In this document: piece after piece, positions 1 through 53,786 of the stretch
Layout of the letters: each line of letters opens with the position of its first letter
Numbering within the stretch: the first letter of the stretch is position 1
From: a virus
Taxonomy: Duplodnaviria; Caudoviricetes
Virus record (IMG/VR): IMGVR_UViG_3300031939_000004
Coordinates: 1 to 53,786 of that record
Reading direction: 5' to 3' (one strand)
DNA length: 53,786 nt
Made by a program: the position numbers and the translations under genes
The notes under the pieces: model-generated
Seen by the model: the letters and a program-made list of their open reading frames with translations, nothing else
What the model was told of the DNA's origin: nothing
The model's database searches: none

Positions 1-1
1 T

Positions 2-127
2 GGGCATCGCGGCGGCAGTGCCGGCGGCGACCCCGGCCAGTAGGCCGAGCGTCAGCAGGGGCAGGATCAGTCGCTTCATCGGGGGTGGCTCCTCGGGTGG
101 TGGTGGCGTGGGTCTCGAAGTAAAGCA
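2..127. repeat. 126-bp terminal direct repeat, left copy (likely circular-assembly overlap)
   Basis: Positions 2-127 are identical to 53661-53786. The gene at 53166-53738 has its promoter at 119-148, so the contig closes into a circle. Confidence 0.93.
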
Positions 128-148
128 CGCGGCGTGCTAGGAGGGCAA
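119..148 (-). promoter_or_regulatory. Conserved phage promoter, copy 1
   Basis: Minus strand TTGCCC-tcctaGCACGccgcGTGC-TTTACT, then GGAGCCACCC and the ATG of the 53738 gene across the junction. Confidence 0.75.
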
Positions 149-155
149 GGACCCT

Positions 156-184
156 GCGGGGGCGGCGTGTCGGGCCGCCCCCGC
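156..184 (-). terminator. GC-rich hairpin, putative terminator
   Basis: 11-bp inverted repeat gcgggggcggc/gccgcccccgc just after the stop at 192. Confidence 0.55.
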
Positions 185-191
185 TGGCGGG

Positions 192-776
192 TCAGGGCTG
201 GGGCAGGGCGTTGATGCGGGCGGCGACCTTCGCGATCAGCTTCTCCTGCTTCGCCGGGATCTCGGCCAGGGCGGTCTCGATGGTGAGCCGGCCGGCGGCC
301 ACCGCCAGGACCAGGCGGCTGGCGTGCTTGGCGTCGTGGCCCGGCAGGTAGCTGCCCTTGCCGGTCTTGGCCTCGCCGCAGCAGGCGCACCGGCCGGCGG
401 GCTTGGCGGGCGCGACCTCGACGGGCGCCTCCTTGACGGCGGCAGCCTCGGCCACGACCTCGGCCTCCTCGCGGCTGGCCGGCGCCTCGGCCACGAGGTC
501 GGCCACCATCCAGGTGGTCGCCCCGCCCTGGCTCGGGGAGACGGTGCCATCGGTGAACTGGACCACGATCCGGACGTTGCGCTCGCCGTACCCCCGGCGG
601 GGCTGGACGTACTCGCTGCCGGCGACGGTGCGGAGGGTGGTGCCGGTCTTGGTCGTGGCGAGCGCGGCGAACTGCGGGTTGGCCGGGCAGTCGTTGGTCA
701 GGACGACGTCGCCGGGGCGCAGGGCCTTGGTGGTGACGCGGCGGATCTTGGTGCCGCGGGTGTAGGTGGCGTTCAT
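192..776 (-). CDS. Hypothetical protein with C-terminal CxCxG...GHDA putative Zn-binding motif
   Basis: ATG at 776 preceded by GGAGCCACCC; motif CACCGEAKTGKGSYLPGHDAK. Confidence 0.75.
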   Translation of the reverse strand: MNATYTRGTKIRRVTTKALRPGDVVLTNDCPANPQFAALATTKTGTTLRTVAGSEYVQPRRGYGERNVRIVVQFTDGTVSPSQGGATTWMVADLVAEAPASREEAEVVAEAAAVKEAPVEVAPAKPAGRCACCGEAKTGKGSYLPGHDAKHASRLVLAVAAGRLTIETALAEIPAKQEKLIAKVAARINALPQP

Positions 777-825
777 GAGGGTGGCTCCTCGGTTTCGGTG
801 GGCGGCCCGTCCGCCCTGTACCAAA

Positions 826-855
826 AGTAAACCACACCACGTGCCAGGGGCGCAA
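826..855 (-). promoter_or_regulatory. Conserved phage promoter, copy 2
   Basis: TTGCGC-ccctgGCACGtggtGTGG-TTTACT. Confidence 0.78.
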
Positions 856-873
856 GTTCGAGGGCGCGGCGTG

Positions 874-1212
874 TCACCCGACCACTCGCAGGCCGCGGTG
901 CTGGACCGTCTGCCGGCGCACCTGCTCCAGCCGGGCCGCCGCGGGCTGGATCCGCTCGCCCCGCGGCGCCGGGTAGCCGTCCGGGTAACGCCGGGTCGAG
1001 GCGCGGGACGGGCGCATCTGGGCGTCGTAGTAGTCGACGCGCTCGGCCGAGCACTGCGGGCAGGTCAGCGTCCGGCGGTACTCGACGACCCGGCCCCCGG
1101 CGCCCAGGGCGATGTCGTAGTGGCCGTCGAACGCCCACGGGTGGTGCACCCCGCGGCAGTTCAGGAAGCTGCCGTTGTAGCTGTCGATCGAGCCGTCGTG
1201 GCGGGTGGGCAT
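874..1212 (-). CDS. Hypothetical Zn-ribbon-like protein
   Basis: MPTRHDG... with GAGGA RBS; CRGVHH and CPQC motifs. Confidence 0.65.
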   Translation of the reverse strand: MPTRHDGSIDSYNGSFLNCRGVHHPWAFDGHYDIALGAGGRVVEYRRTLTCPQCSAERVDYYDAQMRPSRASTRRYPDGYPAPRGERIQPAAARLEQVRRQTVQHRGLRVVG

Positions 1213-1240
1213 GGTGGGTCCTCTCGGTAGGGCGGGCAAG

Positions 1241-1284
1241 GGGCCGCCCCCGCCACCTCGGGGGAAGTGTGACGGGGGCGGCCC
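1241..1284 (-). terminator. GC-rich hairpin
   Basis: 12-bp inverted repeat gggccgcccccg/cgggggcggccc. Confidence 0.5.
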
Positions 1285-1319
1285 GGGTCCGGGGCGGTGG
1301 GGAAGTCCCACCCCGGGGG

Positions 1320-1538
1320 TCAGATGGGCAGGGTGTGGAGGGCGAGCAGCCGGCGTCGGACGACCAGCCGGTGCCGGGCCCGGTACATCTGGCGCTGGCG
1401 CTCGCGCTCGGTGCCGGCGCCGGGGCAGTCGACCGAGCCCCGGCCGTAGCACCCGTAGTGGCCGCAGCCGGGGTCCACGTGGGTGCAGTAGCAGCCCCGC
1501 CGGCAGACCGCGCAGGTCCGGGCCGGGTCCGGGTTCAC
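1320..1538 (-). CDS. Small Cys-rich hypothetical protein
   Basis: 7 Cys in 72 aa; GTGA overlap with the upstream gene. Confidence 0.55.
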   Translation of the reverse strand: MNPDPARTCAVCRRGCYCTHVDPGCGHYGCYGRGSVDCPGAGTERERQRQMYRARHRLVVRRRLLALHTLPI

Positions 1539-1762
1539 CGGGCGCCCAGGTACTTGAACTGGCGACCGTTCCAGGCGTAGGCGGCCCGGGCGCCGGTCTT
1601 GGTGTCGCGGAACACGACCTCGTTGTCGGCGTAGACCGTGGCGCGGGTGTCGGCCCAGGAGCGGGCGCTGACCCGCAGCCGGGCGAGCTGCATCCCGTGG
1701 TCCGCGGGGCTGGCCAGCAGCTCAGCGATCCGGGCGGGGACGGGGCGGGGCGTGGTGGGCAT
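1535..1762 (-). CDS. Hypothetical protein, leaderless
   Basis: ATG 6 nt downstream of the promoter hexamer TTGGAT. Confidence 0.6.
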   Translation of the reverse strand: MPTTPRPVPARIAELLASPADHGMQLARLRVSARSWADTRATVYADNEVVFRDTKTGARAAYAWNGRQFKYLGAR

Positions 1763-1768
1763 AGGACT

Positions 1769-1797
1769 ATCCAAGCAGTGCCTTGCGTTCAGCGCAA
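1769..1797 (-). promoter_or_regulatory. Conserved phage promoter, copy 3 (leaderless)
   Basis: TTGCGC-N17-TTGGAT-agtcct-ATG, with TGC directly before the hexamer. Confidence 0.7.
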
Positions 1798-1814
1798 GTA
1801 TCCGCGCGGCGTGT

Positions 1815-3239
1815 CTACCTCCGGCCGCGGAACCGCTCGTCCTGCCGCTCCCGGCGCCGCGCCTGCTTCTGCCCGATCGCGACCTCGGTGACCCCCCAGA
1901 CCAGTGCGTCCAGCCGGTTCGGGCTCTTCGCGCCGGCACCGAAGTCGGTGGTCGTCAGCTCCTCCTCCAGCTCAGGCATGAAGCCGGCGATCCGGGCCCG
2001 GTAGGGCAACAGCGCGTGCGGGTCGTGCTCGAACAGCGCGGCCACCGGCTCGGCGCGGGTCCGCTTCTTGTCCGACGCCCACACCTCGATCACGTGCACG
2101 CTCGGGTCGACCTGGCGGAACACCTCGATCATCCACTTGCCGCCGTGGTTGCGCTCGACCACCAGCGCATCGGCCCCGACCTCGTAGTACAGCGCCACCG
2201 CCCGTTCGGCCATCTTCCGCGGGCTCGCCTGCCAGGCCCACGAGCCCATCACGTAGGCGACCCCGTCCATCCCCCGGGCCACGTGGGCGACACCGAACTC
2301 GTCGCCGCCCTCCTCGCCATCGGACGGGTCGACCGCGATCACCCGGCGCAGCGAGCCGACCTCGCGCAGCCTCGCCGGCCGCACCCGGCCGCCGTCCAGG
2401 TCGCTGGCGGTCCACAGCGCGCCCTCCACCGCGTCGATGGCGTCCCAGTCGCCCTCGCGCAGGGCCTTGCGCTGGGCGAGGTTGCTGTTGGCGTTCAGCC
2501 GGTGGACGTAGTCGGGGTCGGCGTTCATCAGCGCCGGGTTGTCCTCCAGGCGGGCGCTGATGAACGCGCGGCGCCTGGGCTTGGGCACCTCCGGGGTGGC
2601 CCGGGGGCGCCACGCCTCGCCGGGGCGCGGCAGGTCCTCGCCCGGCTCCAGGTCGTCCTTCTCCGGGCGGATCCACCAGCGCTTGACCCAGCGGTGGCCG
2701 GTGCCGCCCGGGTTGGTGGTGGCGACGAGGTGGGGGCGCACGCCCGGGATCGTGGAGCGCAGCCGGCCGATCAGGAACTCGACCTGGGACTGCATGAACT
2801 CGGTGATCTCCTCGAAGGCGACCACCCCGTACTCGGCGCCCTGGTAGTCGATCACGTCGTCGGCGTACTGGGCGCTGCCCAGCTCCATCACGCTGCCGTT
2901 GGGGAAGGTGAAGGTCCGGGCGTTGGCGTTCCACTTCGCCCGGCGGGACAGCTTCAGCTTGGCGCGCGGGATGATCGTCCGCTCCAGGCTGGGGAACACC
3001 CGGCGCAGGATCAGCCCGCGGTTGCCTGGGAACAGCTCCATCTGCCGGGCGACGTACTCGATGAGCCACTCGGTCTTGCCACCGCCGGCCGCCCCGCCGT
3101 ACAGCAGGTCGTCCACCAGCCCGGCCATGGCCGACGCCTCGGCCTGCTTCGGCTGCTCCTTCCAGTCCCCGACGTCGGGGCTGATCGCGTCGGCGAGGCT
3201 GCGCAGCCAGACCGGCTGCCGGGGCAGTACCGCGGTCAC
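1815..3239 (-). CDS. terL: Terminase large subunit
   Basis: Walker A GGAAGGGKT, Walker B VVAFEE, coupling motif TTNPGG, nuclease motifs IAVDP and RLDALVW. Confidence 0.93.
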   Translation of the reverse strand: MTAVLPRQPVWLRSLADAISPDVGDWKEQPKQAEASAMAGLVDDLLYGGAAGGGKTEWLIEYVARQMELFPGNRGLILRRVFPSLERTIIPRAKLKLSRRAKWNANARTFTFPNGSVMELGSAQYADDVIDYQGAEYGVVAFEEITEFMQSQVEFLIGRLRSTIPGVRPHLVATTNPGGTGHRWVKRWWIRPEKDDLEPGEDLPRPGEAWRPRATPEVPKPRRRAFISARLEDNPALMNADPDYVHRLNANSNLAQRKALREGDWDAIDAVEGALWTASDLDGGRVRPARLREVGSLRRVIAVDPSDGEEGGDEFGVAHVARGMDGVAYVMGSWAWQASPRKMAERAVALYYEVGADALVVERNHGGKWMIEVFRQVDPSVHVIEVWASDKKRTRAEPVAALFEHDPHALLPYRARIAGFMPELEEELTTTDFGAGAKSPNRLDALVWGVTEVAIGQKQARRRERQDERFRGRR

Positions 3240-3886
3240 GAGACCCGCCGGCTGGGGACCTCCAGGCGGGCCTCGCGCTCGGGCGCCGGCAGTGCCAGCA
3301 GCTCCTCGCGCAGCAGCAGCGGCGCCTGGGCGAGCTGGGCCGGGGTCAGGCTCAGCCGGCGCAGCGCCCGCTGCATCGCCTCGGCCATGAACTGACCCTG
3401 CTGCTCCTCGATCTGGACCAGCCGCTCAGCGATCCCGGCGTCGACCGCGGCCTTGGCGGTGCGCACCAGCCGGTCGCGCTCCTCGCCGTACAGCTTGACC
3501 CACATCTCGCGCAGCTTGTCGAGCTGCGCCTCGCCGCCCTCGCGGTCGATCGGGCCGAACCCGTAGTCGGTGGTGGTCTGCTTGCGCAGCCAGTCGACGG
3601 CGCCGGCCGACAGGCGCACCGCCCACAGGAGCGCCTGCGCCGGGTCGATGTCCATCTCCTCGGCCATGGCGATCCGGGCCTGGCGCTCGGCCACCCGGCC
3701 GGCGATCACCCGGGCGGCGTTGGCGCGCTGGCCGGGCGCCATCCCGCCATGCTGCCGGCAGTAGCCCTCGCCCAGGTGGTCGGTCTGGTAGCCAGCCTCG
3801 CGCCGGCAGGGCTCGCCGTTACTACGCTTGATCGCCGGGCAGGTGGTCTTGGGCCCGTCGGGGTCGCGTCGTTGTCCTCGTGCCAC
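3236..3886 (-). CDS. Probable terminase small subunit with C...C...C..HGG domain
   Basis: Directly upstream of terL with GTGA overlap; CPAIKRSNGEPC...YCRQHGG; leaderless GTG 6 nt after TACACT (3893-3898). Confidence 0.7.
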   Translation of the reverse strand: MARGQRRDPDGPKTTCPAIKRSNGEPCRREAGYQTDHLGEGYCRQHGGMAPGQRANAARVIAGRVAERQARIAMAEEMDIDPAQALLWAVRLSAGAVDWLRKQTTTDYGFGPIDREGGEAQLDKLREMWVKLYGEERDRLVRTAKAAVDAGIAERLVQIEEQQGQFMAEAMQRALRRLSLTPAQLAQAPLLLREELLALPAPEREARLEVPSRRVS

Positions 3887-3909
3887 CGGGGCAGTGTACC
3901 CCGGAGGTG

Positions 3910-4107
3910 TTAGCGTCCGGGACTGGCGGCCATCCGAGCCCAGCGGCAGGTGCGGCAGCGCCGGTCGATGTACGGCGGGCCGCCGGCCACCCGCGGGCGC
4001 CGCTCGAACTCCTCGCCGCCCTTGACCTGCCCACAGGTCTGGCAGGTCAGCGCGAGGATCGTCCGAGCGCCCGGGGCGAGCCGGCGGCCGAACAGCAGAC
4101 GGGGCAT
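3910..4107 (-). CDS. Small Zn-finger protein
   Basis: CQTC...CRTC; TGATG coupling to the upstream gene. Confidence 0.6.
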   Translation of the reverse strand: MPRLLFGRRLAPGARTILALTCQTCGQVKGGEEFERRPRVAGGPPYIDRRCRTCRWARMAASPGR

Positions 4108-4784
4108 CAGTCCATGCCGTGGACGGGGCACGGCGAGTCGCCGGTGCAGCCCTGGCCGTGCAGGGCGTCCCACCAGCGGGCGGCCCAGCGGGCGTCACCG
4201 AGGGCGGTGTGCCGGTCCTCGGGTCGGGCGTCGGGGACCGCGGCGAGGTGGGCGAGCGCCTCGCTGTTCATCGGCAGCCCCGGCTGTAGGCCGCGGGCGA
4301 GCGCGTGCCCGTAGGCCATGGACTTCAGGTCGTGGATGGCGTAGTGCCAAGGCTGCTCGGCCAGCCCGTGCCGGCGGAACATGGCCGACAGGACCGCCGC
4401 GTCGAAGTGGGTCCCGACCCCGACCAGGGTCGCGCCCTGCAGCTTGGTGTGCACCGCGCGGGCGATGGCGAACTCGGGCCCGTGGCCGGCGAACACGCCC
4501 TCGTCGTCGTACAGCCGGCCGCAGTATTCGCCGGACAGCCCCATCCGGCCGCGGGTCTCCCAGCCACCGATGCGCAGCGCGTCGGGCTCGGTGCCGGGCG
4601 GCAGGCTACTCGGGGTGTAGTCCACGATCCACAGGTGCTCGTGGACCACCTGGTCGGGGTCCTTGACGCCGTTGCGGACCTGGGCGGGGTGCGGGCCGCG
4701 GTAGACGGCGGCGATCTCCCAGGGACGGGCGAGGTGGCTCAGGCCGGTCGTCTCGGTGTCGACGAACACCAGGGGCGGGGTCAT
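4107..4784 (-). CDS. DnaQ/DEDDh 3'-5' exonuclease
   Basis: VFVDTETTGL, HFD and HTALGDA motifs; GAGGAG RBS. Confidence 0.85.
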   Translation of the reverse strand: MTPPLVFVDTETTGLSHLARPWEIAAVYRGPHPAQVRNGVKDPDQVVHEHLWIVDYTPSSLPPGTEPDALRIGGWETRGRMGLSGEYCGRLYDDEGVFAGHGPEFAIARAVHTKLQGATLVGVGTHFDAAVLSAMFRRHGLAEQPWHYAIHDLKSMAYGHALARGLQPGLPMNSEALAHLAAVPDARPEDRHTALGDARWAARWWDALHGQGCTGDSPCPVHGMD

Positions 4785-5215
4785 ACGGGGCTCCTCTTGC
4801 CGGTCCTGGCGTCGGCAGCCAAGATCCATGCGTGCCAGTAAAGCACGGGCATCTCCAGGGCCGAGGCGATCTGGAGTTCGAGCGTGGCGCCGCGGGACTG
4901 GCGGATTCCGCTGGGGGTGACCGTGGCGACGGCGTTGCAGGTCAGCAGCCCGCCGATGGCGCCGCGGACGGCGCTGTACCAGTCGCACTGGGGCTGCTGG
5001 GCGATCGGGGGCTCGGCCGGCGAGATCACCCGGTAGCCACGGCCACGCAAAGAGGCAGCAGCCTGGTGGAACTCGGCGAAGTTGAGCCCGGGGTAGCCCG
5101 ACATCGGGCCGCACAGATAGATCTGCCAGGCGTTCGGGCCGCGGGAACCGCCGAACACTCGGGCCCGGTCGCGCTCCATCACGCGCTCAGCGGCGCGCCG
5201 TTCGATCTGGTCCAT
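4781..5215 (-). CDS. DUF4406 / nucleoside deoxyribosyltransferase-like protein
   Basis: IYLCGPMSG..LNF..F, VISPAE and SRGATLE motifs. Confidence 0.75.
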   Translation of the reverse strand: MDQIERRAAERVMERDRARVFGGSRGPNAWQIYLCGPMSGYPGLNFAEFHQAAASLRGRGYRVISPAEPPIAQQPQCDWYSAVRGAIGGLLTCNAVATVTPSGIRQSRGATLELQIASALEMPVLYWHAWILAADARTGKRSPV

Positions 5216-5224
5216 CGTGCTACG

Positions 5225-5395
5225 CTAGCAGGGCAGCTCCAGCTGACCCGGTACCGGAACCGGGACCCGAAGCCGCTCCAGCTCGACCAGCGCCTCCACC
5301 AGCTCCGGCACGTGTTGGTACAGCGCCAGCACGACAGCACGAAGCTGCGCCGGGTTCAGCCGGCGCAGCTCGCGCTTGCACTCCTGCGGGGTCAC
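5225..5395 (-). CDS. Small hypothetical protein
   Basis: GTGA-coupled ORF filling an operon gap. Confidence 0.45.
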   Translation of the reverse strand: MTPQECKRELRRLNPAQLRAVVLALYQHVPELVEALVELERLRVPVPVPGQLELPC

Positions 5396-5730
5396 GCGAC
5401 CAGCCGGCGCCGGTTGCCCAGCCGCTCGCGGATGGCCGCGTTCCGCCTGGGCGCGTCGAACCCCCACACCCGGCCGGCGCGGATCACGTCGACGGTGCGG
5501 TACCGGTTGCCGCCGGGTGGGTGGCTCGCCTCCCGGCCGCACAGATCGTAGACCGGGCAGGAGTCGCAGACCTGCACCGCCTGGGCCCACCGAGCCAGCC
5601 GGGCCTCGCGGCCGGCCGCGTCGTGCGGGTGCTGCATCTCGCCCGGCAGGTCGACGTCCCAGGTCCGAGGCGGCAGCGTCGGGTGGTCGTGGCAGGCCGC
5701 CCGACGCTGCCAGCTGGAGTCAGTAGCCAC
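5392..5730 (-). CDS. WhiB-family transcription factor
   Basis: W..RAAC ... VCDSCPV..LC (four Cys) and a GRVWG turn. Confidence 0.78.
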   Translation of the reverse strand: MATDSSWQRRAACHDHPTLPPRTWDVDLPGEMQHPHDAAGREARLARWAQAVQVCDSCPVYDLCGREASHPPGGNRYRTVDVIRAGRVWGFDAPRRNAAIRERLGNRRRLVA

Positions 5731-6223
5731 TGGACCCGAAGCCTCGCGTGCCGCGCTCGTCGGGGGACACCAACACGTCGGTGCTCTCGGATCGGACCCG
5801 GACGATCGGGTGCAGGACCAGCTGCGCCAGCCGCTCACCCACAGCCACATCCACAGGTGTGGACGACAGGTTCCACACCCCGGCGTAGATCGGCCCGATG
5901 TACCCGTTGTCGATCACCGCCTCGTTGACCAGCAGCCCGCGGCGCCGCAGGGTCGAGCTGCGGCCGGTGATCCGGCCCCAGTAACCCGTCGGCAGCCGCA
6001 GCCGCAGCCCCGACTCGACGTCGACGAACTGGCCCGGCTCGATCCGGACCGCCTCGCTGACGAACAGGTCGAGCCCGGCGTCGCCGGTATGCACCTGCAT
6101 CGGCATCTGCGCATCGGGGTCGTCCAGGGCAACCTGTAGCACCGGCAGGTGCGGCGGGACGTCGATGGTCGTCCACGAGCCCTGGGTACGCAGCTGAACG
6201 CGTGGTTGGTCCTGCTCGCTCAT
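5720..6223 (-). CDS. dut: Trimeric dUTPase
   Basis: All five motifs: AGLDL, GRSS, VIDNGYIG, ERLAQL, RGTRGFGSSG. Confidence 0.92.
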   Translation of the reverse strand: MSEQDQPRVQLRTQGSWTTIDVPPHLPVLQVALDDPDAQMPMQVHTGDAGLDLFVSEAVRIEPGQFVDVESGLRLRLPTGYWGRITGRSSTLRRRGLLVNEAVIDNGYIGPIYAGVWNLSSTPVDVAVGERLAQLVLHPIVRVRSESTDVLVSPDERGTRGFGSSGY

Positions 6224-6465
6224 CGCCGCCCCGTCCAATCCCGGGGGTCGACCTGCGGGTTCACCCGCAGCGCGGCCCGCCGGCAGTCCTCGAAGTTGGT
6301 GTAGGGCTCGCCGCCGGTCGCGACGACCCGCGTGTTCGGTGCCAGCCGGCGCCAGATGTAGCGCTGCGCTCGGCTCAGCCCGCGCCGGTGGGCCCGGCGC
6401 TTGACCACCTGGACGATGTCGCCGTCGCTGGTCCCCCAGCTGGCGGCGATCTCCTCGCTCCTCAC
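6220..6465 (-). CDS. Hypothetical protein
   Basis: Coupled by 4-nt overlaps at both ends. Confidence 0.55.
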   Translation of the reverse strand: MRSEEIAASWGTSDGDIVQVVKRRAHRRGLSRAQRYIWRRLAPNTRVVATGGEPYTNFEDCRRAALRVNPQVDPRDWTGRR

Positions 6466-6785
6466 GCGGCGTCGCAGATCGGAGCACCGCACTGCGGCCA
6501 CTCGCCCCAGCGCTCGATCAGGTCCAGGGCCCGTTCGGCGTGCGCCAGCTTGGCCATGTCGACCACCTCTACCGGCGGCCCGGACTTCTGGCCGGCGGGG
6601 AACGCGCGCAGCCGGTAGGCGCCCGACGCGTAGCCGACTGTCATGGTCACCTGGGTCTCGGGGTGGGTCCACCAGTCGACCCCGCGCTTGCGGAAGCCGT
6701 GGCCCTCCAGCAGCCCGACGATCCGGGCGCCCAGCTCGACCGGGTCCCGGCCGTCAGACAGCTTGTTCGATCTCACTTCAGACAC
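6462..6785 (-). CDS. Hypothetical protein
   Basis: GAGAGGGA RBS; in-operon ORF. Confidence 0.6.
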   Translation of the reverse strand: MSEVRSNKLSDGRDPVELGARIVGLLEGHGFRKRGVDWWTHPETQVTMTVGYASGAYRLRAFPAGQKSGPPVEVVDMAKLAHAERALDLIERWGEWPQCGAPICDAA

Positions 6786-6823
6786 GGACGTGTCCCTCTC
6801 TCGATGGTGGGTAGATCAGTGGA

Positions 6824-7369
6824 TCAGACGCCCGGCCAGGCACCGACCTCGCGGACTCGCTGGGCCATCTTGGTGTACACGGCGATGTCGTGCCAGGTGT
6901 CGTCGGACGGGCGCCGGCCCTCCTTGATCGCGCCCATCACCCGCCCGACCTTGCCGGCGACGTAGAACGCGATCCCCAGCTCGGCCAGGGCGCCCTCGTC
7001 GGCCTTCTGCTCGACCGACCAGCCGGCGACGTCGGCGATCTGCCGGCCGAGGTCGATCAGGTCGGTGGAGCTGTACTCGACGGCCTTCGGCACGACCCCC
7101 GTGATCTCCTCGTCCACCCGGCGGTACCACCAGCGCTCTAGCTCGGCCGCCATCAGGCTGTGCTGCGCCTCCCGGGCGGCCTCCGCATCCACGAGAGCCT
7201 GGCTGCGGGCCGACAGGCCGGCCAGGGCGTCCGAGGCGCTCGGAGGGGCTCCCGTGGCAGCGACGGGCCCATGGAAGCGCGGGTGCGCCGGGCAGTGATC
7301 GGACGAGCAGGCGTGCAGCCCGTCGTGATTGTGCGCCAGGCGGGTGGTGCCGGGCGGCAGTGGGGTCAT
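6824..7369 (-). CDS. Putative all-alpha NTP pyrophosphatase-like protein (DUF1599/Nmad-like)
   Basis: K..EY ... K..R ... DDTWHDIAVY pattern; ATGA-coupled to purZ0. Confidence 0.55.
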   Translation of the reverse strand: MTPLPPGTTRLAHNHDGLHACSSDHCPAHPRFHGPVAATGAPPSASDALAGLSARSQALVDAEAAREAQHSLMAAELERWWYRRVDEEITGVVPKAVEYSSTDLIDLGRQIADVAGWSVEQKADEGALAELGIAFYVAGKVGRVMGAIKEGRRPSDDTWHDIAVYTKMAQRVREVGAWPGV

Positions 7370-8436
7370 CGGGCCTCTCCTCGCAGGACGATCTGGTCGG
7401 CAACGCGCGGGCCGGTCCCGACGACGGTGACCTCGGCCCCGGTGTCGCGCTCGACCCGCTCGACGAAGTCCCAGCCGGCCGAGGTGATCTTGTCGGCGCC
7501 GGTGGCGTCGGCGTCCACCGCGCCGGGCAGCTGGTCCAGCATCGACAGGTGGATGGTAGCGCCCGGGTTCGCCCGGATCGCCCGTTCGGCGAGTTCGCCG
7601 TCCCACAGGCCGACCCGGCGTGGCTTCTTGGTGACGGTGGTCAGCTCGACCGGCAGGCCCAGCTCCTCCCAGCTGGTCTCGTCCTTCATCGGGCCGGAGT
7701 TGCCGGCGACCCGGATCGGGTAGACCCGCATGCAGGCCAGGATGGAGATGTCCGAGACGGCCCAGGGCGAGACCCCAGCCATGGCGGCGAAGTCGACGGC
7801 CCGGCAGTCGGACGAGGTGCACTGCGGGTAGAAGCCGGCGTGCAGGCCGAGCCCATAGCCCTGGGTGCCCTCGATCACGACCACCTCGTGCGGGTTGGCG
7901 GCGGCGAACTGCAGCTCGCTGGAAGTGTCGTGGGTCGGCACCGGGAACAGGTCACGCTCGACCGCGGACAGCTTGTGCCACCACTGCCCGTAGGTCCGGG
8001 CGGAGCGCAGCAGCCGGGCCGCACGGGCAGCGCCGATGCCCTTACCGGTGGAGCCGATCGCACCGACCAGGCCGTGCTCGTGCTCGACGGCCTTGTGCTC
8101 GTCCTCCAGGACGGTGGCCTGGTCGTCGATACGCAGCTCGACCCGGACGTCGGCCGCGCGCAGCTGCTCCAGCTCGCTGCGCAGCACCGGCGGGTCGATC
8201 TCGCTGCCGGCGGAGATCACGCAGGTGACGCTGGGGTGGTCGGCGACGGCTCCGACCGGGACGGTACGTAGCGGCCAGGCTCGGCCGGTCTTGTCGTAGG
8301 CGGTGTGGCCGGCGTTGGGGCCGGCGACTCGGACGTTCCAGACGTGGCGGTCTTGGGTCCGCTCGATGACGCCCGCGGTTGCGGCGCCCTTCGCTTCGGA
8401 TCCGTACTGACCACCGACGACGATCACTAGGCTCAT
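7366..8436 (-). CDS. purZ: PurZ0-type N6-succino-2-amino-dAMP synthetase (PurA homolog)
   Basis: GGQYGSEAKG (Ser in place of the PurA catalytic Asp13), RVAGPNAGH, IEGTQG, YPQCTS, TTVTKKPRRVG; SMLD keeps the GTP-specifying Asp. Confidence 0.88.
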   Translation of the reverse strand: MSLVIVVGGQYGSEAKGAATAGVIERTQDRHVWNVRVAGPNAGHTAYDKTGRAWPLRTVPVGAVADHPSVTCVISAGSEIDPPVLRSELEQLRAADVRVELRIDDQATVLEDEHKAVEHEHGLVGAIGSTGKGIGAARAARLLRSARTYGQWWHKLSAVERDLFPVPTHDTSSELQFAAANPHEVVVIEGTQGYGLGLHAGFYPQCTSSDCRAVDFAAMAGVSPWAVSDISILACMRVYPIRVAGNSGPMKDETSWEELGLPVELTTVTKKPRRVGLWDGELAERAIRANPGATIHLSMLDQLPGAVDADATGADKITSAGWDFVERVERDTGAEVTVVGTGPRVADQIVLRGEAR

Positions 8437-8443
8437 GCCTGCT

Positions 8444-8453
8444 AGCCAAGCAC
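8444..8453 (-). promoter_or_regulatory. Leaderless extended -10 element of purZ0 (GTGC-TTGGCT)
   Basis: TTGGCT lies 7 nt before the ATG at 8436; no clear -35. Confidence 0.6.
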
Positions 8454-8478
8454 GCGCGCCCCGGGCTCCGGACACGGA

Positions 8479-8515
8479 CCGGCCCCCGACCTCGGGGGCG
8501 AGAGTCGGGGGCCGG
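8479..8515 (-). terminator. GC-rich hairpin
   Basis: 12-bp inverted repeat ccggcccccgac/gtcgggggccgg. Confidence 0.55.
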
Positions 8516-8527
8516 GGCCGGCGGGGG

Positions 8528-8818
8528 TCAGCCCCAGTTGAGCCCGTGGCCGACGCGGGCCTCGACCTCGCGGCGCCGGTCCTCGGTGAAGGTGCGCCGC
8601 TCGATCATGGCGTTGGTCGCCTCGGCCCGGGTGCGGTAGTGGGAGGTCCAGCCGTCCATCCCGATCCCGAGGGCGATCCAGTCGCCATCGGCGCCGTAGA
8701 CCCGCCCGATGGTGCGGACGGCACCGTCGAGGTGCACCTCCACATTGTAGTCGCGGACCAGGCCATTGCCGACCTGGGTCTCGGCGGTCTGGACGAAGCG
8801 GAGGGGGTTGCGGCTCAT
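8528..8818 (-). CDS. Hypothetical protein (single-gene cassette)
   Basis: GGAGCCACCC before the ATG; has its own promoter and hairpin. Confidence 0.72.
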   Translation of the reverse strand: MSRNPLRFVQTAETQVGNGLVRDYNVEVHLDGAVRTIGRVYGADGDWIALGIGMDGWTSHYRTRAEATNAMIERRTFTEDRRREVEARVGHGLNWG

Positions 8819-8862
8819 GGGGTGGCTCCCTTGATTGGCGCCCCGGCGGGGCGTGTACTCAA

Positions 8863-8892
8863 AGTAAACCACAGCTCGTGCTACCCGCGCAA
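8863..8892 (-). promoter_or_regulatory. Conserved phage promoter, copy 4
   Basis: TTGCGC-gggtaGCACGagctGTGG-TTTACT. Confidence 0.78.
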
Positions 8893-8899
8893 GCACTGC

Positions 8900-9271
8900 C
8901 TACTCGCCGGTCACCAGCGGGATCTCCCCGGTCGCCGGCGCCGGCCGGACGACCTGCTCCGGCGGGACCGTGCCGGCACGCCCGGTCGGGGTCGCCTGCC
9001 GCTCCAGCCAGATGCGGTAGGCCACCCGGTCCACGAACGAGTGGATCCCGCCCCGGCCCAGCCGGTGCGGCTCGATCCCGGCCACCACGCTGTCCCGCAG
9101 GTCGGCCAGGAACTCCCGGTGGTTCGGGGCGTAGCGGTGCGCGATCCGGTCGATCTCGCTGCGCAGCGACACCATGAACGTCGAGGCGATCTCCCGCTGC
9201 ACGTCCAGCGGCACCTCGACCCGCAGGTAGGTGTTCGGCCCGATCGCCTCCTCGAAGCTCACAGCCCCCAT
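8900..9271 (-). CDS. Hypothetical protein
   Basis: In-operon ORF with normal composition. Confidence 0.6.
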   Translation of the reverse strand: MGAVSFEEAIGPNTYLRVEVPLDVQREIASTFMVSLRSEIDRIAHRYAPNHREFLADLRDSVVAGIEPHRLGRGGIHSFVDRVAYRIWLERQATPTGRAGTVPPEQVVRPAPATGEIPLVTGE

Positions 9272-9828
9272 CCCAGCACCTCCCGGCCGGCGAAATAGAC
9301 GGCGTGCAGCTGGGCGTCCCGGGCGTGGTCGGCGCTGGCCGGGATCAGGTCGATCCCGCGCGCCCGCGCCTGGTTCCGGATGCCCTTCTTGATGTCGGCG
9401 CCCTGGAGCACGAACGGCACCTCGGGCTGGCCGGCGTCGCGCCGGCCACGGTTGGCCAGCCGGGTCACGTAGCGCAGCACCCCGATCAGCTGGGCGGTCT
9501 GCATCTGCGACCCGACCTGGGCGCCGGCCTTGTCGCCGTACAGGCTGAAGCGCTCGACGGCCACCGCCCCGACCCAGCCCTCCAGCAGCCAGCTGGCGAG
9601 GTGGTCGGCGCAGTCGTCCGGGCCGTACTCCTCGGCCCGGGTCAGCTTGACCTGGCCCTCGTGGGTGGCGTCGTCGTAGGTCACCCGGGCGACGGCGACC
9701 CCGCAGTGGACGTCGCCGGGGTCGATCCCGACGACCATGGTCAGGGCCGGCGGTTCGGGGAACGACCGGTCACCCCAGGCCGAGGTACCCGAGGAGGGGC
9801 TCGGTCGGGTTGCTGCTCTCTTGGGCAT
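9259..9828 (-). CDS. RuvC-like Holliday junction resolvase (start may be near 9738)
   Basis: VVGIDPG, VAVERF and HARDA motifs. Confidence 0.8.
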   Translation of the reverse strand: MPKRAATRPSPSSGTSAWGDRSFPEPPALTMVVGIDPGDVHCGVAVARVTYDDATHEGQVKLTRAEEYGPDDCADHLASWLLEGWVGAVAVERFSLYGDKAGAQVGSQMQTAQLIGVLRYVTRLANRGRRDAGQPEVPFVLQGADIKKGIRNQARARGIDLIPASADHARDAQLHAVYFAGREVLGWGL

Positions 9829-10336
9829 CAGTGTCGCCTGCCGCCTTCGAGGAGCCAGCCGGCGAGGAGTCGCTCGACCCAGCGGGGGCGCTGGTCGAGT
9901 CGGAGCTGGTCGACGCTGACCCCGTCTGGTCGGTGGCGGTGCCGGCCGCGCTCGTGGTCGGGCCGGTCAGCGGCGCCAGCGATAGCGACGGCGACGGCGG
10001 GGAGCTGGTCGGTCGGGGCGGCAGCGGACAGGCGGACCGCGCGGTCGAGGCGACGTAGCGGGTTGGGGCGGATGGGCGCGAGTTGGGCGAACTGGACGAG
10101 CCCTGCGATCGGTGGGCCAGAAAGGTGCTGGGCCATATCTCCTCCGTGGTCACGGGGGCGGGGTCGGCGTCGAGCGTCGACCCGCCGGCTGAACCCGCCG
10201 GGGCTGGGTCAGGGCCGGGGCGGGCGATCAGGGCGGCGCAGGCCGCTACGGCGGCGAGCGCCAGGCAGGCACAGGCGCCTCGGCCGGCCGCGGTGCGTGA
10301 TCGCGGCTGGTGGTACGGCGAGCGGTGTCTGCCCAT
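9770..10336 (-). CDS. Membrane-anchored or secreted Ser/Thr/Pro-rich protein, leaderless
   Basis: Hydrophobic N-terminal segment; GTGC-TTGACT (10344-10349) 7 nt before the ATG. Confidence 0.6.
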   Translation of the reverse strand: MGRHRSPYHQPRSRTAAGRGACACLALAAVAACAALIARPGPDPAPAGSAGGSTLDADPAPVTTEEIWPSTFLAHRSQGSSSSPNSRPSAPTRYVASTARSACPLPPRPTSSPPSPSLSLAPLTGPTTSAAGTATDQTGSASTSSDSTSAPAGSSDSSPAGSSKAAGDTDAQESSNPTEPLLGYLGLG

Positions 10337-10357
10337 GCTCTCCAGTCAAGCACGGGA

Positions 10358-10657
10358 TCAGGCGGCTTGGGCTTCGGGAACGTTGACCAGCAGCCAGCGG
10401 AACGACAGCGACACGCGGCAGGGGCCGAGGTCGGTCTGCAGGGTGCCCATCTGGACGATGTCGTCACACCAGGCGGGGTCGACGGCCAGCAGCGGAGGGT
10501 CCAGGACGACGGCCACCTGGGCGCTGGCCGCGGAGAAGGCAGGCCAGACGGCGTCGCCCGGTAGTGGCTGGCTGACCAGTATCGCGTCGCCGGGGGCGAG
10601 CTGATACGTGGCGCAGTCGGTGTGGGCCATCATCGGCCTCCTTTGCTGGGTCGGCAA
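10358..10657 (-). CDS. Hypothetical protein (start may be 10633)
   Basis: AAGGAGG RBS before the MM codons. Confidence 0.55.
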   Translation of the reverse strand: MPTQQRRPMMAHTDCATYQLAPGDAILVSQPLPGDAVWPAFSAASAQVAVVLDPPLLAVDPAWCDDIVQMGTLQTDLGPCRVSLSFRWLLVNVPEAQAA

Positions 10658-10750
10658 GGACCAGTGGAACAGGCCCGTGCGGCTTCCGCAAGGGTCCAGC
10701 GCCTCTGTTTACCTCCCGTTAGTAAGATTGACAGCAGGTTTCCAGACACG

Positions 10751-10790
10751 GCGACGCCCCCGGTCGCACGAGGCGTTCCGGGGGCGTCGC
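10751..10790 (-). terminator. GC-rich hairpin
   Basis: 13-bp inverted repeat gcgacgcccccgg/ccgggggcgtcgc after the stop at 10800. Confidence 0.6.
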
Positions 10791-10799
10791 TGGGGGTGA

Positions 10800-11249
10800 T
10801 CAGCCCAGGGGCTGCGGGGCGAACATGTGGGCGCGGGCGCCGGTCGGGTCGGCCGGCTCGTCGTCGTCCATCCGGGTGTTCCACGCCTGCTCCACGCAGT
10901 CCTGGCACATCCCGAGCTGCGGGTCGTAGCTGCTGTACCCGACCGTCCGGTAGATCGGCTTGACGCTGGTCTCGCGGCTCTTGCCGCAGGTCTCGCAGGT
11001 GGCCGTGTCGTCGCGGGTGACCCGCCAGGCGGCCGGCGCCTCGCCCCCGACCACGAAGATCATCAGGTAGCCGTCGAAGTCGCGCGGGGTGGCCTGGATC
11101 TTGCGGGCCTGCTCCAGGCGCTGGCGGTAGGCGGCGGCCTGGCCGCGGGCGTAGTCGGCGGTGCGCTGGTCGCCGCCGGGGCCGGAGTGCCGGCGCGCGG
11201 CGGCCTCGTAGTCGCGGGCGATCTGCTCGATCTGCTCGATTTCAGTCAT
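10800..11249 (-). CDS. Hypothetical protein with two CxxC motifs
   Basis: GGAGCCACCC-ATG; CETC and CQDC. Confidence 0.7.
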   Translation of the reverse strand: MTEIEQIEQIARDYEAAARRHSGPGGDQRTADYARGQAAAYRQRLEQARKIQATPRDFDGYLMIFVVGGEAPAAWRVTRDDTATCETCGKSRETSVKPIYRTVGYSSYDPQLGMCQDCVEQAWNTRMDDDEPADPTGARAHMFAPQPLG

Positions 11250-11297
11250 CGGGTGGCTCCGATCTGGTGGGCGGGGGCGGTTCCCTCGCGTACCAAA

Positions 11298-11327
11298 AGT
11301 AAACCACGGCCCGTGCCAGGAGCGCAA
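11298..11327 (-). promoter_or_regulatory. Conserved phage promoter, copy 5
   Basis: TTGCGC-tcctgGCACGggccGTGG-TTTACT. Confidence 0.78.
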
Positions 11328-11353
11328 GCACCCGGCACGGGCCGTGTCGCGGT

Positions 11354-12058
11354 TCAGCGGGCGATCTCCGAGCGGCGGTTGCCGAGCCCACCCTGGCCGA
11401 GGTCGGCCCGACGCCCGGCGGCCTGGCCGGCGAAGAACGCGCCGGCAGCGCTGACCGAGGAGGCGCGGGCGGTGCGCACCCGCGGGTTCTCCTGGCGGAA
11501 GTGGGCGTCGACGGCCTTGGACCGGTCGACCAGGACCAACTCGGCGCCGGTGCCGGGGCGCTCGTCCACCGCGGCCTGCCGCTGCTGCTTCAGCCGCTGG
11601 GAGGCGGTGTGGGCGAACCCGGTCAGGAACGACCGGGTGAACGCCTGGCCGTTGCCGCCGGCCCGTGCCTTGCGGGCGATCTCCATCTCGCGCATGGCCT
11701 GGATTTCCAGGCTGGCGAACAGCACCTCCAGCAAGCCGAGGTCGGCCTCCCAGCCGTAGGCGGTGCAGACCGCGGTGCCGTAGGTCGATTGCCCGGTGTG
11801 CTGGATGACCTGGCAACCCAGGGCGTCGGCGGTCCAGGCGAGCAGCTGCACCTTCGGCTTGGCCCAGCCGCGGACCACGAACCGGCGGGCGCCGATCTTG
11901 TCGCCGGTCTGGTGGTCGGCGGTCAGCAGCGCCTCGTCAATGGCGTAGCGCTGGATCAGCTGCATGGCCTTGGCGCGGAAGATCTCGGCCTCCTCGGGGG
12001 TGCCGGCACGCTCGGCCTTGGCGAGCAGCTTGCGGACGGTGTCGAGCTTCTTCTCCAT
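11354..12058 (-). CDS. DUF2786-domain protein
   Basis: N-terminal VRKLLAKAE..TPEEAE.F.AKA..L...YAID. Confidence 0.82.
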   Translation of the reverse strand: MEKKLDTVRKLLAKAERAGTPEEAEIFRAKAMQLIQRYAIDEALLTADHQTGDKIGARRFVVRGWAKPKVQLLAWTADALGCQVIQHTGQSTYGTAVCTAYGWEADLGLLEVLFASLEIQAMREMEIARKARAGGNGQAFTRSFLTGFAHTASQRLKQQRQAAVDERPGTGAELVLVDRSKAVDAHFRQENPRVRTARASSVSAAGAFFAGQAAGRRADLGQGGLGNRRSEIAR

Positions 12059-12096
12059 GGGGGTGGCTCCTCAGTGGTCGGGGTGTGTCGGGTTGA

Positions 12097-12126
12097 AGCA
12101 AACCACGGGGCGTGCTCGGGAAGCAA
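12097..12126 (-). promoter_or_regulatory. Conserved phage promoter, copy 6
   Basis: TTGCTT-cccgaGCACGccccGTGG-TTTGCT; no TA dinucleotide is available in the -10 region. Confidence 0.75.
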
Positions 12127-12142
12127 GCACGCCCCGCGGGTG

Positions 12143-13024
12143 TCACCACTCGGACTTGCTGGCGCAGACCGGGCCCAGGCCCAGGGCCCGCGAGGTCTCA
12201 TCGGTCAGCGCCAGCCCGCAGCGGCCACAGGCGCCGATCAGCCGGCCGTACAGCGCGGCGCCCTCCTTCGGGTCGGCCTTGATCGTCTCCAGCGCCTCGT
12301 TCGGCTTGCCGTTGTAGGGGTGCTCGGTGGGGCCGGCCTGGACGTAGATCCGGCCGGTGCGGGTCACCCGGTAGAACTGCGCCGAGCCCTCGGCTGGCTG
12401 GTAGGCGTAGCGGCCGGGGCGGATTCCGTGGGCGGCCTGGGCGACCCGGGGCAGGTCCCGCCAGATGTCGATCAGGATCGAGGCGGTCTGCCGGTCGAGC
12501 TTCTCGAACCCGACCTCGGGCTCGTCGCCGGTCTTGCCGGGGATCGCCCGGGTGTTCCACAGGTCGGCCAGGAACGCGATCTGGTTCTCGGTCGCCGGCT
12601 GCGGGGTCGGCGGGGTGTCACGGACGGGGCGGCCACCCTCCCAGCGGCGGGGCTGCTGGCGCTCGCGGGCCTGGTGCGCCTTCAGCTCGTCGATGATCGA
12701 GGAGGCGTGCGCCTTGGACCGCGGGGTCTTGCGGTCGTCGGGGGTCCAGCCCAGCTCGTCGTAGAGCTTGCCGATCAGCCAGAGCTGCTTCTCGGTGGGC
12801 GCGTTGGCGGACTGGCCGCGGGTGGCGCCGGGGCCGGTCGGGCGGGCCGGGGGTGCCTCGTACCCGGGGTCGGCCTCGTCCTGGACGGTGCCGGCGGCGA
12901 ACTGCGCCTCGGCGCGGGCGAGGTTCTCGTCCAGGTACTCGATGACCTCGCCGGCTGCGTCGCGCTCGGCCTTGGCCGCGCGCATGATCTCCAGGTCCCA
13001 GCGGTTGTATCGGACGGTCGGCAT
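12143..13024 (-). CDS. DUF6011-like Zn-finger protein with two ATEKQ-type repeats
   Basis: C-terminal CGRCGLALTDETSRALGLGPVC; PTEKQ and ATENQ motifs. Confidence 0.75.
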   Translation of the reverse strand: MPTVRYNRWDLEIMRAAKAERDAAGEVIEYLDENLARAEAQFAAGTVQDEADPGYEAPPARPTGPGATRGQSANAPTEKQLWLIGKLYDELGWTPDDRKTPRSKAHASSIIDELKAHQARERQQPRRWEGGRPVRDTPPTPQPATENQIAFLADLWNTRAIPGKTGDEPEVGFEKLDRQTASILIDIWRDLPRVAQAAHGIRPGRYAYQPAEGSAQFYRVTRTGRIYVQAGPTEHPYNGKPNEALETIKADPKEGAALYGRLIGACGRCGLALTDETSRALGLGPVCASKSEW

Positions 13025-13072
13025 CGGGGTGGCTCCCTGTGCTCGGGGCCCCCAGCGGGCCCTTCGAGTACA

Positions 13073-13102
13073 AGTAAACCACGCCCCGTGCTCGGAGCGC
13101 AA
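13073..13102 (-). promoter_or_regulatory. Conserved phage promoter, copy 7
   Basis: TTGCGC-tccgaGCACGgggcGTGG-TTTACT. Confidence 0.78.
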
Positions 13103-13105
13103 GGA

Positions 13106-13495
13106 TCAGTCGCGGGCCAGCATCCAGGCGGCCAGCTCCGGATTGTCTCGCAGCGCCCCGAACAGCGCCGGGGTCAACGTGGCCACCGTGTACTCCTCAC
13201 GCTCGGCGGGTCGCAGCCGGGCGATCCGGTCCGCGTCCCAATCGCCTGGGCGCAGGCACTGGTGGATCAGCTCGTGCAGCAGCGTCTCGCGTAGCTGCGA
13301 CTCCTGAACCGGCCGATCGTCCGGGTAACGGTCGGCCAGCACGATCTCCAGCACCCAGGCGTCGGAGAACCCGCCGAACCGGTCGGTGTTGTGCTCGCGC
13401 AGCCCCCACTCGCGGACCGCCTCGGTGTCTACCCGGACGGCGTAGACGTGCGCGCCGATCCTGACCGTGGCGGGCAGTCCGGTCAGGTCAGCCAC
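13106..13495 (-). CDS. HExxH metallopeptidase-like protein
   Basis: ETLLHELIH ... EE..V pattern. Confidence 0.7.
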   Translation of the reverse strand: MADLTGLPATVRIGAHVYAVRVDTEAVREWGLREHNTDRFGGFSDAWVLEIVLADRYPDDRPVQESQLRETLLHELIHQCLRPGDWDADRIARLRPAEREEYTVATLTPALFGALRDNPELAAWMLARD

Positions 13496-14381
13496 GGCGG
13501 AAGCTCTGCCAGTCCTTCGCCAGCACCGTCGAGGCGTGGTAGCCGTGCGGCGACTTGGCCCAGATGTCGAACTCGGCCGCCAGCCGGCTGGGCACCGGGA
13601 CCGTGTCCGCGGGTGCCGGGGCCGGCTCGGGCTGGGGCGGGCTCGGGACGGGCACCGGGGCCGGCCGGTCCAGCGGCACCCCCACCGTGATGTCGCCCTG
13701 CATCGCCAGCAGCCGGCGCAGAACGGCCGAGGTGTAGCCGAACGTGCCGTCCTTACCCCAGCCGTCGCTCCACGAGTTGTAGAACCACCAGACGTCGGCC
13801 GCCTCGTCGTACTTGAAGCACTCGTACTCGTGGCCGCCCAGCACCTGGCCCCCGATCGTGACCAGGCCGTTCCGATCGGGGGTCTCCATCGACTCGTAGA
13901 ACAGCGTCCCCAGGATGAACGGGCGGTCCTGGATCGCCGCGTGCGCCTCATCCAGGCTCATCGCGTGCTGGAACCCGGACTCGTAGCCCTCGGTCACCGA
14001 GACCTTGCTGACGCTCAGCCCGTCGCAGCCGGTGTCGGTGACCCCGGTCTCCGGGTTGTACCAGTCGGGAGCGTCGTCGAGCTTGGTGCCCTCGCTGTAG
14101 ATGTGCACCGCGAGCGGCTGGCCGAGCTGCCGGCGCTGGCTATCGGTCAGCGCGTCCCAGAACGGACCGGTGCCCAGCTGCCCGACCTTCGCCTCGCCGG
14201 TGCAGCTGCCCACCTGGCCCTGGTCCAGGACCTCGATGTGCCGGGGCCACTCGACGCTCTTGGGCGTAGCTCCGCGGCCGACCCGGTAGGCCCAGGAGCG
14301 CGGGTCGTGGCGGACGTTTCGGCCGAAACCGCCATGATCGCTGTATCGGGACGGGATTGGAGCGTAGAGGGTTCCGGCCAT
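13488..14381 (-). CDS. Papain-like (C1) cysteine peptidase
   Basis: DQGQVGSC, GGH and NSW..WG catalytic motifs; Pro-rich linker; leaderless (TGC-TTGGCT at 14388-14393). Confidence 0.82.
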   Translation of the reverse strand: MAGTLYAPIPSRYSDHGGFGRNVRHDPRSWAYRVGRGATPKSVEWPRHIEVLDQGQVGSCTGEAKVGQLGTGPFWDALTDSQRRQLGQPLAVHIYSEGTKLDDAPDWYNPETGVTDTGCDGLSVSKVSVTEGYESGFQHAMSLDEAHAAIQDRPFILGTLFYESMETPDRNGLVTIGGQVLGGHEYECFKYDEAADVWWFYNSWSDGWGKDGTFGYTSAVLRRLLAMQGDITVGVPLDRPAPVPVPSPPQPEPAPAPADTVPVPSRLAAEFDIWAKSPHGYHASTVLAKDWQSFRRG

Positions 14382-14416
14382 GCCCGCAGCCAAGCAGACG
14401 GGCCTGAGCCGGCGCC

Positions 14417-14590
14417 CTACTTCCGGGTCTCGGGGGTGCGTAGCTCCGCGGGTGAGTCGGGCACGGACGCGTAGCTCCGCGGCCGGCGGTTCTCGGCCTG
14501 CCGGATGGACTTGCCGATGACCAGCGCCACGGGGACGGCGACGGCCACCCACACCGCGGCGCCCAGCAGCACCCACTCGGGCCAGGTCAC
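14417..14590 (-). CDS. Small membrane protein
   Basis: Single hydrophobic helix; GGAGG RBS. Confidence 0.6.
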   Translation of the reverse strand: MTWPEWVLLGAAVWVAVAVPVALVIGKSIRQAENRRPRSYASVPDSPAELRTPETRK

Positions 14591-14853
14591 GCGGCGACCT
14601 CCAACGCGCAGGGCGGGGGCGGGGCGATCAAGGTCCGGGACCAGGGGAGGGTGGTGCGCCGGCCGGCGACCGTAGCTACGTACCGCTGGCCCTGCACCAG
14701 CCCGCCGTGGATGGTGATCTCGGGCAGCGTCTGGTTCGGGTCGAGGTTGTGCAGCCGGCACCAGGCGGCGATCCCGTCCTGGCCGGCCTGGGCGCGCCAG
14801 CGGTCGACGCTGGCCGAGGTGGTCAGGTAGCAGTCAGGGCCGACCGTGTTCAC
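14587..14853 (-). CDS. Hypothetical protein
   Basis: Coupled ORF. Confidence 0.55.
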   Translation of the reverse strand: MNTVGPDCYLTTSASVDRWRAQAGQDGIAAWCRLHNLDPNQTLPEITIHGGLVQGQRYVATVAGRRTTLPWSRTLIAPPPPCALEVAA

Positions 14854-15029
14854 AGGGCTCTCCGCACAGGTACAGGTGGTAGCCCTCGCCGAAGAGGCGC
14901 TCGCCCAGCCGGCGCTGCCGCTGGGGGTCGAGCAGGCCGATCAGCCAGGTGAGCACCGCGCTCGGCCTCCTCGCACCAGATCGGGTGGCCCCACTCCGGG
15001 GGCCAGTCGCAGCGGGGGCAGTTCATCAT
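14850..15029 (-). CDS. Small hypothetical protein
   Basis: ATGA-coupled; CPRC motif. Confidence 0.45.
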   Translation of the reverse strand: MMNCPRCDWPPEWGHPIWCEEAERGAHLADRPARPPAAAPAGRAPLRRGLPPVPVRRAL

Positions 15030-15466
15030 CGGGCGGCCGGCGGGAGTTTCGGTTTGGGGTAGCCGGACCAGCCGAGCCCGCGCATCCAGGCACAGACCGA
15101 CTGGCCGACCTCGTCCCGCAGGTCGCCCAGGCGCCGGCCGTACTCGTCGCGGCCGAGCATGGACAGGTACAGCGCACCCCGCTCCTGGGCGCCGGTGACC
15201 CAGGCGGTGAGGTCGTCGCGGGCGCCGGCCCACGGGCCGGGGTCGGTGGTCTCGGGGGTGTCCAGGCCGAGCCCGCCGTCGTGCAGCCGCAGCTTGACGC
15301 CCTTCGGGTGGTCCCGGTGGACGACCAGCATGTCCTCGATCTCGCCGATCTCGCGCTCGCGGACCACGTACAGCGTGTCGCCGTCCGTGATCCGCGGGGC
15401 GGCCAGCACCCGGTACAGCACCGGGGCGGCCAGCATCGCGGCCAGGTTCATCCGCAGCTTGGTCAC
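15026..15466 (-). CDS. Thermonuclease (SNase)-like protein, start uncertain
   Basis: ITDGDTL, KLRL..GLDTPE and DEYGRRLG motifs. Confidence 0.75.
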   Translation of the reverse strand: MTKLRMNLAAMLAAPVLYRVLAAPRITDGDTLYVVREREIGEIEDMLVVHRDHPKGVKLRLHDGGLGLDTPETTDPGPWAGARDDLTAWVTGAQERGALYLSMLGRDEYGRRLGDLRDEVGQSVCAWMRGLGWSGYPKPKLPPAAR

Positions 15467-15530
15467 TGGCAGCCTCCGCAGGGGCAGGCGCGGCGGGCCT
15501 GGTCGCACAGGTGGCGCCACAGCTGGAGGA

Positions 15531-15728
15531 TCACAGGATGTACTCCGTGTCGGGTAGCTGGATCGGGGAGCCGGGGGTCCAGTAGCGGGCGCGCCGTCGC
15601 TCGCGGGCCCGCTCGTACGCCTTGATCTCATCACAGGCGGGGGTGCCCTCCCGGTGGTGCCACTTCCGGTTCTTGCCGCCGCAGGGGCAGCGCTCGGGCG
15701 CCTGCTCGGGCGCCGGCTGGTCGGGCAT
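15531..15728 (-). CDS. Small Cys/His hypothetical protein
   Basis: CPCG...HHREG...CDE. Confidence 0.55.
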   Translation of the reverse strand: MPDQPAPEQAPERCPCGGKNRKWHHREGTPACDEIKAYERARERRRARYWTPGSPIQLPDTEYIL

Positions 15729-15973
15729 CAGTCCTCGATCCGAACGGTGATCTGCGGCGCCGGCTCGTCCTCGCCGTACAGGACGACCTCGATGGTCGGG
15801 TCGCCGCAGTTGTACGGGCCGTCGCTGTACAGCCGGAACTGGGTCCCGCAGTCGATCAGGTCCAGCACGGTCCCGGACCCGAGCAGCTCGTCCAGCGAGC
15901 AGGACAGGTCGAGGTCGTCCACGGGGGTCGCCGGCAGCGGGGTGGTCAGCAGCCGGCCGAGCAGCCTACGCAT
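15728..15973 (-). CDS. Hypothetical protein
   Basis: Coupled ORF. Confidence 0.5.
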   Translation of the reverse strand: MRRLLGRLLTTPLPATPVDDLDLSCSLDELLGSGTVLDLIDCGTQFRLYSDGPYNCGDPTIEVVLYGEDEPAPQITVRIED

Positions 15974-16220
15974 CGAGATCGGCCGAGACGGGGGCCTGGG
16001 CGACCAGCTCGGTGATCCCGCGGTTCAGATGGTCGCCGGGCTGGATGGTGACGGTGAGCTGGTCGGGGCGGCCGAACTCCTCCCAGGCCCCGACGTCCAG
16101 CGACAGGCTGGATCGGGTCAGCCCGGGGCGGTCCTCGTCGGGCTGCACGAAGGTGACCCGGGGCGGGGTGCCGAGTGGGCGGGACAGCCGGTCGTAGATG
16201 CGGCGGGTGCGGGTGATCAT
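15966..16220 (-). CDS. Hypothetical protein
   Basis: AGGAG RBS; ATGA overlap. Confidence 0.55.
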   Translation of the reverse strand: MITRTRRIYDRLSRPLGTPPRVTFVQPDEDRPGLTRSSLSLDVGAWEEFGRPDQLTVTIQPGDHLNRGITELVAQAPVSADLDA

Positions 16221-16525
16221 GCGGGGTCTCCTGGGCAGGGCTGGTCGTAGGTGTCGGAGGTGAGCGGCTGCTCGCAGATGTAGCACCCGACCGTGACCGA
16301 CAGCAGCCGGTCGGGTCGGGCGCTGGGGACGGCGGTGCCTCGCAGCTCGCCGGCCTTGTGGGCGTCGACCATGGCCTGGACCTCGGCGTAGGTCAGCTGG
16401 TACAGGCTCATCACGCCCCAGAGGTGGCGCTTCTGGCGCAGGGCCTTGGCTACCTCCTCGTCGTACCGGGCGTGCATCTGGTCGATCCGGGCGATGTTGG
16501 CGACCAGCTGCGGGTCGTCGGTCAC
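16217..16525 (-). CDS. Hypothetical protein
   Basis: GTGA-coupled; CYICE motif. Confidence 0.55.
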   Translation of the reverse strand: MTDDPQLVANIARIDQMHARYDEEVAKALRQKRHLWGVMSLYQLTYAEVQAMVDAHKAGELRGTAVPSARPDRLLSVTVGCYICEQPLTSDTYDQPCPGDPA

Positions 16526-16881
16526 GCGTCGCCCCCGATCCCGTGCCCGATCGGGTCGGCCACCCAGTCGCGCTGGCTGACGGTCCCCCAGCGGTCGAGG
16601 ATGGCGTCGGCCAGGTTGAACCCGTAGGCGCGGCTGATGTCGACCAGCTTCACGAACACGTCGCCGGTCTCCTTGTAGATCTCGGCTTCCCACTGCTCGC
16701 GGGTGCCGCGGATGCCCTGGGCGCGCTTGACCGCGGCGCGGCAGATCTCGCCCAGCTCCTCGACGGTGCCGAGGGTGGCGACCAGCTCGGTCGCCGGCCC
16801 GAAGTTGCGCTGCTGCCAGGTGGCGATCTCGTCCACCAGGCCGTACAGCTCGACCGGGGCGGTCAGGGAGTCGCCGCTCAC
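16522..16881 (-). CDS. MazG-like nucleotide pyrophosphohydrolase (MazZ candidate)
   Basis: WQQRNFG ... EELGE ... ETGD metal-binding pattern. Confidence 0.85.
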   Translation of the reverse strand: MSGDSLTAPVELYGLVDEIATWQQRNFGPATELVATLGTVEELGEICRAAVKRAQGIRGTREQWEAEIYKETGDVFVKLVDISRAYGFNLADAILDRWGTVSQRDWVADPIGHGIGGDA

Positions 16882-17162
16882 AGGTCGATCCGGCCGATCG
16901 TGGTGCGCAGGCGGTAGACCAGCGCGTCGGCGTGCTGGATCTCGGTGCGCAGTCGGTTGGCGACCACGCTGGCCGGCGCCGGCTCGGAGACGGCGGCCGA
17001 GACCGGCGGGGCGGGCTGGGGCTGCTCGGGCCGCAGCACCGGCGAGATGTGGTCCAGCAGGTACTGGATCGTGGTGTCCATCTCGTCGATCGTGGCGGCC
17101 AACCGATCCAGCTCGCCGGGGACGGCGGGCGTGATCTCGGGGTTGGGCGTGGGCTGGGTCAT
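16878..17162 (-). CDS. Hypothetical coiled-coil protein
   Basis: ATGA overlap with the polymerase stop codon. Confidence 0.6.
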   Translation of the reverse strand: MTQPTPNPEITPAVPGELDRLAATIDEMDTTIQYLLDHISPVLRPEQPQPAPPVSAAVSEPAPASVVANRLRTEIQHADALVYRLRTTIGRIDL

Positions 17163-19141
17163 TCGAGCCACCTTCCATGGTCGATCTTCATTGGACAGCC
17201 GAAGTAGGCGCTTGCCATCTCAGCACCCCGCTGCGCCAGTTGCGGGACGAGCACGTCCCCGACCTCGGTCGGGAGATACAGCACTGCGGAGTCGTGCACG
17301 GTCAGGACCAGCCCGCCGGCCGGGTGCCACTCGCGGGTCTGCAGCTCGACGTCGTTCAGCCACTCGGTCACGAACTCGGCCAGCGAGCCCTGGACGATCC
17401 GGTTCCAGCCGGATCTCGCGTAGTCCCGGGGGCCGAGGTAGGTGTAGCGGCCACTCACCAGCCGCAGCCGGCGCTGATACTCGAACTCGCGCATCCGGCC
17501 GTAGTACATGTCGCCGAACTCGGGGTAGGTGTCGCGCCATGCGTAGACGGCACGCTTGCACTCCCCCAGGGGCCACTCCAACTCGGCCTGCTTACGGAGG
17601 GTGCCCTGGAACGTCTCGGCGCCGATCCAGAAGATCGACCCGAAGGTCAGCCGCTTGGCGATGTCGCGCATCCGCTTCCACTCGACCGGCCCGACGTCGT
17701 CCTTGGTCGTCTTAAACACGCTCTCGGTGGTCACCGAGTGCAGGTCGGCGCCCTCGGCCAGCATGGTGTTCATCCGCTCGCAGCCGGCGAGGTGGGAGGC
17801 GACCCGCAGCTCGGCCTGGCTCAGGTCCAGGTTGTAGGCGGCCCAGCCGTCGATCGCGCCGGGCCCGTCGAAGAACATCAGGCGCGGGTGGTCGACGCCC
17901 TCGATCCCGCTGCCCTTGTCCATCTTCGGCACGGCCTGGAGTTGTACCCTGCCAACTGCCATCCGGCCGGACTTGACGTGCGCCTGCTTGTATTCGGTGC
18001 GCAGCCGGCCGTCCGGCCCGTTCAGCGCGGGGTAGCCCTCGTACCACATGCTCAGCGCGGTCTGCATCTTGCGATACTGGCCCCACTCGACGGCGTACGG
18101 CACGCCGGTCTTGGCCCAGAACGTGGCCTCGGTCTTGTCGACCGGCCGCTCCTCGATCCACTCGTCGCCCTTGCGGATCTTGCGCGGCTTGCAGCCCTGC
18201 CGGTCGTAGAACCAGTGCGCCGCGGTGTCGACGGTGGGTTCGACGCCCCAGGCGCGGCGGAGCTTCTCGCGCAGCGGCGCCATCTGCGCCCGGATCTTCT
18301 CGGCTTCGGCCAGCGACCGCTTGGCGTGGTAGGGCACCCCGCGCTGCTCGATCCGGTACAGGGTGCGCAGGGTCCGGTGGCGCAGGGCGAGCCCGGCCAC
18401 CTCCACCGGGGACATCTCCGCGCCGCGCAGGACGCCATCGGGTGACTCGTGACCATAGACCCGGCTGCGCTGGTGCAGCCACAGTCGGAGCGTTTGGTCG
18501 GCGTCGCGTCGGGCGTACGGCTCCATGGTCCCCCAGGGGACGAGGTCGTAGCGCTTCCGGCCGTCCAGGACCTTCTTCAGCGCGTTCTGCTCGGCGCGCT
18601 CGTCCTCGCCCCACAGCCGCTGGGCGGTGGCTTTCAGCGCGACCAGCTTGGTCGGGTCCAGCTCCTTGGCGACCAACATGGTGTCCCAGGCCAGCGCGGG
18701 CTCCAGGTCGATCCCGCCTCCGCCGGTGCCGTCGCCGAACGAGCGGACCCCGGCGCGCAGCATGGTCAGGTCGAATTTCGCGTTGTGCATGACCAGCCGG
18801 CGCCGGCTCAGCCAGCCGGTCAGCTCGTCCCATGCCTGCCGGTCCAGGTTGGGGTCCTCGAACAGGTCGCCGAGGGCGAACAGCGAGGTCTGCTCCTGGC
18901 CGGCTGCCTTGCGGTCCATCTTGGCGGGGCGCTCGCCCTTGTCCTCCCAGCGCTCCTGGTCGAACGGGAAGGCGCGGGTAATCTGCCGGCCTCGGCCGCC
19001 GTGCTCGCCCTGCTCGTAGTAGCTGATCGAGACGACCGCGACTCGGGCACCGTCGTCGGGGTGCAGCCCGCTGGTCTCGGTGTCGCAGGCGACCAGGCCC
19101 CACACCTGCTCGGGCAGGCCGAGGATCGGGGTCTTGTCCAT
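17159..19141 (-). CDS. Family A DNA polymerase with 3'-5' exonuclease (DpoZ candidate)
   Basis: Exo motifs DTETSG, HNAKFD, YARRD; motif A DLSQAELR, motif B RDIAKRLTFGSIFW, motif C VHDS; leaderless (TAGGAT at 19149-19154). Confidence 0.92.
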   Translation of the reverse strand: MDKTPILGLPEQVWGLVACDTETSGLHPDDGARVAVVSISYYEQGEHGGRGRQITRAFPFDQERWEDKGERPAKMDRKAAGQEQTSLFALGDLFEDPNLDRQAWDELTGWLSRRRLVMHNAKFDLTMLRAGVRSFGDGTGGGGIDLEPALAWDTMLVAKELDPTKLVALKATAQRLWGEDERAEQNALKKVLDGRKRYDLVPWGTMEPYARRDADQTLRLWLHQRSRVYGHESPDGVLRGAEMSPVEVAGLALRHRTLRTLYRIEQRGVPYHAKRSLAEAEKIRAQMAPLREKLRRAWGVEPTVDTAAHWFYDRQGCKPRKIRKGDEWIEERPVDKTEATFWAKTGVPYAVEWGQYRKMQTALSMWYEGYPALNGPDGRLRTEYKQAHVKSGRMAVGRVQLQAVPKMDKGSGIEGVDHPRLMFFDGPGAIDGWAAYNLDLSQAELRVASHLAGCERMNTMLAEGADLHSVTTESVFKTTKDDVGPVEWKRMRDIAKRLTFGSIFWIGAETFQGTLRKQAELEWPLGECKRAVYAWRDTYPEFGDMYYGRMREFEYQRRLRLVSGRYTYLGPRDYARSGWNRIVQGSLAEFVTEWLNDVELQTREWHPAGGLVLTVHDSAVLYLPTEVGDVLVPQLAQRGAEMASAYFGCPMKIDHGRWLE

Positions 19142-19191
19142 GCCGCCCATCCTACCGGCGCCCCTTGCCGTCGAGGCACGTCGAGGCGCCG

Positions 19192-19524
19192 GGGGTCAGG
19201 GGGTCAGTCCTCCGACAGTGTCCCTCGTGATGCATGTGCACGCGTCGCGCGCGTACGTCGCGTACCCGCGTACGTGTAAAGAACCCCAATCTCATATACT
19301 GACCCCCTGTCCCCGGTGCTCTTCTCACGCGGAACGACCGGCGTGTCGTGGGGGTCACTGGCCACTGACCCCCGCACTGACCCCCCACTGACCCCTAGCC
19401 CCTCTGTTGCGAACCGGGCAAGGGCATCTGGCCACTGACCCCACTGACCCCCTGACCCCCTGGGCCGCCGGGGTCAGTGGGGGTCAATGGGGGGTCAGTG
19501 GGTGCCTGACCCCCGCTGACCCCC
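19192..19524. repeat. Cluster of about 15 TGACCCC repeats in both orientations; putative replication origin
   Basis: Copies counted by eye; they flank a locally AT-rich patch (about 19275-19300) between polymerase and primase. Confidence 0.7.
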
Positions 19525-22256
19525 TGCAGCAGCCTGGCCGAGACCTCCACCGACAGCGGCCGGTAGGTGCGCTTGTTCGCCTTGTCCCCCGAGACGGGCC
19601 GGCGCACCCCGGGCTCGTCGGACAGCGTGTCCAGCTGGGCCCGCAGCGCCTCCGCGGTCTCGTTCCGGCCGGCGGCGCCCGGGGTCTTTAGCCGCAGGTG
19701 CTCCAGCCAGGCCGCGGTCAGCTCGGCGTTGACCCACAGGCGCTCGCCGCGCAGCAGGAACGGCGTGATCGGCGCCGGGAACCGCGAGTCCGAGCGGGTC
19801 GGCTCGGCGGGTGGCTCGATCCGGTCCAGCAGCCGCGGGAGGACCGACAGCGTGAGTGCGTTCTCGTCGCCGTAATCGGCCTGCTCATCGACCCACCTCG
19901 CCACGACATCCACGTGGTGCGGGTCGCCGGTGAGCTTGGCCAGCAGCCTCGCGCCGGCCTGCAACACCGCCATGGCGTCGCCCATCCGACCACCCCCGCT
20001 GCCGCGCAGCTGGCGGATCTCCTCGGTCAGCGCGTCGGCGTGCCGCAGCGCCATCCGGACGACCGTGCCGGCCAGCACGGTCAGGTCCCGGTCGTACCGG
20101 GCGGACAGCTCCACGATGTCGGCCCACTGCAGCCGGTCGGCCGGCGCGCCCTTACGCTGGCTGCGCCGCTTGGTCGGGCTGGCCACCTTCAGCCGGATCG
20201 ACCGGTCGATCAGCGCCTTCTCCCGGGTCAGCCCCAGGTTCTCCCCGGAGATCACGAACGGCGCGACCAGCCGGGTGGTCACGTTCTGGGTGCGGTCCTC
20301 GGCTTTCTTGGTCATCGAGCCCTCGGAGGTCGCCGCGCGCATCACCTCCTCCAGGTGCCCGATGGTGTCGGCGTCGTCCAGCCAGACGATCCCGTTCCGG
20401 TTGGCGCTCAGCGCGTCGCGGAACGCCGGCTTGGTGTTCACCGACTGGCCGCCCTTGTTGCCGGCGAGCTGGATCAGCAGCCCGAACATGCCGGTGGTCT
20501 TGCCGGACTCGGACGGCGCCTCGATCGCCATGAACGGGAACGCCCCGGTCGCCTGCATCACCGCGTGCTTCACCAGCGCGGCGGCCCACCAGGCGCCGAA
20601 CACCGAGGCGGTCTGCTCGTGGTGGAAGGTCAGCAGCTCGCGCAGCACCGCCCTGGCCTCGGCCTCGTCCCGGTCCACCCCGTATCGGAACTGGACCAGC
20701 TCGGCCGCAGCCGGCGAGGGCCGGACCCCCGGGCCGGTGTACTTACCGTCGACGGTGATCACGCCATCGGGGGTGACGAACCCGCCGATCCGGTGCTTGC
20801 CGGTGGGCTGCCCGTCTTGGCCGATCTCGGGCACCCGGATGTCGGCGTGCCAGCCGAGGTGCGGGACCACCTGGAAGGCCGGCGGGCGCTGGTTGTCCAG
20901 GTAGCGCTGCACCCGGGCGCCGCGGTCCATCCGGTCCACCGCCGGCTTGCCCTCCTCGATGGTGGCGCCCTGCGACGCCAGCCAGGCGTTCAGCTTCCGG
21001 GTGTCGGCGAGGGTCCTCGCGTCGACCTGCAGCTGCCGCGGTGGGAGCTTGTCCTCCACCCCGCGCTTCAGGTACATGCGCACGTCGTAGGTCCTCGCGT
21101 CGTCCTCCTGGAGCACCCCGACCGCCTCCAGGTCGAAGTCGGCCCACTCGAACCAGGCCGGCTGACGGGTGTCGCCCGACCCCACCCAGCCGCGGTACAG
21201 CAGCGTCCCCAGCCGCACCCCGCCCGGACCGCGGCCGGGGGCCAGGTAGCCGGCCCGCCCGTCGATCGTGGCCAGTTCCATCTCGTCCTGCGCCGGCTCG
21301 TCCAGCGCGGTGCGCTCCTGCGCCTCGGCCTGCTTGCGCCGCTCGGCCTTCCAGATGGAGCCGGCGACCTTGTCCACCTCGGCCGCCGGCAACGGCGGGG
21401 TGAGCTTCGCCGCCTGCTCGCGCACCTGCACCAGGTAGGTGTCCCGGTGGTTCTCCCGGGCCGCCAGCTGGCCCGCCACCCGGGCCAGCCAGTCGTTCCG
21501 GCCGCCCTCGCCGTCTGGTGGGTTCTGCATCAGCTCGGCCAGGGTCGATCGGCCGGTCGGGCGCTCGCCCTTCTCACTGGTCGCCCCGACCGACTTCAGG
21601 TCGGACAGCAGCCAGGCCGGGGGCTCGGCCAGCTGCTCGGTCGGCTCGATGATCCACTCGCGGCCGGGCAGCCCGCCGGCCACCACGAACCCGCCGTCGC
21701 CGCGCAGGTCCACCCCGGAGTCCTTGCCGTATAGCGCCGATCGGTTGCCGATCCGGTAGTTCGGGTCGGCGTCGGCGCCGGTCCCCTCCGCGGGGTACGC
21801 GTAGTAGTTGTGCAGCCCACCCGAGCTGGTCCGCGCCACCGCCGGCTCGCCCCACCCGCCCTCGTGTTCCCACTGGGCCGCCTTCGCCCGCTGGGTGTCC
21901 CCGCCCCGGGCGTTCGGGTGCGCCTCGCTGGCGACGTCGAAATCGACCACCAGCAGCCCGGAGGGCCGGCCGGTCGGGATCCCCGGCACCGCCAGCGGGA
22001 ACTGCCCACCCCGGCCGAACCAGCCGCGGATCACGTCCGGGTCCCGGGTGGCGACCGTCTGCCAGCCCTTCACCGCCGGCACCTTCGTGGCCGAGTTCAC
22101 CGGGAACACCGGCCAGCCGAACGAGGCGCAGGTCAGCGCCACCGCCAGCGCGTGGTCCGTGACCCCCGCGATCCCGGTCTGCTGCTCGGTCGGCGCGCCC
22201 TGCTCCGGGCGCTCGCGGGCGGGCTCGGGTGCCCCTCCGCGGTTGATCTTCGGCAT
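19395..22256 (-). CDS. Bifunctional primase-polymerase fused to PriCT and a P-loop domain
   Basis: GWPVFP, LLVVDFD, TSSGGLHNYY, GVDLRGDGGFVV, GGRND and APSESGKTT motifs. Confidence 0.88.
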   Translation of the reverse strand: MPKINRGGAPEPARERPEQGAPTEQQTGIAGVTDHALAVALTCASFGWPVFPVNSATKVPAVKGWQTVATRDPDVIRGWFGRGGQFPLAVPGIPTGRPSGLLVVDFDVASEAHPNARGGDTQRAKAAQWEHEGGWGEPAVARTSSGGLHNYYAYPAEGTGADADPNYRIGNRSALYGKDSGVDLRGDGGFVVAGGLPGREWIIEPTEQLAEPPAWLLSDLKSVGATSEKGERPTGRSTLAELMQNPPDGEGGRNDWLARVAGQLAARENHRDTYLVQVREQAAKLTPPLPAAEVDKVAGSIWKAERRKQAEAQERTALDEPAQDEMELATIDGRAGYLAPGRGPGGVRLGTLLYRGWVGSGDTRQPAWFEWADFDLEAVGVLQEDDARTYDVRMYLKRGVEDKLPPRQLQVDARTLADTRKLNAWLASQGATIEEGKPAVDRMDRGARVQRYLDNQRPPAFQVVPHLGWHADIRVPEIGQDGQPTGKHRIGGFVTPDGVITVDGKYTGPGVRPSPAAAELVQFRYGVDRDEAEARAVLRELLTFHHEQTASVFGAWWAAALVKHAVMQATGAFPFMAIEAPSESGKTTGMFGLLIQLAGNKGGQSVNTKPAFRDALSANRNGIVWLDDADTIGHLEEVMRAATSEGSMTKKAEDRTQNVTTRLVAPFVISGENLGLTREKALIDRSIRLKVASPTKRRSQRKGAPADRLQWADIVELSARYDRDLTVLAGTVVRMALRHADALTEEIRQLRGSGGGRMGDAMAVLQAGARLLAKLTGDPHHVDVVARWVDEQADYGDENALTLSVLPRLLDRIEPPAEPTRSDSRFPAPITPFLLRGERLWVNAELTAAWLEHLRLKTPGAAGRNETAEALRAQLDTLSDEPGVRRPVSGDKANKRTYRPLSVEVSARLLQGVSGGQAPTDPPLTPTDPGGPGGQGVSGVSGQMPLPGSQQRG

Positions 22257-22375
22257 CTGAAGCCGTCCCCCTCGTGTTAGTGTGACGACGACGCCCCGAC
22301 CGGGGCGTGCGGCGCTGTCCTGTGCCGTGCATGGTGGGTAAGACCGGCCCGCGCCTTGGCGGGGTGGGCCGACGA

Positions 22376-22414
22376 CGAGGGCCCGGGTCTGTTGGGGAAC
22401 GACCCGGGCCCTCG
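22376..22414 (-). terminator. Intergenic hairpin
   Basis: 14-bp inverted repeat cgagggcccgggtc/gacccgggccctcg. Confidence 0.55.
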
Positions 22415-22456
22415 CCCTATCTAAGACCCGGCCCTAGCGGGTCGCGGGGTTCTGGC

Positions 22457-22900
22457 TCACCAGGAGCCGTCGCCCCCGCCCTGGACCTGCATCCCGTCCT
22501 CGGGCAGCGGCATCCAGCGCTCGATCTCGTTGCCGATCTGGCCCTTGCGCTTGCCCTGCTCGATCTCGCGCTGGACCACCACGGCCTGGCAGACGTCCCC
22601 GATCATCTCGTCGGTGTCGGAGTCGTAGGTGTAGCCCATGGCGTCGAAGAACTGCCGCATCTTCCAGGCGCTCTTCTCGCCCAGGCTGATGTTCTCGAAC
22701 AGCCGGCGCTTGGCGTAGGTCTGGTCGCCCGCGGCGTCCGCGACGATCTCCCACTCGGTCGACCAGTACGGGTTGTCGTCGCCGCGCACCTCGACCTGGC
22801 GCAGCTTTACGGTGTAAATGCCCTCGGGGGCGGGCCCGAAGGCGCCGGACTCGGGAGCGTTGGCCACCTGCTGCTGGATGGCGGCGTTGAGCTTGGGCAC
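22457..22900 (-). CDS. DUF669-like putative ssDNA-binding protein
   Basis: F.PAPEGIY.V motif, acidic tail, downstream of the Sak4-like ATPase. Confidence 0.75.
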   Translation of the reverse strand: MPKLNAAIQQQVANAPESGAFGPAPEGIYTVKLRQVEVRGDDNPYWSTEWEIVADAAGDQTYAKRRLFENISLGEKSAWKMRQFFDAMGYTYDSDTDEMIGDVCQAVVVQREIEQGKRKGQIGNEIERWMPLPEDGMQVQGGGDGSW

Positions 22901-22902
22901 GG

Positions 22903-24204
22903 TCAGTTCTCCTTGGTGTCGGTGGTCTTGGCGGGTGCGGCTTTCTTCGCCGGCTGGCGCTTGCCGGTCTGCTTCGCCGGCTCGGCCGGCGCCGGGGACG
23001 CCTCCTCCTCGGCCGGCGGCTCGTAGGTCAGCTCGCCGGTCAGGTAGGCGTGCACCCGCTCGAACGTCGGGTTCTCCAGCACCGGCGGGGTCACCCCGAA
23101 CCGGTCCTTGGCGCGGGTGGTCTTGGCCGGCCGGGTGCGGGCCACGAAGTGCGGCTCGACGTCGTTCTCGCCGGCCATGTTCTGCACCCGCATGGCGATG
23201 TCCACGTAACCCAGCAGGGCGTTCTGGATCGCCGGGGTGGTGCTCGGCCCGTACATCACCCGGCCGGTGTCCTCGTCCACGTCCCGACGCTCCAGCGCGG
23301 TCATCAGGAAGTGGCAGGGCAGATCCCGGTACTTGCGCAGCAGCGGCAGCACCTGGTTCGACACGACCCCGTAGTCCGAGCGGTCGGTGAAGTCGGCCGA
23401 CTCGCGGTAGTCCTTGCGCTTACCCGAGCCCTCCGGCAGCGCGTTGTTCTTGGCCACCTCCCGTTCCACGATGTCGCGCAGCAGCTTGGTGACGATCTCG
23501 GTGACCGAGTCCCAGGCGACCGCGTACCAGGCGTCGGGGTCGTCGTGCAGCTCGGCCTGGACCTGCCAGAACAGCCGCTCCAGGTTGTCCACCGTGAGCA
23601 GCTCCGGGCGCCCCGGAGGCGGGAAGATCGAGATGTTGCCGGTGTTCACCCCGCGCCTGCGCAGCGGGGTCAGCTTCAGCCCGCCCTCGGCGTTGATGAC
23701 CAGGATCCGACCGTGGTTGGCCGCGGTGGCGATCGAGGTCGTCTTGCCGGTGCCCTCGGTGCCGTACCACAGACCGTTGAGCTTCTCCTCGGTCTCGTCC
23801 AGCGCGGCCAGCTGCAGCCCGCCAGTCGACGGCCCGGCCATCTCCCCGCGCGGCTCGGCCACCACCGGGGTCGGCCGGGCGCGCTTGGCCGGCGGTGCGG
23901 CCTTCTTCGCCGCGGGGGCCGGCTTCTCCGCTGGGGTCTCCTGTGTCACGGGAGCCCCTCCGTCGGCCTCGGAGCCCCCGGCGGGCACCGGGGCACCCTC
24001 CTCGGGCTCGACGCCCCCGTCCGGCCCGGACGGGAGTGCGGCGTCGGCCGGCCAGCCGTCGTCCACCGGGTTGGCGGCTGCGGCCCACGGGTCGCCCGTA
24101 GCGGGCGCCCCGCCCTTCATCGTCTCCTCCACCGGCGGGACCTGGGCGCGGGCGACCGTGGTGGCCGCCCCGTCCCCCGCGGTGTGGCGTGGTGCTTTGG
24201 GCAT
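22903..24204 (-). CDS. AAA_24 / Sak4-like ATPase (recombinase)
   Basis: YGTEGTGKTT, INAEGG, VAWDSVT and AKDR motifs. Confidence 0.85.
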   Translation of the reverse strand: MPKAPRHTAGDGAATTVARAQVPPVEETMKGGAPATGDPWAAAANPVDDGWPADAALPSGPDGGVEPEEGAPVPAGGSEADGGAPVTQETPAEKPAPAAKKAAPPAKRARPTPVVAEPRGEMAGPSTGGLQLAALDETEEKLNGLWYGTEGTGKTTSIATAANHGRILVINAEGGLKLTPLRRRGVNTGNISIFPPPGRPELLTVDNLERLFWQVQAELHDDPDAWYAVAWDSVTEIVTKLLRDIVEREVAKNNALPEGSGKRKDYRESADFTDRSDYGVVSNQVLPLLRKYRDLPCHFLMTALERRDVDEDTGRVMYGPSTTPAIQNALLGYVDIAMRVQNMAGENDVEPHFVARTRPAKTTRAKDRFGVTPPVLENPTFERVHAYLTGELTYEPPAEEEASPAPAEPAKQTGKRQPAKKAAPAKTTDTKEN

Positions 24205-24298
24205 GGTGTCTCTCTCCAGTGTGTCGGCACCTACCCCTGCTCGGCTGGCAGGGGCTGTCTATCAGATCACGGCCCTACGACAGGGCCAGGCCTTGCGG

Positions 24299-25246
24299 TC
24301 AGTCGGTCTTGTCCGAACGGGCCGACCCGCGGGCCGGGATCAGCGTCGAGCGCTCGCGCTTCTCGAACCCGAACGCCCGCATGGCGGTCGCCTCGTCCAT
24401 TCCGCGGCGGATCGACAGGTGAGCGTCGAAGTAGTCGCACCAGCCGGCGCACCCACCCAGCCCGGAGTTCGGGCTGGAGAACTCGCGGCGGTCCGGCCGG
24501 TGGATCTCCGAGGCGGCCCGTGCCGCGTCCAGCGCGACCGTGGCCAGCTCGATGTCGGTGGTGAACAGCCGGTGGCGCACGAACCGCTCGTCGTCGGACA
24601 TCGCCCGCTTCAGCTTCTCGGTCCGGGCGTGGTTGACCATGAACCCGGCCACCCGCCGGCCGGTGTGGCGCAGTGCCCAGGTGTACAGCTTGAACTGGTC
24701 GTCGATGTCCAGGCCGGCGGGCTTCGGCTGCTGCTTGCCGGTCTTGTCGTCCCAGATCCAGATCGCCCCGGTGTCGCGCAGCCGGGCCACCCGGTCGATC
24801 TTCACCTTCAGGCCGATCGGCCCGTCCTTGGTCGGGTCGTCCGGGTCCGGCAGCGGCAGGACGGCGCTGTACTGGTTCGCCAGCGTGTCCCACTCGGGGT
24901 CGTCGCCGTACCGGCCGACGTACCCGTCGTACATCCAGGCCAGCAGCTCCCGGTCGTCGTCGGCGATCCCCGAGGTCTGCAGCACCTCGGCCACCTGGGT
25001 GGCGCGGGCCTCGTGCGACTGGCCGCCCATGATCCCGGCGTAGTGGGTCTGCATCATCGCGTCCCACACCGTGCCGCGGTCCAGCGCCGGCTTGGCCTTG
25101 TCCGAGTCCCACCGGTCCACGTAGGACAGCCGGTGCTTCATCGGGCACTGGCGGAACGCGGCCAGCTCCGAGTACGAGACGTAGGTGGTGCGCCAGGGCT
25201 CGTCGCCCTCGGTCTGGACGGGCGCTTCAGCGGTCGGCAAGCTCAT
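24299..25246 (-). CDS. PD-(D/E)XK Cas4/RecB-like exonuclease
   Basis: SYSEL..F.QCP, KIDR, WDDKTG, QFKLY and C..WC motifs. Confidence 0.85.
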   Translation of the reverse strand: MSLPTAEAPVQTEGDEPWRTTYVSYSELAAFRQCPMKHRLSYVDRWDSDKAKPALDRGTVWDAMMQTHYAGIMGGQSHEARATQVAEVLQTSGIADDDRELLAWMYDGYVGRYGDDPEWDTLANQYSAVLPLPDPDDPTKDGPIGLKVKIDRVARLRDTGAIWIWDDKTGKQQPKPAGLDIDDQFKLYTWALRHTGRRVAGFMVNHARTEKLKRAMSDDERFVRHRLFTTDIELATVALDAARAASEIHRPDRREFSSPNSGLGGCAGWCDYFDAHLSIRRGMDEATAMRAFGFEKRERSTLIPARGSARSDKTD

Positions 25247-25706
25247 GTTCGATCTCCTCGGTGATGCCGCCCAGGATCGTCTCCAGGCTGGCGGTGTGCA
25301 GGTGAACGTCGATCGGCTCGGGCTGGCTCGGCGGCAGCGCGATCTGGATCGGCGGGTAGGCCGGCGGCTGGGTCAGCCGTGACCCGTCGCCGCGGAACAC
25401 GACCTCGTAGATGCCGGCGGCCTCCAGCATCCGGGCGGCCAGCCAGCGGGCCTCGGCCGGCCCCATGATCGAGGGCACCGCGTAGAGCGACACCCCGGCC
25501 GGCGAGACGTCCACACCGGACCCGGGGCCGGGTCGGGCGTCGGAGTGCCAGTGGGCGTCGGCGTCCTCGTCCTCGCGCCACCAGCGCGGCTCGGGTCGCC
25601 CGTTGATTACCATGTACCCAGGCGAGCGCCCGGATGCCCCCGTATCGGTCGGGCCGTTCTGCAGTTCACCCTCAGCGCGCCGGTCGGCGCCGCTCTGCAG
25701 TGTCAC
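25227..25706 (-). CDS. Hypothetical protein
   Basis: AGGAG RBS before GTG. Confidence 0.55.
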   Translation of the reverse strand: MTLQSGADRRAEGELQNGPTDTGASGRSPGYMVINGRPEPRWWREDEDADAHWHSDARPGPGSGVDVSPAGVSLYAVPSIMGPAEARWLAARMLEAAGIYEVVFRGDGSRLTQPPAYPPIQIALPPSQPEPIDVHLHTASLETILGGITEEIEHELADR

Positions 25707-25785
25707 TTTCGGTAGCTCCTACCTGCGGCCCTCGTCTGGACCGCGGTTGATCGGGCTGTCCGTCGACCGGCAGCCCGGGTGCGGT

Positions 25786-26559
25786 TCAGTCCCCGTATCG
25801 GTCGGCCACGGCCAACGCGATGTACTGCTCTGCACCTCCCGCCTGCTCCACCAGCGCCTGCGCCTCGGTCAGCACCGGCAGCATCTCCGGCTTCTCCTGC
25901 TGCCAGGCCGGGTGCTCCGGCCCCGGCAGCCAGCCGCGGGCGATCCTCTCGGCCAGCGCCTCCACGTAGTCGGCGTGCGTGTCCTGGGCGGACCGGGCCT
26001 GGCCCAGCCGTCCCTTCAGCTTGGCGTCATGGCCGGGCACGAACCGGCCACCCTTGGTCAACGAGCCGCAGCCGCAGTGGCAACGCTGGGGCGCCTTCGG
26101 CGCGGCCTTGGTGCGCAGCCTGACGGGGCGCTCGCCGCGCTCCTCGCGCAGCCGGTTCTCCTCGGCCCGCTGCTGCTCGCGGCGCTGCCGGGTCTCCTCG
26201 CGGATCGCGGCGATCTGGGCGGTGAGGTGGCCGTTGGCCGACCGGCGCAGGTCGGCGGCGATCTGGCATGCCTCCTGGTTGGTGTGCTGCCGGCGGATCG
26301 GGTCGTAGCCCTCGGCCGCCTCGACCTCGGTCAGGCACACGTGGCACTTCCGGTGGTCGCCGTGCGCCGGGCAGGTGCAGACCACGACCGAGCCGACGCC
26401 AGTGGTCAGCGCGCCGGGGCAGCGGGCGTGCCACTCGGAGCCGGTGCCGGTCGGCTGGTTGCCGTCCATGGCCTGCGCCTCGGACTGGCAGAACCCGAAC
26501 AGGTGCGGGACGGGGGCCGGCGGGTTCTTGGTCCCGCCGGCCCGCTTCGGCTCAGACAT
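25786..26559 (-). CDS. Cys-rich protein with CxCGC...GHDA motif
   Basis: CHCGCGSLTKGGRFVPGHDAK. Confidence 0.7.
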   Translation of the reverse strand: MSEPKRAGGTKNPPAPVPHLFGFCQSEAQAMDGNQPTGTGSEWHARCPGALTTGVGSVVVCTCPAHGDHRKCHVCLTEVEAAEGYDPIRRQHTNQEACQIAADLRRSANGHLTAQIAAIREETRQRREQQRAEENRLREERGERPVRLRTKAAPKAPQRCHCGCGSLTKGGRFVPGHDAKLKGRLGQARSAQDTHADYVEALAERIARGWLPGPEHPAWQQEKPEMLPVLTEAQALVEQAGGAEQYIALAVADRYGD

Positions 26560-27139
26560 CGGCGGTCTCCGCCAGCGCGCGACGGACCTCCTTCACGTCA
26601 CCGCTCTTGGTGGTGTACTTGAACAGCGCGTCGCCGTCCTCCTGGTAGACCGCGACGATCTCGCCGGTGTACTCCCAGCGCCCGACCTTGATCAGCCGGC
26701 GGTTGCCGGGCTGCGGGCCGCGGGCCTCGGCCACCACGTCGGCGTTGGCCTGCTCGACGCGCTTGCGGTTGCTGGCGGCGTGCTTCTCCGCGGACCGGGT
26801 CAGCTCGGCCTCCCAGTCGTGGTGCGGGCTGGAGAACTGGGCGGCGACCACCACCGGCGCCTCGGTCGTGGTGGCCTCGTCGCGGACGATCGTCACCTTG
26901 GTGCCGGTGATGTGGGCGCGCTTCAGGATGCCGAGGAACCGGGCGTCGTGGCCGATCCGGAACCGGGCGCCCTTGGCGAGCGGCTGGCGGCAGCCGCAGG
27001 GGCAGACGCGCTTGCCGTCCGCGTCGGCGCTCCAGTCCAGGAGGACCTCGGCCATCGGGGCGTCGCCCCGGCGGTACTGCTCGTGGTTGGGGCTGCTGTC
27101 AGCCGCGGGGCTGTACTTGGACTGCTGGAAGCGGGGCAT
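26552..27139 (-). CDS. Protein with CxCGC...GHDA motif
   Basis: CPCGCRQPLAKGARFRIGHDAR; start may be the downstream MAEV. Confidence 0.7.
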   Translation of the reverse strand: MPRFQQSKYSPAADSSPNHEQYRRGDAPMAEVLLDWSADADGKRVCPCGCRQPLAKGARFRIGHDARFLGILKRAHITGTKVTIVRDEATTTEAPVVVAAQFSSPHHDWEAELTRSAEKHAASNRKRVEQANADVVAEARGPQPGNRRLIKVGRWEYTGEIVAVYQEDGDALFKYTTKSGDVKEVRRALAETADV

Positions 27140-27182
27140 CGGACGGGTCCTGTCTGTGTGGGTACGGTGGGTCGGCTCTAGA

Positions 27183-27212
27183 ACTAAACCACACCCCGTG
27201 CCACCAGCGCAA
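27183..27212 (-). promoter_or_regulatory. Conserved phage promoter, copy 8
   Basis: TTGCGC-tggtgGCACGgggtGTGG-TTTAGT. Confidence 0.75.
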
Positions 27213-27284
27213 GGGCCGGGCGGCGTGTCGCGGAGCACCGAAGCTGAGCGGGCACAGCCAGTAGGCGACGTTGGGGGCGTTTGT

Positions 27285-27314
27285 TTGCCCGACTCGCACG
27301 GCGCGGGGTAGAAT
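27285..27314 (+). promoter_or_regulatory. Canonical SigA-type leaderless promoter of the HTH/helicase genes
   Basis: TTGCCC-gactcGCACGgcgcgggg-TAGAAT, 6 nt before the ATG at 27321. Confidence 0.75.
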
Positions 27315-27320
27315 ACCAGC

Positions 27321-27581
27321 ATGACCACAGACACCGTCGAGGCAGCCCCCGGCCGGCTGAGCAACGTGGAGCTGGGCGAGCTGATCGGGCTCTCCCACTC
27401 CTCGGCCAGCCGCGTCCGGTCCGGTCAGCGCGCCCCGGGGTACCGGGTCATGCTGGCGATTGAGCGGTGCTTCGGCTGGACCATCCAGGACCAGGTGAAG
27501 CTGCTCGACACCGACCGACACGAGTACGCGGCCGAGCTGGAGCGCCAGGCCGCCGCGTTCCTGAAGCGCCAGGCCGCCTGA
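27321..27581 (+). CDS. XRE/Cro-like HTH DNA-binding protein
   Basis: LSNVELGELIGLSHSSASRVRSGQRAP. Confidence 0.82.
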   Translation: MTTDTVEAAPGRLSNVELGELIGLSHSSASRVRSGQRAPGYRVMLAIERCFGWTIQDQVKLLDTDRHEYAAELERQAAAFLKRQAA

Positions 27582-27611
27582 CCCACGAGCAGGGGCGCGG
27601 GGCCCCGTCAG

Positions 27612-29129
27612 ATGCAAGGCCGGAGGCTGTGCCGGCCACCCCGCCGGAGAGGAGGCGGCGTGCCGAAACGTGCGCGCGATCCCAGGGGTGGCTACCTGGT
27701 GCATCCTGCGACAGCCGGCACCGCAGCCAACCAGGGGGCGGCCACACCGCTCAAGACGGCTGACGGGCCGCCTCCTCTCCGCCCCTTTCAAGCCGAGGGC
27801 GTGCGTTGGCTGACCGAGCGCCCGCGCGCCCTGCTGGCCGACGAGATGGGCCTCGGCAAGTCGCGGCAGCTGCTGGAGTCGGCCGTCGAGCCCGTGCTCA
27901 TCGTCGCGCCGGCCATGGTGGTCGACGGCGGGAACTGGTCTGACGAGATCGCCCGCTGGACCCCCGGGATCGACGCCACCGTCACCGCCTACAGCCGGAT
28001 CATCACCCGCGAGGGCCGGAAGGTGCTCCCGCGGTTGCCGGCCGAGTTCGACCGCGACTGGGGCACCCTGATCCTGGACGAGGCGCACTACGTCAAGACC
28101 CGCAAGACCACCTGGACCAAGACGGCGCAGCAGCTCGCCGCCCGGTCGCAGGTCGTCCACCCGGCCACCGGCACCCCGCTGCCGAACTGGGCCCACGAGG
28201 CGTTCGTGCTGCTCCAGCTGGCGTACCCGGAGAAGGCGCGCCCTGGCGGCGAGCTGGGCTCGTACTGGCGCTGGGCCGAGCAGTGGTTCGACACCTCCCC
28301 GACCCGGTTCTCCAACGGCCTGCCCTCGGTCGGCCGGATGCTGGGCTGCGACCTGACCTGCCGCAAGCGCCCGGCCAGCGACCCGTGCCAGCACTACCGG
28401 GCGTTCGCCGCTGCCAACTTCGGCGACCGGATGTTGCGCCGGCTGGTCGAGGACGTGCTGGGCGACCTGCCGCCGCGGACCGAGGTCACCGTCCGCTGCC
28501 CGATGACCCCGAAGCAGGCCAAGGCATACCGGGACCTGAAGCGTGACTACCTGGCGCAGGTCGACGGGCGGGAGCTGGTCGCCTGGAACGACGCGGCCAA
28601 GAACACCCAACTGATGAAGGCGGCCACCGGGCTGGAGGTGCTCGACCCGGCGCTGCGGGGCTCGGGCAAGCTGGACCAGCTGCGGGAGCACGTCGCCGGC
28701 CGGTCCCGCCCGACGCTGGTGTTCGCCCACTTCCAAGCCACCGTCGAGGCGTGCGCGCGTGTCGCCCGGGACGCCGGGGCGGACTCGGAGTTCATCCACG
28801 GCGGGACGAGCCCCCAGCGACGCGGAGAGATCGCGGCGGCGTTCAAGCGCGGCGACCTGGGGGTGCTGGTGGGCTCGCTGGACGTGCTGGCCGAGGGCCT
28901 CACCTTCACCCAGGCCGACGTCTGCATCTTCGTGGAGAAGTCGGTCAAGACCTATCGCAACCAGCAGGCCGAGCGGCGGATCTGGCGGATGGGGCAGACC
29001 CGGCCGGTGACGGTCTACGACTACGTCACCCCCGGGTCGGTCGATGAGGGCATCCGCAAGCTGCTCGCGGAGAAAACCGACGACCAGCTGCGGACCCTCA
29101 CCGCGGCGCAGTTCGCCGCCCTGCTCTAG
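27612..29129 (+). CDS. SNF2-like (SF2) helicase
   Basis: LADEMGLGKS, LDEAH, TGTP, EGL and QAERRIWRMGQ motifs; start uncertain. Confidence 0.92.
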   Translation: MQGRRLCRPPRRRGGGVPKRARDPRGGYLVHPATAGTAANQGAATPLKTADGPPPLRPFQAEGVRWLTERPRALLADEMGLGKSRQLLESAVEPVLIVAPAMVVDGGNWSDEIARWTPGIDATVTAYSRIITREGRKVLPRLPAEFDRDWGTLILDEAHYVKTRKTTWTKTAQQLAARSQVVHPATGTPLPNWAHEAFVLLQLAYPEKARPGGELGSYWRWAEQWFDTSPTRFSNGLPSVGRMLGCDLTCRKRPASDPCQHYRAFAAANFGDRMLRRLVEDVLGDLPPRTEVTVRCPMTPKQAKAYRDLKRDYLAQVDGRELVAWNDAAKNTQLMKAATGLEVLDPALRGSGKLDQLREHVAGRSRPTLVFAHFQATVEACARVARDAGADSEFIHGGTSPQRRGEIAAAFKRGDLGVLVGSLDVLAEGLTFTQADVCIFVEKSVKTYRNQQAERRIWRMGQTRPVTVYDYVTPGSVDEGIRKLLAEKTDDQLRTLTAAQFAALL

Positions 29130-29386
29130 GGCTGCGGCAGGCTGAAGATCCAGCCGCGGTCGGTGTGCCACACCTCGTCACCGCGGTCGGCGAACCGGGC
29201 GAACTCGCCGGTCAGCCCGACCAGCCAGACCCCGCCCTCGGGCCAGTCGGGCTCGATGTGGTCGTACTCGATCCCCAGTTCGGCCAGCGCCTGCTCGGCG
29301 TCGGCCTGCTCGGTGATCGCCTCGGTCTCGTCGGCATCGGGGTCGGTGACTCGCTGCAGCTCGATCTGCCACAGGCCGACGCTCAT
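29126..29386 (-). CDS. Hypothetical acidic protein
   Basis: ATGA-coupled ORF. Confidence 0.6.
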   Translation of the reverse strand: MSVGLWQIELQRVTDPDADETEAITEQADAEQALAELGIEYDHIEPDWPEGGVWLVGLTGEFARFADRGDEVWHTDRGWIFSLPQP

Positions 29387-29619
29387 CGGGTGCCCTCGTA
29401 GCGGAGGCAGGACGGGCGGACGTCGCGGCTGCCGCCCTCGAAGTCGTCGAAGTCGACGACCACCCGGGTGCGGTTGAGCCGGCCGACGACCCCGACCCGA
29501 CCGACGTCGCTGAGCCGGGCGCCCTCGCCGTATGCCTTGACCCGGACCAGGTCGCCGGGGGCCAGGTAGTGGCGGGTGCCGTCCCAGGTCTCGGTGTACA
29601 GGTCGTAGTCGATGATCAT
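29383..29619 (-). CDS. Small hypothetical protein (SH3/KOW-like)
   Basis: PGDLVRV...VGRVGVV; coupled ORF. Confidence 0.6.
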   Translation of the reverse strand: MIIDYDLYTETWDGTRHYLAPGDLVRVKAYGEGARLSDVGRVGVVGRLNRTRVVVDFDDFEGGSRDVRPSCLRYEGTR

Positions 29620-29927
29620 CGGGCGAGCCTCGTCTCTTCCATGCGCCGCTGGACGTTCTCGCGGGCGATCTTCTCGGCGTGCCTGGTCTTGCGGGAGATG
29701 TGCACCCCGACCGAGACCCGGGCGTGCGCGCCGTGCGGGCGCCGGGGCTGCCAGCCGCAGGTGCAGACCGCGCCCCCGACGTGCCGGTAGAGCCGACCGT
29801 TGATCTCGAACTCGGTAACCAGGTCGGGGACCCAGCGGTGGCCGTGCCGGTCGGCCTCGGCCCAGCGCGCGTCCATCTCCTCGCTGACGATCTGGTGGAT
29901 CTCGGCCTGGCGGGCGTTCAGGTCCAT
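29616..29927 (-). CDS. Hypothetical protein
   Basis: GGAGCCACCC-ATG; CTCGW motif. Confidence 0.68.
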   Translation of the reverse strand: MDLNARQAEIHQIVSEEMDARWAEADRHGHRWVPDLVTEFEINGRLYRHVGGAVCTCGWQPRRPHGAHARVSVGVHISRKTRHAEKIARENVQRRMEETRLAR

Positions 29928-29966
29928 GGGGGTGGCTCCCTCGGTCGGCGTCGCTTGCGTACCAAA

Positions 29967-29996
29967 AGTGAACCACACCGCGTGCTAGGGACGCAA
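29967..29996 (-). promoter_or_regulatory. Conserved phage promoter, copy 9
   Basis: TTGCGT-ccctaGCACGcggtGTGG-TTCACT. Confidence 0.77.
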
Positions 29997-30644
29997 GGAT
30001 CGCCACGCCCGGCGCGCCTCGACCGGGTAACGGGACAGCCGGTCGCCCACCGGGTGCGGCTCGGCCTTCACCCCGCGCGGGTTCGGCGTCAGGTGCACCG
30101 CGGCCACCCCGCCGGCCGACAGCACGTCGGCGACCATCGAGCGGTGGCACTTCCACCACAGCAGCTCGGCGCAGATGATCACCGCGCGCGGCTGGGTCGG
30201 CTCGCCATAGCGCTCGACTAGCCGGCCGAGCCCATCCTGGAACTCGGGCAGCGCGGTGAACCAGGCGTAGTCGTGCAGCCCCTGGTTGGTCCAGCCCGAC
30301 ACCCAGTCGGGGTCGCCGCCGATCTCCAGCTGGTCGGCCGGCTTGGACGCGCCGATCCGCTGCTTCGGGAAGTGGCCCTTGACGTAGGGGGCGAGGTCGA
30401 CCCCGCGCGGGGCCGCCCAGTCAGCCAGCGACTCGTGCCGGCGGTCCCAGCCACCCAGCGCCGGCCACCACTCCAGGCCGAACCCGGCGTCGGTGATCCA
30501 GCCCATCTGCTCGCGGCGCCACCACTCCCACTTACTGGATGGGTGCGACCGGACGTCGATCACGGTGTCCACCCGCATCCGGCGGATGATCTGCAGGAAC
30601 GCCTCGGGCTCGTGGGTCGAGTGACCGGCGGTGAGGATGGGCAT
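29985..30644 (-). CDS. DUF488-family protein
   Basis: TAGHST, IDVRSHP, LGG and CAE..WWKCHR motifs. Confidence 0.88.
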   Translation of the reverse strand: MPILTAGHSTHEPEAFLQIIRRMRVDTVIDVRSHPSSKWEWWRREQMGWITDAGFGLEWWPALGGWDRRHESLADWAAPRGVDLAPYVKGHFPKQRIGASKPADQLEIGGDPDWVSGWTNQGLHDYAWFTALPEFQDGLGRLVERYGEPTQPRAVIICAELLWWKCHRSMVADVLSAGGVAAVHLTPNPRGVKAEPHPVGDRLSRYPVEARRAWRSLRP

Positions 30645-30702
30645 CAGCGGACCCCGTCGCAGGCGACGTACAGGGCCAGGAACGGGCGGCGACGTCGGCG
30701 GG

Positions 30703-30855
30703 TCATCGGACCAGGCCCATGGCCCACAGGCCGAGGGTGATCACGCCCGAGCCGGCGACCGAGGTGCCGAGGGCCCAGACGATGTCCAGCGCCAGGCGCG
30801 GACGGCGGACGATGTACCGGGCGGTCCCGGGGCTGGTGGTGCTGCGGATTGGCAT
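30703..30855 (-). CDS. 50-aa leaderless membrane peptide
   Basis: MPIRSTTS...LALDIVWALGTSVAGSGVITLGLWAMGLVR; ATG 6 nt after TTAGAT. Confidence 0.55.
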   Translation of the reverse strand: MPIRSTTSPGTARYIVRRPRLALDIVWALGTSVAGSGVITLGLWAMGLVR

Positions 30856-30861
30856 AGTGCT

Positions 30862-30891
30862 ATCTAAGCACGGCCCGTGCCTTCAGGGCAA
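30862..30891 (-). promoter_or_regulatory. Conserved phage promoter, copy 10 (leaderless)
   Basis: TTGCCC-tgaagGCACGggccGTGC-TTAGAT-agcact-ATG. Confidence 0.75.
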
Positions 30892-30904
30892 ATACCGGGG
30901 ATCG

Positions 30905-30970
30905 GCGTGGCGCGAGCCGGGGAGCGTTGGTGTAGTGGCCCACTCGCGTCAACCCGGACTCGCGCCACGC
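30905..30970 (-). terminator. Long hairpin after the lysis cassette
   Basis: 12-bp outer stem gcgtggcgcgag/ctcgcgccacgc. Confidence 0.55.
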
Positions 30971-31001
30971 TTGGGCGGTGCCGACCCACCCGGCGGGCAG
31001 T

Positions 31002-31430
31002 CTACCCGCCGTCGCCGAGCCCTTCGGGGACGATCGGCTGCGGGCCGGTGTTGGTGCCCACCAGCTCGGCCGGCAGCTCCGGCGGGTCGTCCACCCGGCC
31101 ACCCAGCCGGCGGATCTCCGCGGCCTGCCGGCGAGCGTGCGCGGTCAGATCCCGGACCACGTCGATCAGGGTGGCGTTCTCATGCTCCAGCGACCGGGCC
31201 TTGCTCCACAGCTCCTCGTTCTCGCCGCGCAGTCCCCGCAGCTCGGTGCGCAGTCGGGTGTTGTCGTCCTCGGTCCGCTGCACCGCGTTGCTGGCCGCCT
31301 TGTCCAGCACCGCCACCGTGTCGGCCGACATCTTGCGCCGGTTGATCAGCGCGTTGACCGCGGTGGTCACGACCCCGGTGCCGATTACCGAGCCGAGCAG
31401 CTGGAACGCGTACGATCCCCCGGTCGACAC
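31002..31430 (-). CDS. Membrane-anchored coiled-coil protein (lysis cassette)
   Basis: N-terminal hydrophobic segment followed by a coiled coil. Confidence 0.7.
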   Translation of the reverse strand: MSTGGSYAFQLLGSVIGTGVVTTAVNALINRRKMSADTVAVLDKAASNAVQRTEDDNTRLRTELRGLRGENEELWSKARSLEHENATLIDVVRDLTAHARRQAAEIRRLGGRVDDPPELPAELVGTNTGPQPIVPEGLGDGG

Positions 31431-31436
31431 GCGCCC

Positions 31437-31865
31437 TCACTTCCCTCGTCGGTGGGCCTGCCTCGCCGCCTGGGCCAGGACGCGCCGGATCTGCCAGGCC
31501 CGCACCACGCAGGCCACCCCAAATCCGAACAGGACGCAGGCCGAGAGGGTCGCCCCCAAACCCACCACGTAGAGCAGGATGCCGGCGGCGTAGGCGGTGG
31601 CGGCGCCCGCGGCCAGGCAGCCGAGCGCCTCCATCACCAGCCCGCTCGCCCGGTTGCGCCAGAACACCCCGACCACCGAGGAGACCGAGCCGAGGACCAG
31701 GAAGATCTGCCAGACCAGCGCGCCGTAGTGGCCGAGCGTCTCGCGGACCGACCCCGGCTGGGCGTGCCGGTTCAGCAGCCCGGCGACCCCGTAGGCGATC
31801 ATCAGCGTGAGCACGTAGATCTGGAACGGGTGCCGGGAGCGCAGGCGCTCCGCGGTGTATGGCAT
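31437..31865 (-). CDS. 4-TM membrane protein
   Basis: Four hydrophobic segments. Confidence 0.72.
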   Translation of the reverse strand: MPYTAERLRSRHPFQIYVLTLMIAYGVAGLLNRHAQPGSVRETLGHYGALVWQIFLVLGSVSSVVGVFWRNRASGLVMEALGCLAAGAATAYAAGILLYVVGLGATLSACVLFGFGVACVVRAWQIRRVLAQAARQAHRRGK

Positions 31866-32287
31866 CAGCGTGGCTCGGCGCTCTTCCAGTGCACCACTGC
31901 GAGCAGCCCGGAGACCACCGCGGCGAATGCGTAGATCGGGACGCCGGTGGTTCCAGCGGCCCGGTAGGTGAGTGCGGCGGACAGCAAGCTGAAGCCGAAG
32001 AACAGGCACCAGATCGTCACCACGGCCAGGCAGATGGCGGTCGCCCTCAGCCGGCCGAACAGCGACGAGATCAGCCCGATCAGCCCGGCGCAGCCCAGCA
32101 CCACGCCCCAGCTCTGCGGGGCCAGCGGGAAGCGCAGCGCGGCGGCGTAGCTGGGGCTTTGCCAGCGCTCCGCCCCGCCCACGATGATCAGCACCCCGAG
32201 CACCAGCGCGATGGTCAGCGTCCAGCGCGCGAGCGCCTGGACGGACCACTGGGCGGTCCACTGGTCGAGCTTGCGCTCGGGACTCAT
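31865..32287 (-). CDS. 4-TM membrane protein
   Basis: Four hydrophobic segments; TGATG coupling. Confidence 0.72.
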   Translation of the reverse strand: MSPERKLDQWTAQWSVQALARWTLTIALVLGVLIIVGGAERWQSPSYAAALRFPLAPQSWGVVLGCAGLIGLISSLFGRLRATAICLAVVTIWCLFFGFSLLSAALTYRAAGTTGVPIYAFAAVVSGLLAVVHWKSAEPR

Positions 32288-32514
32288 CAGGCCGCCTCGT
32301 GCTTACCCGGAGTGAGGTCGACCACCTTGTTCCGCTTGAAGTACGCGGCGGCTGCGCTCACCAGCAGGACGATCGCGCCGGCCACTTCCGGCGACAGGTC
32401 CAGCCCGAAGTAGGTCGCCACCCACAGGATCACGACCACCGCGGCGCCGCTGGCCGTGCCGGCGACGAGCTTCTGGGTGGGCGCGGCCGAGGGCTGGCTG
32501 GCCAACTGGCTCAC
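32287..32514 (-). CDS. Holin
   Basis: Two TM segments, directly after the endolysin. Confidence 0.72.
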   Translation of the reverse strand: MSQLASQPSAAPTQKLVAGTASGAAVVVILWVATYFGLDLSPEVAGAIVLLVSAAAAYFKRNKVVDLTPGKHEAA

Positions 32515-33239
32515 GGCTGGATCTTGGTGGCGGCGATGCCCTTGATGATCCGGGCGCACATGTCGTCGGAGATCTCGTAGGTCGGGAGCACCTTCCGCAG
32601 GTCGTCCTGGGTCTCGTTGACGTGCTCGGCGAAGCCGGGGCCGCAGATGTACAGGTCACCCCGGCGGTTGTGTAGCATGAACATGTCGTCCTCCTGGTGG
32701 GCGGGCACCGGGGTCGGTGCCGGGGCCAGCACCGCGGCGATACCGCGGCGCATGGTGGTCATCGTGAAGTCGCGGATGTCGATCTTGCGGTCCGGCGCCC
32801 ACTCGTTGTGGCCGCAGCACATGTCCGGGCCGAACCCGCCCAGATCGCAGTAGGCGGCGTTGACCTTCGGGTAGGCCGCCTTCTGCGCCGCGGTCCAGTC
32901 GCCGTCGCCCGCGCACTCCGCCTCGGTGCCGAACACCTCGGAGTTGTAGCGCAGGCCCTTCCAGCCACCCAGGCCGGCGTGCTGGGCGGTGCGGGCGGCG
33001 ACCACCACGGCGACCCCGGCCCGGTCCAGGTAGACGTTGCACAGCGGGCCCTTCAGGTCGGGCCGGCCGTTGATCACCACGCTCAGCGACGGGCGCCCGG
33101 TGGTGCCGCGGGGGCCGCCGGTCCAGTGCGACACCGAGCCGCGGGCTCGCAGGTCCGAGACGCCCCGGGTCTCCCAGCCCGGGACCAGCTCCACCTTCAG
33201 GCCACGGCGGTGCAGCGCGCCCGGCAGGTCGTAGGTCAC
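32511..33239 (-). CDS. Endolysin, N-acetylmuramoyl-L-alanine amidase
   Basis: GWETRG, HWT, GRPDL.GPLCN, HAG and GHNEWA..RKID motifs. Confidence 0.88.
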   Translation of the reverse strand: MTYDLPGALHRRGLKVELVPGWETRGVSDLRARGSVSHWTGGPRGTTGRPSLSVVINGRPDLKGPLCNVYLDRAGVAVVVAARTAQHAGLGGWKGLRYNSEVFGTEAECAGDGDWTAAQKAAYPKVNAAYCDLGGFGPDMCCGHNEWAPDRKIDIRDFTMTTMRRGIAAVLAPAPTPVPAHQEDDMFMLHNRRGDLYICGPGFAEHVNETQDDLRKVLPTYEISDDMCARIIKGIAATKIQP

Positions 33240-33373
33240 GAGGTTGCCGGCGGCTCGTAGGGCACCGTCTCCGGCTCGTCCTCCGGGTCGGTGGCGTAGT
33301 CGGCCATGTGGCCGTGCTCGTCCGGGTCGCCCCAGTCTCGCTGGTCGGCCGGCAGCTCGGTCGGGTCGGTCAT
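33236..33373 (-). CDS. Small acidic hypothetical protein
   Basis: GAGGAG RBS; GTGA overlap with the endolysin. Confidence 0.5.
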   Translation of the reverse strand: MTDPTELPADQRDWGDPDEHGHMADYATDPEDEPETVPYEPPATS

Positions 33374-33374
33374 T

Positions 33375-33593
33375 TCACTCCTCGGCAGGGTCGGCACGGA
33401 TGATCCCGATCGACATCGCAACCGGGTACACCTGCGGCTCGTCGTCGCCCACGAAGTAGACCTGGCGCGAGCGGCCGAGCGCCTCGTCGTCCACGATGTC
33501 GCCCAGCCGGTCGACCACCTGCTCGGGGTAGCCGTCCGGCAGGGCGAGCTGGTCTCCGGGCTCGAACATGCTCGGCGGGATGGAGAGCAACAC
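33375..33593 (-). CDS. Small hypothetical protein, leaderless
   Basis: GTG 6 nt after GTGG-TTTGCT (33600-33605). Confidence 0.55.
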   Translation of the reverse strand: MLLSIPPSMFEPGDQLALPDGYPEQVVDRLGDIVDDEALGRSRQVYFVGDDEPQVYPVAMSIGIIRADPAEE

Positions 33594-33634
33594 GCGGACA
33601 GCAAACCACGCGCGGCCCGCGCGCCCGGCTGCTT

Positions 33635-35008
33635 TTAGGAGCGCGGGCCGAGGTAGACTAGCGTGATCAGCGAGCCGGAGGTGTAGAGCGTCCCGGTGGC
33701 ACTGGCGCACATCAGGAGCATCTGCGCCGAGAGGTCGCCCCCGCCCCAGTTCAGCCCGTAGCTGAAGCTGGCCGGGCTGGTGATGGTCGTGCGGTCCACC
33801 CGCATGTCCTGGGAAACGTTGATCCCGCCCAGCATGATCCGCATGTACGAGGTCGAGTTGGCCGCAGCGAAGAACGACGCCTGGCAGGTCAGCAGGTAGG
33901 CGCCAGCCGGCGCGTTGCTGAGCGTGCCCAGGATGACGCTGGTGAACGCGTTGGCGCTGAAGCTGTCCGACGCGTGGGTGGTGAAGCTCGACCGCAGGAA
34001 GTTCCAAACCCGGTCCTGCGCCCACGGCTGGCCGTTGACCAGGAACCCGTCGACGGCGGTCAGCTGCGCCTGCGATTGGTTGGCCTGGTCGGTCTGCAGC
34101 ACCAGCTTCGGTGCGGCCTTGGTGGCGAACCCGGTGTAGGCGCCGCCGCTGAGGGTCATCCCGCCACCGCCACCGACGTACGGCTGGGCGGTCATGCTGG
34201 CCGCGGTGTCGCCGACGATCCCAGACTCCAGCGCGATGACGCCCATCGGGACGCCCTGGCCGTCCGCGCCCTGGTAGATCCGGGCTCGCGAGCCGGAGAT
34301 GGCGGTGTTGATCTCGCCGGTGATCGTGGCGCCCTTGGCCGTCAGCTTGCCGGTGGCGTTTGAGATCGTGGTGACCGCCGCGCCGGTGACGTCGAACGCC
34401 CGCAGGCCGTTCAGGTCCATGGCCACCCGGGCGCCGGACGCTGCGGTCTGCACCGTGGCGCCCGTGATCACCTTGCCGTTGACCGCGTCGGCGGCCAGCA
34501 CCGTGGCCGTGACCGCGCCGGCTTGGAACGCGGCCGGACCGAACGGGAGCGCCTGCCAGGCCGCGCCGTCCCAGCGGGACATGTGGTTGCCACCCGCCGT
34601 GCTGGAGTCGATCCAGATCGCCGTGTCTGCCGCGCCGCTGTAGCTGGGCGGAGTCGGCTGGGTGAAGTAGCTGACCCCGCCACTCTCGATCATCGAGACG
34701 ACCGCCGGGTCCAGCTCGCGGGTGGTGACCGCGTCCGCGGCGATCCCGGCCGGCTCGGCAATCGGGGTCGCGCCGGCCACCCGCACCCGGACCGTCGAGC
34801 CGACATCGGGCAGGAACTGGGCCGGCCACTCGATCCCGGTGACCTCGTCGCTGTCGTCGCCGCCCACGACCAGCCCGGCGATCGTGCCGCTGTCGGTGTC
34901 GGCCGCGGTCACCTCGATCATCCGGTAGGTGACCCGGCCCAGCTTCAGGTCGGCCACCTCGCTGCGCAGCTGCGCCAGCTCGGTCAGGACCTCGTCCATC
35001 AGGGTCAT
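33635..35008 (-). CDS. Minor tail / tail fiber protein
   Basis: Follows tail genes; GAVTA..LAADAV repeats and TGATVQTAASGARV. Confidence 0.78.
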   Translation of the reverse strand: MTLMDEVLTELAQLRSEVADLKLGRVTYRMIEVTAADTDSGTIAGLVVGGDDSDEVTGIEWPAQFLPDVGSTVRVRVAGATPIAEPAGIAADAVTTRELDPAVVSMIESGGVSYFTQPTPPSYSGAADTAIWIDSSTAGGNHMSRWDGAAWQALPFGPAAFQAGAVTATVLAADAVNGKVITGATVQTAASGARVAMDLNGLRAFDVTGAAVTTISNATGKLTAKGATITGEINTAISGSRARIYQGADGQGVPMGVIALESGIVGDTAASMTAQPYVGGGGGMTLSGGAYTGFATKAAPKLVLQTDQANQSQAQLTAVDGFLVNGQPWAQDRVWNFLRSSFTTHASDSFSANAFTSVILGTLSNAPAGAYLLTCQASFFAAANSTSYMRIMLGGINVSQDMRVDRTTITSPASFSYGLNWGGGDLSAQMLLMCASATGTLYTSGSLITLVYLGPRS

Positions 35009-36138
35009 GCGAGCGCCCCCTGGCCTGTCTGGTCGGCCCACCCGTCCGGGGTCAGGACCGACTTGCGGCAGCTGACCTGCATCGGGTCGGTGACCGCCAG
35101 CGGCGTGGTCACCGACGAGGTCACCGCGCGGCGCCAGTTCAGCCCGGCGCGCGGCCGGTGGACCACGACCGGCTCGTCCACGTCCTGGGCGGGGTCGGGC
35201 ACCGCGACGTACTGCACGATCTCCGACCGGCCGAGGTTGGCGACCAGCCGGGCGGTGGCGGCGACCATCGCCTGGTCGGTGCTGCCGAAGTGCTGGTTGG
35301 TCATCTTGTCGATGTGCCGGCCGTAGCGCCCCCGGGCGTAGGTGGGCGAGGCGGGGTCGGTGTCCTCGACCACCACGCGGATCGTGCCGGCCGGGTTCTC
35401 CGCCACTACCACGTTGAGGATGGTGTCGGCGTCCTCGGTGCGGTCGGCCGCCAGCAGCCGGCCCCCGCCCTCTGCGTAGACGGTCGGCAGGATCAGCGAG
35501 CCAGTCGGGCCGGCGGGGGTGAGCACCGCCTGGCCGGTGCGGTCGTGGTACAGCTTGGCGCCGGCCGACTCCGCCAGCGACTGCGCCTCGGCCCATACGT
35601 CGACGTCCGGTGGGTAGACCAGCGGGCCGCAGGTGAACCCGGTGCTGTAGCTCTGCAGGACCAGCCCCGGGTGCCGGCGGGCCAGCAGCCGGGCGATCGC
35701 CGTCTCGATCGGGGTACCGCCGGCGATCCCGAGTGCGGCCTCCATCGGGCCCTGGTAGATGATCGCCCGGTCCTGGCCGCTGAGGCTGATCACCAGCCCG
35801 TCTGAGGTGTCCTGGACCTCGCGGCTGGTCAGGCGGTAGACGCCCAGCGGGGCCAGCTCGTCGCCGGCCGGCGTGCGCACCCCACGCCACGGGGCGACCT
35901 CGCAGTCGAACGGGTTGAGCAGGTCGCTGGCGTCGCTGCGGCTCAGCGTGCCGTCCGGGTCGACCAGCGACGCGTCCAGGTTGCGGCGGACCGGTCGGGT
36001 CGAGTCGGCCACCGTCTGGCCGGACTGGACCCCCAGCACCGCGGCGACTACCCCGGAGTGCCAGACCTCGACCCGCGAGACGGCGGTGTGGCTGCCGGCC
36101 AGCTCGGCGCGGGCCGCGTCGGAGAACAGCCAGGTCAC
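35005..36138 (-). CDS. Minor tail (hub-like) protein
   Basis: Position in the tail module; PLGVYRL and SGQDR motifs. Confidence 0.75.
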   Translation of the reverse strand: MTWLFSDAARAELAGSHTAVSRVEVWHSGVVAAVLGVQSGQTVADSTRPVRRNLDASLVDPDGTLSRSDASDLLNPFDCEVAPWRGVRTPAGDELAPLGVYRLTSREVQDTSDGLVISLSGQDRAIIYQGPMEAALGIAGGTPIETAIARLLARRHPGLVLQSYSTGFTCGPLVYPPDVDVWAEAQSLAESAGAKLYHDRTGQAVLTPAGPTGSLILPTVYAEGGGRLLAADRTEDADTILNVVVAENPAGTIRVVVEDTDPASPTYARGRYGRHIDKMTNQHFGSTDQAMVAATARLVANLGRSEIVQYVAVPDPAQDVDEPVVVHRPRAGLNWRRAVTSSVTTPLAVTDPMQVSCRKSVLTPDGWADQTGQGALA

Positions 36139-37964
36139 GCCGGCCGCCTGACCTCGACCAGCGGCAGGCCGGTGGTGTGGGCGTGGCGCACCGGGGTCAG
36201 CTCGTCGGGGGTGGCTCGGGCTCGCAGCTGCGCCCAGGTCCAGTCGCCGCCGGCCAGCCGGCAGTACATCAGCCCGCCGAACGGGTCCCGGTAGATCAGT
36301 GTCGAGTTCGACTGGGCCAGGCCGGCGATCAGGTCCCAGGTCGCCCGGTCCAGCGACCACAGGTCCAGGACCACCCGCCGGCCCTTCGGCGGCCCGTCCG
36401 AAACCACGGTCGCCTCGTCGTCCCCGAGCGCCTGGAACACCCCGGAGACGATCGGGCGGGACCAGTCGGCCGACTCGACCCGGATCTCCCCGCCCAGCGT
36501 CGGGTCGTCCCGGCTGGTCAGCGCGTGCACCCGTCGGCCCACGGTGGCCGTGGCCGTCGCGGACGGGACCGACGCCACCGCCGGATCGGCGGACCAGGCC
36601 ACCGCCCGGTACACCCGCGGGAGCCCCAGCGGCGGGGCCCAGTCGACCGTCGAGGTGCTCGCGGCCAGCGGGACCGCGTCGGCGTCGTCCACGGTCGTCC
36701 AGGTCAGCTCGCCGTCGTCGGACGCCTCGAACCGGACGTAGTCCGCCTCGCCCGGCGCCGCGGTGGCCGTCAGGGTCACGGTCAGGGTGGCGGTGTCGGG
36801 CACCGCGGTCAGCGCGGTCGGGGCCGCCGGCAGCGGCACCGCCTGGGTCCAGGCGTGCACGCTCCAGGCCGACCACTGCTCGGCGGAGTCCTGCGCCCGG
36901 ACGTACTCGCGGTAGCTGCCATTCGGCAGGTCGATCGGGCAGGGTACCCCGCGCAGGGTACGGTCGGAGCCGGCGACGTTGACCAGGGCGTCGGCGGCGT
37001 GGCTGTCCGGATCGGTCATGTCGTGGCCGGCGGCGTACACCTCGGTGAACACATAGACCTGGTACGCGAGCTGGCTGTTGTTCTGCGGGTCGTTGTAGTC
37101 CCAGGCCAGGGTCGGCCGGGTGGTGTCGGCGACGTTGGCGGCCGGCGAGACCGTGTCGATCCCACCGGCGGTGACGGTGGGCGGGGTGGAGGAGATCCAG
37201 TCGAACTGCTGGCCGCCCGACCAGACCTCGAACAGGTGCAGCGGGTCGACCGCGGAGATCACCGCGAGGCAGCGGGCGACGTCGGCGCCCTTGCGGTAGG
37301 GCACGGTGGAACCGACCGCGCCGGCTGCCCCGCCCCCGCCGTGCACCCCGCCCCACAGGTCCAGCACATACCCGCCCGGGGTCGCCCAGTCGGTCACCAC
37401 GAAGTCGCGGGCGGCGTCCCAGTTCGGCCAGTAGGCGAACGGCGCCAGCGCGGACGGGAGGGCGAAGTCGCCGTGCAGCCCGCCGTACAGGTCCATGGTG
37501 ATCGCCCGGACGTCGGGAGCCCAACGCATCTGCAGCTTGCGGGCCGCCGGCCAGGTGAAGCGGGCGCCGGCCCGGGGCGGGACCGCCGCGCCCCCGAACG
37601 GGTAGAGCTTGCCGTACTGGTCGAGCACGTAGCCCTGGCCGCTGCCGTCCGGGTTCCAGGCCCAGTCGACGTACCGCCGGGTCGGGTTGGTGTAGGGCAC
37701 CGTCTGGTTGAAGTTCGCCAGGTCGGGGGCGCCGTTGAAGGCGTGGGTGGCGCCGTACAGGTCGAGCTGGTAGCCGGCGCCGGTCGCCCAGTCGATGATG
37801 TGGATGGCGACGACCACCGGCTGGTACAGCGCGCCGTACCAGGTGGCCTGGCCGACGATCGGCACCGCCCCGCCCACGGCCTCGATCCGGCCGGTCCCCC
37901 AGGCCACATACCGCTGGTCGGTGTTGTTCGGGTTGACCTTGACATCGACCGGGCTGGCGGTCAT
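36135..37964 (-). CDS. Minor tail protein with N-terminal repeats and FN3-like region
   Basis: Directly after the tape measure gene; GY.LD.YG..H.FGG repeats; PAAPTALTA. Confidence 0.75.
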   Translation of the reverse strand: MTASPVDVKVNPNNTDQRYVAWGTGRIEAVGGAVPIVGQATWYGALYQPVVVAIHIIDWATGAGYQLDLYGATHAFNGAPDLANFNQTVPYTNPTRRYVDWAWNPDGSGQGYVLDQYGKLYPFGGAAVPPRAGARFTWPAARKLQMRWAPDVRAITMDLYGGLHGDFALPSALAPFAYWPNWDAARDFVVTDWATPGGYVLDLWGGVHGGGGAAGAVGSTVPYRKGADVARCLAVISAVDPLHLFEVWSGGQQFDWISSTPPTVTAGGIDTVSPAANVADTTRPTLAWDYNDPQNNSQLAYQVYVFTEVYAAGHDMTDPDSHAADALVNVAGSDRTLRGVPCPIDLPNGSYREYVRAQDSAEQWSAWSVHAWTQAVPLPAAPTALTAVPDTATLTVTLTATAAPGEADYVRFEASDDGELTWTTVDDADAVPLAASTSTVDWAPPLGLPRVYRAVAWSADPAVASVPSATATATVGRRVHALTSRDDPTLGGEIRVESADWSRPIVSGVFQALGDDEATVVSDGPPKGRRVVLDLWSLDRATWDLIAGLAQSNSTLIYRDPFGGLMYCRLAGGDWTWAQLRARATPDELTPVRHAHTTGLPLVEVRRPA

Positions 37965-40900
37965 CGGGCGCTCCGGGCGTTGCGAGCGAGGGCGGCGTCG
38001 CGCTTGTCGACCACCTGCTCGGCCACGCGGCGCATGCTCGCCTCGCCGTACACCGGGCCGGCGAAGGTGATCGGGGAGTGGATGATCACTCGGGTGCCGG
38101 CGGGCGCTGGTGAACTCGGGGGCACCGCGGAAGCGTACCCGCTGGGGCTGCTGCCGAAGCCCCCGGAAGCGAACGCCCGCACCGCGGCCGGGAAGAAGTA
38201 GGAGTACAGCCAGGCGACCATCTCCTTGGAGCGGGTGCTGTGCCGGTCCCCAAGCGGCACGAACGCCTCGCCGCCGGTGCCCTTCTCGGCCCAGTGCCAC
38301 ATGTTGGCGCCGTCCGGGGCGATCATCGCACCCTTGGGCGCCGGGGTGATCGCGCCGGTCAGTCCGCCCTCGGCGAACGCGGCCACCTTCGCCCCGCCGG
38401 CACCCGGCAGCCAGACCCCGCCGTAGCGCTGCATGACGATCTTGCCGGTGCCGCCCCCGAAGGCCTTCTTGACGATGTTGCCGTTCTGGTCGAACGTCGC
38501 CACCACGTGGGCGGCGATCTCGACCGTCTTGCCCTTCAGGTCGTCGATCTTCTTCTGCAGCCGGTCGATGTCGGCCTGGGCGCCGGAGATCAGCGCCTTG
38601 AACTGGGTCTCGCGGTCGGCCGGGATCCCGAGGATCTGGTCGGCCAGCCTGTTTGCGGCCTCGGTGCCGATCCCCATCGCCCCGGCGGACTTGATGAAGC
38701 TGGCCCGCAGCTCGGCGTCCTTGGCCTTGACCTCGTCCAGGGTGGACCCCTGCTTGACCATCGACTCGATCAGGGTGTTGCCCTTGTCGGCGATGTCGGT
38801 CAAGGTGCCGCCGGCCGCCCGACCAGCCTCGCTGTAGGCGTTCAGCTGGCCGTGGGCGTCCAGCACCGCGCCGGCCTGGTCCTTGATCGCGGCAGCGGCG
38901 CCGTCCACGATCTCCTGGAGCTGGGACTGGGCGGTGAACACGTCGACGGTCTTGCCGCCCAGCGCGTCGAGCGCGTCCTTCAGCGCCTTCAGCTTGTCCT
39001 CTTCATCGGCGGTGGAGTCGACCATGGTGCCCATGGCCTTGATCAGGTCCTCGGTGCCGCGCCGGGTCGAGCCGGAGTAGAGGTCGATGTCCTTCAGCCG
39101 GCCGAACTGGAACTGGACCTTATCGATCGACCCGGACAGGTCGATCTTGTTCGCGTCGGCAAACGCGATCACGTCGGCCCGGCTCATCTTGAACCGGGCG
39201 CCCAGGTCGGACACGTTGACCCCGAACCGGCGCTGCGCCTGCCACATCTTTTCGAGCTGCGCCTGGTACTGCTTGGCCGCTGCCTTGGCGTCGTTGTAGT
39301 CGGCCGGACTGCGCTGGAACTGGCCGATGAAGATCCCGTAGGCGCTCCAGTCGGCCTTGTTCTTCTCCATGATCGCGTGCTGCTGGACCAGGCCCTCCTT
39401 CAGGTCCTGAATGTTCTTGCTGATCGCCTCGTACCGGTCGCTGTTGCCCTTGGAGTCGGACACCGCCTTGTTCATGCCTTTGATGGAGTCGCGGGCGTCG
39501 TCCCCAGCGGTCGCGACCTTCTTGATCTCGTTGACCTGGTCCGCGATCACGGCGATGATCCCGAGCAGCACCGTGGCCGTCGCCAGCTTGGCCAGCGCCA
39601 CCCGCGCCGCGGTCAGCGCCGGGACGAGCCCGGCGGTCAGCGTGCCGGTGAACACCCGCACCGCGGTGTACAGCCGCACGAACCCGAGCACCAGCGGCGT
39701 CCCGATCACCCGCCACGCGGCCACCCGGACCGCGTTCAGGCTCAGCGCGTAGGCGGTCATCGCGGCGATGAGCGTCCAGGTCAGCACGGTGTTGTGGTCG
39801 ATGAAGCCGGCGAGTTCGCCCAGGGGCCGCAGGACCAGGTTCAGTGTGCCGATGATGGCCGACCCGCCGATCTTCAGCAGCGCCCCGGCGACTGTCCCGC
39901 CCACCTTGGCGACGTCGGCCAGGACGTGCCAGACCAGCGTTGCGATCTGGACCAGGCCGCGCCAGGCGGGGGTTAGCGCGTGCCCGACCTTGCTCGCCGT
40001 CGACCCGATCCAGCCGGCCAGCTCGGTGAACCCGTGCATGGTCGCCGTCAGCGCCGGGATCGTCCGCAGGCCGAGCTGGATCGCGGCTGCGTCGGCCTGA
40101 TTCTTGAACACCTGGAACTGGGCCGAGGCGCTCTTCATCTGCTCGTTGAGGACCTTCTGCGTCGCCCCCTGGCGACGGTTCTTGTCCTCGATCTCGGCGC
40201 TGACCTTGGCGTAGTTGCGGCCTTCGGCGCTCATCAGCGCCAGCGCGCCGCGGGCCGCGCGAATGTTCGGGAAGAGCTGCAGCAGCTGGGTGACGTTGCC
40301 GCCGGTGGCCTTCCGCAGCTTCTCCATCACCCCGCGCAGGCCGTCCGCTTCCAGCGCCTGCTGGCCCGACTCGTAGCCGAGGGTCTTTAGCTCCTGGGCG
40401 AGCGCGTCGGACGGCTTGATCATGCTCTGGATCAGCTGGTTCAGCGAGGTGGCCGACTCGGCGCCGCTGATGCCGGTCAGGGTCATGGTGGCGATGGCCG
40501 CGCTGACCCCGGCGATGTTGATCTTGGCCGCTGCGGCGGTGCCGACGACGTCACCGATCGAGCCGGCCAGCTCGTCGAACGAGACGACACCGAGGTTGAC
40601 CGCCTGGAACAGCGTATCCGACACGTCGCCCGCGCTGGCCGCGGTCAGGCCGTAGGCGTTCAGCACCGCGGTGATCGCGCGGGCGCTGACCGCGGTGGTG
40701 GTCAGGCCGGCCGAGGCGGCGATCGCAGCCGACTTCAGCACGGTCACGCCGGCCGCGCCCTGGAACCCGGACGAGGCGATGTCGTACAGGCCATCGGACA
40801 GCGTCGCGGCCGACTGCGGCAGCGTCTTGGACATCTGGAGGATCTGGCCCTCCAGCGACTGCAGCGCACCCTCGGACAGCCCGCTGAGGCTGTTCACGTT

Positions 40901-41143
40901 GCGCATGTTCTTCTCGAACTCGGCCGCCTTGACGACGGCGTACCCGAGCCCGGCGGCCACCAGGACGCCAGCGCCGGCCAGCGCCTTTAGGCTGGTCTGG
41001 GCCAGGTTGCCGCTCTGGACCATCCCGTTATTGCTACGGCGTACCTCGTTGCCGAACTGCTGGACCTCGCGCGAGGAGCTGGACAGGACCTGCCGGAGGC
41101 TGGTGTTATTGCCGGTCAGTACGACCTGGAGTACGCGGTTCAC
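37961..41143 (-). CDS. Tape measure protein
   Basis: 1060 aa, Ala-rich; TP901-like region (FEKNMRNV...LYDIASSG). Confidence 0.92.
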   Translation of the reverse strand: MNRVLQVVLTGNNTSLRQVLSSSSREVQQFGNEVRRSNNGMVQSGNLAQTSLKALAGAGVLVAAGLGYAVVKAAEFEKNMRNVNSLSGLSEGALQSLEGQILQMSKTLPQSAATLSDGLYDIASSGFQGAAGVTVLKSAAIAASAGLTTTAVSARAITAVLNAYGLTAASAGDVSDTLFQAVNLGVVSFDELAGSIGDVVGTAAAAKINIAGVSAAIATMTLTGISGAESATSLNQLIQSMIKPSDALAQELKTLGYESGQQALEADGLRGVMEKLRKATGGNVTQLLQLFPNIRAARGALALMSAEGRNYAKVSAEIEDKNRRQGATQKVLNEQMKSASAQFQVFKNQADAAAIQLGLRTIPALTATMHGFTELAGWIGSTASKVGHALTPAWRGLVQIATLVWHVLADVAKVGGTVAGALLKIGGSAIIGTLNLVLRPLGELAGFIDHNTVLTWTLIAAMTAYALSLNAVRVAAWRVIGTPLVLGFVRLYTAVRVFTGTLTAGLVPALTAARVALAKLATATVLLGIIAVIADQVNEIKKVATAGDDARDSIKGMNKAVSDSKGNSDRYEAISKNIQDLKEGLVQQHAIMEKNKADWSAYGIFIGQFQRSPADYNDAKAAAKQYQAQLEKMWQAQRRFGVNVSDLGARFKMSRADVIAFADANKIDLSGSIDKVQFQFGRLKDIDLYSGSTRRGTEDLIKAMGTMVDSTADEEDKLKALKDALDALGGKTVDVFTAQSQLQEIVDGAAAAIKDQAGAVLDAHGQLNAYSEAGRAAGGTLTDIADKGNTLIESMVKQGSTLDEVKAKDAELRASFIKSAGAMGIGTEAANRLADQILGIPADRETQFKALISGAQADIDRLQKKIDDLKGKTVEIAAHVVATFDQNGNIVKKAFGGGTGKIVMQRYGGVWLPGAGGAKVAAFAEGGLTGAITPAPKGAMIAPDGANMWHWAEKGTGGEAFVPLGDRHSTRSKEMVAWLYSYFFPAAVRAFASGGFGSSPSGYASAVPPSSPAPAGTRVIIHSPITFAGPVYGEASMRRVAEQVVDKRDAALARNARSAR

Positions 41144-41568
41144 TGTTCGGGCAGCGGCTCCGTCTCTCGGCGTTTCAGGACACTGCGTAGAGTGTCGATC
41201 CCAACTGCCTGGTCGTACGCGACCTCGTCCGGGTCGTCCTGGAACGGGATCAGGCCGATCTTACGGCCCGGCGTCCCCTTCGGGTTCGGGTCGTTCTCAG
41301 CCTCGCGCGCCAGCACCTCGCAGCCGGCGCAGATGTGGTCGTCCCCGATGTAGGCCGTCCGGTCGGCTTCCCACTCTTCGGGCCAGGTCCGGCAGTCCGG
41401 GCACTGAGTGGCCTTGCGCTCGCGCCAGACACGCCACAGGGCCCGATCCTCCTCGGTCCACTGCGGGTCGGTCGGGCCGACCACCCGCCCCTCGAACACC
41501 GAGTGTGGGATGCCGAGCGGCAGGCAATACTCCAGCTCGGCCCACAGGGCGGGGTCGGCCCGTATCAG
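41140..41568 (-). CDS. Tail assembly chaperone, frameshifted C-terminal part (gpGT-like)
   Basis: Open -1 frame from the slippery site through 41140. Confidence 0.72.
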   Translation of the reverse strand: MIRADPALWAELEYCLPLGIPHSVFEGRVVGPTDPQWTEEDRALWRVWRERKATQCPDCRTWPEEWEADRTAYIGDDHICAGCEVLAREAENDPNPKGTPGRKIGLIPFQDDPDEVAYDQAVGIDTLRSVLKRRETEPLPEQ

Positions 41569-42164
41569 AAACCCAGCTCAGCGTCCCGCCGGCTGGTGTT
41601 CGCCCGCAGCGCGGCCTGGAACAGCCCGGCGAACTCGGCCTGGTTCCACGCCACCACGTAGTCCGGGTCGTCCTCGTCCAGGTCGGGCGTGCCGCGCTGG
41701 AGCAGCTCGACCTGCTCCACGGTGAGCTTCGGCTCGACGCAACTGCCGGCGATCAGCGGGGCGGCGATCGTCTCGTAGTTGTACTCCAGCTCGCCGCCCT
41801 GGGCGCGGGCCTCGGCCTTCTGCGCCTCGGTCGGCGGGTGCTCCGCCACGAGCGCCTCGAAGTCGTAGCGGCCCATCCCGCGGAACAGCATCCGGATGCT
41901 GTGCTCGCGCAGGTTGGCCTCGGCCTGGTCCAGCTCGGCCTGGGTGGAGGCGAGCAGCGCCTCGTCCTGGAGCAGCTCGGCGCGCTGGTGAGCCTGCCGG
42001 GCGTCCTGGACGGCGCGCGAGGCTTCGCCGTCGTCCATCGGCACCCAGTACGGGATCTGGATCGGCTTCTTGGCGCGCAGGTGGTCGAAGGTGGGCACGG
42101 GGCGCTCGGTACGACGGGCGGCCTTGCGCTGGGTGGGCTTGCTGGAGCGGGGCGATGCGGTCAC
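41565..42164 (-). CDS. Tail assembly chaperone (gpG-like)
   Basis: Between major tail and tape measure genes; ends G GGT TTC TGA. Confidence 0.78.
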   Translation of the reverse strand: MTASPRSSKPTQRKAARRTERPVPTFDHLRAKKPIQIPYWVPMDDGEASRAVQDARQAHQRAELLQDEALLASTQAELDQAEANLREHSIRMLFRGMGRYDFEALVAEHPPTEAQKAEARAQGGELEYNYETIAAPLIAGSCVEPKLTVEQVELLQRGTPDLDEDDPDYVVAWNQAEFAGLFQAALRANTSRRDAELGF

Positions 42165-42279
42165 GGGGTCCCTCGGCAGTAGGAGTCTGGTACGGATAGG
42201 GCCGTCCGTGCCACGGAAGCCTCTCGGAGCGCCTCGCGTGCCACGGACGGCCCCGGCAGCCGTCGAGCGGTTCGAACGA

Positions 42280-42747
42280 TCAGGGAACGGTGGCGGGAAC
42301 CACCGAGTCCTGGTTGGGCGTCTCCAGGATGGCGAGCCCGACCACGAACTTGGCGGCCTCGGCCGACATCGACCACTGGTCGTTGGCGCCGGTCGAGCGC
42401 ACCCGCCAGGTCTCCAGCCGCTTGGCCGGCACCCGCCCGTAGGGCATCAGCACGATGACGTTCTCGGTGCCCTTGGCCAGCAGCGTCCGGACCGTCTCGG
42501 TGTCGTCATCGTCGTAGAGCGTGAACGAGGACGCATCGGTCGTGTCGTTGCCCTCGATCTGGCTGTCGAACGTGGTCGCCAGGTCGGGGGTGGTGATCGG
42601 GTTGTTGGTGAGGCTGAACCCGGAGATGTCCGCGATGTGGTCGCTGATGTCCACCCCGGCCGACAGCTCAGCGTCGGTCGGGTCGTCCGCGGCCACGGTC
42701 GGAACGACCATGATCTTGGAGGTGCCGCGCCGGAAGTAACGGGACAA
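42280..42747 (-). CDS. Major tail (tube) protein
   Basis: PTDAELSAG..IS..I..ISGF and TPDL.T.F...I.G motifs. Confidence 0.82.
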   Translation of the reverse strand: MSRYFRRGTSKIMVVPTVAADDPTDAELSAGVDISDHIADISGFSLTNNPITTPDLATTFDSQIEGNDTTDASSFTLYDDDDTETVRTLLAKGTENVIVLMPYGRVPAKRLETWRVRSTGANDQWSMSAEAAKFVVGLAILETPNQDSVVPATVP

Positions 42748-42750
42748 CGG

Positions 42751-43089
42751 TCAGTCCTCCTTCTGGCCGTCGCCGGTGCCCTTGCGGGTGCCGGTGGCCT
42801 TGGTCAGGGCGGGGGTCTTGGGCTCCCCGCCGGTGGCGGGGGCCTCGGGATCCCCGCCGTGGGCCCCCGCCAGCTTGCCCTGCTCCAGGGCCTTCTGTGC
42901 GCGGGCGATCTGCTGGTCGAGGCTGCCGGCGGGCAGGACCCGCTCGGGGGCCTCCTGCTCGGAGCCCTCGATCTTCTGCCAGCCCTTGTGCTGCCAGACC
43001 AGCTCGAATGCACGCTCGGAGACCTTGGCGGGCCCACGCGGGCCCGGCTCGATGTCCGGGTGCTGGATGGCGATCAGCGCCATAGTCAC
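42751..43089 (-). CDS. Small virion-associated hypothetical protein
   Basis: HPD...VS..AF..VW..KGW motif; position. Confidence 0.6.
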   Translation of the reverse strand: MTMALIAIQHPDIEPGPRGPAKVSERAFELVWQHKGWQKIEGSEQEAPERVLPAGSLDQQIARAQKALEQGKLAGAHGGDPEAPATGGEPKTPALTKATGTRKGTGDGQKED

Positions 43090-43532
43090 GTCCCCTGCGG
43101 TGTCAGAGCGATGGTGTAGCGTCTTGTGTCGCGGTACAGCGTGGGCGTTGCCTGGATCGTTTCGACACCGCCGGGAGTGGTGTCGGCGGGCATTCTACCC
43201 GTGACCTTCCACCCCTCCACTGCACCGAAATCGTGAGTGTAGCTCCCGTCTGCCTCCCTCCCGATCAACAGGGCGCACGCCTTGTCGCCCTGGAGCTGCG
43301 CCTGGTCGCGTCGCCGGCCGATCGCGTCCAGTTGGAACAGCAGCTCCGCGTCGGCGTCGGGAGCAGTCAGCGGCGGGCCGGAGAACCGGCCACCCGGCAG
43401 CTGGAACACCGCCAGGTAGGGGTAGGTGGGCTTCTCGACTATGTACGGGTGGTCATGCACCGACCACCCCGCCTGGCTCTTCAGCAGGGCAATCAGCGCG
43501 TTGGTCACCAGCTGCACCGGGACGATGCTCAT
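43086..43532 (-). CDS. Tail terminator
   Basis: Position; PTYPY..V and FQLD..G..R.QA motifs. Confidence 0.72.
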   Translation of the reverse strand: MSIVPVQLVTNALIALLKSQAGWSVHDHPYIVEKPTYPYLAVFQLPGGRFSGPPLTAPDADAELLFQLDAIGRRRDQAQLQGDKACALLIGREADGSYTHDFGAVEGWKVTGRMPADTTPGGVETIQATPTLYRDTRRYTIALTPQGT

Positions 43533-43981
43533 CCGGTCGAACCCCCGACCCGGACCGATCCGCCACCTTCGGCGATCAGCCGGGCGATCTCGTCCATCCG
43601 GCGCACGAAGAACTCCTCGATGAGTGGGATCGCCGGCTCGACGTGCGGGTACGGCGGCTGGTGGTAGTTGCGGCCCAGCGAGTCCTGCCCGACAAACCCG
43701 AACTCCAGCCGGCGGGCCTGCGGGCGGTTGGTCCCGACCGACACCGAGAACTCGCGCGCGGACTGCCGGGTCTGCCGGCTCCAGGACCGGCGGTAGTCGC
43801 CAGTCGGCGCGTTCGGGCCGGGCCGCCCGGAGGCGTTCGCCCGGATCTTGGTCAGCGCGAGGTCGGCCGAGTCGGACACCGCCGAGCGCATCATGGTCTC
43901 GGCCAGCGCGTTATCGGCCAGCATCCGGGCGCGCAGCCGGTCGTCCCCCAGGACTACCGCACCGACAAACGGCGAGGTCAT
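43529..43981 (-). CDS. HK97 gp10-like neck protein
   Basis: TGDYRRSW, VGTN...ARRLEFG and PYPH..PA motifs. Confidence 0.8.
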   Translation of the reverse strand: MTSPFVGAVVLGDDRLRARMLADNALAETMMRSAVSDSADLALTKIRANASGRPGPNAPTGDYRRSWSRQTRQSAREFSVSVGTNRPQARRLEFGFVGQDSLGRNYHQPPYPHVEPAIPLIEEFFVRRMDEIARLIAEGGGSVRVGGSTG

Positions 43982-44367
43982 TCGCGGGGCTCCGTCAGCG
44001 TGGCCTGCCGGGTCACGGCGAAGCTGCCGCCGGTGGGCTGGTCGACGGCCCAGTCCCGGCCGACCAGGGAAGCGTCGAGGCTGGTGGTGCAGTGGACGAC
44101 GTCGCCCCGGCGCAGCTGCAGGTCGGGATCGCCGGTGAAGTCGAACGGCAGCGCCACCCGCGCCGGCCCGGACAGCTCGTCGCCGCCGGTGATCGTCAAG
44201 ATGCAGGGCCCGTCGTACCACGGCGCGGTCTCGCCCGGGTCGAGCTGCATCGTGTCCGGGTCGAGCGTGTCGTCGTCTACCCCGCCGGGGTTGCGGGTGA
44301 CCGTGCAAGTATCGGGCATCAGCCCGGCGACGGTCCGGCGGGCGTTGGTCAGGTCAGGCGCTGCCAT
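43978..44367 (-). CDS. Head closure protein (DUF6093-like)
   Basis: LMPDTCTVTR...YDGPC. Confidence 0.72.
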   Translation of the reverse strand: MAAPDLTNARRTVAGLMPDTCTVTRNPGGVDDDTLDPDTMQLDPGETAPWYDGPCILTITGGDELSGPARVALPFDFTGDPDLQLRRGDVVHCTTSLDASLVGRDWAVDQPTGGSFAVTRQATLTEPRE

Positions 44368-44704
44368 GGCCTGCCGCCCAATCCATCAACGCGGCTTTCG
44401 CCGCCTCGCCGGTGGTGGCCCCGCCGAGCCCGCCCAGGTGGGCCAGGATCGCCTTTTCGAAGCCGGCGGGGTCCAGCTGCTCGATCGCTTGGCGCAGGAT
44501 GGCCGTGGTGTCGGCGCCGTCGAGCTGCTCGACCATCCCGCCCAGCAGCGACACGTCGACGTCGCCGCGGAACTCGACCTGGACGGCGGGGATCTCGTTC
44601 GGGGCAGCGAGCACTCGCGCGGCGGTCACCGGCGGCAGCGGCTCGCCGTCGACGGTGACACGGGGCGGCTCGCCGGTGACGATCTCAACGTGGATCTGGC
44701 GCAC
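44354..44704 (-). CDS. Hypothetical protein, leaderless
   Basis: GTG 7 nt after TATCCT (44712-44717). Confidence 0.62.
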   Translation of the reverse strand: MRQIHVEIVTGEPPRVTVDGEPLPPVTAARVLAAPNEIPAVQVEFRGDVDVSLLGGMVEQLDGADTTAILRQAIEQLDPAGFEKAILAHLGGLGGATTGEAAKAALMDWAAGHGSA

Positions 44705-44720
44705 GCCCCGGAGGATACAG

Positions 44721-44753
44721 CAACGCCCCCGACCTTGACGGCCGGGGGCGTTG
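44721..44753 (-). terminator. GC-rich hairpin
   Basis: 11-bp inverted repeat caacgcccccg/cgggggcgttg. Confidence 0.55.
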
Positions 44754-44767
44754 GCTGGCGGGGGCTG

Positions 44768-45139
44768 TCAGAACCGGCCACCCCAGAAGGCGGCGTTGCG
44801 CTCGTCCTGCTCGACCTCCCACTGGTACTGCATCTGCTGGGCCTCGGTGCCCTCCTCGAAGAACCGCTCGGCGCGAGCCTCCGCGGCGGCCTCGGCCTGG
44901 GCCTCGGCGGCCCACAGCTCGTGCGTGCCGGCCCAGTCGACGATCGTGGTGCGGGAGTTGGGGGCGTAGGTGCCGGTGCTGCCATCGGCGAAGCGGACCC
45001 GGACGGTGGAGTAGCCGTTCTCCAGGATCTCGGCGATGTCGGTCGAGCTGTACGCGCCGTCCAGGGCGATGGATACCTGCTGGCCCTTGGCGAGCAGCTC
45101 GGCGAACTGGCGGGCGGTGACGAGGCGGGTGACGAACAT
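44768..45139 (-). CDS. Moron-like hypothetical gene inside the head-tail operon
   Basis: Has its own promoter, GGAGCCACCC and hairpin. Confidence 0.72.
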   Translation of the reverse strand: MFVTRLVTARQFAELLAKGQQVSIALDGAYSSTDIAEILENGYSTVRVRFADGSTGTYAPNSRTTIVDWAGTHELWAAEAQAEAAAEARAERFFEEGTEAQQMQYQWEVEQDERNAAFWGGRF

Positions 45140-45178
45140 TTCGGGTGGCTCCTCGATGTCGGTTGGTTGCGTACTGAA

Positions 45179-45208
45179 AGTAAAGCACGCTGCTTGCCAA
45201 CCGCGCAA
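45179..45208 (-). promoter_or_regulatory. Conserved phage promoter, copy 11
   Basis: TTGCGC-ggttgGCAAGcagcGTGC-TTTACT. Confidence 0.75.
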
Positions 45209-45351
45209 GCCCCCGCTACTTGGCGCGCCGCCGCCGATCCTCCGGCCGTGGCACGGGGGTCGGTGCCGGCACAGGAGGCTGGGCCGGCTGCACCTTCTCG
45301 AAGCGCTGGCCGTCCGCGTCCTCTAATGCGCTCGCCACGGGCACCAGCCTA

Positions 45352-47058
45352 TCAGCCCCGGCGCTGCCGTGGCGCGGGCAGCGGCGCGTCCTGGGCGACC
45401 ACCCGGGCCCGGACCGTGGCCCACTTACCCGCGATGTCGCCCACCTCGGTCGGGTTCGGCGTGACCTGGATGTCGTAGATCTCCAGGCGCGTGCCCGCGT
45501 CCAGCAGCAGCTCGTTCTCGCCCCGGATGCTGGTCACCGGCTCCGCCCAACGCGACCGCGTCCCCCGGGGGACGTCGATCTCCATGTACACGTCGCCCCG
45601 GAACTCCCGGCCGCCGATCTGCTTGGTGTTCAGCGTGGTGCTGAGGAACCCGCGGTCCTCGACCTGCTGGCCGAGCAGGTCGTTGAGCTGGCGATGCACC
45701 GCCTCGACCCCGCCACGCTCCACCCCGAACGCGTCGAGGTTGACCGTGCGAGCCACCGTGACCGAGACCGGGCTCGGCTGCATCGCCTGGCGCAGATCCT
45801 TAATCGGCTTGGTCGGGGCCTTGCCCTCCCGCAGCCGGGCGTTCCAGTCCCGGTGCAGGGCGACGGTGTACCGTTCGACCGCGTCCGTCTGGGCCGCCGT
45901 CATCGGCGGGAAGCCGGCGGCGTCCCAGGCCGCGCCGAACTGGTCCGCAGTCATGTGCGTGAACCGGGGCTCGGCCGGGGCCGCCGTGGGCGCTGCCGGC
46001 GCCTGGCCGCGAGTCTCGGCCTTGGCCGCCCGCTGCTGCGCCTTGGCCGCCCGCTGCTGGACGGCGGCTGTCGGGTCCTGCCGGCGAGCCAGCGCAGCCT
46101 GCACCCGGTCCGCGGGCGCCCGCGGGACCTCGCGCGGCCGAGGCGGGCGCACCCGGCCGGCAGCGGCGTCCGCTCGGCGCTGGGCCAGTTCCTGCCGGGT
46201 CGGCAGCCCGCGGGCGGTGTCCTGGGCGATCTGCGCCTCGGTCTGGCTCGGGAGAGTGGAGCTGCTGCTGGCCTTGGCGTCGGCCGGGGTGCGGACGTCC
46301 GGGCGGGGGCCGAACGAGCGCCGGCAGTTGGGGTGGCTGATCGGGTACGCCATCGCCTGGTCCTGCGGCAGCACCAGCCCGTTGGCGATCGTCGGGCTGT
46401 CGTGGTACTCCCAGCCGCAGGACGGCCCGTCGAACACCTCGAAGTAGGTGCAGCCGGCGGACTCGGCGCCCCCCAGCGCGGCCTGGTTGTAGGCCACCGC
46501 GGTCTGGCTGCGCACGACCATCTCGGCGTAGCCCTTCAGCCCCACTCGGGTGCCGTTGGCGTAGGTCACCGCGTGGATCCCGTGGTCGGCCAGCAGCCGG
46601 CGCATCTCGCGGCTGGCCTGCCGGGCGGTGTCGCCCTGCAAGACCGAGCGCAGCGCGGCGTCCCGCCCGATCTGCCGGATCAGCCCGCGGGTCGACTCGA
46701 CCACCTGTAGGTTGGCGGCCACCAGGTCGTGCAGGAGGTTTTGGGCGAGCAGCTGGGCGGCCTGCCGGTCGGCCTGGGTGAACACGAACGAGGACCCGCC
46801 GGCAGCGGCGTGGCCGGCGGCCATCGCCTGCTCGTAGTTGGCCGGGAAGTGCCGGGAGACGTAGCCGTCCGTCTCCTCGTTCAGCACCGACATCTGCCGG
46901 CTGATCTCGGCCTGCATCTCGGCCAGCCGGGCGCGCTTGGTGGCCGCGAGCGGGTCGTCGATCAGCGCCCGCTGGCGGGCGACGATCGACTCCCAGGCGC
47001 GGGTGTACGACTCGATCAGCGCGTCGGCGCCGGGGTCCTCGGTGACGACGGGCGGCAC
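45352..47058 (-). CDS. MuF-like minor capsid protein fused to a VIP2-type ADP-ribosyltransferase
   Basis: HPNCRRSF (MuF); YT...NARLR, VAR, GFLSTT and ENELLL (R-S-ExE). Confidence 0.85.
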   Translation of the reverse strand: MPPVVTEDPGADALIESYTRAWESIVARQRALIDDPLAATKRARLAEMQAEISRQMSVLNEETDGYVSRHFPANYEQAMAAGHAAAGGSSFVFTQADRQAAQLLAQNLLHDLVAANLQVVESTRGLIRQIGRDAALRSVLQGDTARQASREMRRLLADHGIHAVTYANGTRVGLKGYAEMVVRSQTAVAYNQAALGGAESAGCTYFEVFDGPSCGWEYHDSPTIANGLVLPQDQAMAYPISHPNCRRSFGPRPDVRTPADAKASSSSTLPSQTEAQIAQDTARGLPTRQELAQRRADAAAGRVRPPRPREVPRAPADRVQAALARRQDPTAAVQQRAAKAQQRAAKAETRGQAPAAPTAAPAEPRFTHMTADQFGAAWDAAGFPPMTAAQTDAVERYTVALHRDWNARLREGKAPTKPIKDLRQAMQPSPVSVTVARTVNLDAFGVERGGVEAVHRQLNDLLGQQVEDRGFLSTTLNTKQIGGREFRGDVYMEIDVPRGTRSRWAEPVTSIRGENELLLDAGTRLEIYDIQVTPNPTEVGDIAGKWATVRARVVAQDAPLPAPRQRRG

Positions 47059-47441
47059 TACCGGCCCCCGCAGCTCCGACCGCGGCGACGCAGCGTGTAC
47101 TCCTCAGAGTCGGGCGCCACGTGGTACCGGCGGTGACCCCACGGGCCCGGGACGATCCGGGCGGCCGACTCGCTGTCCTCAGCGTCGAGCACCCGCAGGC
47201 GATCCTGGAGCGCCTGCAGCGACTTGGAGCGGTCCTCGCTGTACTGGCCGGGGATGGTGAAGCTGGTCGGCTTGTCGATCGCGTCGGCCAGCCGGATCCG
47301 CAGCACCTCCACGACCACCTGGTCGAGGTCGGCCAGCCGCTCGTACCGGGCGGTCAGGTCGTCGTAGTCGAGCGAGGTGCCCAGCTCCGCCTGGAGCTGG
47401 GCGACCTGCGACTCGTCGAACGGACCGGTCGGGCTACTCAC
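47058..47441 (-). CDS. Putative head-tail adaptor
   Basis: Size and position after the major capsid region. Confidence 0.6.
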   Translation of the reverse strand: MSSPTGPFDESQVAQLQAELGTSLDYDDLTARYERLADLDQVVVEVLRIRLADAIDKPTSFTIPGQYSEDRSKSLQALQDRLRVLDAEDSESAARIVPGPWGHRRYHVAPDSEEYTLRRRGRSCGGR

Positions 47442-47748
47442 CGGCCTGGGCAGCCAGCGCCTTGGCCACCAGGTCGTCCTTGCGATCGCTGGCGGCGTAG
47501 TTGCCCTCGCCGAGCAGCTCGCGCAGCTCGTCGTTGGTCAGCTTGCGCAGCTCCTCTTCGCTGGCGCCGCTGTTCTCGCCGCTGGACGCGGGCGAGGTCT
47601 CGGCCGGCGGCTCGTCGGCCGCGCCGCGCAGCGCCGGCTCGATGAACTCGACGGCCCAGTCGGGGATCTCGTCGTTGGGCCACAGGGTGAGCGCGTCGTG
47701 CTGCGGCGCAAACACGTGGACCGGGACCTTGCTGGTGAGCTGCGGCAC
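47434..47748 (-). CDS. Small head-associated protein with C-terminal SAP/HeH-like motif
   Basis: AAGGAG RBS; LT.DELRELL...KDDLV. Confidence 0.62.
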   Translation of the reverse strand: MPQLTSKVPVHVFAPQHDALTLWPNDEIPDWAVEFIEPALRGAADEPPAETSPASSGENSGASEEELRKLTNDELRELLGEGNYAASDRKDDLVAKALAAQAGE

Positions 47749-47765
47749 TGCGGACTCCTTCAAAG

Positions 47766-47813
47766 ACGGATCGACCCCGGGACCGGATGGTACCAGTCCC
47801 GGGGTCGATCCGT
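47766..47813 (-). terminator. Strong hairpin after the major capsid gene
   Basis: Perfect 18-bp inverted repeat followed by CTTT on the minus strand. Confidence 0.75.
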
Positions 47814-47825
47814 GCTGCCTTCAGG

Positions 47826-48857
47826 TCAGGTGAGCACCTGGGTGGTCAGCGAGAGGTTCGGGTTCGCGATGAGCGGGAGCCCGACAGCGGCGGCCTTGGT
47901 CCAGGTGGCGACCGGCTCGGACTCCTTCAGCACGACCGCGACCATGCCCGGGGCCTGGTCGTTGGCGATCGCCCGCGCCTCGACCAGCTCCAGGGCCTCG
48001 GCCGTGGTGCCGAACGTGGTGTTGCCCAGCTCGCTCGCGCGACCCGGGAGCAGCGTCATCAGCTTCTCGTTGGTGACGCGCACCTGGGCACCCTTGACGC
48101 GGACCTTCGCGTCGTAGATGACGATCGGGGGCAGGTCGAAGTCCGTGAGGACCTGGTTCAGCTCGGCCTGCGTGATCGTGCCGGGGACGTACGACCCGCG
48201 GCCCACGTAGCCCCGGACCGCGCTGTTCTTCAACAGCGTGTTCAGCGCCTTGCGGGAGGTGAGGTTGTACGCGGGCAGCTCGTCGTTCTCGTCGTAGTAC
48301 AGCTCGACCAGGCCCTGCAGGTAGCTGATCGGGTCGGAACCGTCGACATCGAACTTCGTCGGGGCCGCAGTCGTGAAGTCGGCGCGCCGGCCGAAGTCGA
48401 CGTCCGCCTCCACCCCGCCCTCATCGATCGAGACCTTGGCGTTCTGCAGCGCCTCGCCACGGAACATCTCGACACGCGCGGCGACAGCCGAAGCCATGGC
48501 CGCGGTGTCGTCGTAGATCGCCGAGACGATCGGGGCGGCGTCGCCGGTCTCGATCTTCCGCTTGCGGAGGCGCTCCTCCTCGCCCAGGCGGATCTTGCGG
48601 CCCATCGGGGGCAGCTCGCCGAACATCCGGCGCAGCCCCTGGCGGGAGCCGATCGAGACCTCGGTGTCCCACGCGCGCACCGTGGCGGCGTCGGCCATCT
48701 GCAGGGTCCCCTGCGTGATCCGGTATTCGATCTCGTCGATGTTCCGGTTGGGCAGGAACGCGGCGAGGGTGAAGCGGTTGCGCTCCGCCTCCAGCTGGAT
48801 CCCACGGGCGTACCCGATGAGTTCCTGGGGGTCGACCAGGTCAAGGACCAGGGCCAT
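47826..48857 (-). CDS. Major capsid protein (lambda gpE-like)
   Basis: ELPPMGRK..L.E.E, VDFG and P...W....A..LP motifs; 343 aa. Confidence 0.88.
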   Translation of the reverse strand: MALVLDLVDPQELIGYARGIQLEAERNRFTLAAFLPNRNIDEIEYRITQGTLQMADAATVRAWDTEVSIGSRQGLRRMFGELPPMGRKIRLGEEERLRKRKIETGDAAPIVSAIYDDTAAMASAVAARVEMFRGEALQNAKVSIDEGGVEADVDFGRRADFTTAAPTKFDVDGSDPISYLQGLVELYYDENDELPAYNLTSRKALNTLLKNSAVRGYVGRGSYVPGTITQAELNQVLTDFDLPPIVIYDAKVRVKGAQVRVTNEKLMTLLPGRASELGNTTFGTTAEALELVEARAIANDQAPGMVAVVLKESEPVATWTKAAAVGLPLIANPNLSLTTQVLT

Positions 48858-48874
48858 GGTGTCTCAGTCCTCTC

Positions 48875-49264
48875 TCAGTCGAACTTGATGTGCGTGAGGG
48901 CAGCCTGGACGGCGGCCACCAGGCCGACGTAGGTGCCTTCCGCAGCCGGGGCGTTGGCGGCGATGACACGACCGTGCCAGTAGCCGGCAGCGGCGGTCTT
49001 GTCGCCCGCGACCACCTCGGTGGTCGTGAACAGCAGCACCTCCGCGTTGGCCTCCTGGCCGGCGACGACCGGGGCGTACCGGTCGTTGGCGAGCTTGTAC
49101 AGCGCGACCCCGGACGGGACGATCCCGTCCGCAAAGATCGCGATCGAGGCGTCGCCGTCGAGCGTGATCGACTTGGCTGCCTGGGTGCCGGTGGCGGACC
49201 CGAGCCACGTCTGGTTCTCGGCCGGGACGAACGTCTCCGACCGGGTGGAGAGGCGGATGCCCAC
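48875..49264 (-). CDS. Capsid decoration protein
   Basis: SITLD...G.VPSG..L and HG.V motifs; upstream of the major capsid gene. Confidence 0.75.
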   Translation of the reverse strand: MGIRLSTRSETFVPAENQTWLGSATGTQAAKSITLDGDASIAIFADGIVPSGVALYKLANDRYAPVVAGQEANAEVLLFTTTEVVAGDKTAAAGYWHGRVIAANAPAAEGTYVGLVAAVQAALTHIKFD

Positions 49265-49309
49265 CTGGCTCCCCTTTCGGTTGCTTGGCTGGTTGGGGTG
49301 GTGCCGGGA

Positions 49310-50095
49310 CTACTGGCCGACCGTCTTGATGACCGGGCCGTCGTCGGTGCTACCCGATCGGGCCTTGGCCCGCTGCAACCCGCGCTCGTAGGCCGAGTCC
49401 CCGATCACCGGTGCCGGCGGGCGGCCCGATGGGTCGGACGGCGGGGCCGGCGGGCGAGGCGGGGTCGGCGGGGTCGGTGTCCCGGTGAACAGGGCCGGGA
49501 ACAGACCCCGGACCTTCTCCACCGCGGTGCCGGCCGCCGCGTCGTCCACGTCGCCATCGGGCAGCTCGACCAGCCGGCGGATGCTGGCGAGTCGAGCGTT
49601 GCCCTCGTCGGTCCCGTCCGTGGTGATCCCGGCGCGCAGGAGCGCCGAGTCCACTCGGTACTGGCGGACGAGGTCCCGAGCCTGGGCCGCCTCGCGGTCG
49701 GCCTTGGCCTGGGCCTGGGTCGCAGCTTCCTGTGCCCGCTGCGCCTCGGACAGCTGCGACTGGCGCGCGGCCTCGGCAGCCTGAAGCGCGGCCTTCGCCG
49801 CCTCCGGGTTGTCGAAACCCAGCTCCTGGAGCAGCGCCCGCTGCGCGGCCTCCCGAGCCTGGGCGGTCTCCCGTCCGACGATCCCGGTCAGCTGGTCCTG
49901 CGTGAACGTCCTCGGCTCCGGATCCGTCGGGGGTGCCGGCGGAGTCGGAGGAGCAGGCGGCGTCGGCGCAGGGGGCGTCGGGGGTGTCGGCTCGGGCGGG
50001 GTCGGGAGCGTCATCGTCAGGTTGCCGTGCTTGGCGCGGCGGGTGGCGAGGAAGCTCTCGAAGATCGCCTGGTGGTCCGGGTTGGGCTTGGGCAC
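49310..50095 (-). CDS. Scaffolding protein
   Basis: Pro-rich N-terminus, RTFTQDQL, coiled coil, FPALF. Confidence 0.8.
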   Translation of the reverse strand: MPKPNPDHQAIFESFLATRRAKHGNLTMTLPTPPEPTPPTPPAPTPPAPPTPPAPPTDPEPRTFTQDQLTGIVGRETAQAREAAQRALLQELGFDNPEAAKAALQAAEAARQSQLSEAQRAQEAATQAQAKADREAAQARDLVRQYRVDSALLRAGITTDGTDEGNARLASIRRLVELPDGDVDDAAAGTAVEKVRGLFPALFTGTPTPPTPPRPPAPPSDPSGRPPAPVIGDSAYERGLQRAKARSGSTDDGPVIKTVGQ

Positions 50096-50215
50096 AGGGC
50101 CTCCTGGTCTGGCTCCCGGGCATCAGATGGGTCCGGGTCCCCACTCCCGGTTAGCGCTCCGGGTCGCGTGCCGCGGATTCAAGCACAGCGGGACCGGAGT
50201 CCCCGGTCCCGGAGG

Positions 50216-52090
50216 TCAGGCGGCCGGCGGTTGCGGTGCCGGCGGCGGCTGCGGCGCCGGGATCGGTGCCGGAGGCGGAGGCTGCAGCGGCAGCCCGGTG
50301 GCCGGGTCGATCGCGGGCGGGGGCGGGTTGTCCGGCGGCAGTTCGCGGGGCGTGGTCGAGTCCTCCCGCTTCAGGTAGCGCCGGACCTCCTCGATGTCGC
50401 CCAGCACGTCCAGCAGCTCGCCGGCCCCCAGGAAGTCGCCGGCCTCGATCCGGTCGACCTCCTCGTTGGCGTCCTCGATGTCGAGCCCGGCGGCGATCAG
50501 CAGCCGGACCGCGGTCAGCCGGCTGATGGCCTTGGCGGTCAGCAGGGCGGCCACTTCGGTGACCACGGCGCCGCGGTCCGAGGGCAGGAACGAGCCCATC
50601 CGCAGGTCGGCGTCGAAGAACCGGTCGGGGGTGCCGTCGACCTGGGCCGCCCGGCTGATCCGCCAGATGAACTTGAACAACAGGGGGTACTTTTCGGCGC
50701 GGGCGAGGCGCATCTCGGCCACCAGACTGGTCAGCGGGCCGAACGACAGCGCCAGCGCGATCCCCGATGGGACCTCGCTGGCCTTGACCCGGCCGAGCAG
50801 CCCCTCGGGCAGCCGGGACACCGTCGACAGCCGGCTGTACAGCCGGTCGGACAGCGCCCCCAGCTCGCTGAGCGCGCCCTCGGTGGTCAGCCAGTGCAGC
50901 TTGCCACCGCCGGTCTCCCAGACCTCGCCCGGGGCGTAGCGGGCGCGGTGCTGGCCCAGCGTCCCGCCTTCCAGCGCGAGGATCGGCTGCCCGGCGGTGG
51001 CCGCCGCGCCCTGCAGATCGGTGTCGGTGTTGCTCAGGTCGTCGAGGATCTGCAGGATGCGCGAGATCGAGGACTGGCCGTAGTGGTTCAGCACGGCGAC
51101 CGTGTTCGGCACGTGAACCACCGGCACGAAGTCGATCTGCAGGTCCACGCCCCGGGCGGTGTAGTCGCCCTTGGCCGGGTCGAGCGTGTTCACGTCCAGG
51201 TTGACGAGCTGGTCGATCTCCCAGGTCCCGTCCGTGAAGTAGCAGGTCTCGTACGACGGGTCGTCGTTCCATTCGTACTGCCGGCTGATCCGGCCGTCAG
51301 CTTCGAGCGTGTCGCCTTCCTTGGCAGCGATCGTCGCGCCGAGCCTGGTGCCGAGCAGCCCACCGGCGGTGACGCCCTCGATCGGGCCCAGCGACCAGGT
51401 CAGCCGGCGCACCCGCACCGCGGGGTTGTTCGGGTCGGGCGGCAGCTCCCACGCGATGTGCACGGTCCGCGGGTAGTCGTCCTCGTTGCCGTCGTCCAGC
51501 ACCGGGAAGTAGAACCCAGGGTCCCAGCAGCGGATCCGCACCCGCCCCTTGGCGTCGCTGTACCCGAGGCTGTACACGCCGTCGCCCAGGCCGACCGCGT
51601 TACGCTCGGTCTCTAGCAGCTTCAGCCGGCCGCGCTCGTCCTTGAAGAACAGGTCGCGCAGCCACTCCTGGAACTCCCAGGCGGCCTTGGCGTCGGGGTC
51701 GCTGCCGGGGTCGGCGTTGTCGCTGATCTTGTCGCTGCCGGCGGAGATCTCGGGGTCGTCGGTGTCGGCGTCCGGGTCGTAGTCGTCGGCGCCGTCGACT
51801 GTCACGTCGACGTCCGAGCCGAGCAGGGCGGCCAGGATCGTGTCCCGGACCAGCGCGGCGTCGCCGTACTCGCGGTGCCGGTCGCGCTCGTACTCGTCGT
51901 CGGTCGCGAGGAACACCCGGCCGGCGTTGTCCAGGTATGCCTGCAGCATCTTGTAGGCGAGCAGCCGGCGCTCGTGGTCACCGACCCAGGTCGGGGCCAG
52001 CCAGCTGAAGCCGGGGGTGCGCCGGTTGCCCATGGCGCGCTTGAACGACAGGGCGGTCCACGCGTCGTAGATCAGCTCGTCCCGGGACAC
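50216..52090 (-). CDS. Portal protein
   Basis: LGDGV, PVVH.PN..YG.S.I and PSG.AL.L motifs; GGAGG RBS; TAGACT at 52146-52151. Confidence 0.82.
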   Translation of the reverse strand: MSRDELIYDAWTALSFKRAMGNRRTPGFSWLAPTWVGDHERRLLAYKMLQAYLDNAGRVFLATDDEYERDRHREYGDAALVRDTILAALLGSDVDVTVDGADDYDPDADTDDPEISAGSDKISDNADPGSDPDAKAAWEFQEWLRDLFFKDERGRLKLLETERNAVGLGDGVYSLGYSDAKGRVRIRCWDPGFYFPVLDDGNEDDYPRTVHIAWELPPDPNNPAVRVRRLTWSLGPIEGVTAGGLLGTRLGATIAAKEGDTLEADGRISRQYEWNDDPSYETCYFTDGTWEIDQLVNLDVNTLDPAKGDYTARGVDLQIDFVPVVHVPNTVAVLNHYGQSSISRILQILDDLSNTDTDLQGAAATAGQPILALEGGTLGQHRARYAPGEVWETGGGKLHWLTTEGALSELGALSDRLYSRLSTVSRLPEGLLGRVKASEVPSGIALALSFGPLTSLVAEMRLARAEKYPLLFKFIWRISRAAQVDGTPDRFFDADLRMGSFLPSDRGAVVTEVAALLTAKAISRLTAVRLLIAAGLDIEDANEEVDRIEAGDFLGAGELLDVLGDIEEVRRYLKREDSTTPRELPPDNPPPPAIDPATGLPLQPPPPAPIPAPQPPPAPQPPAA

Positions 52091-52159
52091 CAGACCTCCA
52101 GATACGGCTCGACCCCCGGCGGGAGCCACCACGCGCCGGGGGTCGAGTCTACTGCAAGG

Positions 52160-52816
52160 TCAGGCGGGGTCGCCCTCCTTGCGGTCCTTGGCCTGCTCGA
52201 CCAGGCCGAGCACGTACACGCCCATCCCGTTTCGCAGCCCGGCGCGGCGCAGCCGGCCCTGGCGCTCGACGTGCGATAGCGTGCCGCTGAGGTTGGACCG
52301 GTGCCAGTCGACCAGCTCGTCCAGCTCGCGGGCGGTCAGCCCGCGCGGGGCGTGCTCGCGGACCAGGTAGACGACGTAGTCCCGGTTGCTCATCCCGAGG
52401 GCGGTCTGCTCCTTGATCTCGGTCTCGACCTCGACGGTCGGCCGCTCAACGGCCCGCAGGTGCCGGCCGAGCTTGCCGGCGCGGTCGGCGCCGTCGACGC
52501 TCCAGATGCGGTCGGGCTCGTCCTGGTCGCCCAGCACCCCGCGGTCGGCGTGCACGGTCGACTTGGACACGCCCAGGGCGGACGCGATCGCCGCCTCGCT
52601 CATCCGGGCCAGCCGCATGGCCTTGACGAGCACCCGGCGGGTCGGGATGTCCAGGTGCGGGCCGAGCGCCCGCAGCTGGGGGTGCCGGCTGCGGCAGTAG
52701 TCGTCCCAGGTCTGGCCGGCCTCGACGTGCGCCTCGTGGGTCCAGGCGGTGGTCACGGCGCGGCCCAGGGCCAGCGGCCCGGTCTTGGCCGGCGCCGGCT
52801 TGACTGCGGCGGTCAT
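52160..52816 (-). CDS. HTH DNA-binding protein
   Basis: MSEAAIASALGVSKSTVHAD plus a second winged-HTH-like segment. Confidence 0.75.
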   Translation of the reverse strand: MTAAVKPAPAKTGPLALGRAVTTAWTHEAHVEAGQTWDDYCRSRHPQLRALGPHLDIPTRRVLVKAMRLARMSEAAIASALGVSKSTVHADRGVLGDQDEPDRIWSVDGADRAGKLGRHLRAVERPTVEVETEIKEQTALGMSNRDYVVYLVREHAPRGLTARELDELVDWHRSNLSGTLSHVERQGRLRRAGLRNGMGVYVLGLVEQAKDRKEGDPA

Positions 52817-53100
52817 GCGATCCTCCACTCGGTGCGCAGGCGGGCGTTGACGACCGCGGCGGCCTTGCCGGCGGTGCCGTGCTCGCGGATCAGGTCGGCC
52901 GCGGTGCCGGGCTGGATCAGCGGGACCAGGGTCCCGTCGTCCTCGCCGAGCGCTTCGCCGTCGATGGTCTCGAACGCCTCCAGGCGGGGGCGGTACAGCG
53001 CGGGGCCGGTGGTCATGTCGGCCACGTCCAGCACCACGGTGCCCAGCAGCCGGGTGGCTGCGGCGGCGATCGCGGCGGCGGTGATCTTGGGTGCGTTCAT
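52813..53100 (-). CDS. Hypothetical protein
   Basis: AGGAG RBS; ATGA coupling. Confidence 0.6.
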   Translation of the reverse strand: MNAPKITAAAIAAAATRLLGTVVLDVADMTTGPALYRPRLEAFETIDGEALGEDDGTLVPLIQPGTAADLIREHGTAGKAAAVVNARLRTEWRIA

Positions 53101-53165
53101 GTCGGGCTCCTGGTGGGTCGGCGTGGTGTTGCTACCAGGGAAAACGGCAGGCGGGGGCCTGGCCT

Positions 53166-53738
53166 TTAGTCGGACGGCGTGGCGGCATCACTCGGGCGGG
53201 GGGTGTCGCAGTCGTTGGCGCCGGTGGCGTCCAGGACGTGCCCGATGCTGCCGTCCGGACAGTAGACCTGGGCGCCGGGAGTCCAGCTGGCGCCAGGGGC
53301 GCAGGCCGAGCCGTCCCAGTGCTCGGTGTCGGTGTTGCAGGAGTCGGGCGAGCCGGCGGGCATCATCCCGGGGGTGTCGGTGTCCAGTCGCTGGAAGGTC
53401 TCGTGCGCCGGGATAGACACGCGGTGCGCCGGGGGCGTCGGCGTCGCCTTCGGCGGTGTACTAGAAGTCTCGAGCCGTGCCGCCGGGGCACGAGTACCGG
53501 GGGCGGGCTCCGAGGCGCTCGACGGGGCTCCCGTGACACGGACGGGGGTCTCCGCGGTCGGGACGGCCACCGCAGGGCGGGGCACCATGCTCGGGGCGCG
53601 GTAGGGCCGCTCGGGCGCCGGCACGCTGGCGATCCGGGCGGGGTCGGGCGTCGCGGGGTCGGGCATCGCGGCGGCAGTGCCGGCGGCGACCCCGGCCAGT
53701 AGGCCGAGCGTCAGCAGGGGCAGGATCAGTCGCTTCAT
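53166..53738 (-). CDS. Secreted Pro/Thr-rich protein with a Cys-containing C-terminus
   Basis: Signal peptide MKRLILPLLTLGLLAGVAAGTAAA; GGAGCCACCC. Confidence 0.72.
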   Translation of the reverse strand: MKRLILPLLTLGLLAGVAAGTAAAMPDPATPDPARIASVPAPERPYRAPSMVPRPAVAVPTAETPVRVTGAPSSASEPAPGTRAPAARLETSSTPPKATPTPPAHRVSIPAHETFQRLDTDTPGMMPAGSPDSCNTDTEHWDGSACAPGASWTPGAQVYCPDGSIGHVLDATGANDCDTPRPSDAATPSD

Positions 53739-53786
53739 CGGGGGTGGCTCCTCGGGTGGTGGTGGCGTGGGTCTCGAAGTAAAGCA
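53661..53786. repeat. 126-bp terminal direct repeat, right copy
   Basis: Identical to positions 2-127. Confidence 0.93.

What the first reader, a model, noticed from the sequence alone, without database searches (positions are those of the whole stretch)
119..45208. Promoter family with T at the invariant -11A position: possible adaptation to transcribing Z-DNA
Seen: 11 intergenic copies of TTGC(G/C/T)(C/T)-N18-TTnnnT at 119, 826, 1769 (N17), 8863, 11298, 12097, 13073, 27183, 29967, 30862 and 45179, plus -10-only copies at 8444, 10344, 14388 and 33600. All have TGS immediately before the hexamer. Hexamers are TTTACT, TTGGAT, TTAGAT, TTGGCT, TTGACT, TTTGCT, TTCACT and TTTAGT. The register is fixed independently by the 17-18 bp spacer and by six leaderless genes whose start codon lies 6-7 nt after the hexamer, so -12T and -7T are kept while -11 is always T. 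Established: sigma70/SigA flips the non-template -11A into a tight pocket, and 2-amino substitution there impairs promoter opening in E. coli RNAP. Inference: a purZ phage whose incoming DNA has Z at every A may have evolved -11T promoters, compensated by the extended -10 and a spacer box, for its first-expressed genes, including purZ0. Caveats: -11T is normally a strong down mutation, and canonical TAnnnT elements also occur in this genome.
Basis: partly seen in the sequence, partly recalled or inferred. Interest (0 to 1): 0.92.

Follow-up and report, generated by a model that had tools for sequence, protein, structure and literature searches.

The report
Z-genome phage promoters with -11 thymine
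This soil phage, which carries the genes for replacing adenine with 2-aminoadenine in its DNA, drives nearly all its genes from promoters with T instead of the near-universal A at position -11; the same oddity recurs in several other such phages but not in the relatives without those genes that I examined, which bears on how this modified DNA gets transcribed.

Summary
All 11 listed copies of TTGCBY-N17/18-TTNNNT exist, all on the minus (coding) strand, against 0.37 expected. The four -10-only copies and the leaderless starts 6-7 nt downstream are also real, and I found three more sites.

The window is a complete, roughly 53.7 kb phage with 72% GC. It carries a PurZ0-type synthetase, Dut-like and NDT-like genes and a family A polymerase.

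The same architecture (-35, TGn, T-W-n-n-n-T) occurs in other PurZ+ phages:
- TT hexamers are frequent in Hiyaa, Galactica, Wayne, PermaG, two IMG/VR phages and cyanophage S-2L.
- In eight PurZ- actinophages, TT stays at chance level while TA families are clear.
- One complete phage retrieved by the TT motif alone proved to be PurZ+.
- At orthologous promoters, -11 toggles between A and T. G and C are almost absent.

However, PurZ+ phiVC8 and Ghobes keep -11A. TA and TT coexist within genomes, and S-2L encodes a sigma-like protein.

Verdict: this is a real promoter family. The -11T register is well supported. The link to Z-DNA is plausible (about 0.5) but not obligatory and not shown.

The parts
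119..148 (-). Full promoter TTGCCC-N18-(TGC)TTTACT. It drives gene 53166-53738, whose ATG at 79 equals 53738 through the terminal repeat. Gap from hexamer to start codon is 39 nt.
826..855 (-). Full promoter TTGCGC-N18-(TGG)TTTACT upstream of gene 192-776. That protein is shared only with PurZ+ phages. Gap is 49 nt, with SD GGAGCC.
1769..1797 (-). Full promoter TTGCGC-N17-(TGC)TTGGAT with a leaderless ATG at 1762.
4837..4845 (-). Extended -10 only: TGC TTTACT, with an in-frame ATG at 4829 seven nt downstream (exonuclease-like gene 4107-4829/4784). Not in the finding.
5222..5230 (-). Canonical extended -10, TGC TAGCGT (-11A), with a leaderless ATG at 5215. The gene is the NDT/DUF4406-like (DmtZ-like) gene 4781-5215.
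8444..8452 (-). Extended -10 only: TGC TTGGCT, with the leaderless ATG of purZ at 8436.
7366..8436 (-). PurZ0-type 2-aminoadenylosuccinate synthetase homologue.
   Evidence: PF00709 hit of 71.5 bits. 48% identity to Arthrobacter phage Wayne PurZ. Best PDB match is 7vf6 at 1.4e-71, and archaeal PurA (4e-46) scores above phiVC8 PurZ (1e-31).
8863..8892 (-). Full promoter TTGCGC-N18-(TGG)TTTACT upstream of gene 8528-8818.
10344..10352 (-). Extended -10 only: TGC TTGACT, with ATG at 10336 seven nt downstream. The ORF's coding statistics are doubtful.
11298..11327 (-). Full promoter TTGCGC-N18-(TGG)TTTACT upstream of gene 10800-11249. It is embedded in a very stable hairpin that may also terminate the upstream gene.
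   Evidence: z -6.0
12097..12126 (-). Full promoter TTGCTT-N18-(TGG)TTTGCT upstream of the DUF2786 gene 11354-12058. It is embedded in a 16-bp hairpin.
   Evidence: z -5.8
13073..13102 (-). Full promoter TTGCGC-N18-(TGG)TTTACT upstream of gene 12143-13024 (DUF6011).
14388..14396 (-). Extended -10 only: TGC TTGGCT, with a leaderless ATG at 14381.
27183..27212 (-). Full promoter TTGCGC-N18-(TGG)TTTAGT upstream of gene 26552-27139. It is divergent from the canonical plus-strand promoter.
27285..27314 (+). Canonical promoter TTGCCC-N18-TAGAAT (-11A) with a leaderless ATG at 27321. It drives the XRE-type HTH gene 27321-27581 and the SNF2 helicase 27612-29129.
   Evidence: The homologous HTH operons of Wayne, PermaG and Parvaparticeps also have TA promoters.
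27725..27754 (-). Full TT-type site TTGAGC-N18-(TGG)TTGGCT, antisense inside the 5' part of the SNF2 gene. Its function is unknown. Not in the finding.
29967..29996 (-). Full promoter TTGCGT-N18-(TGG)TTCACT upstream of gene 29616-29927.
30862..30891 (-). Full promoter TTGCCC-N18-(TGC)TTAGAT with a leaderless ATG at 30855.
33600..33608 (-). Extended -10 only: TGG TTTGCT, with a leaderless GTG at 33593 (72-aa ORF, GC3 0.93).
45179..45208 (-). Full promoter TTGCGC-N18-(TGC)TTTACT upstream of gene 44768-45139, inside the structural module.
50177..50185 (-). Extended -10 only: TGC TTGAAT, 81 nt upstream of the scaffold-like gene 49310-50095. Not in the finding.
5720..6142 (-). dUTPase-fold gene, a candidate DutZ-type dATP/dGTP diphosphatase by position and by its distribution in PurZ+ phages only.
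   Evidence: PF00692 at 5.8e-23. tblastn hits in PurZ+ genomes only. DutZ function in Wayne and Ghobes comes from PMC12884076 (passages).
6824..7369 (-). 181-aa protein directly downstream of purZ. It is shared with PurZ+ phages only and its function is unknown.
   Evidence: no Pfam or PDB sequence match
17159..19150 (-). Family A DNA polymerase with a 3'-5' exonuclease domain (DpoZ-like position). A weak MazG-like gene lies next to it at 16522-16881.

Best explanation
The repeats are the phage's own sigma70-type promoters: a -35 TTGCGC, an 18-bp spacer, an extended -10 TGn, and the hexamer T-T-n-n-n-T. Most likely the host primary-sigma RNA polymerase reads them and starts 6-8 nt downstream. 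Either it starts directly on a start codon (leaderless genes), or it makes a leader of about 32-43 nt that ends in GGAGCC.

The unusual -11T is not a quirk of this genome. In a wide set of PurZ-carrying phages the -10 element is T-W-n-n-n-T, with A and T interchangeable at -11 and G or C excluded.

The reading I favour, which is inference, runs as follows. In these phages every A in the DNA is 2-aminoadenine. The 2-amino group of that base fits the sigma -11 pocket badly, so an A-coded -11 loses most of its normal advantage, and a small, non-clashing T is as good or better. A Z:T pair at -11 is still needed for opening. Strength is supplied by the invariant TGn (often TRTGn) and by the -35.

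This is a tendency, not a rule. Some Z phages instead keep -11A within near-consensus promoters.
For: Shown in the window:
- 12 of 12 sites of the -35+TGn class are TT, against 0.17 expected.
- 6 TT sites and 1 TA site have a leaderless ATG 6-7 nt downstream.
- A canonical TAGAAT promoter has the same -35 and spacer layout.
- All sites are on the coding strand in gene-start gaps.

Shown across genomes with one uniform pattern (all TT/TA):
- PurZ+: window 12/0, Hiyaa 31/15, Galactica 29/17, G003 10/29, G006 14/1, Wayne 9/3, PermaG 4/2, Parvaparticeps 2/5, S-2L 7/3, Ghobes 0/7, phiVC8 5/10, SH-Ab15497 7/11.
- PurZ-: Araceli 0/10, Microdon 0/7, Orla 2/4, Muddy 0/3, Molivia 5/8, Kumotta 2/1, Abidatro 0/0, VroomVroom 0/0.
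- With a gene-start filter, PurZ- TT totals 4 against about 2 expected by chance. By eye, those TT hits lie in coding DNA or next to a TATAAT.

Other comparative results:
- G006, a complete DTR phage, was found through the TT motif alone and then proved PurZ+.
- S-2L shares only PurZ with the window at tblastn level. Its PurZ belongs with the Vibrio and Acinetobacter type. It still has 7 copies of TTGCGC-N15-CGTGC-TTTAAT/TTTACT upstream of small genes.
- With the hexamer left free, 154 box-anchored T....T sites have second base T 87, A 61, C 3, G 3.
- At orthologous promoters of Hiyaa-like genomes, 38 pairs split into TT-TT 18, TT-TA 17 and TA-TA 3.
- Sigma70 region 2 is not detectable in six-frame searches of the window, Hiyaa, Wayne, PermaG, Parvaparticeps or Ghobes.

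From papers (passages read):
- 2-aminopurine or G at -11 were the most damaging single changes. Purine or an abasic site were nearly neutral on a consensus extended -10 promoter (PMC1919498).
- An unsubstituted C2-H of -11A is important (PMC4496690).
Against: - phiVC8 has 8 intergenic near-consensus TGnTATAAT-type promoters, all -11A, and its TT hits are in coding DNA. It is recalled as an experimentally Z-substituted phage, and its PurZ structure is in the PDB.
- Ghobes (PurZ0) has 7 TA and no TT in the pattern. SH-Ab15497 is mostly TA.
- TA and TT coexist in most genomes. Hiyaa's own purZ sits behind a TA promoter, so -11Z is evidently usable.
- Most TT-bearing genomes share a replication module, so they are not independent samples. 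Only S-2L is clearly apart, and S-2L encodes a sigma-like protein.
- -16 and -11 covary (G/T 48, A/A 36, G/A 19, A/T 15), which hints at two classes rather than free drift.
- There is no TSS or expression data for any of these phages (one search listed no RNA holder).
- Z content is not measured for this phage.
- The -11 analogue data are for E. coli sigma70, not actinobacterial SigA with RbpA and CarD.
- I sampled only 8 PurZ- genomes, and my motif scans were seeded from PurZ+ phages.
Confidence: 0.5

Rival explanations
1. The TT promoters form a separate temporal class. They are intrinsically poor for host RNA polymerase and are switched on by a phage-encoded factor, such as an activator bound at the -35/spacer box or an unrecognised sigma-like or sigma-remodelling protein. 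Under this reading -11T has nothing to do with Z-DNA. It travels with purZ only because the regulator and purZ sit in the same phage lineages.
For: - The spacer box RGCA(A/C)G at -26..-21 is conserved. In Hiyaa-like phages it forms an inverted repeat with the -35 (cTTGC-N7-GCAAg).
- The XRE-HTH/helicase operon carries a canonical -11A promoter in the window, Wayne, PermaG and Parvaparticeps, as an immediate-early regulator gene would.
- In S-2L, a gene with Sigma70 region 1.2 (28.3 bits) and partial region 2 (23.5 bits) follows a TA promoter and precedes a run of TT promoters.
- -16G goes with -11T.
- Window gene 52160-52816 has weak HTH and sigma70_r4_2 similarity (16.8 bits, below the cut-off).
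Against: - No Sigma70_r2 is found in six genomes, and S2L_15 has no homologue in them.
- The box is absent from the TT promoters of G006 and S-2L.
- No window protein is shared by all TT-bearing phages yet absent from Ghobes and Araceli at tblastn level.
- TT and TA swap at 17 of 38 orthologous promoter pairs, which is hard to reconcile with a fixed temporal class.
- In the window, TT sites precede early, DNA-metabolism and structural operons alike.
Confidence: 0.28
2. The sites are ordinary host-read promoters. With TGn, a good -35 and the actinobacterial factors RbpA and CarD, -11T is simply tolerated. The trait arose once in an ancestor and is inherited along with the replication and purZ module. 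The association with purZ is then phylogenetic hitch-hiking plus chance.
For: - The TT-bearing actinophages share prim-pol, PolA, exonuclease and AAA_24 genes.
- Ghobes, which is PurZ+, lacks TT.
- The TT:TA ratio varies widely between close relatives, from G003 at 10/29 to G002 at 18/5.
Against: - Araceli and Microdon share the same replication module and the same GTGG extended -10 context, yet have 17 TA and 0 TT.
- S-2L, from another host phylum and with a PurZ of the other clade, also has the TT family.
- G and C are excluded at -11 (6 of 154), so the position is under selection.
Confidence: 0.12
3. The repeats are not promoters at all. They would instead be intrinsic terminators, operator or 'stoperator' repeats, or another DNA signal.
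For: - Two copies lie in very stable hairpins followed by a T-rich run (11290-11352 with z -6.0; 12089-12151 with z -5.8).
- The element GCACG-N3-YGTGS is partly palindromic.
Against: - 9 of 11 copies show no excess structure (z from -1.6 to +0.6).
- The sequence, not the pairing, is what is conserved.
- The distance to the downstream start codon is fixed (6-7 nt, or 38-49 nt), while the distance to the upstream stop varies.
- Leaderless start codons follow the hexamer in five phages.
- The layout is the same as a canonical TAGAAT promoter.
Confidence: 0.04

Closest known systems
Extended -10 (TGn / TRTGn) sigma70/SigA promoters, including leaderless actinobacterial promoters
   Same: There is a -35 TTGnnn at 17-18 bp and TG at -15/-14. 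-12T and -7T are invariant. Start codons lie 6-7 nt after the hexamer, and the sites sit upstream of genes on the coding strand.
   Different: -11 is T in 12 of 12 full sites here, and A or T across related phages. Some hexamers (TTGGCT, TTTGCT) contain no A at all. The consensus and the role of -11A are taken from PMC4496690 and PMC1919498 (passages). TRTG as a Gram-positive motif is recalled.
Promoters of Z-genome phage phiVC8 (and Acinetobacter phage SH-Ab 15497)
   Same: These are PurZ phages whose promoters also always carry TGn and a strong -35. That fits compensation for a handicapped -10 element.
   Different: Their hexamers are near-consensus TATAAT or TAAAAT with A at -11. No intergenic TT family is present.
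Promoter families of PurZ-less relatives (Streptomyces phages Araceli and Microdon)
   Same: They share the replication module and the promoter layout TTGCRN-N14/15-GTGG-hexamer, with a leader ending in GGGGA/GGAGG.
   Different: The hexamer is TAnnnT in 17 of 17 pattern hits. No purZ is found by tblastn or PF00709.
Sigma70 promoters lacking a recognisable -10 element (Pr of Pseudomonas putida)
   Same: It is a precedent that sigma70 holoenzyme can use promoters with very poor -10 elements.
   Different: That is a single host promoter, known to me only from a search listing and abstract (PMC3526299). It is not a multi-copy family with conserved -12T, -7T and W at -11.
Activator-dependent phage promoters (lambda PRE with cII at TTGC repeats; T4 middle promoters with the MotA box)
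   Same: A conserved element lies in or beside the -35 region, combined with a non-consensus core element.
   Different: This comparison is recalled and was not tested. Here no activator is identified, and the box is missing in two TT-bearing lineages.

Membership tests
Sigma70-family (primary sigma) extended -10 promoter | -35-like hexamer TTGnnn placed 17±1 bp upstream of the -10 hexamer | tested here: met
   12 sites have TTG(C/A)nn at 17 bp (1 site) or 18 bp (11 sites). Six or seven further sites have only the extended -10.
Sigma70-family (primary sigma) extended -10 promoter | TG at -15/-14 | tested here: met
   All 18 unique TT sites have TGG or TGC before the hexamer.
Sigma70-family (primary sigma) extended -10 promoter | -12T and -7T | tested here: met
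   Both are invariant in the window sites. Across nine genomes with a free hexamer, -12T is 160 of 198 and -7T is 164 of 198.
Sigma70-family (primary sigma) extended -10 promoter | A at -11 on the non-template strand | tested here: not met
   It is T in all 18 TT sites. Only 2 promoters in the genome have A (5222, and 27309 on the plus strand).
Sigma70-family (primary sigma) extended -10 promoter | Transcription starts 6-8 nt downstream of the hexamer | not testable with these tools
   No RNA run was listed. Indirect support comes from start codons 6-7 nt downstream at 7 window sites and in Wayne, PermaG, Parvaparticeps and G006.
Z-genome (PurZ) phage | PurZ/PurZ0 synthetase gene | tested here: met
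Z-genome (PurZ) phage | dATP-removing enzyme (DatZ, DutZ or DUF550 type) and NDT-like DmtZ | tested here: inconclusive
   A dUTPase-fold gene and a DUF4406/NDT-like gene are present next to purZ. Their specificity is not testable. Functions are known for the Wayne and Ghobes homologues (PMC12884076, passages).
Z-genome (PurZ) phage | 2-aminoadenine actually replaces adenine in virion DNA | not testable with these tools
   This is a metagenome-derived record and there are no chemical data.
Intrinsic terminator | Stable GC-rich hairpin followed by a U-run | tested here: not met
   Only 2 of 11 copies fold far better than shuffles. The scan flagged 2 copies.
Sigma54 promoter (GG-N10-GC; consensus recalled) | Invariant GG at -24 and GC at -12 | tested here: not met
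   By eye, several copies have AG instead of GG, and 7 of 11 have GTGG instead of a GC-containing -12 element. The absence of sigma54 from Actinobacteria is recalled.

The most novel reading that the evidence does not exclude
A relaxed -11 position (T or A-coded Z, never G or C) in TGn-type promoters is a general transcriptional signature of 2-aminoadenine genomes. On Z-DNA the host primary sigma can no longer profit from the -11 purine pocket, and T becomes the preferred or equal base. If so, Z-genomes could be predicted from promoter sequence alone, and phage promoters would show how RNA polymerase nucleates melting without -11A.
Probability: 0.35. Interest if true: 0.9.

Novelty: new variant of a known kind. 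Interest (0 to 1): 0.8.

Why it matters
How host RNA polymerase reads DNA in which every adenine carries an extra 2-amino group is an open question. The Z-genome literature I could search treats biosynthesis and replication only. PMC12884076 contains 'promoter' and 'transcription' zero times. PMC8342488 gives one sentence on sigma sensitivity. My searches found nothing on promoters of these phages.

-11A is the most conserved base of bacterial promoters. A multi-lineage promoter family in which it is replaced by T, found so far only in PurZ phages, gives a concrete and cheap experimental handle. Hiyaa/Streptomyces lividans and Wayne/Arthrobacter are culturable systems, and dZ templates can be made by PCR.

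If the link holds, three things follow:
- It explains part of how Z phages stay transcribable.
- It offers a sequence signature for Z-genomes in metagenomes.
- It provides natural promoter variants for probing the sigma -11 pocket.

If the link fails, the family still points to an unrecognised phage transcription factor.

Tried and rejected
Searches for close relatives that carry the same motif:
- Exact-pattern scans of IMG/VR with the window's full motif and three looser forms gave no match or only single matches on 20, 28 and 17 stretches, all at chance level.
- megablast of 20 kb against annotated phages gave no match.
- The capsid query gave one 7-kb contig at 56% identity without the motif.
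- The portal-region protein matched only Streptomyces phage ZL12, at 37%.
- The best PolA match was 35%.
The test therefore had to be done on distant relatives.

Expression:
- The look-up of sequencing runs listed five soil DNA runs and no RNA holder.

Other readings considered and rejected:
- Sigma54 (see the membership test).
- Terminator: rejected for 9 of 11 copies.
- An alternative -10 register (TACTTT, TAATTG and the like): rejected because it is not shared by all copies, breaks the TGn and -35 spacing, and leaves 3-4 nt to the leaderless starts (by eye).
- Phage-encoded sigma: no PF04542 hit in six genomes.
- Integrase or lysogeny as an explanation for two promoter types: no integrase was found in the roughly 60 proteins scanned against Pfam. 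About 17 small ORFs were not scanned.

Further negatives and limits:
- The generic sigma70 scan found 1 site in 20 kb against 0.3 expected, so it is uninformative at 72% GC.
- BLAST with a Hiyaa TT promoter found only Hiyaa-like phages.
- Fragments G001, G002, G004, G007 and G008 (11-52% complete) carry TT families or sites but show no purZ in the part held. They are neither support nor refutation.
- A tblastx comparison of S-2L with G006 gave composition-driven noise, which I ignored.
- Literature searches for phiC31 early promoters and for promoters of Arthrobacter phages found nothing usable.
- Supplements were not opened.

Full report
**What the window is.** The 53,786-base window is a whole IMG/VR virus record that CheckV rates 100% complete. 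It has 72% GC. Bases 2-127 repeat at 53661-53786. GC3 frame analysis puts nearly all genes on the minus strand; the exception is a plus-strand pair at 27321-29129.

Pfam gives the following genes:
- large terminase, 1815-3239
- scaffold-like protein, 49310-50095
- tail and head-tail genes
- amidase, 32511-33239
- XRE-type HTH (27321-27581, plus strand) followed by an SNF2 helicase
- PD-(D/E)XK nuclease
- AAA_24 protein
- primase-polymerase
- family A polymerase, 17159-19150
- a weak MazG-like gene
- dUTPase-fold gene, 5720-6142
- NDT/DUF4406-like gene, 4781-5215

I scanned about 60 of 77 ORFs and found no sigma factor, RNA polymerase or integrase.

ORF 7366-8436 is an adenylosuccinate-synthetase homologue. 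It is 48% identical to the PurZ of Arthrobacter phage Wayne. Its best solved relative is 7vf6, and archaeal PurA scores above phiVC8 and S-2L PurZ. That is the pattern described for 'PurZ0'. That name and its literature are partly recalled; PMC12884076, read in passages, treats Wayne and Ghobes as PurZ0 phages and characterises their Dut-like and NDT-like enzymes. The phage has no close annotated relative. An actinobacterial host is inferred from GC content and from the protein matches.

**The observation.** Every coordinate in the finding checks out:
- There are 11 matches, all on the coding strand, against 0.37 expected.
- The consensus is TTGCGC-N4-RGCACG-N4-GTGS-TTTACT.
- The four -10-only copies are present, and TGS stands before every hexamer.
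- Start codons lie 6-7 nt after the hexamer at 1762, 30855, 8436 (purZ), 14381, 10336 and 33593.
- On the coding strand, TGN+TTNNNT occurs 20 times. Of these, 18 fall in the 11% of the genome that I called intergenic, and the other two are promoter positions. TGN+TANNNT occurs only four times there.

I add three sites: 4837, 27725-27754 and 50177.

The sites fall into two layouts. In one, the gap from hexamer to start codon is 38-49 nt and ends in GGAGCC. The other is leaderless.

The only canonical promoters are TGC-TAGCGT at 5222 and, on the plus strand, TTGCCC-N18-TAGAAT six nt before the HTH gene's ATG. The plus-strand promoter has the same -35, the same spacer length and a CGCACG box at the same place. 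The family's hexamer therefore occupies the true -10 position, and -11 really is T.

**Are they something else?** A terminator scan flagged two copies. Folding shows that two of the eleven copies (11298 and 12097) lie in very stable hairpins (z about -6), while nine fold no better than shuffles. Sequence conservation, the fixed distance to the downstream start and the leaderless genes all argue for promoters. The two hairpin copies probably double as terminators of the upstream gene. A sigma54 reading fails on the GG and GC positions.

**Comparison with other phages.** No relative is close enough to share the exact motif. I therefore counted one uniform pattern, TTGNNN-N14/15-TGN-T[A/T]NNNT, in 20 genomes and checked purZ in each.

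PurZ+ genomes, all TT/TA:

| Genome | TT/TA |
|---|---|
| window | 12/0 |
| Streptomyces phage Hiyaa | 31/15 |
| Galactica | 29/17 |
| IMG/VR G003 | 10/29 |
| IMG/VR G006 | 14/1 |
| Arthrobacter phage Wayne | 9/3 |
| Microbacterium phage PermaG | 4/2 |
| Curtobacterium phage Parvaparticeps | 2/5 |
| cyanophage S-2L | 7/3 |
| Gordonia phage Ghobes | 0/7 |
| Vibrio phage phiVC8 | 5/10 |
| Acinetobacter phage SH-Ab 15497 | 7/11 |

PurZ- genomes, all TT/TA:

| Genome | TT/TA |
|---|---|
| Araceli | 0/10 |
| Microdon | 0/7 |
| Orla | 2/4 |
| Muddy | 0/3 |
| Molivia | 5/8 |
| Kumotta | 2/1 |
| Abidatro | 0/0 |
| VroomVroom | 0/0 |

With a filter that requires a plausible downstream gene start, the PurZ- genomes total 4 TT against about 2 in shuffles, and 25 TA. 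The PurZ+ genomes total 100 TT and 81 TA.

By eye, the TT hits of Orla, Kumotta and Molivia lie inside coding regions or beside a TATAAT. The TT hits of phiVC8 are also in coding DNA, while its eight intergenic promoters are near-consensus TTGACA-N14-TGn-TATAAT types.

Araceli and Microdon are the most telling controls. They share the window's replication module and even the GTGG context, yet all 17 hits are TAnnnT.

**The family is shared.** The Wayne site TTGACAGCTAGGCAAGGGCCGTGATTTACT matches the window site at 11327 in 22 of 30 positions by my own count. Hiyaa-like phages carry dozens of TTGCGC-N4-RGCAAG-N3-5-GTGn-TTTAAT/TTTACT sites beside CATGn-TAnnnT sites. Leaderless ATGs 6-7 nt after TTnnnT recur in Wayne, PermaG, Parvaparticeps and G006.

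I then anchored only on the -35, the box and TG, leaving the hexamer free. Of the 154 T....T sites in nine genomes, the second base is T in 87, A in 61, C in 3 and G in 3. So -11 is constrained to A or T; it is not free.

Among Hiyaa-like genomes, I took promoters with collinear homologous downstream sequence as orthologous. The 38 pairs split into 18 TT-TT, 17 TT-TA and 3 TA-TA. The two forms therefore replace each other in evolution. Some pairs may be paralogous. There is also a -16/-11 covariation, with G going with T.

**Two results go beyond the seed lineage.**
- G006 is a complete DTR phage. I picked it out of motif-scan loci purely for its nine TT hits, and it turned out to carry purZ. 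It has 13 TTGACG-N-GTGTGG-TTTAAT promoters and no spacer box.
- S-2L, the archetypal Z phage, shares only PurZ with the window at tblastn level, and its PurZ clusters with the Vibrio and Acinetobacter type. It still has seven TTGCGC-N15-CGTGC-TTTAAT/TTTACT sites in front of its small genes S2L06-14.

**What weakens the Z reading.**
- PurZ+ phiVC8, Ghobes and, largely, SH-Ab 15497 keep -11A.
- TA and TT coexist within genomes, and Hiyaa's purZ itself follows a TA promoter.
- Most TT genomes are related by descent.
- S-2L encodes a sigma-like protein, with region 1.2 above the Pfam cut-off and partial region 2 just below it. The record has an N-run there. The gene sits behind a TA promoter and ahead of the TT run. 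In S-2L, a phage sigma could therefore explain TT.
- In the window, Wayne, PermaG and Parvaparticeps, the XRE-HTH/helicase operon has a canonical TA promoter. That is what an early activator gene would look like.

Against the factor model:
- no Sigma70 region 2 in six genomes
- no S2L_15 homologue in them
- no box in G006 or S-2L
- no protein shared specifically by TT-bearing phages
- the frequent TT/TA swaps at orthologous promoters

**Mechanism (inference).** The biochemical background comes from passages I read. On a consensus extended -10 promoter, 2-aminopurine or G at -11 were the most damaging single changes, which the authors attribute to the 2-NH2 group. Purine or an abasic site at -11 were nearly neutral (PMC1919498). 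A review states that N1 and an unsubstituted C2-H of -11A matter (PMC4496690). [quoted passage not shown]

A Z at -11 should therefore be handicapped. Promoters of Z phages could compensate in two ways:
- maximal consensus elsewhere, as in phiVC8
- giving up the purine and using a small T while keeping a Z:T pair for melting, as in the TT families

The universal TGn fits both routes. This is untested for actinobacterial SigA, and Z content is unmeasured for this phage.

**Verdict.** The promoter reading and the -11T register are well supported. The Z-adaptation idea is partly supported: the association with purZ is striking and survived one blind test, but it is neither universal nor shown to be causal. 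I found nothing in print on it.

Noticed in passing
window 2-127 and 53661-53786: There is an exact 126-bp terminal direct repeat, so the unique genome is 53,660 bp. IMG/VR labels the record 'linear'. The promoter at 119 and the first 79 bases of gene 53166-53738 lie inside the repeat.
   Followed up: yes
window 162-171, 866-875, 1806-1815, 27220-27229 (minus strand): The exact 10-mer GACACGCCGC lies 7-13 nt upstream of the -35 of four promoters. Looser copies precede 11327, 12126 and 30891. It often overlaps the stop codon of the upstream gene. Its role is unknown (an UP-like element or a regulator site?).
   Followed up: partly
window 11304-11346 and 12103-12139 (minus strand): Two promoter copies are the 3' arm of very stable hairpins (-41 and -36 kcal/mol, z about -6). 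The T-rich -10 region directly follows each hairpin. These are probable overlapping terminator-promoter modules.
   Followed up: partly
window 27725-27754 (minus strand): A full TT-type promoter lies antisense inside the 5' part of the plus-strand SNF2 helicase gene and points at the HTH gene. It may make an antisense transcript.
   Followed up: no
window 192-3239 and 50216-53738: The large terminase (1815-3239) is separated from the portal-region gene (50216-52090) by about seven small genes with three promoters of the family (1769, 826, 119). This is an unusual interruption of the packaging and head module. One of these genes (52160-52816) has two weak HTH matches.
   Followed up: partly
window 192-776 (minus strand): A 194-aa protein of unknown function has tblastn matches only in PurZ+ phages (Hiyaa, G003, Wayne, PermaG, Parvaparticeps, Ghobes). 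It has none in Araceli, Orla or phiVC8. The same distribution holds for 6824-7369, the gene after purZ.
   Followed up: partly
L225 (cyanophage S-2L MW334946.1) record 6951-7271: S2L_15 has Sigma70 region 1.2 and the first half of region 2. The record has a 6-base N-run at 6965-6970, after which an open frame continues in another phase, so the gene may be longer than annotated. A TA promoter precedes it and seven TT promoters follow it.
   Followed up: partly
L259-L261 (IMG/VR G006, 49,870 bp, DTR): This is a complete PurZ+ phage. Its early region carries 13 nearly identical TTGACG-N-GTGTGG-TTTAAT promoters, several with leaderless ATGs, and only one TA promoter.
   Followed up: partly
L141-L145 (Hiyaa), L196-L206 (G001-G004): In Hiyaa-like phages the -35 and the spacer box form an inverted repeat, cTTGC-N7-GCAAg, which looks like an operator. 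TT hexamers go preferentially with G at -16 and TA hexamers with A at -16.
   Followed up: partly
window leaders, e.g. 776-825, 8819-8862, 12059-12096: The leaders of the non-leaderless genes end in a near-identical ribosome-binding stretch, GAGGAGCCACCCC, followed by 0-2 bases and then ATG.
   Followed up: no

Follow-up and report, generated by a model that had tools for sequence, protein, structure and literature searches.

Work on genomes containing 2-aminoadenine (Z) lists PurZ/PurZ0, DatZ, MazZ/DUF550, DUF5664, DutZ, DmtZ, and DpoZ. In most PurZ0 phages, the gene that follows purZ0 (65 loci among the best 80, and all 31 non-Arthrobacter actinophage records) has neither a name nor a family model. 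What does this gene, here called gene X, contribute to the PurZ0 pathway? We addressed the question in a viral record of 53,786 bases (72% G+C), which was analyzed over its entire length, is referred to below as the window, and is rated 100% complete by CheckV. Most of its genes are carried on the minus strand.

Coding frame of gene X and its overlap with purZ0

Gene X occupies positions 6824 to 7369 on the minus strand and encodes a 181-residue protein (P0001) in a frame that is open on translation, with the stop codon at 6824 to 6826. The G+C contents of its first, second, and third codon positions (0.73, 0.52, and 0.93) have the same signature as those of purZ0 (0.72, 0.51, and 0.92), which lies directly 5′ of it on the same strand (7366 to 8475). 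purZ0 specifies a 2-aminoadenylosuccinate synthetase of 369 residues that matches PF00709 (2.7e-39) and phrog_1211 (1.9e-87), the latter bearing the label “2-aminooxy adenylosuccinate synthetase.” The longest purZ0 reading frame begins at a GTG at 8475, and the start consistent with homologs is the ATG at 8436 (MSLVIVVGGQYGSEAKG). The product contains the motif GGQYGSEAKG, in which Ser replaces the Asp of PurA, a substitution that marks PurZ proteins (PMC12884076), and it is 46 to 49% identical to the PurZ0 proteins of Arthrobacter phages, including Wayne.

The start codon of gene X and the stop codon of purZ0 share the tetranucleotide ATGA (7366 to 7369, minus strand; the plus strand reads tcat). 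Both the gene and the overlap had been proposed in an earlier reading of the bare DNA (the original prediction), and both are real. Judged from the sequence, the overlap of the purZ0 stop with the X start is translational coupling, through which X would be made in step with PurZ0. A purine-rich, Shine-Dalgarno-like GAGGAGAGG (7374 to 7382, minus strand) is located 4 nt 5′ of the X ATG, within the coding end of purZ0. A longer, GTG-started reading frame (6824 to 7822) was rejected as the X gene, since it overlaps purZ0 out of frame and homologs start near the ATG at 7369.

Linkage of gene X to purZ0 across phages

At 68 of 71 X loci from IMG/VR, purZ0 is located directly upstream of X on the same strand, which bears out the proposal that X is a conserved, coupled partner of purZ0. 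The exceptions are two loci that end at a contig edge (L049 and L065) and one at which purZ0 is on the opposite strand (L051). DutZ is encoded downstream of X at 69/71 loci, and at the other two (L046 and L076) the contig ends at X or extends only ∼0.4 kb past it. The purZ0/X junction consists of a 4-nt (ATGA/GTGA) or 1-nt (TAATG/TGATG) overlap at most of the IMG/VR loci, and no in-frame PurZ0-X fusion was found among the 71.

The gene is also present in 31 GenBank records of cultured phages, of which 18 infect Microbacterium, 6 Gordonia, 5 Streptomyces, 1 Micrococcus, and 1 Curtobacterium. These per-genus counts equal those of the PurZ-bearing records; record identity was checked in four cases (Archimedes, Hiyaa, Goodman, and Ghobes). 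Each of these records has X directly 3′ of purZ0, with a dUTPase gene further downstream. The window has the same layout, with X adjoining purZ0 on the same strand and dutZ further downstream. X is a standard third component of a module with the order purZ0, X, zero to two small genes, and dutZ.

When 1.84 billion cluster representatives were searched exhaustively with HMMER, 902 X-related clusters were obtained (E ≤ 0.001). Among 185,579 prokaryotic species genomes, a single match was obtained, on a 57-kb contig of a metagenome-assembled genome (MAG) that has the order purZ0-X-dutZ. The X family is essentially confined to phages.

Conserved residues and N-terminal variation in the X family

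The conserved unit of the X family comprises the C-terminal ∼105 residues. In P0001 it corresponds to a core domain of four helices (residues 77 to 179; 6833 to 7141, minus strand) that was delimited with alignments A1 and A2 and an AlphaFold2 model and contains all invariant residues. Conservation was assessed in 148 sequences, each standing for a cluster at 50% identity. W80, W81, K95, Y99, G108, Y136, K140, R143, D161, Y165, and W178 are invariant in this sample, and E88, E98, D103, E130, and D157 are kept in 90% or more of the sequences. The pattern K..EY, K..R, and DDTWHDIAVY, which had been singled out in the window sequence alone, corresponds to K95-A-V-E98-Y99, K140-V-G-R143, and D156-D-T-W-H-D161-I-A-V-Y165 and holds the most conserved residues of the family, well beyond what chance would produce. 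The invariant or near-invariant charged or aromatic residues (E88, K95, E98, Y99, D103, E130, Y136, K140, R143, D157, D161, and Y165) would fit a site that binds a metal-triphosphate and a base better than they would a simple scaffold. The canonical metal motif of MazG enzymes is EExxE...ExxD, and this motif is not evident in the X sequence.

Searches with P0001 found no Pfam family (2025 copy) at E ≤ 1 and no match in PHROGs v4. When the 148 members were scanned against Pfam, 97 families were matched; DUF1599, MazG, MazG-like, PRA-PH, DUF550, and DUF5664 are absent from the 25 families listed, which omit single-member matches weaker than E = 0.049. The phrog_474 label “phosphofructokinase” was treated as uninformative for X, the matches being weak and limited to 15 of 40 A1 members (best E = 1.3e-4).

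N-terminal extensions in the family range from none to several hundred residues and often carry differing Cys/His motifs. In P0001, residues 13 to 29 (7283 to 7333, minus strand) form a His/Cys-rich stretch, H-x-H ... C-x4-C-P, which is a possible zinc-binding knuckle in a low-confidence part of the model (pLDDT, 53 to 60). The H.H....C....CP pattern is retained in the closest homologs, while other family members have different Cys/His motifs or none. These features raise the alternative that X is a zinc-finger nucleic-acid-binding or replisome factor, which would, for instance, recognize Z-DNA or bring nucleotide enzymes to the fork and would use the helical core as a binding module. Cys/His motifs of several types occur at the N termini of many members, zf-Di19 and other zinc-finger Pfam models are matched weakly (zf-Di19 in 3/148, best E = 1.8e-4), and gp68 of Streptomyces phage Hiyaa joins the X core to an N-terminal region of ∼300 residues rich in Cys and His. 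However, the N-terminal motifs vary from member to member and are missing from the forms of 106 to 134 residues that are common in IMG/VR, which makes them accessory; what the family conserves is the Nmad1-like core described below. A search of ten long members for informative Pfam fusions returned weak zinc-finger or spurious matches alone. Moreover, the assayed DUF5664-1 enzymes bear a comparable N-terminal H..C...C.C tail, so such a tail is no argument against an enzyme. We consider a role in nucleic acid binding very unlikely.

Remote homology and predicted fold

The AlphaFold2 model of X, built from a 40-sequence alignment, has a mean pLDDT of 83, with block means of 81 to 98 over residues 61 to 170. 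Its core is all helical, with helices at residues 54 to 98, 101 to 114, 125 to 149, and 156 to 175. The best profile match of X is Nmad1/DUF1599 (PF07659), exemplified by gp74 of Clostridium phage phiCTP1. We compared the X core (148 sequences) by hhalign with a DUF1599 alignment of 102 sequences that was seeded from phiCTP1 gp74 (PF07659, 2.1e-11) and its homologs. The comparison scored 31.5 (P = 1.4e-4; probability, 53%), versus scores of at most 14.5 (P ≥ 0.13) in 31 controls, one reversed and 30 column shuffled. E130, G132, K140, R143, D157-T158, D161, Y165, and M168 of X pair with E-Y-G, DKLNR, and DT..DLANY..M of DUF1599. When an X-specific segment (approximately residues 103 to 126) was removed, K95..E98-Y99 came into register with KNaDYG of DUF1599. 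The probability was then 57 to 82% over the 20 windows tried, the upper value being the best of 20 and thus optimistic. The motifs that fall in register in these alignments are K..[DE]Y, E.G, K..R, and DT..D...Y..M, and the two families have the same helix order, with a short second helix in both. They differ in that X falls below the Pfam threshold for DUF1599 (the Pfam HMM is unmatched by P0001), has an insertion of ∼20 residues separating helices 1 and 3, and conserves an L..WW start and a W.P end that DUF1599 lacks.

Among the predicted viral structures of BFVD, matches outside the X family started at rank 8 with an Nmad-domain protein (E = 0.029; probability, 0.90); proteins resembling phiCTP1 gp74 and DUF6378 proteins came next. 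In the ESM Atlas, X aligned to DUF1599-bearing clusters with TM scores of 0.60 to 0.70 (0.69 to 0.70 over 96 residues). Nmad1/DUF1599 is the nearest structural neighbor outside the family, and the resemblance to DUF1599/Nmad-like all-alpha proteins that the original prediction had noticed is upheld as a weak but specific one, with DUF1599 and DUF6378 nearest in structure. Against solved structures, Foldseek searches of the PDB, a VIA search of 48,161 chains, and VIA re-ranking gave X no match above the noise of helical proteins; in the re-ranking, DCTPP1, RS21-C6, iMazG, and AF1178 aligned across the entire X core (residues 72 to 176). A sequence-profile search of the PDB with A1 recovered one designed repeat protein (E = 8.6), and the same kind of search found no solved relative of the DUF1599 profile or of a single DUF5664 protein (P0209). 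No DUF1599 sequences were found in five large phage records, the MAG genome, or 401 Actinomycetota genomes.

Taken from these alignments, the relationship of X to Nmad1/DUF1599 appears to be distant, weak but specific, and we infer an Nmad1-like all-alpha nucleotide-binding fold for X. DUF1599 in turn weakly resembles AF_0060 and MazG-type all-alpha proteins. AF_0060 belongs to the all-alpha NTP pyrophosphatase superfamily in SCOP. A chain from X through Nmad1 to AF_0060 and MazG-like proteins is plausible, each link being weak. In Asgard viruses, DUF1599 lies next to the nucleotide-metabolism genes for dUTPase and ThyX (bioRxiv 10.1101/2021.07.29.453957).

The slot after purZ0 holds either X or DUF5664

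A scan of IMG/VR with a PurZ0 alignment identified 382 purZ0 loci, the best 80 of which were used for a census of the gene that comes after purZ0 on its strand. X occupies this position at 65 loci and DUF5664 at 15, with none of the best 80 having both or neither, and DutZ is encoded within the flank at 76/80. In phage Wayne, the gene directly 3′ of purZ0 encodes gp51, a DUF5664 protein (PF18909, 3.5e-32). The DUF5664-1 protein of Wayne has been assayed as a dATP/dGTP/dUTP diphosphohydrolase and favors dATP approximately tenfold over dGTP (PMC12884076). DUF5664-1 (PF18909, dGTP_diPhyd_N) of the Arthrobacter PurZ0 phages resides in the slot of X, between purZ0 and dutZ on the same strand, and resembles X in its size, its conserved C-terminal ∼100 residues, and its variable N-terminal tail bearing Cys and His. 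The two never occur together in the best 80 of the 382 loci and have no detectable sequence relationship: hhalign gave a probability of 0.07% for X against the assayed DUF5664 and of 0.5% for DUF1599 against DUF5664. When a DUF5664 protein was run against the ESM Atlas in search of relatives beyond its own family, DUF5664 clusters alone and no structure were recovered. DUF5664 extends widely into phages whose DNA is ordinary (833 phage records), whereas X was seen solely beside purZ0.

The two types of locus were placed on a PurZ0 tree (74 rows, quick search, with a midpoint root for drawing only). Fourteen DUF5664-type loci group in a single clade (SH-aLRT, 100) amid diverse X-type lineages. 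The other, L082, carries a bona fide DUF5664 gene (PF18909, 7.5e-19) and is located apart from the 14, beside an X-type locus. The tree requires two changes of slot type, one of which is forced by well-supported branches, and it suggests that up to two swaps have taken place at the slot after purZ0.

The alternation of unrelated proteins in one slot of a conserved operon is a classic sign of equivalent function. The alternation of X and DUF5664 suggests the same job, cleavage of deoxynucleoside triphosphates (dNTPs), for X. Under this reading, X would be a Mg-dependent deoxynucleoside-triphosphate diphosphohydrolase (dNTP → dNMP + PPi) with an all-alpha fold. It would convert dGTP to dGMP, the substrate of PurZ0, and/or dATP to dAMP while sparing dZTP, and it would be the counterpart of DUF5664-1 in the Arthrobacter PurZ0 phages and of MazZ/DUF550 in the PurZ phages. 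We give an even chance to the proposal that X feeds dGMP to PurZ0 and/or removes dATP in this manner. The activity of DUF5664-1 has been assayed, while the catalytic activity and substrates of X are deduced from its gene context.

The same adjacency could alternatively reflect a noncatalytic role, in which X would be a stoichiometric partner or regulator of PurZ0 that, for instance, influences the choice of donor or substrate, stabilizes the enzyme, or channels dGMP. The stop/start overlap in the window and at most related loci is in keeping with such a partner, as is the strict adjacency of the genes (purZ0 5′ of X at 68/71 loci, and X or DUF5664 next at 80/80 of the best 80 of 382). Yet the PurZ0 proteins of DUF5664-bearing phages would then require an unrelated partner, the invariant set of Lys, Arg, Asp, Glu, and Tyr resembles what would be a ligand site, and a PurZ0-X fusion is unseen in the 71 loci. 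Prediction of a complex between PurZ0 (alignment A4) and X residues 45 to 181 scored 0.00 against a mark of 0.32; the prediction was run without controls, and the score counts neither way. On balance, a purely structural or regulatory partner seems distinctly unlikely.

Other Z-pathway genes and the role of X

To place X among the known activities, the whole 53,786-base record was searched with Pfam HMMs at E ≤ 10. No matches were found to PF01966 (HD), PF04447 (DUF550), PF03819, PF12643, PF01503, PF18909 (DUF5664), or PF07659 (DUF1599), and PF00692 was recovered as a positive control. The statement of the original prediction that the genome lacks an HD-domain DatZ or DUF550 thus withstood a search of the complete record, and the MazG gene that it assumed was not found in the window. 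DatZ is an HD-domain dATP triphosphohydrolase, in contrast to X, which is all helical and has no HD match. MazZ/DUF550 (PF04447) and MazG-type enzymes, including DCTPP1 and iMazG, are all-helical bundles like X, with the same job as that proposed for X; the models for MazG, MazG-like, PRA-PH, and DUF550 proteins (PF03819, PF12643, PF01503, and PF04447) have no matches in the genome. MazZ/DUF550 converts (d)GTP to (d)GMP for PurZ and is encoded beside purZ (PMC8342488; PMC12884076).

The sole PF00692 (dUTPase) match in the genome is a DutZ-type, dUTPase-family gene of 163 codons at 5720 to 6211 on the minus strand (9.4e-23), the product of which shares 44% identity with DutZ (gp55) of Ghobes (E = 1e-36). 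DutZ of Ghobes hydrolyzes dATP and dGTP, with the highest apparent kcat on dATP, and a dutZ gene was reported in all 98 PurZ0 genomes surveyed (PMC12884076). DutZ shares the gene module of X, and the substrates of the two may overlap. DutZ is a trimeric protein with the all-beta fold of dUTPases (PF00692), unrelated to the fold of X, and it coexists with X in the window.

The original prediction went further and assigned X to a dATPase or dGMP-supply role left vacant in this genome. In its narrow form, X would be the dATP remover of the phage, replacing the missing DatZ/DUF550 in an alternative pathway. The lack of matches to HD, DUF550, MazG, and DUF5664 models in the genome accords with this idea, and Wayne DUF5664-1, in the same slot, favors dATP approximately tenfold over dGTP (PMC12884076). 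However, a DutZ ortholog is encoded two genes downstream of X, and the apparent kcat of Ghobes DutZ is highest on dATP (PMC12884076). The pathway thus has no vacancy for a dATPase, X is not required to be the only one, and we regard a replacement of this kind as extremely improbable. Cleavage of dNTPs, the other part of the assignment, is the best supported, on the strength of the slot shared with DUF5664; the supposed gap left by a missing dATPase falls away in the presence of the DutZ ortholog at 5720 to 6211, and the genome carries an NDT-superfamily gene in addition.

The activity of DutZ on dATP and dGTP in PurZ0 phages would also make a further diphosphohydrolase partly redundant, which leaves room for a different role for X. 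One such role is that of an Nmad1-type nucleotide enzyme or binder acting at a step other than dNTP → dNMP. Its target could be an intermediate of the Z pathway (2-aminodeoxyadenylosuccinate, dZMP, or dZDP) or another nucleotide in need of removal or recycling, and X would then not be redundant with DutZ. [quoted passage not shown] Against it, X shares its slot alternately with DUF5664, an assayed dNTP diphosphohydrolase, which indicates the same job, and no positive evidence for another reaction was found. We consider it unlikely. A broader proposal, that X supplies a near-universal, unrecognized third activity of the PurZ0 route (either Nmad1-type chemistry on Z nucleotides or an obligatory subunit of PurZ0) and is not a redundant pyrophosphatase, is doubtful but merits some weight.

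Novelty and significance of the X family

We found no description of the X gene in the literature on PurZ0, on PurZ/DUF550/DatZ, on DUF1599/DUF6378/Nmad1, or on Z-genome biosynthesis. The family goes unmentioned in the main text of PMC12884076, the 2026 study that characterized its Ghobes neighbors, and the gene may be drawn without a name in Figure 1A and the supplementary tables of that study. It is likewise unmentioned in the searched text of an association study (bioRxiv 10.1101/2025.10.22.683976) and of PMC8342488; an earlier passing mention is possible.

X would add a new family to a role already known in the pathway, with a real chance that its activity is absent from the pathway map. 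If X is a dNTP diphosphohydrolase, it would be the third fold to have been recruited independently to this step, would extend the functional convergence described in PMC12884076, and would be a useful component for the engineering of Z-DNA synthesis. Should X act otherwise, the PurZ0 pathway as drawn is incomplete. Either outcome would provide the first function for a relative of Nmad1/DUF1599, and a third activity, if true, would offer a first biochemical entry point into the large Nmad1/DUF1599 superfamily, the members of which occur beside nucleotide-modifying enzymes in many viruses.

Small genes and an NDT-like gene near dutZ

Two small reading frames on the minus strand separate X from dutZ. 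The first, at 6462 to 6785, encodes 107 residues and has a third-position G+C content (GC3) of 0.90 and no Pfam match; the second, a putative reading frame of 81 residues at 6220 to 6465, has no family match. Beyond dutZ, a gene of the NDT superfamily (DUF4406) encodes 144 residues at 4781 to 5215 on the minus strand and matches PF14359 (1.7e-14) and PF05014 (2e-4). The original prediction had overlooked both this gene and the dUTPase-family gene at 5720 to 6211. The product of the NDT-superfamily gene has a marginal match to Ghobes DmtZ (gp53; E = 0.006 over 31 residues), and the gene may be an analog of DmtZ.

A DutZ-type gene in the purZ0 neighborhood

The original prediction gave X, the 181-aa protein encoded directly after purZ0, a dATPase or dGMP-supply role, with dATPase activity presumed to be otherwise missing from this genome. 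That presumption does not hold up well, because a DutZ-type gene of the dUTPase family, the sole dUTPase match in the genome, is located at window positions 5720 to 6211 (minus strand). Its product shares 44% identity (E = 1e-36) with Ghobes DutZ, which has been characterized biochemically. The gene is probably the source of the presumed missing dATP/dGTP diphosphatase activity. Between X and dutZ lie two small open reading frames (window 6462 to 6785 and 6220 to 6465, both on the minus strand) without a family match; the same interval in related loci comprises 0.4 to 1.3 kb of coding sequence, likewise without assignment.

A DUF4406/nucleoside 2-deoxyribosyltransferase-like gene (PF14359, E = 1.7e-14) is present at window positions 4781 to 5215 (minus strand) and may be a DmtZ analogue, but its product resembles Ghobes DmtZ only marginally (E = 0.006). 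DUF4406 is a frequent fusion partner, in metagenomes, of DUF5664, the family that occupies the position of X after purZ0 in some loci; an NT5C nucleotidase domain is an occasional one.

The replication genes include a family-A DNA polymerase with a 3′-5′ exonuclease domain, which is a candidate DpoZ-1 (window 17159 to 19150, minus strand), and a 953-aa primase-polymerase (window 19395 to 22256, minus strand). This layout of family-A polymerase and primase-polymerase is identical to that of phages Wayne and Goodman.

Possible exchange of the gene following purZ0

In the metagenomic purZ0 locus L082, the position after purZ0 is occupied by a DUF5664 gene (L082:5050-5673; PF18909, E = 7.5e-19), yet in a quick tree the L082 PurZ0 clusters with an X-type locus and not with the Arthrobacter-phage clade, which hints at a second, independent swap between X and DUF5664. 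At a single X locus (L051:342-2853), the only detected purZ0 copy is on the opposite strand, ∼1.3 kb downstream of X and past dutZ. Since X is only 341 bases from the contig start, either a rearrangement or a second purZ0 copy may account for this arrangement.

Domain architecture and annotation of X relatives

Weak matches to phrog_474 (“phosphofructokinase”) were obtained for 15/40 proteins of the X-family alignment searched against PHROGs (best E = 1.3e-4). The label has no apparent connection with a kinase fold and could be a misannotation propagated via phage records.

X (window 7283 to 7333, minus strand) and many of its relatives have Cys/His motifs in their N-terminal regions, with three or more distinct patterns among them. 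Arthrobacter-phage DUF5664-1 carries its own H..C...C.C tail, attached to a catalytic domain unrelated to X; a zinc-knuckle-like tail is common to both proteins that occupy the position after purZ0. In the 419-aa gp68 of Streptomyces phage Hiyaa (L002:4164-5423), the X core forms the C terminus, and the first ∼300 residues are Cys/His-rich and matched no Pfam family. A PurB-like lyase gene follows a few positions downstream of gp68 in the Hiyaa genome.

Follow-up and report, generated by a model that had tools for sequence, protein, structure and literature searches.

The minus-strand open reading frame at 7366..8436 of an uncultivated viral genome is best explained, with good confidence, as the gene of a PurZ0-type N6-succino-2-amino-2'-deoxyadenylate synthase, and its source as an uncultivated, high-GC, siphovirus-like phage. 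Family, clade, marker residues and gene neighbourhood, on which this explanation is based, were computed; which substrate and phosphate donor are used, and whether and how far the DNA carries 2-aminoadenine (Z), is argued from analogy. The gene, referred to as purZ0, adds a new case to a system already described, the PurZ0 enzyme family, with which some viruses exchange the adenine of their DNA for 2-aminoadenine.

The window, i.e. the whole 53.8-kb stretch of DNA that was analysed, represents an entire viral genome of 72% GC and stems from the record of an uncultivated IMG/VR virus. No close cultured relatives of this genome were found. Megablast of positions 1-25000 against 50,697 phage records returned no match at the DNA level, and none of the 89 records matching the large terminase spans at least 80% of that protein. 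No tRNA genes were found in the window, and a promoter/terminator scan of positions 3500-10000 gave no terminators and a single promoter-like site, located inside a gene. The combination of a divergent PurZ0 and an unrelated structural module in one complete genome extends the range of phages known as probable users of 2-aminoadenine, and studies of Z-DNA synthesis gain a new enzyme variant.

The synthetase and its phylogenetic position

The purZ0 frame is translated without interruption into 356 amino acids with a PurA fold. Its start is uncertain among three candidates, namely a GTG at 8475, which gives the longest ORF (369 aa), the ATG at 8436, preceded only by a weak Shine-Dalgarno-like 'gcagg', and a GTG at 8427, three codons downstream, which would fit the public gene call of 353 aa. 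Every motif discussed below is retained with each of them. The product matched Pfam PF00709 (2.2e-39) and PHROG 1211 (1.8e-87) and passed the NCBIfam model NF038379, 'succino-amino-deoxyadenylate synthase PurZ', with 334.9 bits, where the curated cut-off is 300. With the five NCBIfam PurA models its scores were all below the cut-offs, the best being 212.4 versus 368. The closest solved relative is PDB 7vf6 (1.4e-71, 244.6 bits), identified as PurZ0 of Gordonia phage Archimedes in PMC12884076; Pyrococcus PurA (160.8 bits), phiVC8 PurZ (113.5), S-2L PurZ (99.2) and E. coli PurA (82.5) follow. This family match is far beyond chance. Identity is at most 75% to anything found and at most about 53% to any cultured PurZ0.

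A maximum-likelihood tree was calculated with 65 rows (support given as UFBoot/SH-aLRT), including 17 of 75 extracted PurA ORFs plus E. coli PurA, 17 of 76 genome ORFs with Ser at position 13 (Ser13) and 18 of 120 metagenome proteins. All 47 Ser13 rows formed one clade (100/100), with the archaeal PurA rows as its nearest outgroup (51 rows, 96/80). PurZ0 is regarded as linking archaeal PurA with the PurZ of Z-genome phages, which uses ATP. A PurZ0 clade of 29 rows (100/100) comprised the window, all seven cultured PurZ0 phages sampled and 21 metagenomic rows; the four PurZ phages made up a 100/100 clade of their own, and all 18 PurA rows were outside the PurZ0 clade. The window together with five metagenomic proteins (70-74% identity) constitutes a separate 100/100 subclade. 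The initial annotation, made from the letters alone, had called the product a PurZ0-type synthetase and had proposed a phylogeny with PurA, PurZ and PurZ0 as a check. Its assignment is borne out by the position inside the PurZ0 clade as well as by the curated HMM, the 7vf6 match and the marker residues.

Neighbouring genes and the extent of Z substitution

Downstream of purZ0, a Dut-like gene (5720..6238, minus strand) encodes a dUTPase-fold protein of 172 aa (PF00692, 1.1e-22), the start of which is uncertain, the longest ORF reaching to 6487. It remained under the NCBIfam canonical dut cut-offs, and its best phage matches are the Dut proteins of PurZ0 phages (42-50% identity). With five ordinary dUTPases as outgroup it formed a clade with 24 DutZ sequences at moderate support (81/88), the window branch being long (2.01). 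The dutZ member of the PurZ0 phage gene set is thus represented in the window by this Dut-like gene. According to PMC12884076, dutZ occurs in 98 of 98 PurZ0 genomes, the Dut proteins of Ghobes and Wayne have dATP/dGTP diphosphatase activity, and a Dut-like enzyme is the dATP-clearing partner in PurZ0 phages.

At 4781..5215 (minus strand) an NDT-superfamily (DUF4406) protein of 144 aa is encoded (PF14359, 1.7e-14; PF05014 at 2e-4, below its cut-off). Its best matches are in phages without purZ, and no BLASTP similarity to the DmtZ-DutZ protein of Galactica was seen. Aligned with the DmtZ profile by hhalign it reached a probability of 78.5% (E 1.7e-5), and jackhmmer found no DmtZ orthologue in the whole window. 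Because of this profile match lacking a jackhmmer hit, the protein appears to share the DmtZ superfamily without being an orthologue; it is possibly a DmtZ analogue. PMC12884076 gives dmtZ, an NDT-like dAMP hydrolase/transferase, for 85 of 98 PurZ0 genomes, 13 being without it.

The family A DNA polymerase gene noticed initially is present at 17159..19150 (minus strand; 663 aa; PF00476, with a 3'-5' exonuclease domain, PF01612), and its product is closest to DpoZ. Against the NCBIfam model phage_DpoZ_2 (NF038381) it scored 324.5 bits, under the cut-off of 350, the next model reaching 94 bits. The top 146 phage records retrieved with the polymerase scored 169-280 bits and the remainder at most 91 bits. 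These 146 records belong to PurZ0 genera apart from 10 Streptomyces phage records without a PurZ match, among which Microdon was checked directly. As the score is below the DpoZ cut-off and relatives occur in phages without PurZ, the polymerase alone is no marker of Z. Upstream lies a replication module (19395..25246, minus strand) with a primase-polymerase (19395-22256), a small ORF (22457-22900), a Sak4-like ATPase (22903-24204) and a PD-(D/E)XK exonuclease (24299-25246), all on the minus strand and in the gene order of Arthrobacter phage Wayne.

The MazG-like gene listed by the initial annotation was not found. None of the 77 ORFs matched a MazG, DUF550, DUF5664 or HD family at E<=1e-3, and six-frame scans of the genome with PF03819, PF12643, PF04447 and PF18909 gave nothing at E<=1. 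The remark was likely prompted by the ORF at 6824-7369, which is helical and belongs to no known family (see below); its profile, set against a phage MazG (Microdon gp59), reached an hhalign probability of 0.1%.

A Z-genome is probable by analogy with the known systems. PurZ0 would condense dGMP with L-aspartate, as do characterised PurZ and PurZ0, after which host PurB and host kinases would yield dZMP and dZTP. By cleaving dATP and dGTP to their monophosphates, the Dut-like protein would both remove dATP and supply PurZ0 with dGMP. The genome would then be copied with dZTP by the DpoZ-like family A polymerase, and replacement of adenine by 2-aminoadenine in the virion DNA may lower its exposure to host restriction.

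It is unlikely, although the strongest of the alternatives, that PurZ0 is active and the substitution only partial or conditional. With DmtZ, DUF5664, DatZ and MazZ all missing, a single Dut-like enzyme would be left for dATP clearing; the polymerase, under the DpoZ cut-off and with relatives in phages devoid of PurZ, may not discriminate against dATP. Of 81 sources, 68 have DmtZ-like domains, which were not found here, the window also lacks the DUF550, MazG and HD families, and most predicted Z viruses are without proof of dZ-DNA (PMC13128860). However, 11 other PurZ0 loci are likewise without a DmtZ-like domain, the 13 published PurZ0 genomes cited above are devoid of dmtZ, hydrolysis of dATP and dGTP by Ghobes Dut on its own went to completion in vitro, and the NDT-superfamily protein of the window could replace DmtZ.

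Active-site residues and the phosphate donor

Residues were compared in an alignment of the 65 sequences including E. coli K-12 PurA, numbered without the initiator Met (D13 in GTQWGDEGKG). The window protein contains GGQYGSEAKG at residues 8-17 (Ser13), TVTKKPRRVG at 267-276 (Lys271) and SMLD at 298-301 (Asp301). E. coli D13 corresponds to S13, G302 to K270, R303 to K271, R304 to P272, R305 to R273, K331 to M299 and D333 to D301. According to this mapping, the three equivalences proposed initially are correct: Ser at PurA Asp13, Lys at the Arg303 position and a retained Asp in SMLD. Ser occupied the D13 column in all 47 PurZ/PurZ0-type rows and Asp in all 18 PurA rows. The PurZ0 clade showed Ser13 in 29/29 and Lys at R303 in 28/29 rows. 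Positions K16, G17, N41, H44, S129, T130, Q192, R273 and R274 of the catalytic site are invariant among 53 PurZ0-type sequences. Ser at the D13 position is given for 100% of 147 phage sequences in PMC12884076.

With the preferred reading of a PurZ0-type synthase, the retained guanine-reading Asp (E. coli D333) makes GTP the most likely phosphate donor. This assignment relies on the analogy of residues and on the GTP use by PurZ0 that Tong reportedly described in 2023. A passage in a bioRxiv text is consistent with GTP by implication only. Unlikely too, and slightly less probable than partial substitution, is an enzyme that resembles PurZ0 in sequence and takes ATP or dATP as PurZ does. One sentence in section 24 of PMC12884076 ascribes an ATP preference to PurZ0; the introduction of the same paper, however, gives ATP to PurZ. 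[quoted passage not shown]

That the gene encodes an ordinary, auxiliary PurA which boosts host AMP from IMP and leaves DNA unmodified is very improbable: the PF00709 fold and the archaeal PurA as second-best solved relatives would fit it, but Ser takes the place of the catalytic Asp13 and Lys that of R303, the residue binding the ribose 2'-OH, the PurA models failed where the PurZ model passed, and the PurZ0 clade excludes every PurA row.

The gene following purZ0

Directly behind purZ0 lies an ORF at 6824..7369 (minus strand; 181 aa), here termed ORFX, whose helical product belongs to no Pfam family. The ORFX start codon and the purZ0 stop codon overlap in ATGA, and GGAGAGG is situated 5-11 nt upstream of the ORFX start. 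At all 80 assessable loci the position directly downstream of purZ0 was taken either by ORFX (65) or by DUF5664 (15), never by both and never by neither; conversely, purZ0 was present at 69/69 assessable ORFX loci. In public data the family amounts to 947 clusters at 50% identity. This strictly PurZ0-linked family is the more useful by-product of the analysis.

An AF2 model of ORFX (mean pLDDT 82.5, pTM 0.64) found no Foldseek matches in the PDB at E<=1e-3. Comparison with 48,161 chains by VIA-align resulted in a best Z of 6.2 and in generic helical bundles throughout, so that no fold was assigned; a PRA-PH pyrophosphohydrolase appeared at rank 48 (Z 5.4). Foldseek against BFVD returned seven orthologues, then an Nmad protein (E 0.015), followed by phiCTP1 Gp74 and DUF6378 proteins (E 0.2-1.5). 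Structural rows of the Atlas gave TM 0.60-0.70 with DUF1599 clusters, all 'under the bar'. At the profile level, DUF6378 was matched by one of 41 members (E 0.11) and DUF1599 by none. A label as 'phosphofructokinase' (phrog_474) was not trusted, the match being weak and seen in 11 of 41 members (best E 1.3e-4). No homology of ORFX with DUF5664 was detectable either (BLASTP E 1.8, hhalign probability 0.2%). A Pfam scan of 29 long family members showed no fused PurA domain and two weak zinc-finger matches below the cut-off. Complex prediction of PurZ0 with ORFX residues 70-181 (score 0.00 in two runs, mark 0.32) speaks neither for nor against an interaction.

The family carries no name in the accessible literature text, although the supplements of PMC12884076 or Tong 2023 may mention it, and among the papers retrieved on DUF1599, Nmad1 and DUF6378 none is about Z-DNA by title or abstract. 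Most likely, ORFX takes the place that belongs in Arthrobacter PurZ0 phages to DUF5664-1, a dATP/dGTP diphosphohydrolase. Tentatively, and with not quite even confidence, we take this gene, translationally coupled to purZ0 and seen only beside it, for a dedicated part of the PurZ0 route that has not been described before and that stands in for DUF5664-1, without homology to it, in most PurZ0 phages. Its product would act either as a new kind of enzyme for clearing dATP/dGTP, perhaps with a distant relationship to Nmad1/DUF6378, or as an accessory subunit of PurZ0; the window would also be the first complete genome from a PurZ0 phage lineage of its own. Should ORFX belong to the pathway, the PurZ0 scheme in current use (PurZ0, DutZ, DmtZ, DUF5664-1, DpoZ) would be one component short for most PurZ0 phages.

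Comparison with known systems

The cultured PurZ0 phages are the nearest known system. They share with the window the 100/100 clade, Ser13, Lys at R303 and a [ST]-M/F-x-D motif with Asp at D333, as well as the gene order PolA, purZ0, small coupled gene and Dut. Their PurZ0 proteins are, however, 44-53% identical to that of the window (46-49% by tblastn), PolA and purZ0 are less than 6 kb apart in those examined versus about 13 kb here, and in place of DmtZ a distinct NDT gene of the DUF4406 type is found in the window. In Arthrobacter phage Wayne, the position of ORFX after purZ0 is taken by DUF5664-1 (PF18909), a dATP/dGTP diphosphohydrolase; the two are mutually exclusive and without detectable homology.

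The ATP/dATP-using PurZ set consists of Vibrio phage phiVC8 (6FM1), cyanophage S-2L (7ODX), Acinetobacter phages and Salmonella phage PMBT28. These enzymes have the PurA fold, Ser at D13 and the dGMP-type pocket in common with the window PurZ0 and fall into the same Ser13 supergroup (100/100), but they are only 30-32% identical to it and form a separate 100/100 clade. They carry Asn at D333 and, in 4/4, Phe at K331, where the window has Asp and Met. An ATP-type PurZ was rejected for the window enzyme in view of Asp301 in place of Asn/Gln and of a clade apart from phiVC8/S-2L. PMC12884076 describes PurZ, said in its introduction to use ATP, as paired with DatZ, MazZ or DUF550, none of which is found in the window.

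The short archaeal PurA of the Pyrococcus horikoshii type (2D7U/5K7X), a cellular IMP/GTP enzyme, resembles the window protein in size (about 340 aa), aligns with it over the full length at the score given above and keeps the guanine motif as T-M/C-L-D. It differs in possessing both Asp13 and Arg303 (4/4).

Residues and phylogeny of the purZ0 product

The minus-strand ORF at 7366–8436 (P0001) encodes a 356-residue product in which all three motifs that had led the initial annotation to a PurZ0-type (GTP-type succino-amino-deoxyadenylate) synthase are present. E. coli K-12 PurA, the adenylosuccinate synthetase, numbered without the Met, was aligned with archaeal and bacterial PurA, PurZ (the ATP-type enzyme) and PurZ0 to a total of 65 rows. 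D13, R303 and D333 map to Ser13, Lys271 and Asp301, and the residue equivalences proposed at the outset are therefore right; R304 and K331 map to Pro272 and Met299. Candidate starts are GTG at 8475, ATG at 8436 and GTG at 8427, and the motifs are unaffected by the choice. The 91-bp gap upstream of purZ0 contains a GC-rich perfect inverted repeat (8482–8499; 8-nt arms, 2-nt spacer), which has no T-run behind it and was not called as a terminator by the terminator scan.

The product matches Pfam PF00709 (2.2e-39) and PHROG 1211 ‘2-aminooxy adenylosuccinate synthetase’ (1.8e-87). It scores 334.9 bits with the curated NCBIfam PurZ model NF038379 (cut-off 300) and 71–212 bits with five NCBIfam PurA models, whose cut-offs are 368–700. 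Among solved structures the ranking is 7vf6 (244.6 bits; given in the text of PMC12884076 as PurZ0 of Gordonia phage Archimedes), Pyrococcus PurA (160.8), phiVC8 PurZ (113.5), S-2L PurZ (99.2) and E. coli PurA (82.5).

A tree was calculated with IQ-TREE (LG+C20+F+G4, 377 columns) from the 65 rows, comprising the window, seven cultured PurZ0 phages, four PurZ phages, 18 of the 120 metagenomic homologues listed, 17 of 76 Ser13 ORFs from bacterial genome contigs, 17 of 75 PurA ORFs from a P-loop motif scan, and E. coli PurA. It bears out the PurZ0 assignment, placing the window together with all seven cultured PurZ0 phages in a clade of 29 rows (support 100/100, branch length 0.78). A separate 100/100 clade holds the four PurZ phages. 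All 47 Ser13 rows taken together also make up a 100/100 clade, whose nearest outgroup is four short archaeal PurA rows (51 rows jointly, 96/80). Within the PurZ0 clade, the window and five metagenomic proteins (70–74% identity) form a 100/100 subclade; identity to the cultured PurZ0 proteins is 44–53%. At E. coli position 13, Ser occupies 29/29 rows of the PurZ0 clade and 4/4 PurZ phages, and Asp 18/18 PurA rows. Position 303 is Lys in 28/29, mixed, and Arg in 18/18, respectively, and position 333 is Asp in 29/29, Asn in 4/4, and Asp in 17/18 (one gap).

Ser13 PurZ-type relatives are common in prokaryote assemblies, being encoded by 542 of 600 pattern-matched stretches from bacterial and MAG contigs. 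Fourteen of the 17 sampled prokaryote rows belong neither to the PurZ0 clade nor to the sampled PurZ phage clade; among these 14, the D333 column retains Asp in 12 and the K331 column is His in 10. These genes may represent further PurZ lineages, possibly in prophages.

According to the passages of PMC8342488 on the substrate pocket, R303 of E. coli PurA balances O2' of IMP, and its PurZ counterparts, phiVC8 K267 and S-2L R244, are too distant to hold a ribonucleotide. Since phiVC8 K267 and N297 share alignment columns with K271 and D301 of the window, the window enzyme is predicted to have the deoxy-type pocket of PurZ, and it retains the guanine-reading Asp of PurA. PurZ0 is said to use GTP, reportedly by Tong et al. 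2023. The introduction of a bioRxiv preprint agrees by implication. Section 24 of PMC12884076, on the contrary, gives the preferences of PurZ0 and PurZ as ‘ATP and GTP, respectively’, which disagrees with the introduction of the same paper, where PurZ uses ATP, and with the marker-residue pattern of the 65-row alignment; the order was probably swapped. GTP is therefore regarded as the likely donor of the window PurZ0, as a prediction and not as settled.

Genome, polymerase and nucleotide-pool genes

The window comprises the entire record, a single contig of 53,786 bp of the linear virus class, with a CheckV completeness of 100 and 69–74% GC along its entire length. Of the 77 ORFs from a GC3-based gene call, almost all lie on the minus strand. 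Pfam and PHROG matches reveal the gene organization of a tailed phage (large terminase, capsid E-type major capsid, tape measure, tail tube, amidase) and a replication module with PD-(D/E)XK exonuclease, Sak4-like ATPase, primase-polymerase and family A polymerase; no tRNA genes were found in the window. Megablast of bases 1–25000 against 50,697 phage records returned no DNA-level relatives, and the large terminase gave partial matches only, with 0 of 89 matching records covering ≥80% of it. The 568-residue product of 45352–47058 (minus strand), with matches to phage minor capsid protein 2 (MuF-like; PF06152, 4e-8) and, C-terminally, to ADP-ribosyltransferase exoenzyme (PF03496, 8.1e-13), looks like a virion-carried ADP-ribosyltransferase.

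The family A polymerase named in the initial annotation is present at 17159–19150. Its best NCBIfam model is ‘phage_DpoZ_2’, at 324.5 bits and thus under the cut-off of 350; any other model gives ≤94 bits. The text of PMC12884076 assigns PurZ0 phages a DpoZ group of their own. At E≤1e-20 the window polymerase matches 146 phage records (Arthrobacter 105, Microbacterium 18, Streptomyces 15, Gordonia 6, Micrococcus 1, Curtobacterium 1) at 169–280 bits, the next records being at ≤91 bits. These are the genera of the PurZ0 matches, plus 10 extra Streptomyces records, a PurZ match occurring in only 5 records of that genus. The three extra records listed, Stuff, Henoccus and Microdon, match at E 8e-55 to 7e-59. 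Microdon (L295) has the same replication-module order as the window and a MazG gene beside the polymerase; no purZ was seen in the 16 kb viewed, and the record has no PurZ match. By its sequence the window polymerase is DpoZ-like, and as the group includes Streptomyces records without PurZ, the type is not exclusive to PurZ0 phages. Microdon and the nine other records are possibly non-Z relatives, and phages of this kind offer a useful contrast for DpoZ specificity.

As described in the text of PMC12884076, dutZ occurs in 98/98 and dmtZ in 85/98 PurZ0 genomes, Arthrobacter PurZ0 phages additionally encode DUF5664-1, and Ghobes Dut fully turns dATP and dGTP into monophosphates. The Dut-like gene of the window (5720–6238; PF00692, 1.1e-22) falls under the NCBIfam canonical dut cut-offs (93.9 vs 102.55). 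Its best phage matches are Dut of PurZ0 phages (42–50% identity, against ≤39% for ordinary dUTPases), and a 30-row tree places it with 24 DutZ of PurZ0 loci, apart from five ordinary dUTPases, with support of only 81/88 and a long branch. The NDT-superfamily gene at 4781–5215 (DUF4406, 1.7e-14) has its closest relatives in phages without purZ, and BLAST detected no similarity of its product to the Galactica DmtZ-DutZ protein. Against the DmtZ profile, hhalign gave a probability of 78.5% (E 1.7e-5, 101 columns), with the Glu of the G-x-x-x-E motif, which we take to be catalytic in the NDT family, aligned in both. Judged from these comparisons, the gene is related to DmtZ distantly, at the superfamily level, and is not its orthologue. 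NDT (PF05014) is enriched on dZ-modified contigs in a bioRxiv preprint, where one enzyme prefers dA. Directly after the NDT-superfamily gene of the window comes a DEDD/RNase T-type exonuclease gene (4107–4784, minus strand; PF16473, 1.1e-6; PF00929, 7.5e-6; phrog_192 ‘DNA polymerase exonuclease subunit’, 1.7e-20). The MazG-like gene that had also been claimed was not found: none of the 77 ORFs matches the MazG, DUF550, DUF5664 or HD family, and scanning all six frames with four models gave nothing at E≤1.

ORFX and its linkage to purZ0

ORFX, a minus-strand ORF for 181 residues at 6824–7369, adjoins the 3' end of purZ0. Its ATG and the stop codon of purZ0 overlap in the sequence ATGA, and GGAGAGG lies 5–11 nt upstream, an arrangement that suggests translational coupling. 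The product shares 44% identity over 146 residues with Galactica gp66, encoded by the gene after Galactica purZ0. Using tblastn, ORFX was found in 31 phage records (Microbacterium 18, Gordonia 6, Streptomyces 5, Micrococcus 1, Curtobacterium 1); the counts equal those of PurZ0 for the first three genera, and a Micrococcus and a Curtobacterium phage are among the PurZ0 records listed. It comes just after purZ0 in 9/9 records with both coordinate sets listed. In Wayne, a DUF5664 protein (PF18909, 3.5e-32) takes this position.

The linkage was assessed in both directions. With an ORFX HMM and jackhmmer, 80 IMG/VR PurZ0 loci (some being cultured phages again) and the window were searched; one of these 81 sources, with only 52 bp downstream of purZ0, was left out. 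ORFX lies directly downstream on the same strand in 65 of the 80 assessable loci and DUF5664 occurs in 15, none of the 80 having both or neither. Conversely, purZ0 was within 3 kb in 69 of 71 IMG/VR loci found by ORFX patterns (directly upstream in 66 of the 69); the remaining two have <360 bp upstream, so that no assessable locus of this set lacks purZ0. The two locus sets overlap and combine to 88 distinct ORFX C-termini.

No family in Pfam, PHROG or NCBIfam matched ORFX, whose own family comprises 947 clusters at 50% identity (E≤1e-3). The C-terminal ~110 residues form the conserved core of the family, in which Trp-Trp, P-K-A-x-E-Y, D-L, G-K-x-x-R and D-x-x-x-D-x-x-x-Y are invariant. AF2 models ORFX as a helical bundle (mean pLDDT 82.5) with no convincing resemblance to solved structures. 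In BFVD all seven significant matches are orthologues, followed by a weak ‘nucleotide modification associated domain’, phiCTP1 Gp74 and DUF6378 proteins (E 0.015–1.5); Atlas gives the same leads. Profile comparisons with DUF5664 and phage MazG were negative.

In our reading, ORFX is a dedicated partner of PurZ0. From position and mutual exclusion only, we hypothesize that it takes the place of DUF5664-1 as a nucleotide-pool enzyme. The terms ‘hypothetical’, ‘unknown function’, ‘gp51’ and ‘Microbacterium’ do not occur in the main text of PMC12884076.

The N-terminal ~55 residues of ORFX (window 7205–7369) are modelled at low confidence and are His- and Cys-rich. Several homologues are extended at the N-terminus and show CxxC/HxxxH-like patterns there. 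Two long forms have weak zinc-finger matches under cut-offs, and in the DUF5664 proteins of Arthrobacter PurZ0 phages N-terminal Cys residues are nearly invariant. A small zinc module shared by ORFX and DUF5664 proteins is possible.

Relation to described PurZ0 phages

More than 2000 viruses are predicted from PurZ homology to have dZ-DNA, with proof absent for most (PMC13128860). For the window phage, a genome with 2-aminoadenine (Z), as first proposed, is a prediction that we hold with good though not full confidence. The purZ0 finding is firm, though a specialist would expect it; anything new could come rather from the linkage of ORFX. PurZ0 and the genes that accompany it have already been described, and the window therefore adds a further case, a divergent PurZ0 in a complete genome whose lineage has no cultured relatives. 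Compared with the PurZ0 phage set of PMC12884076, it is without DmtZ or DUF5664 and carries a DutZ-like and a DpoZ-like gene, a DUF4406 NDT and ORFX.
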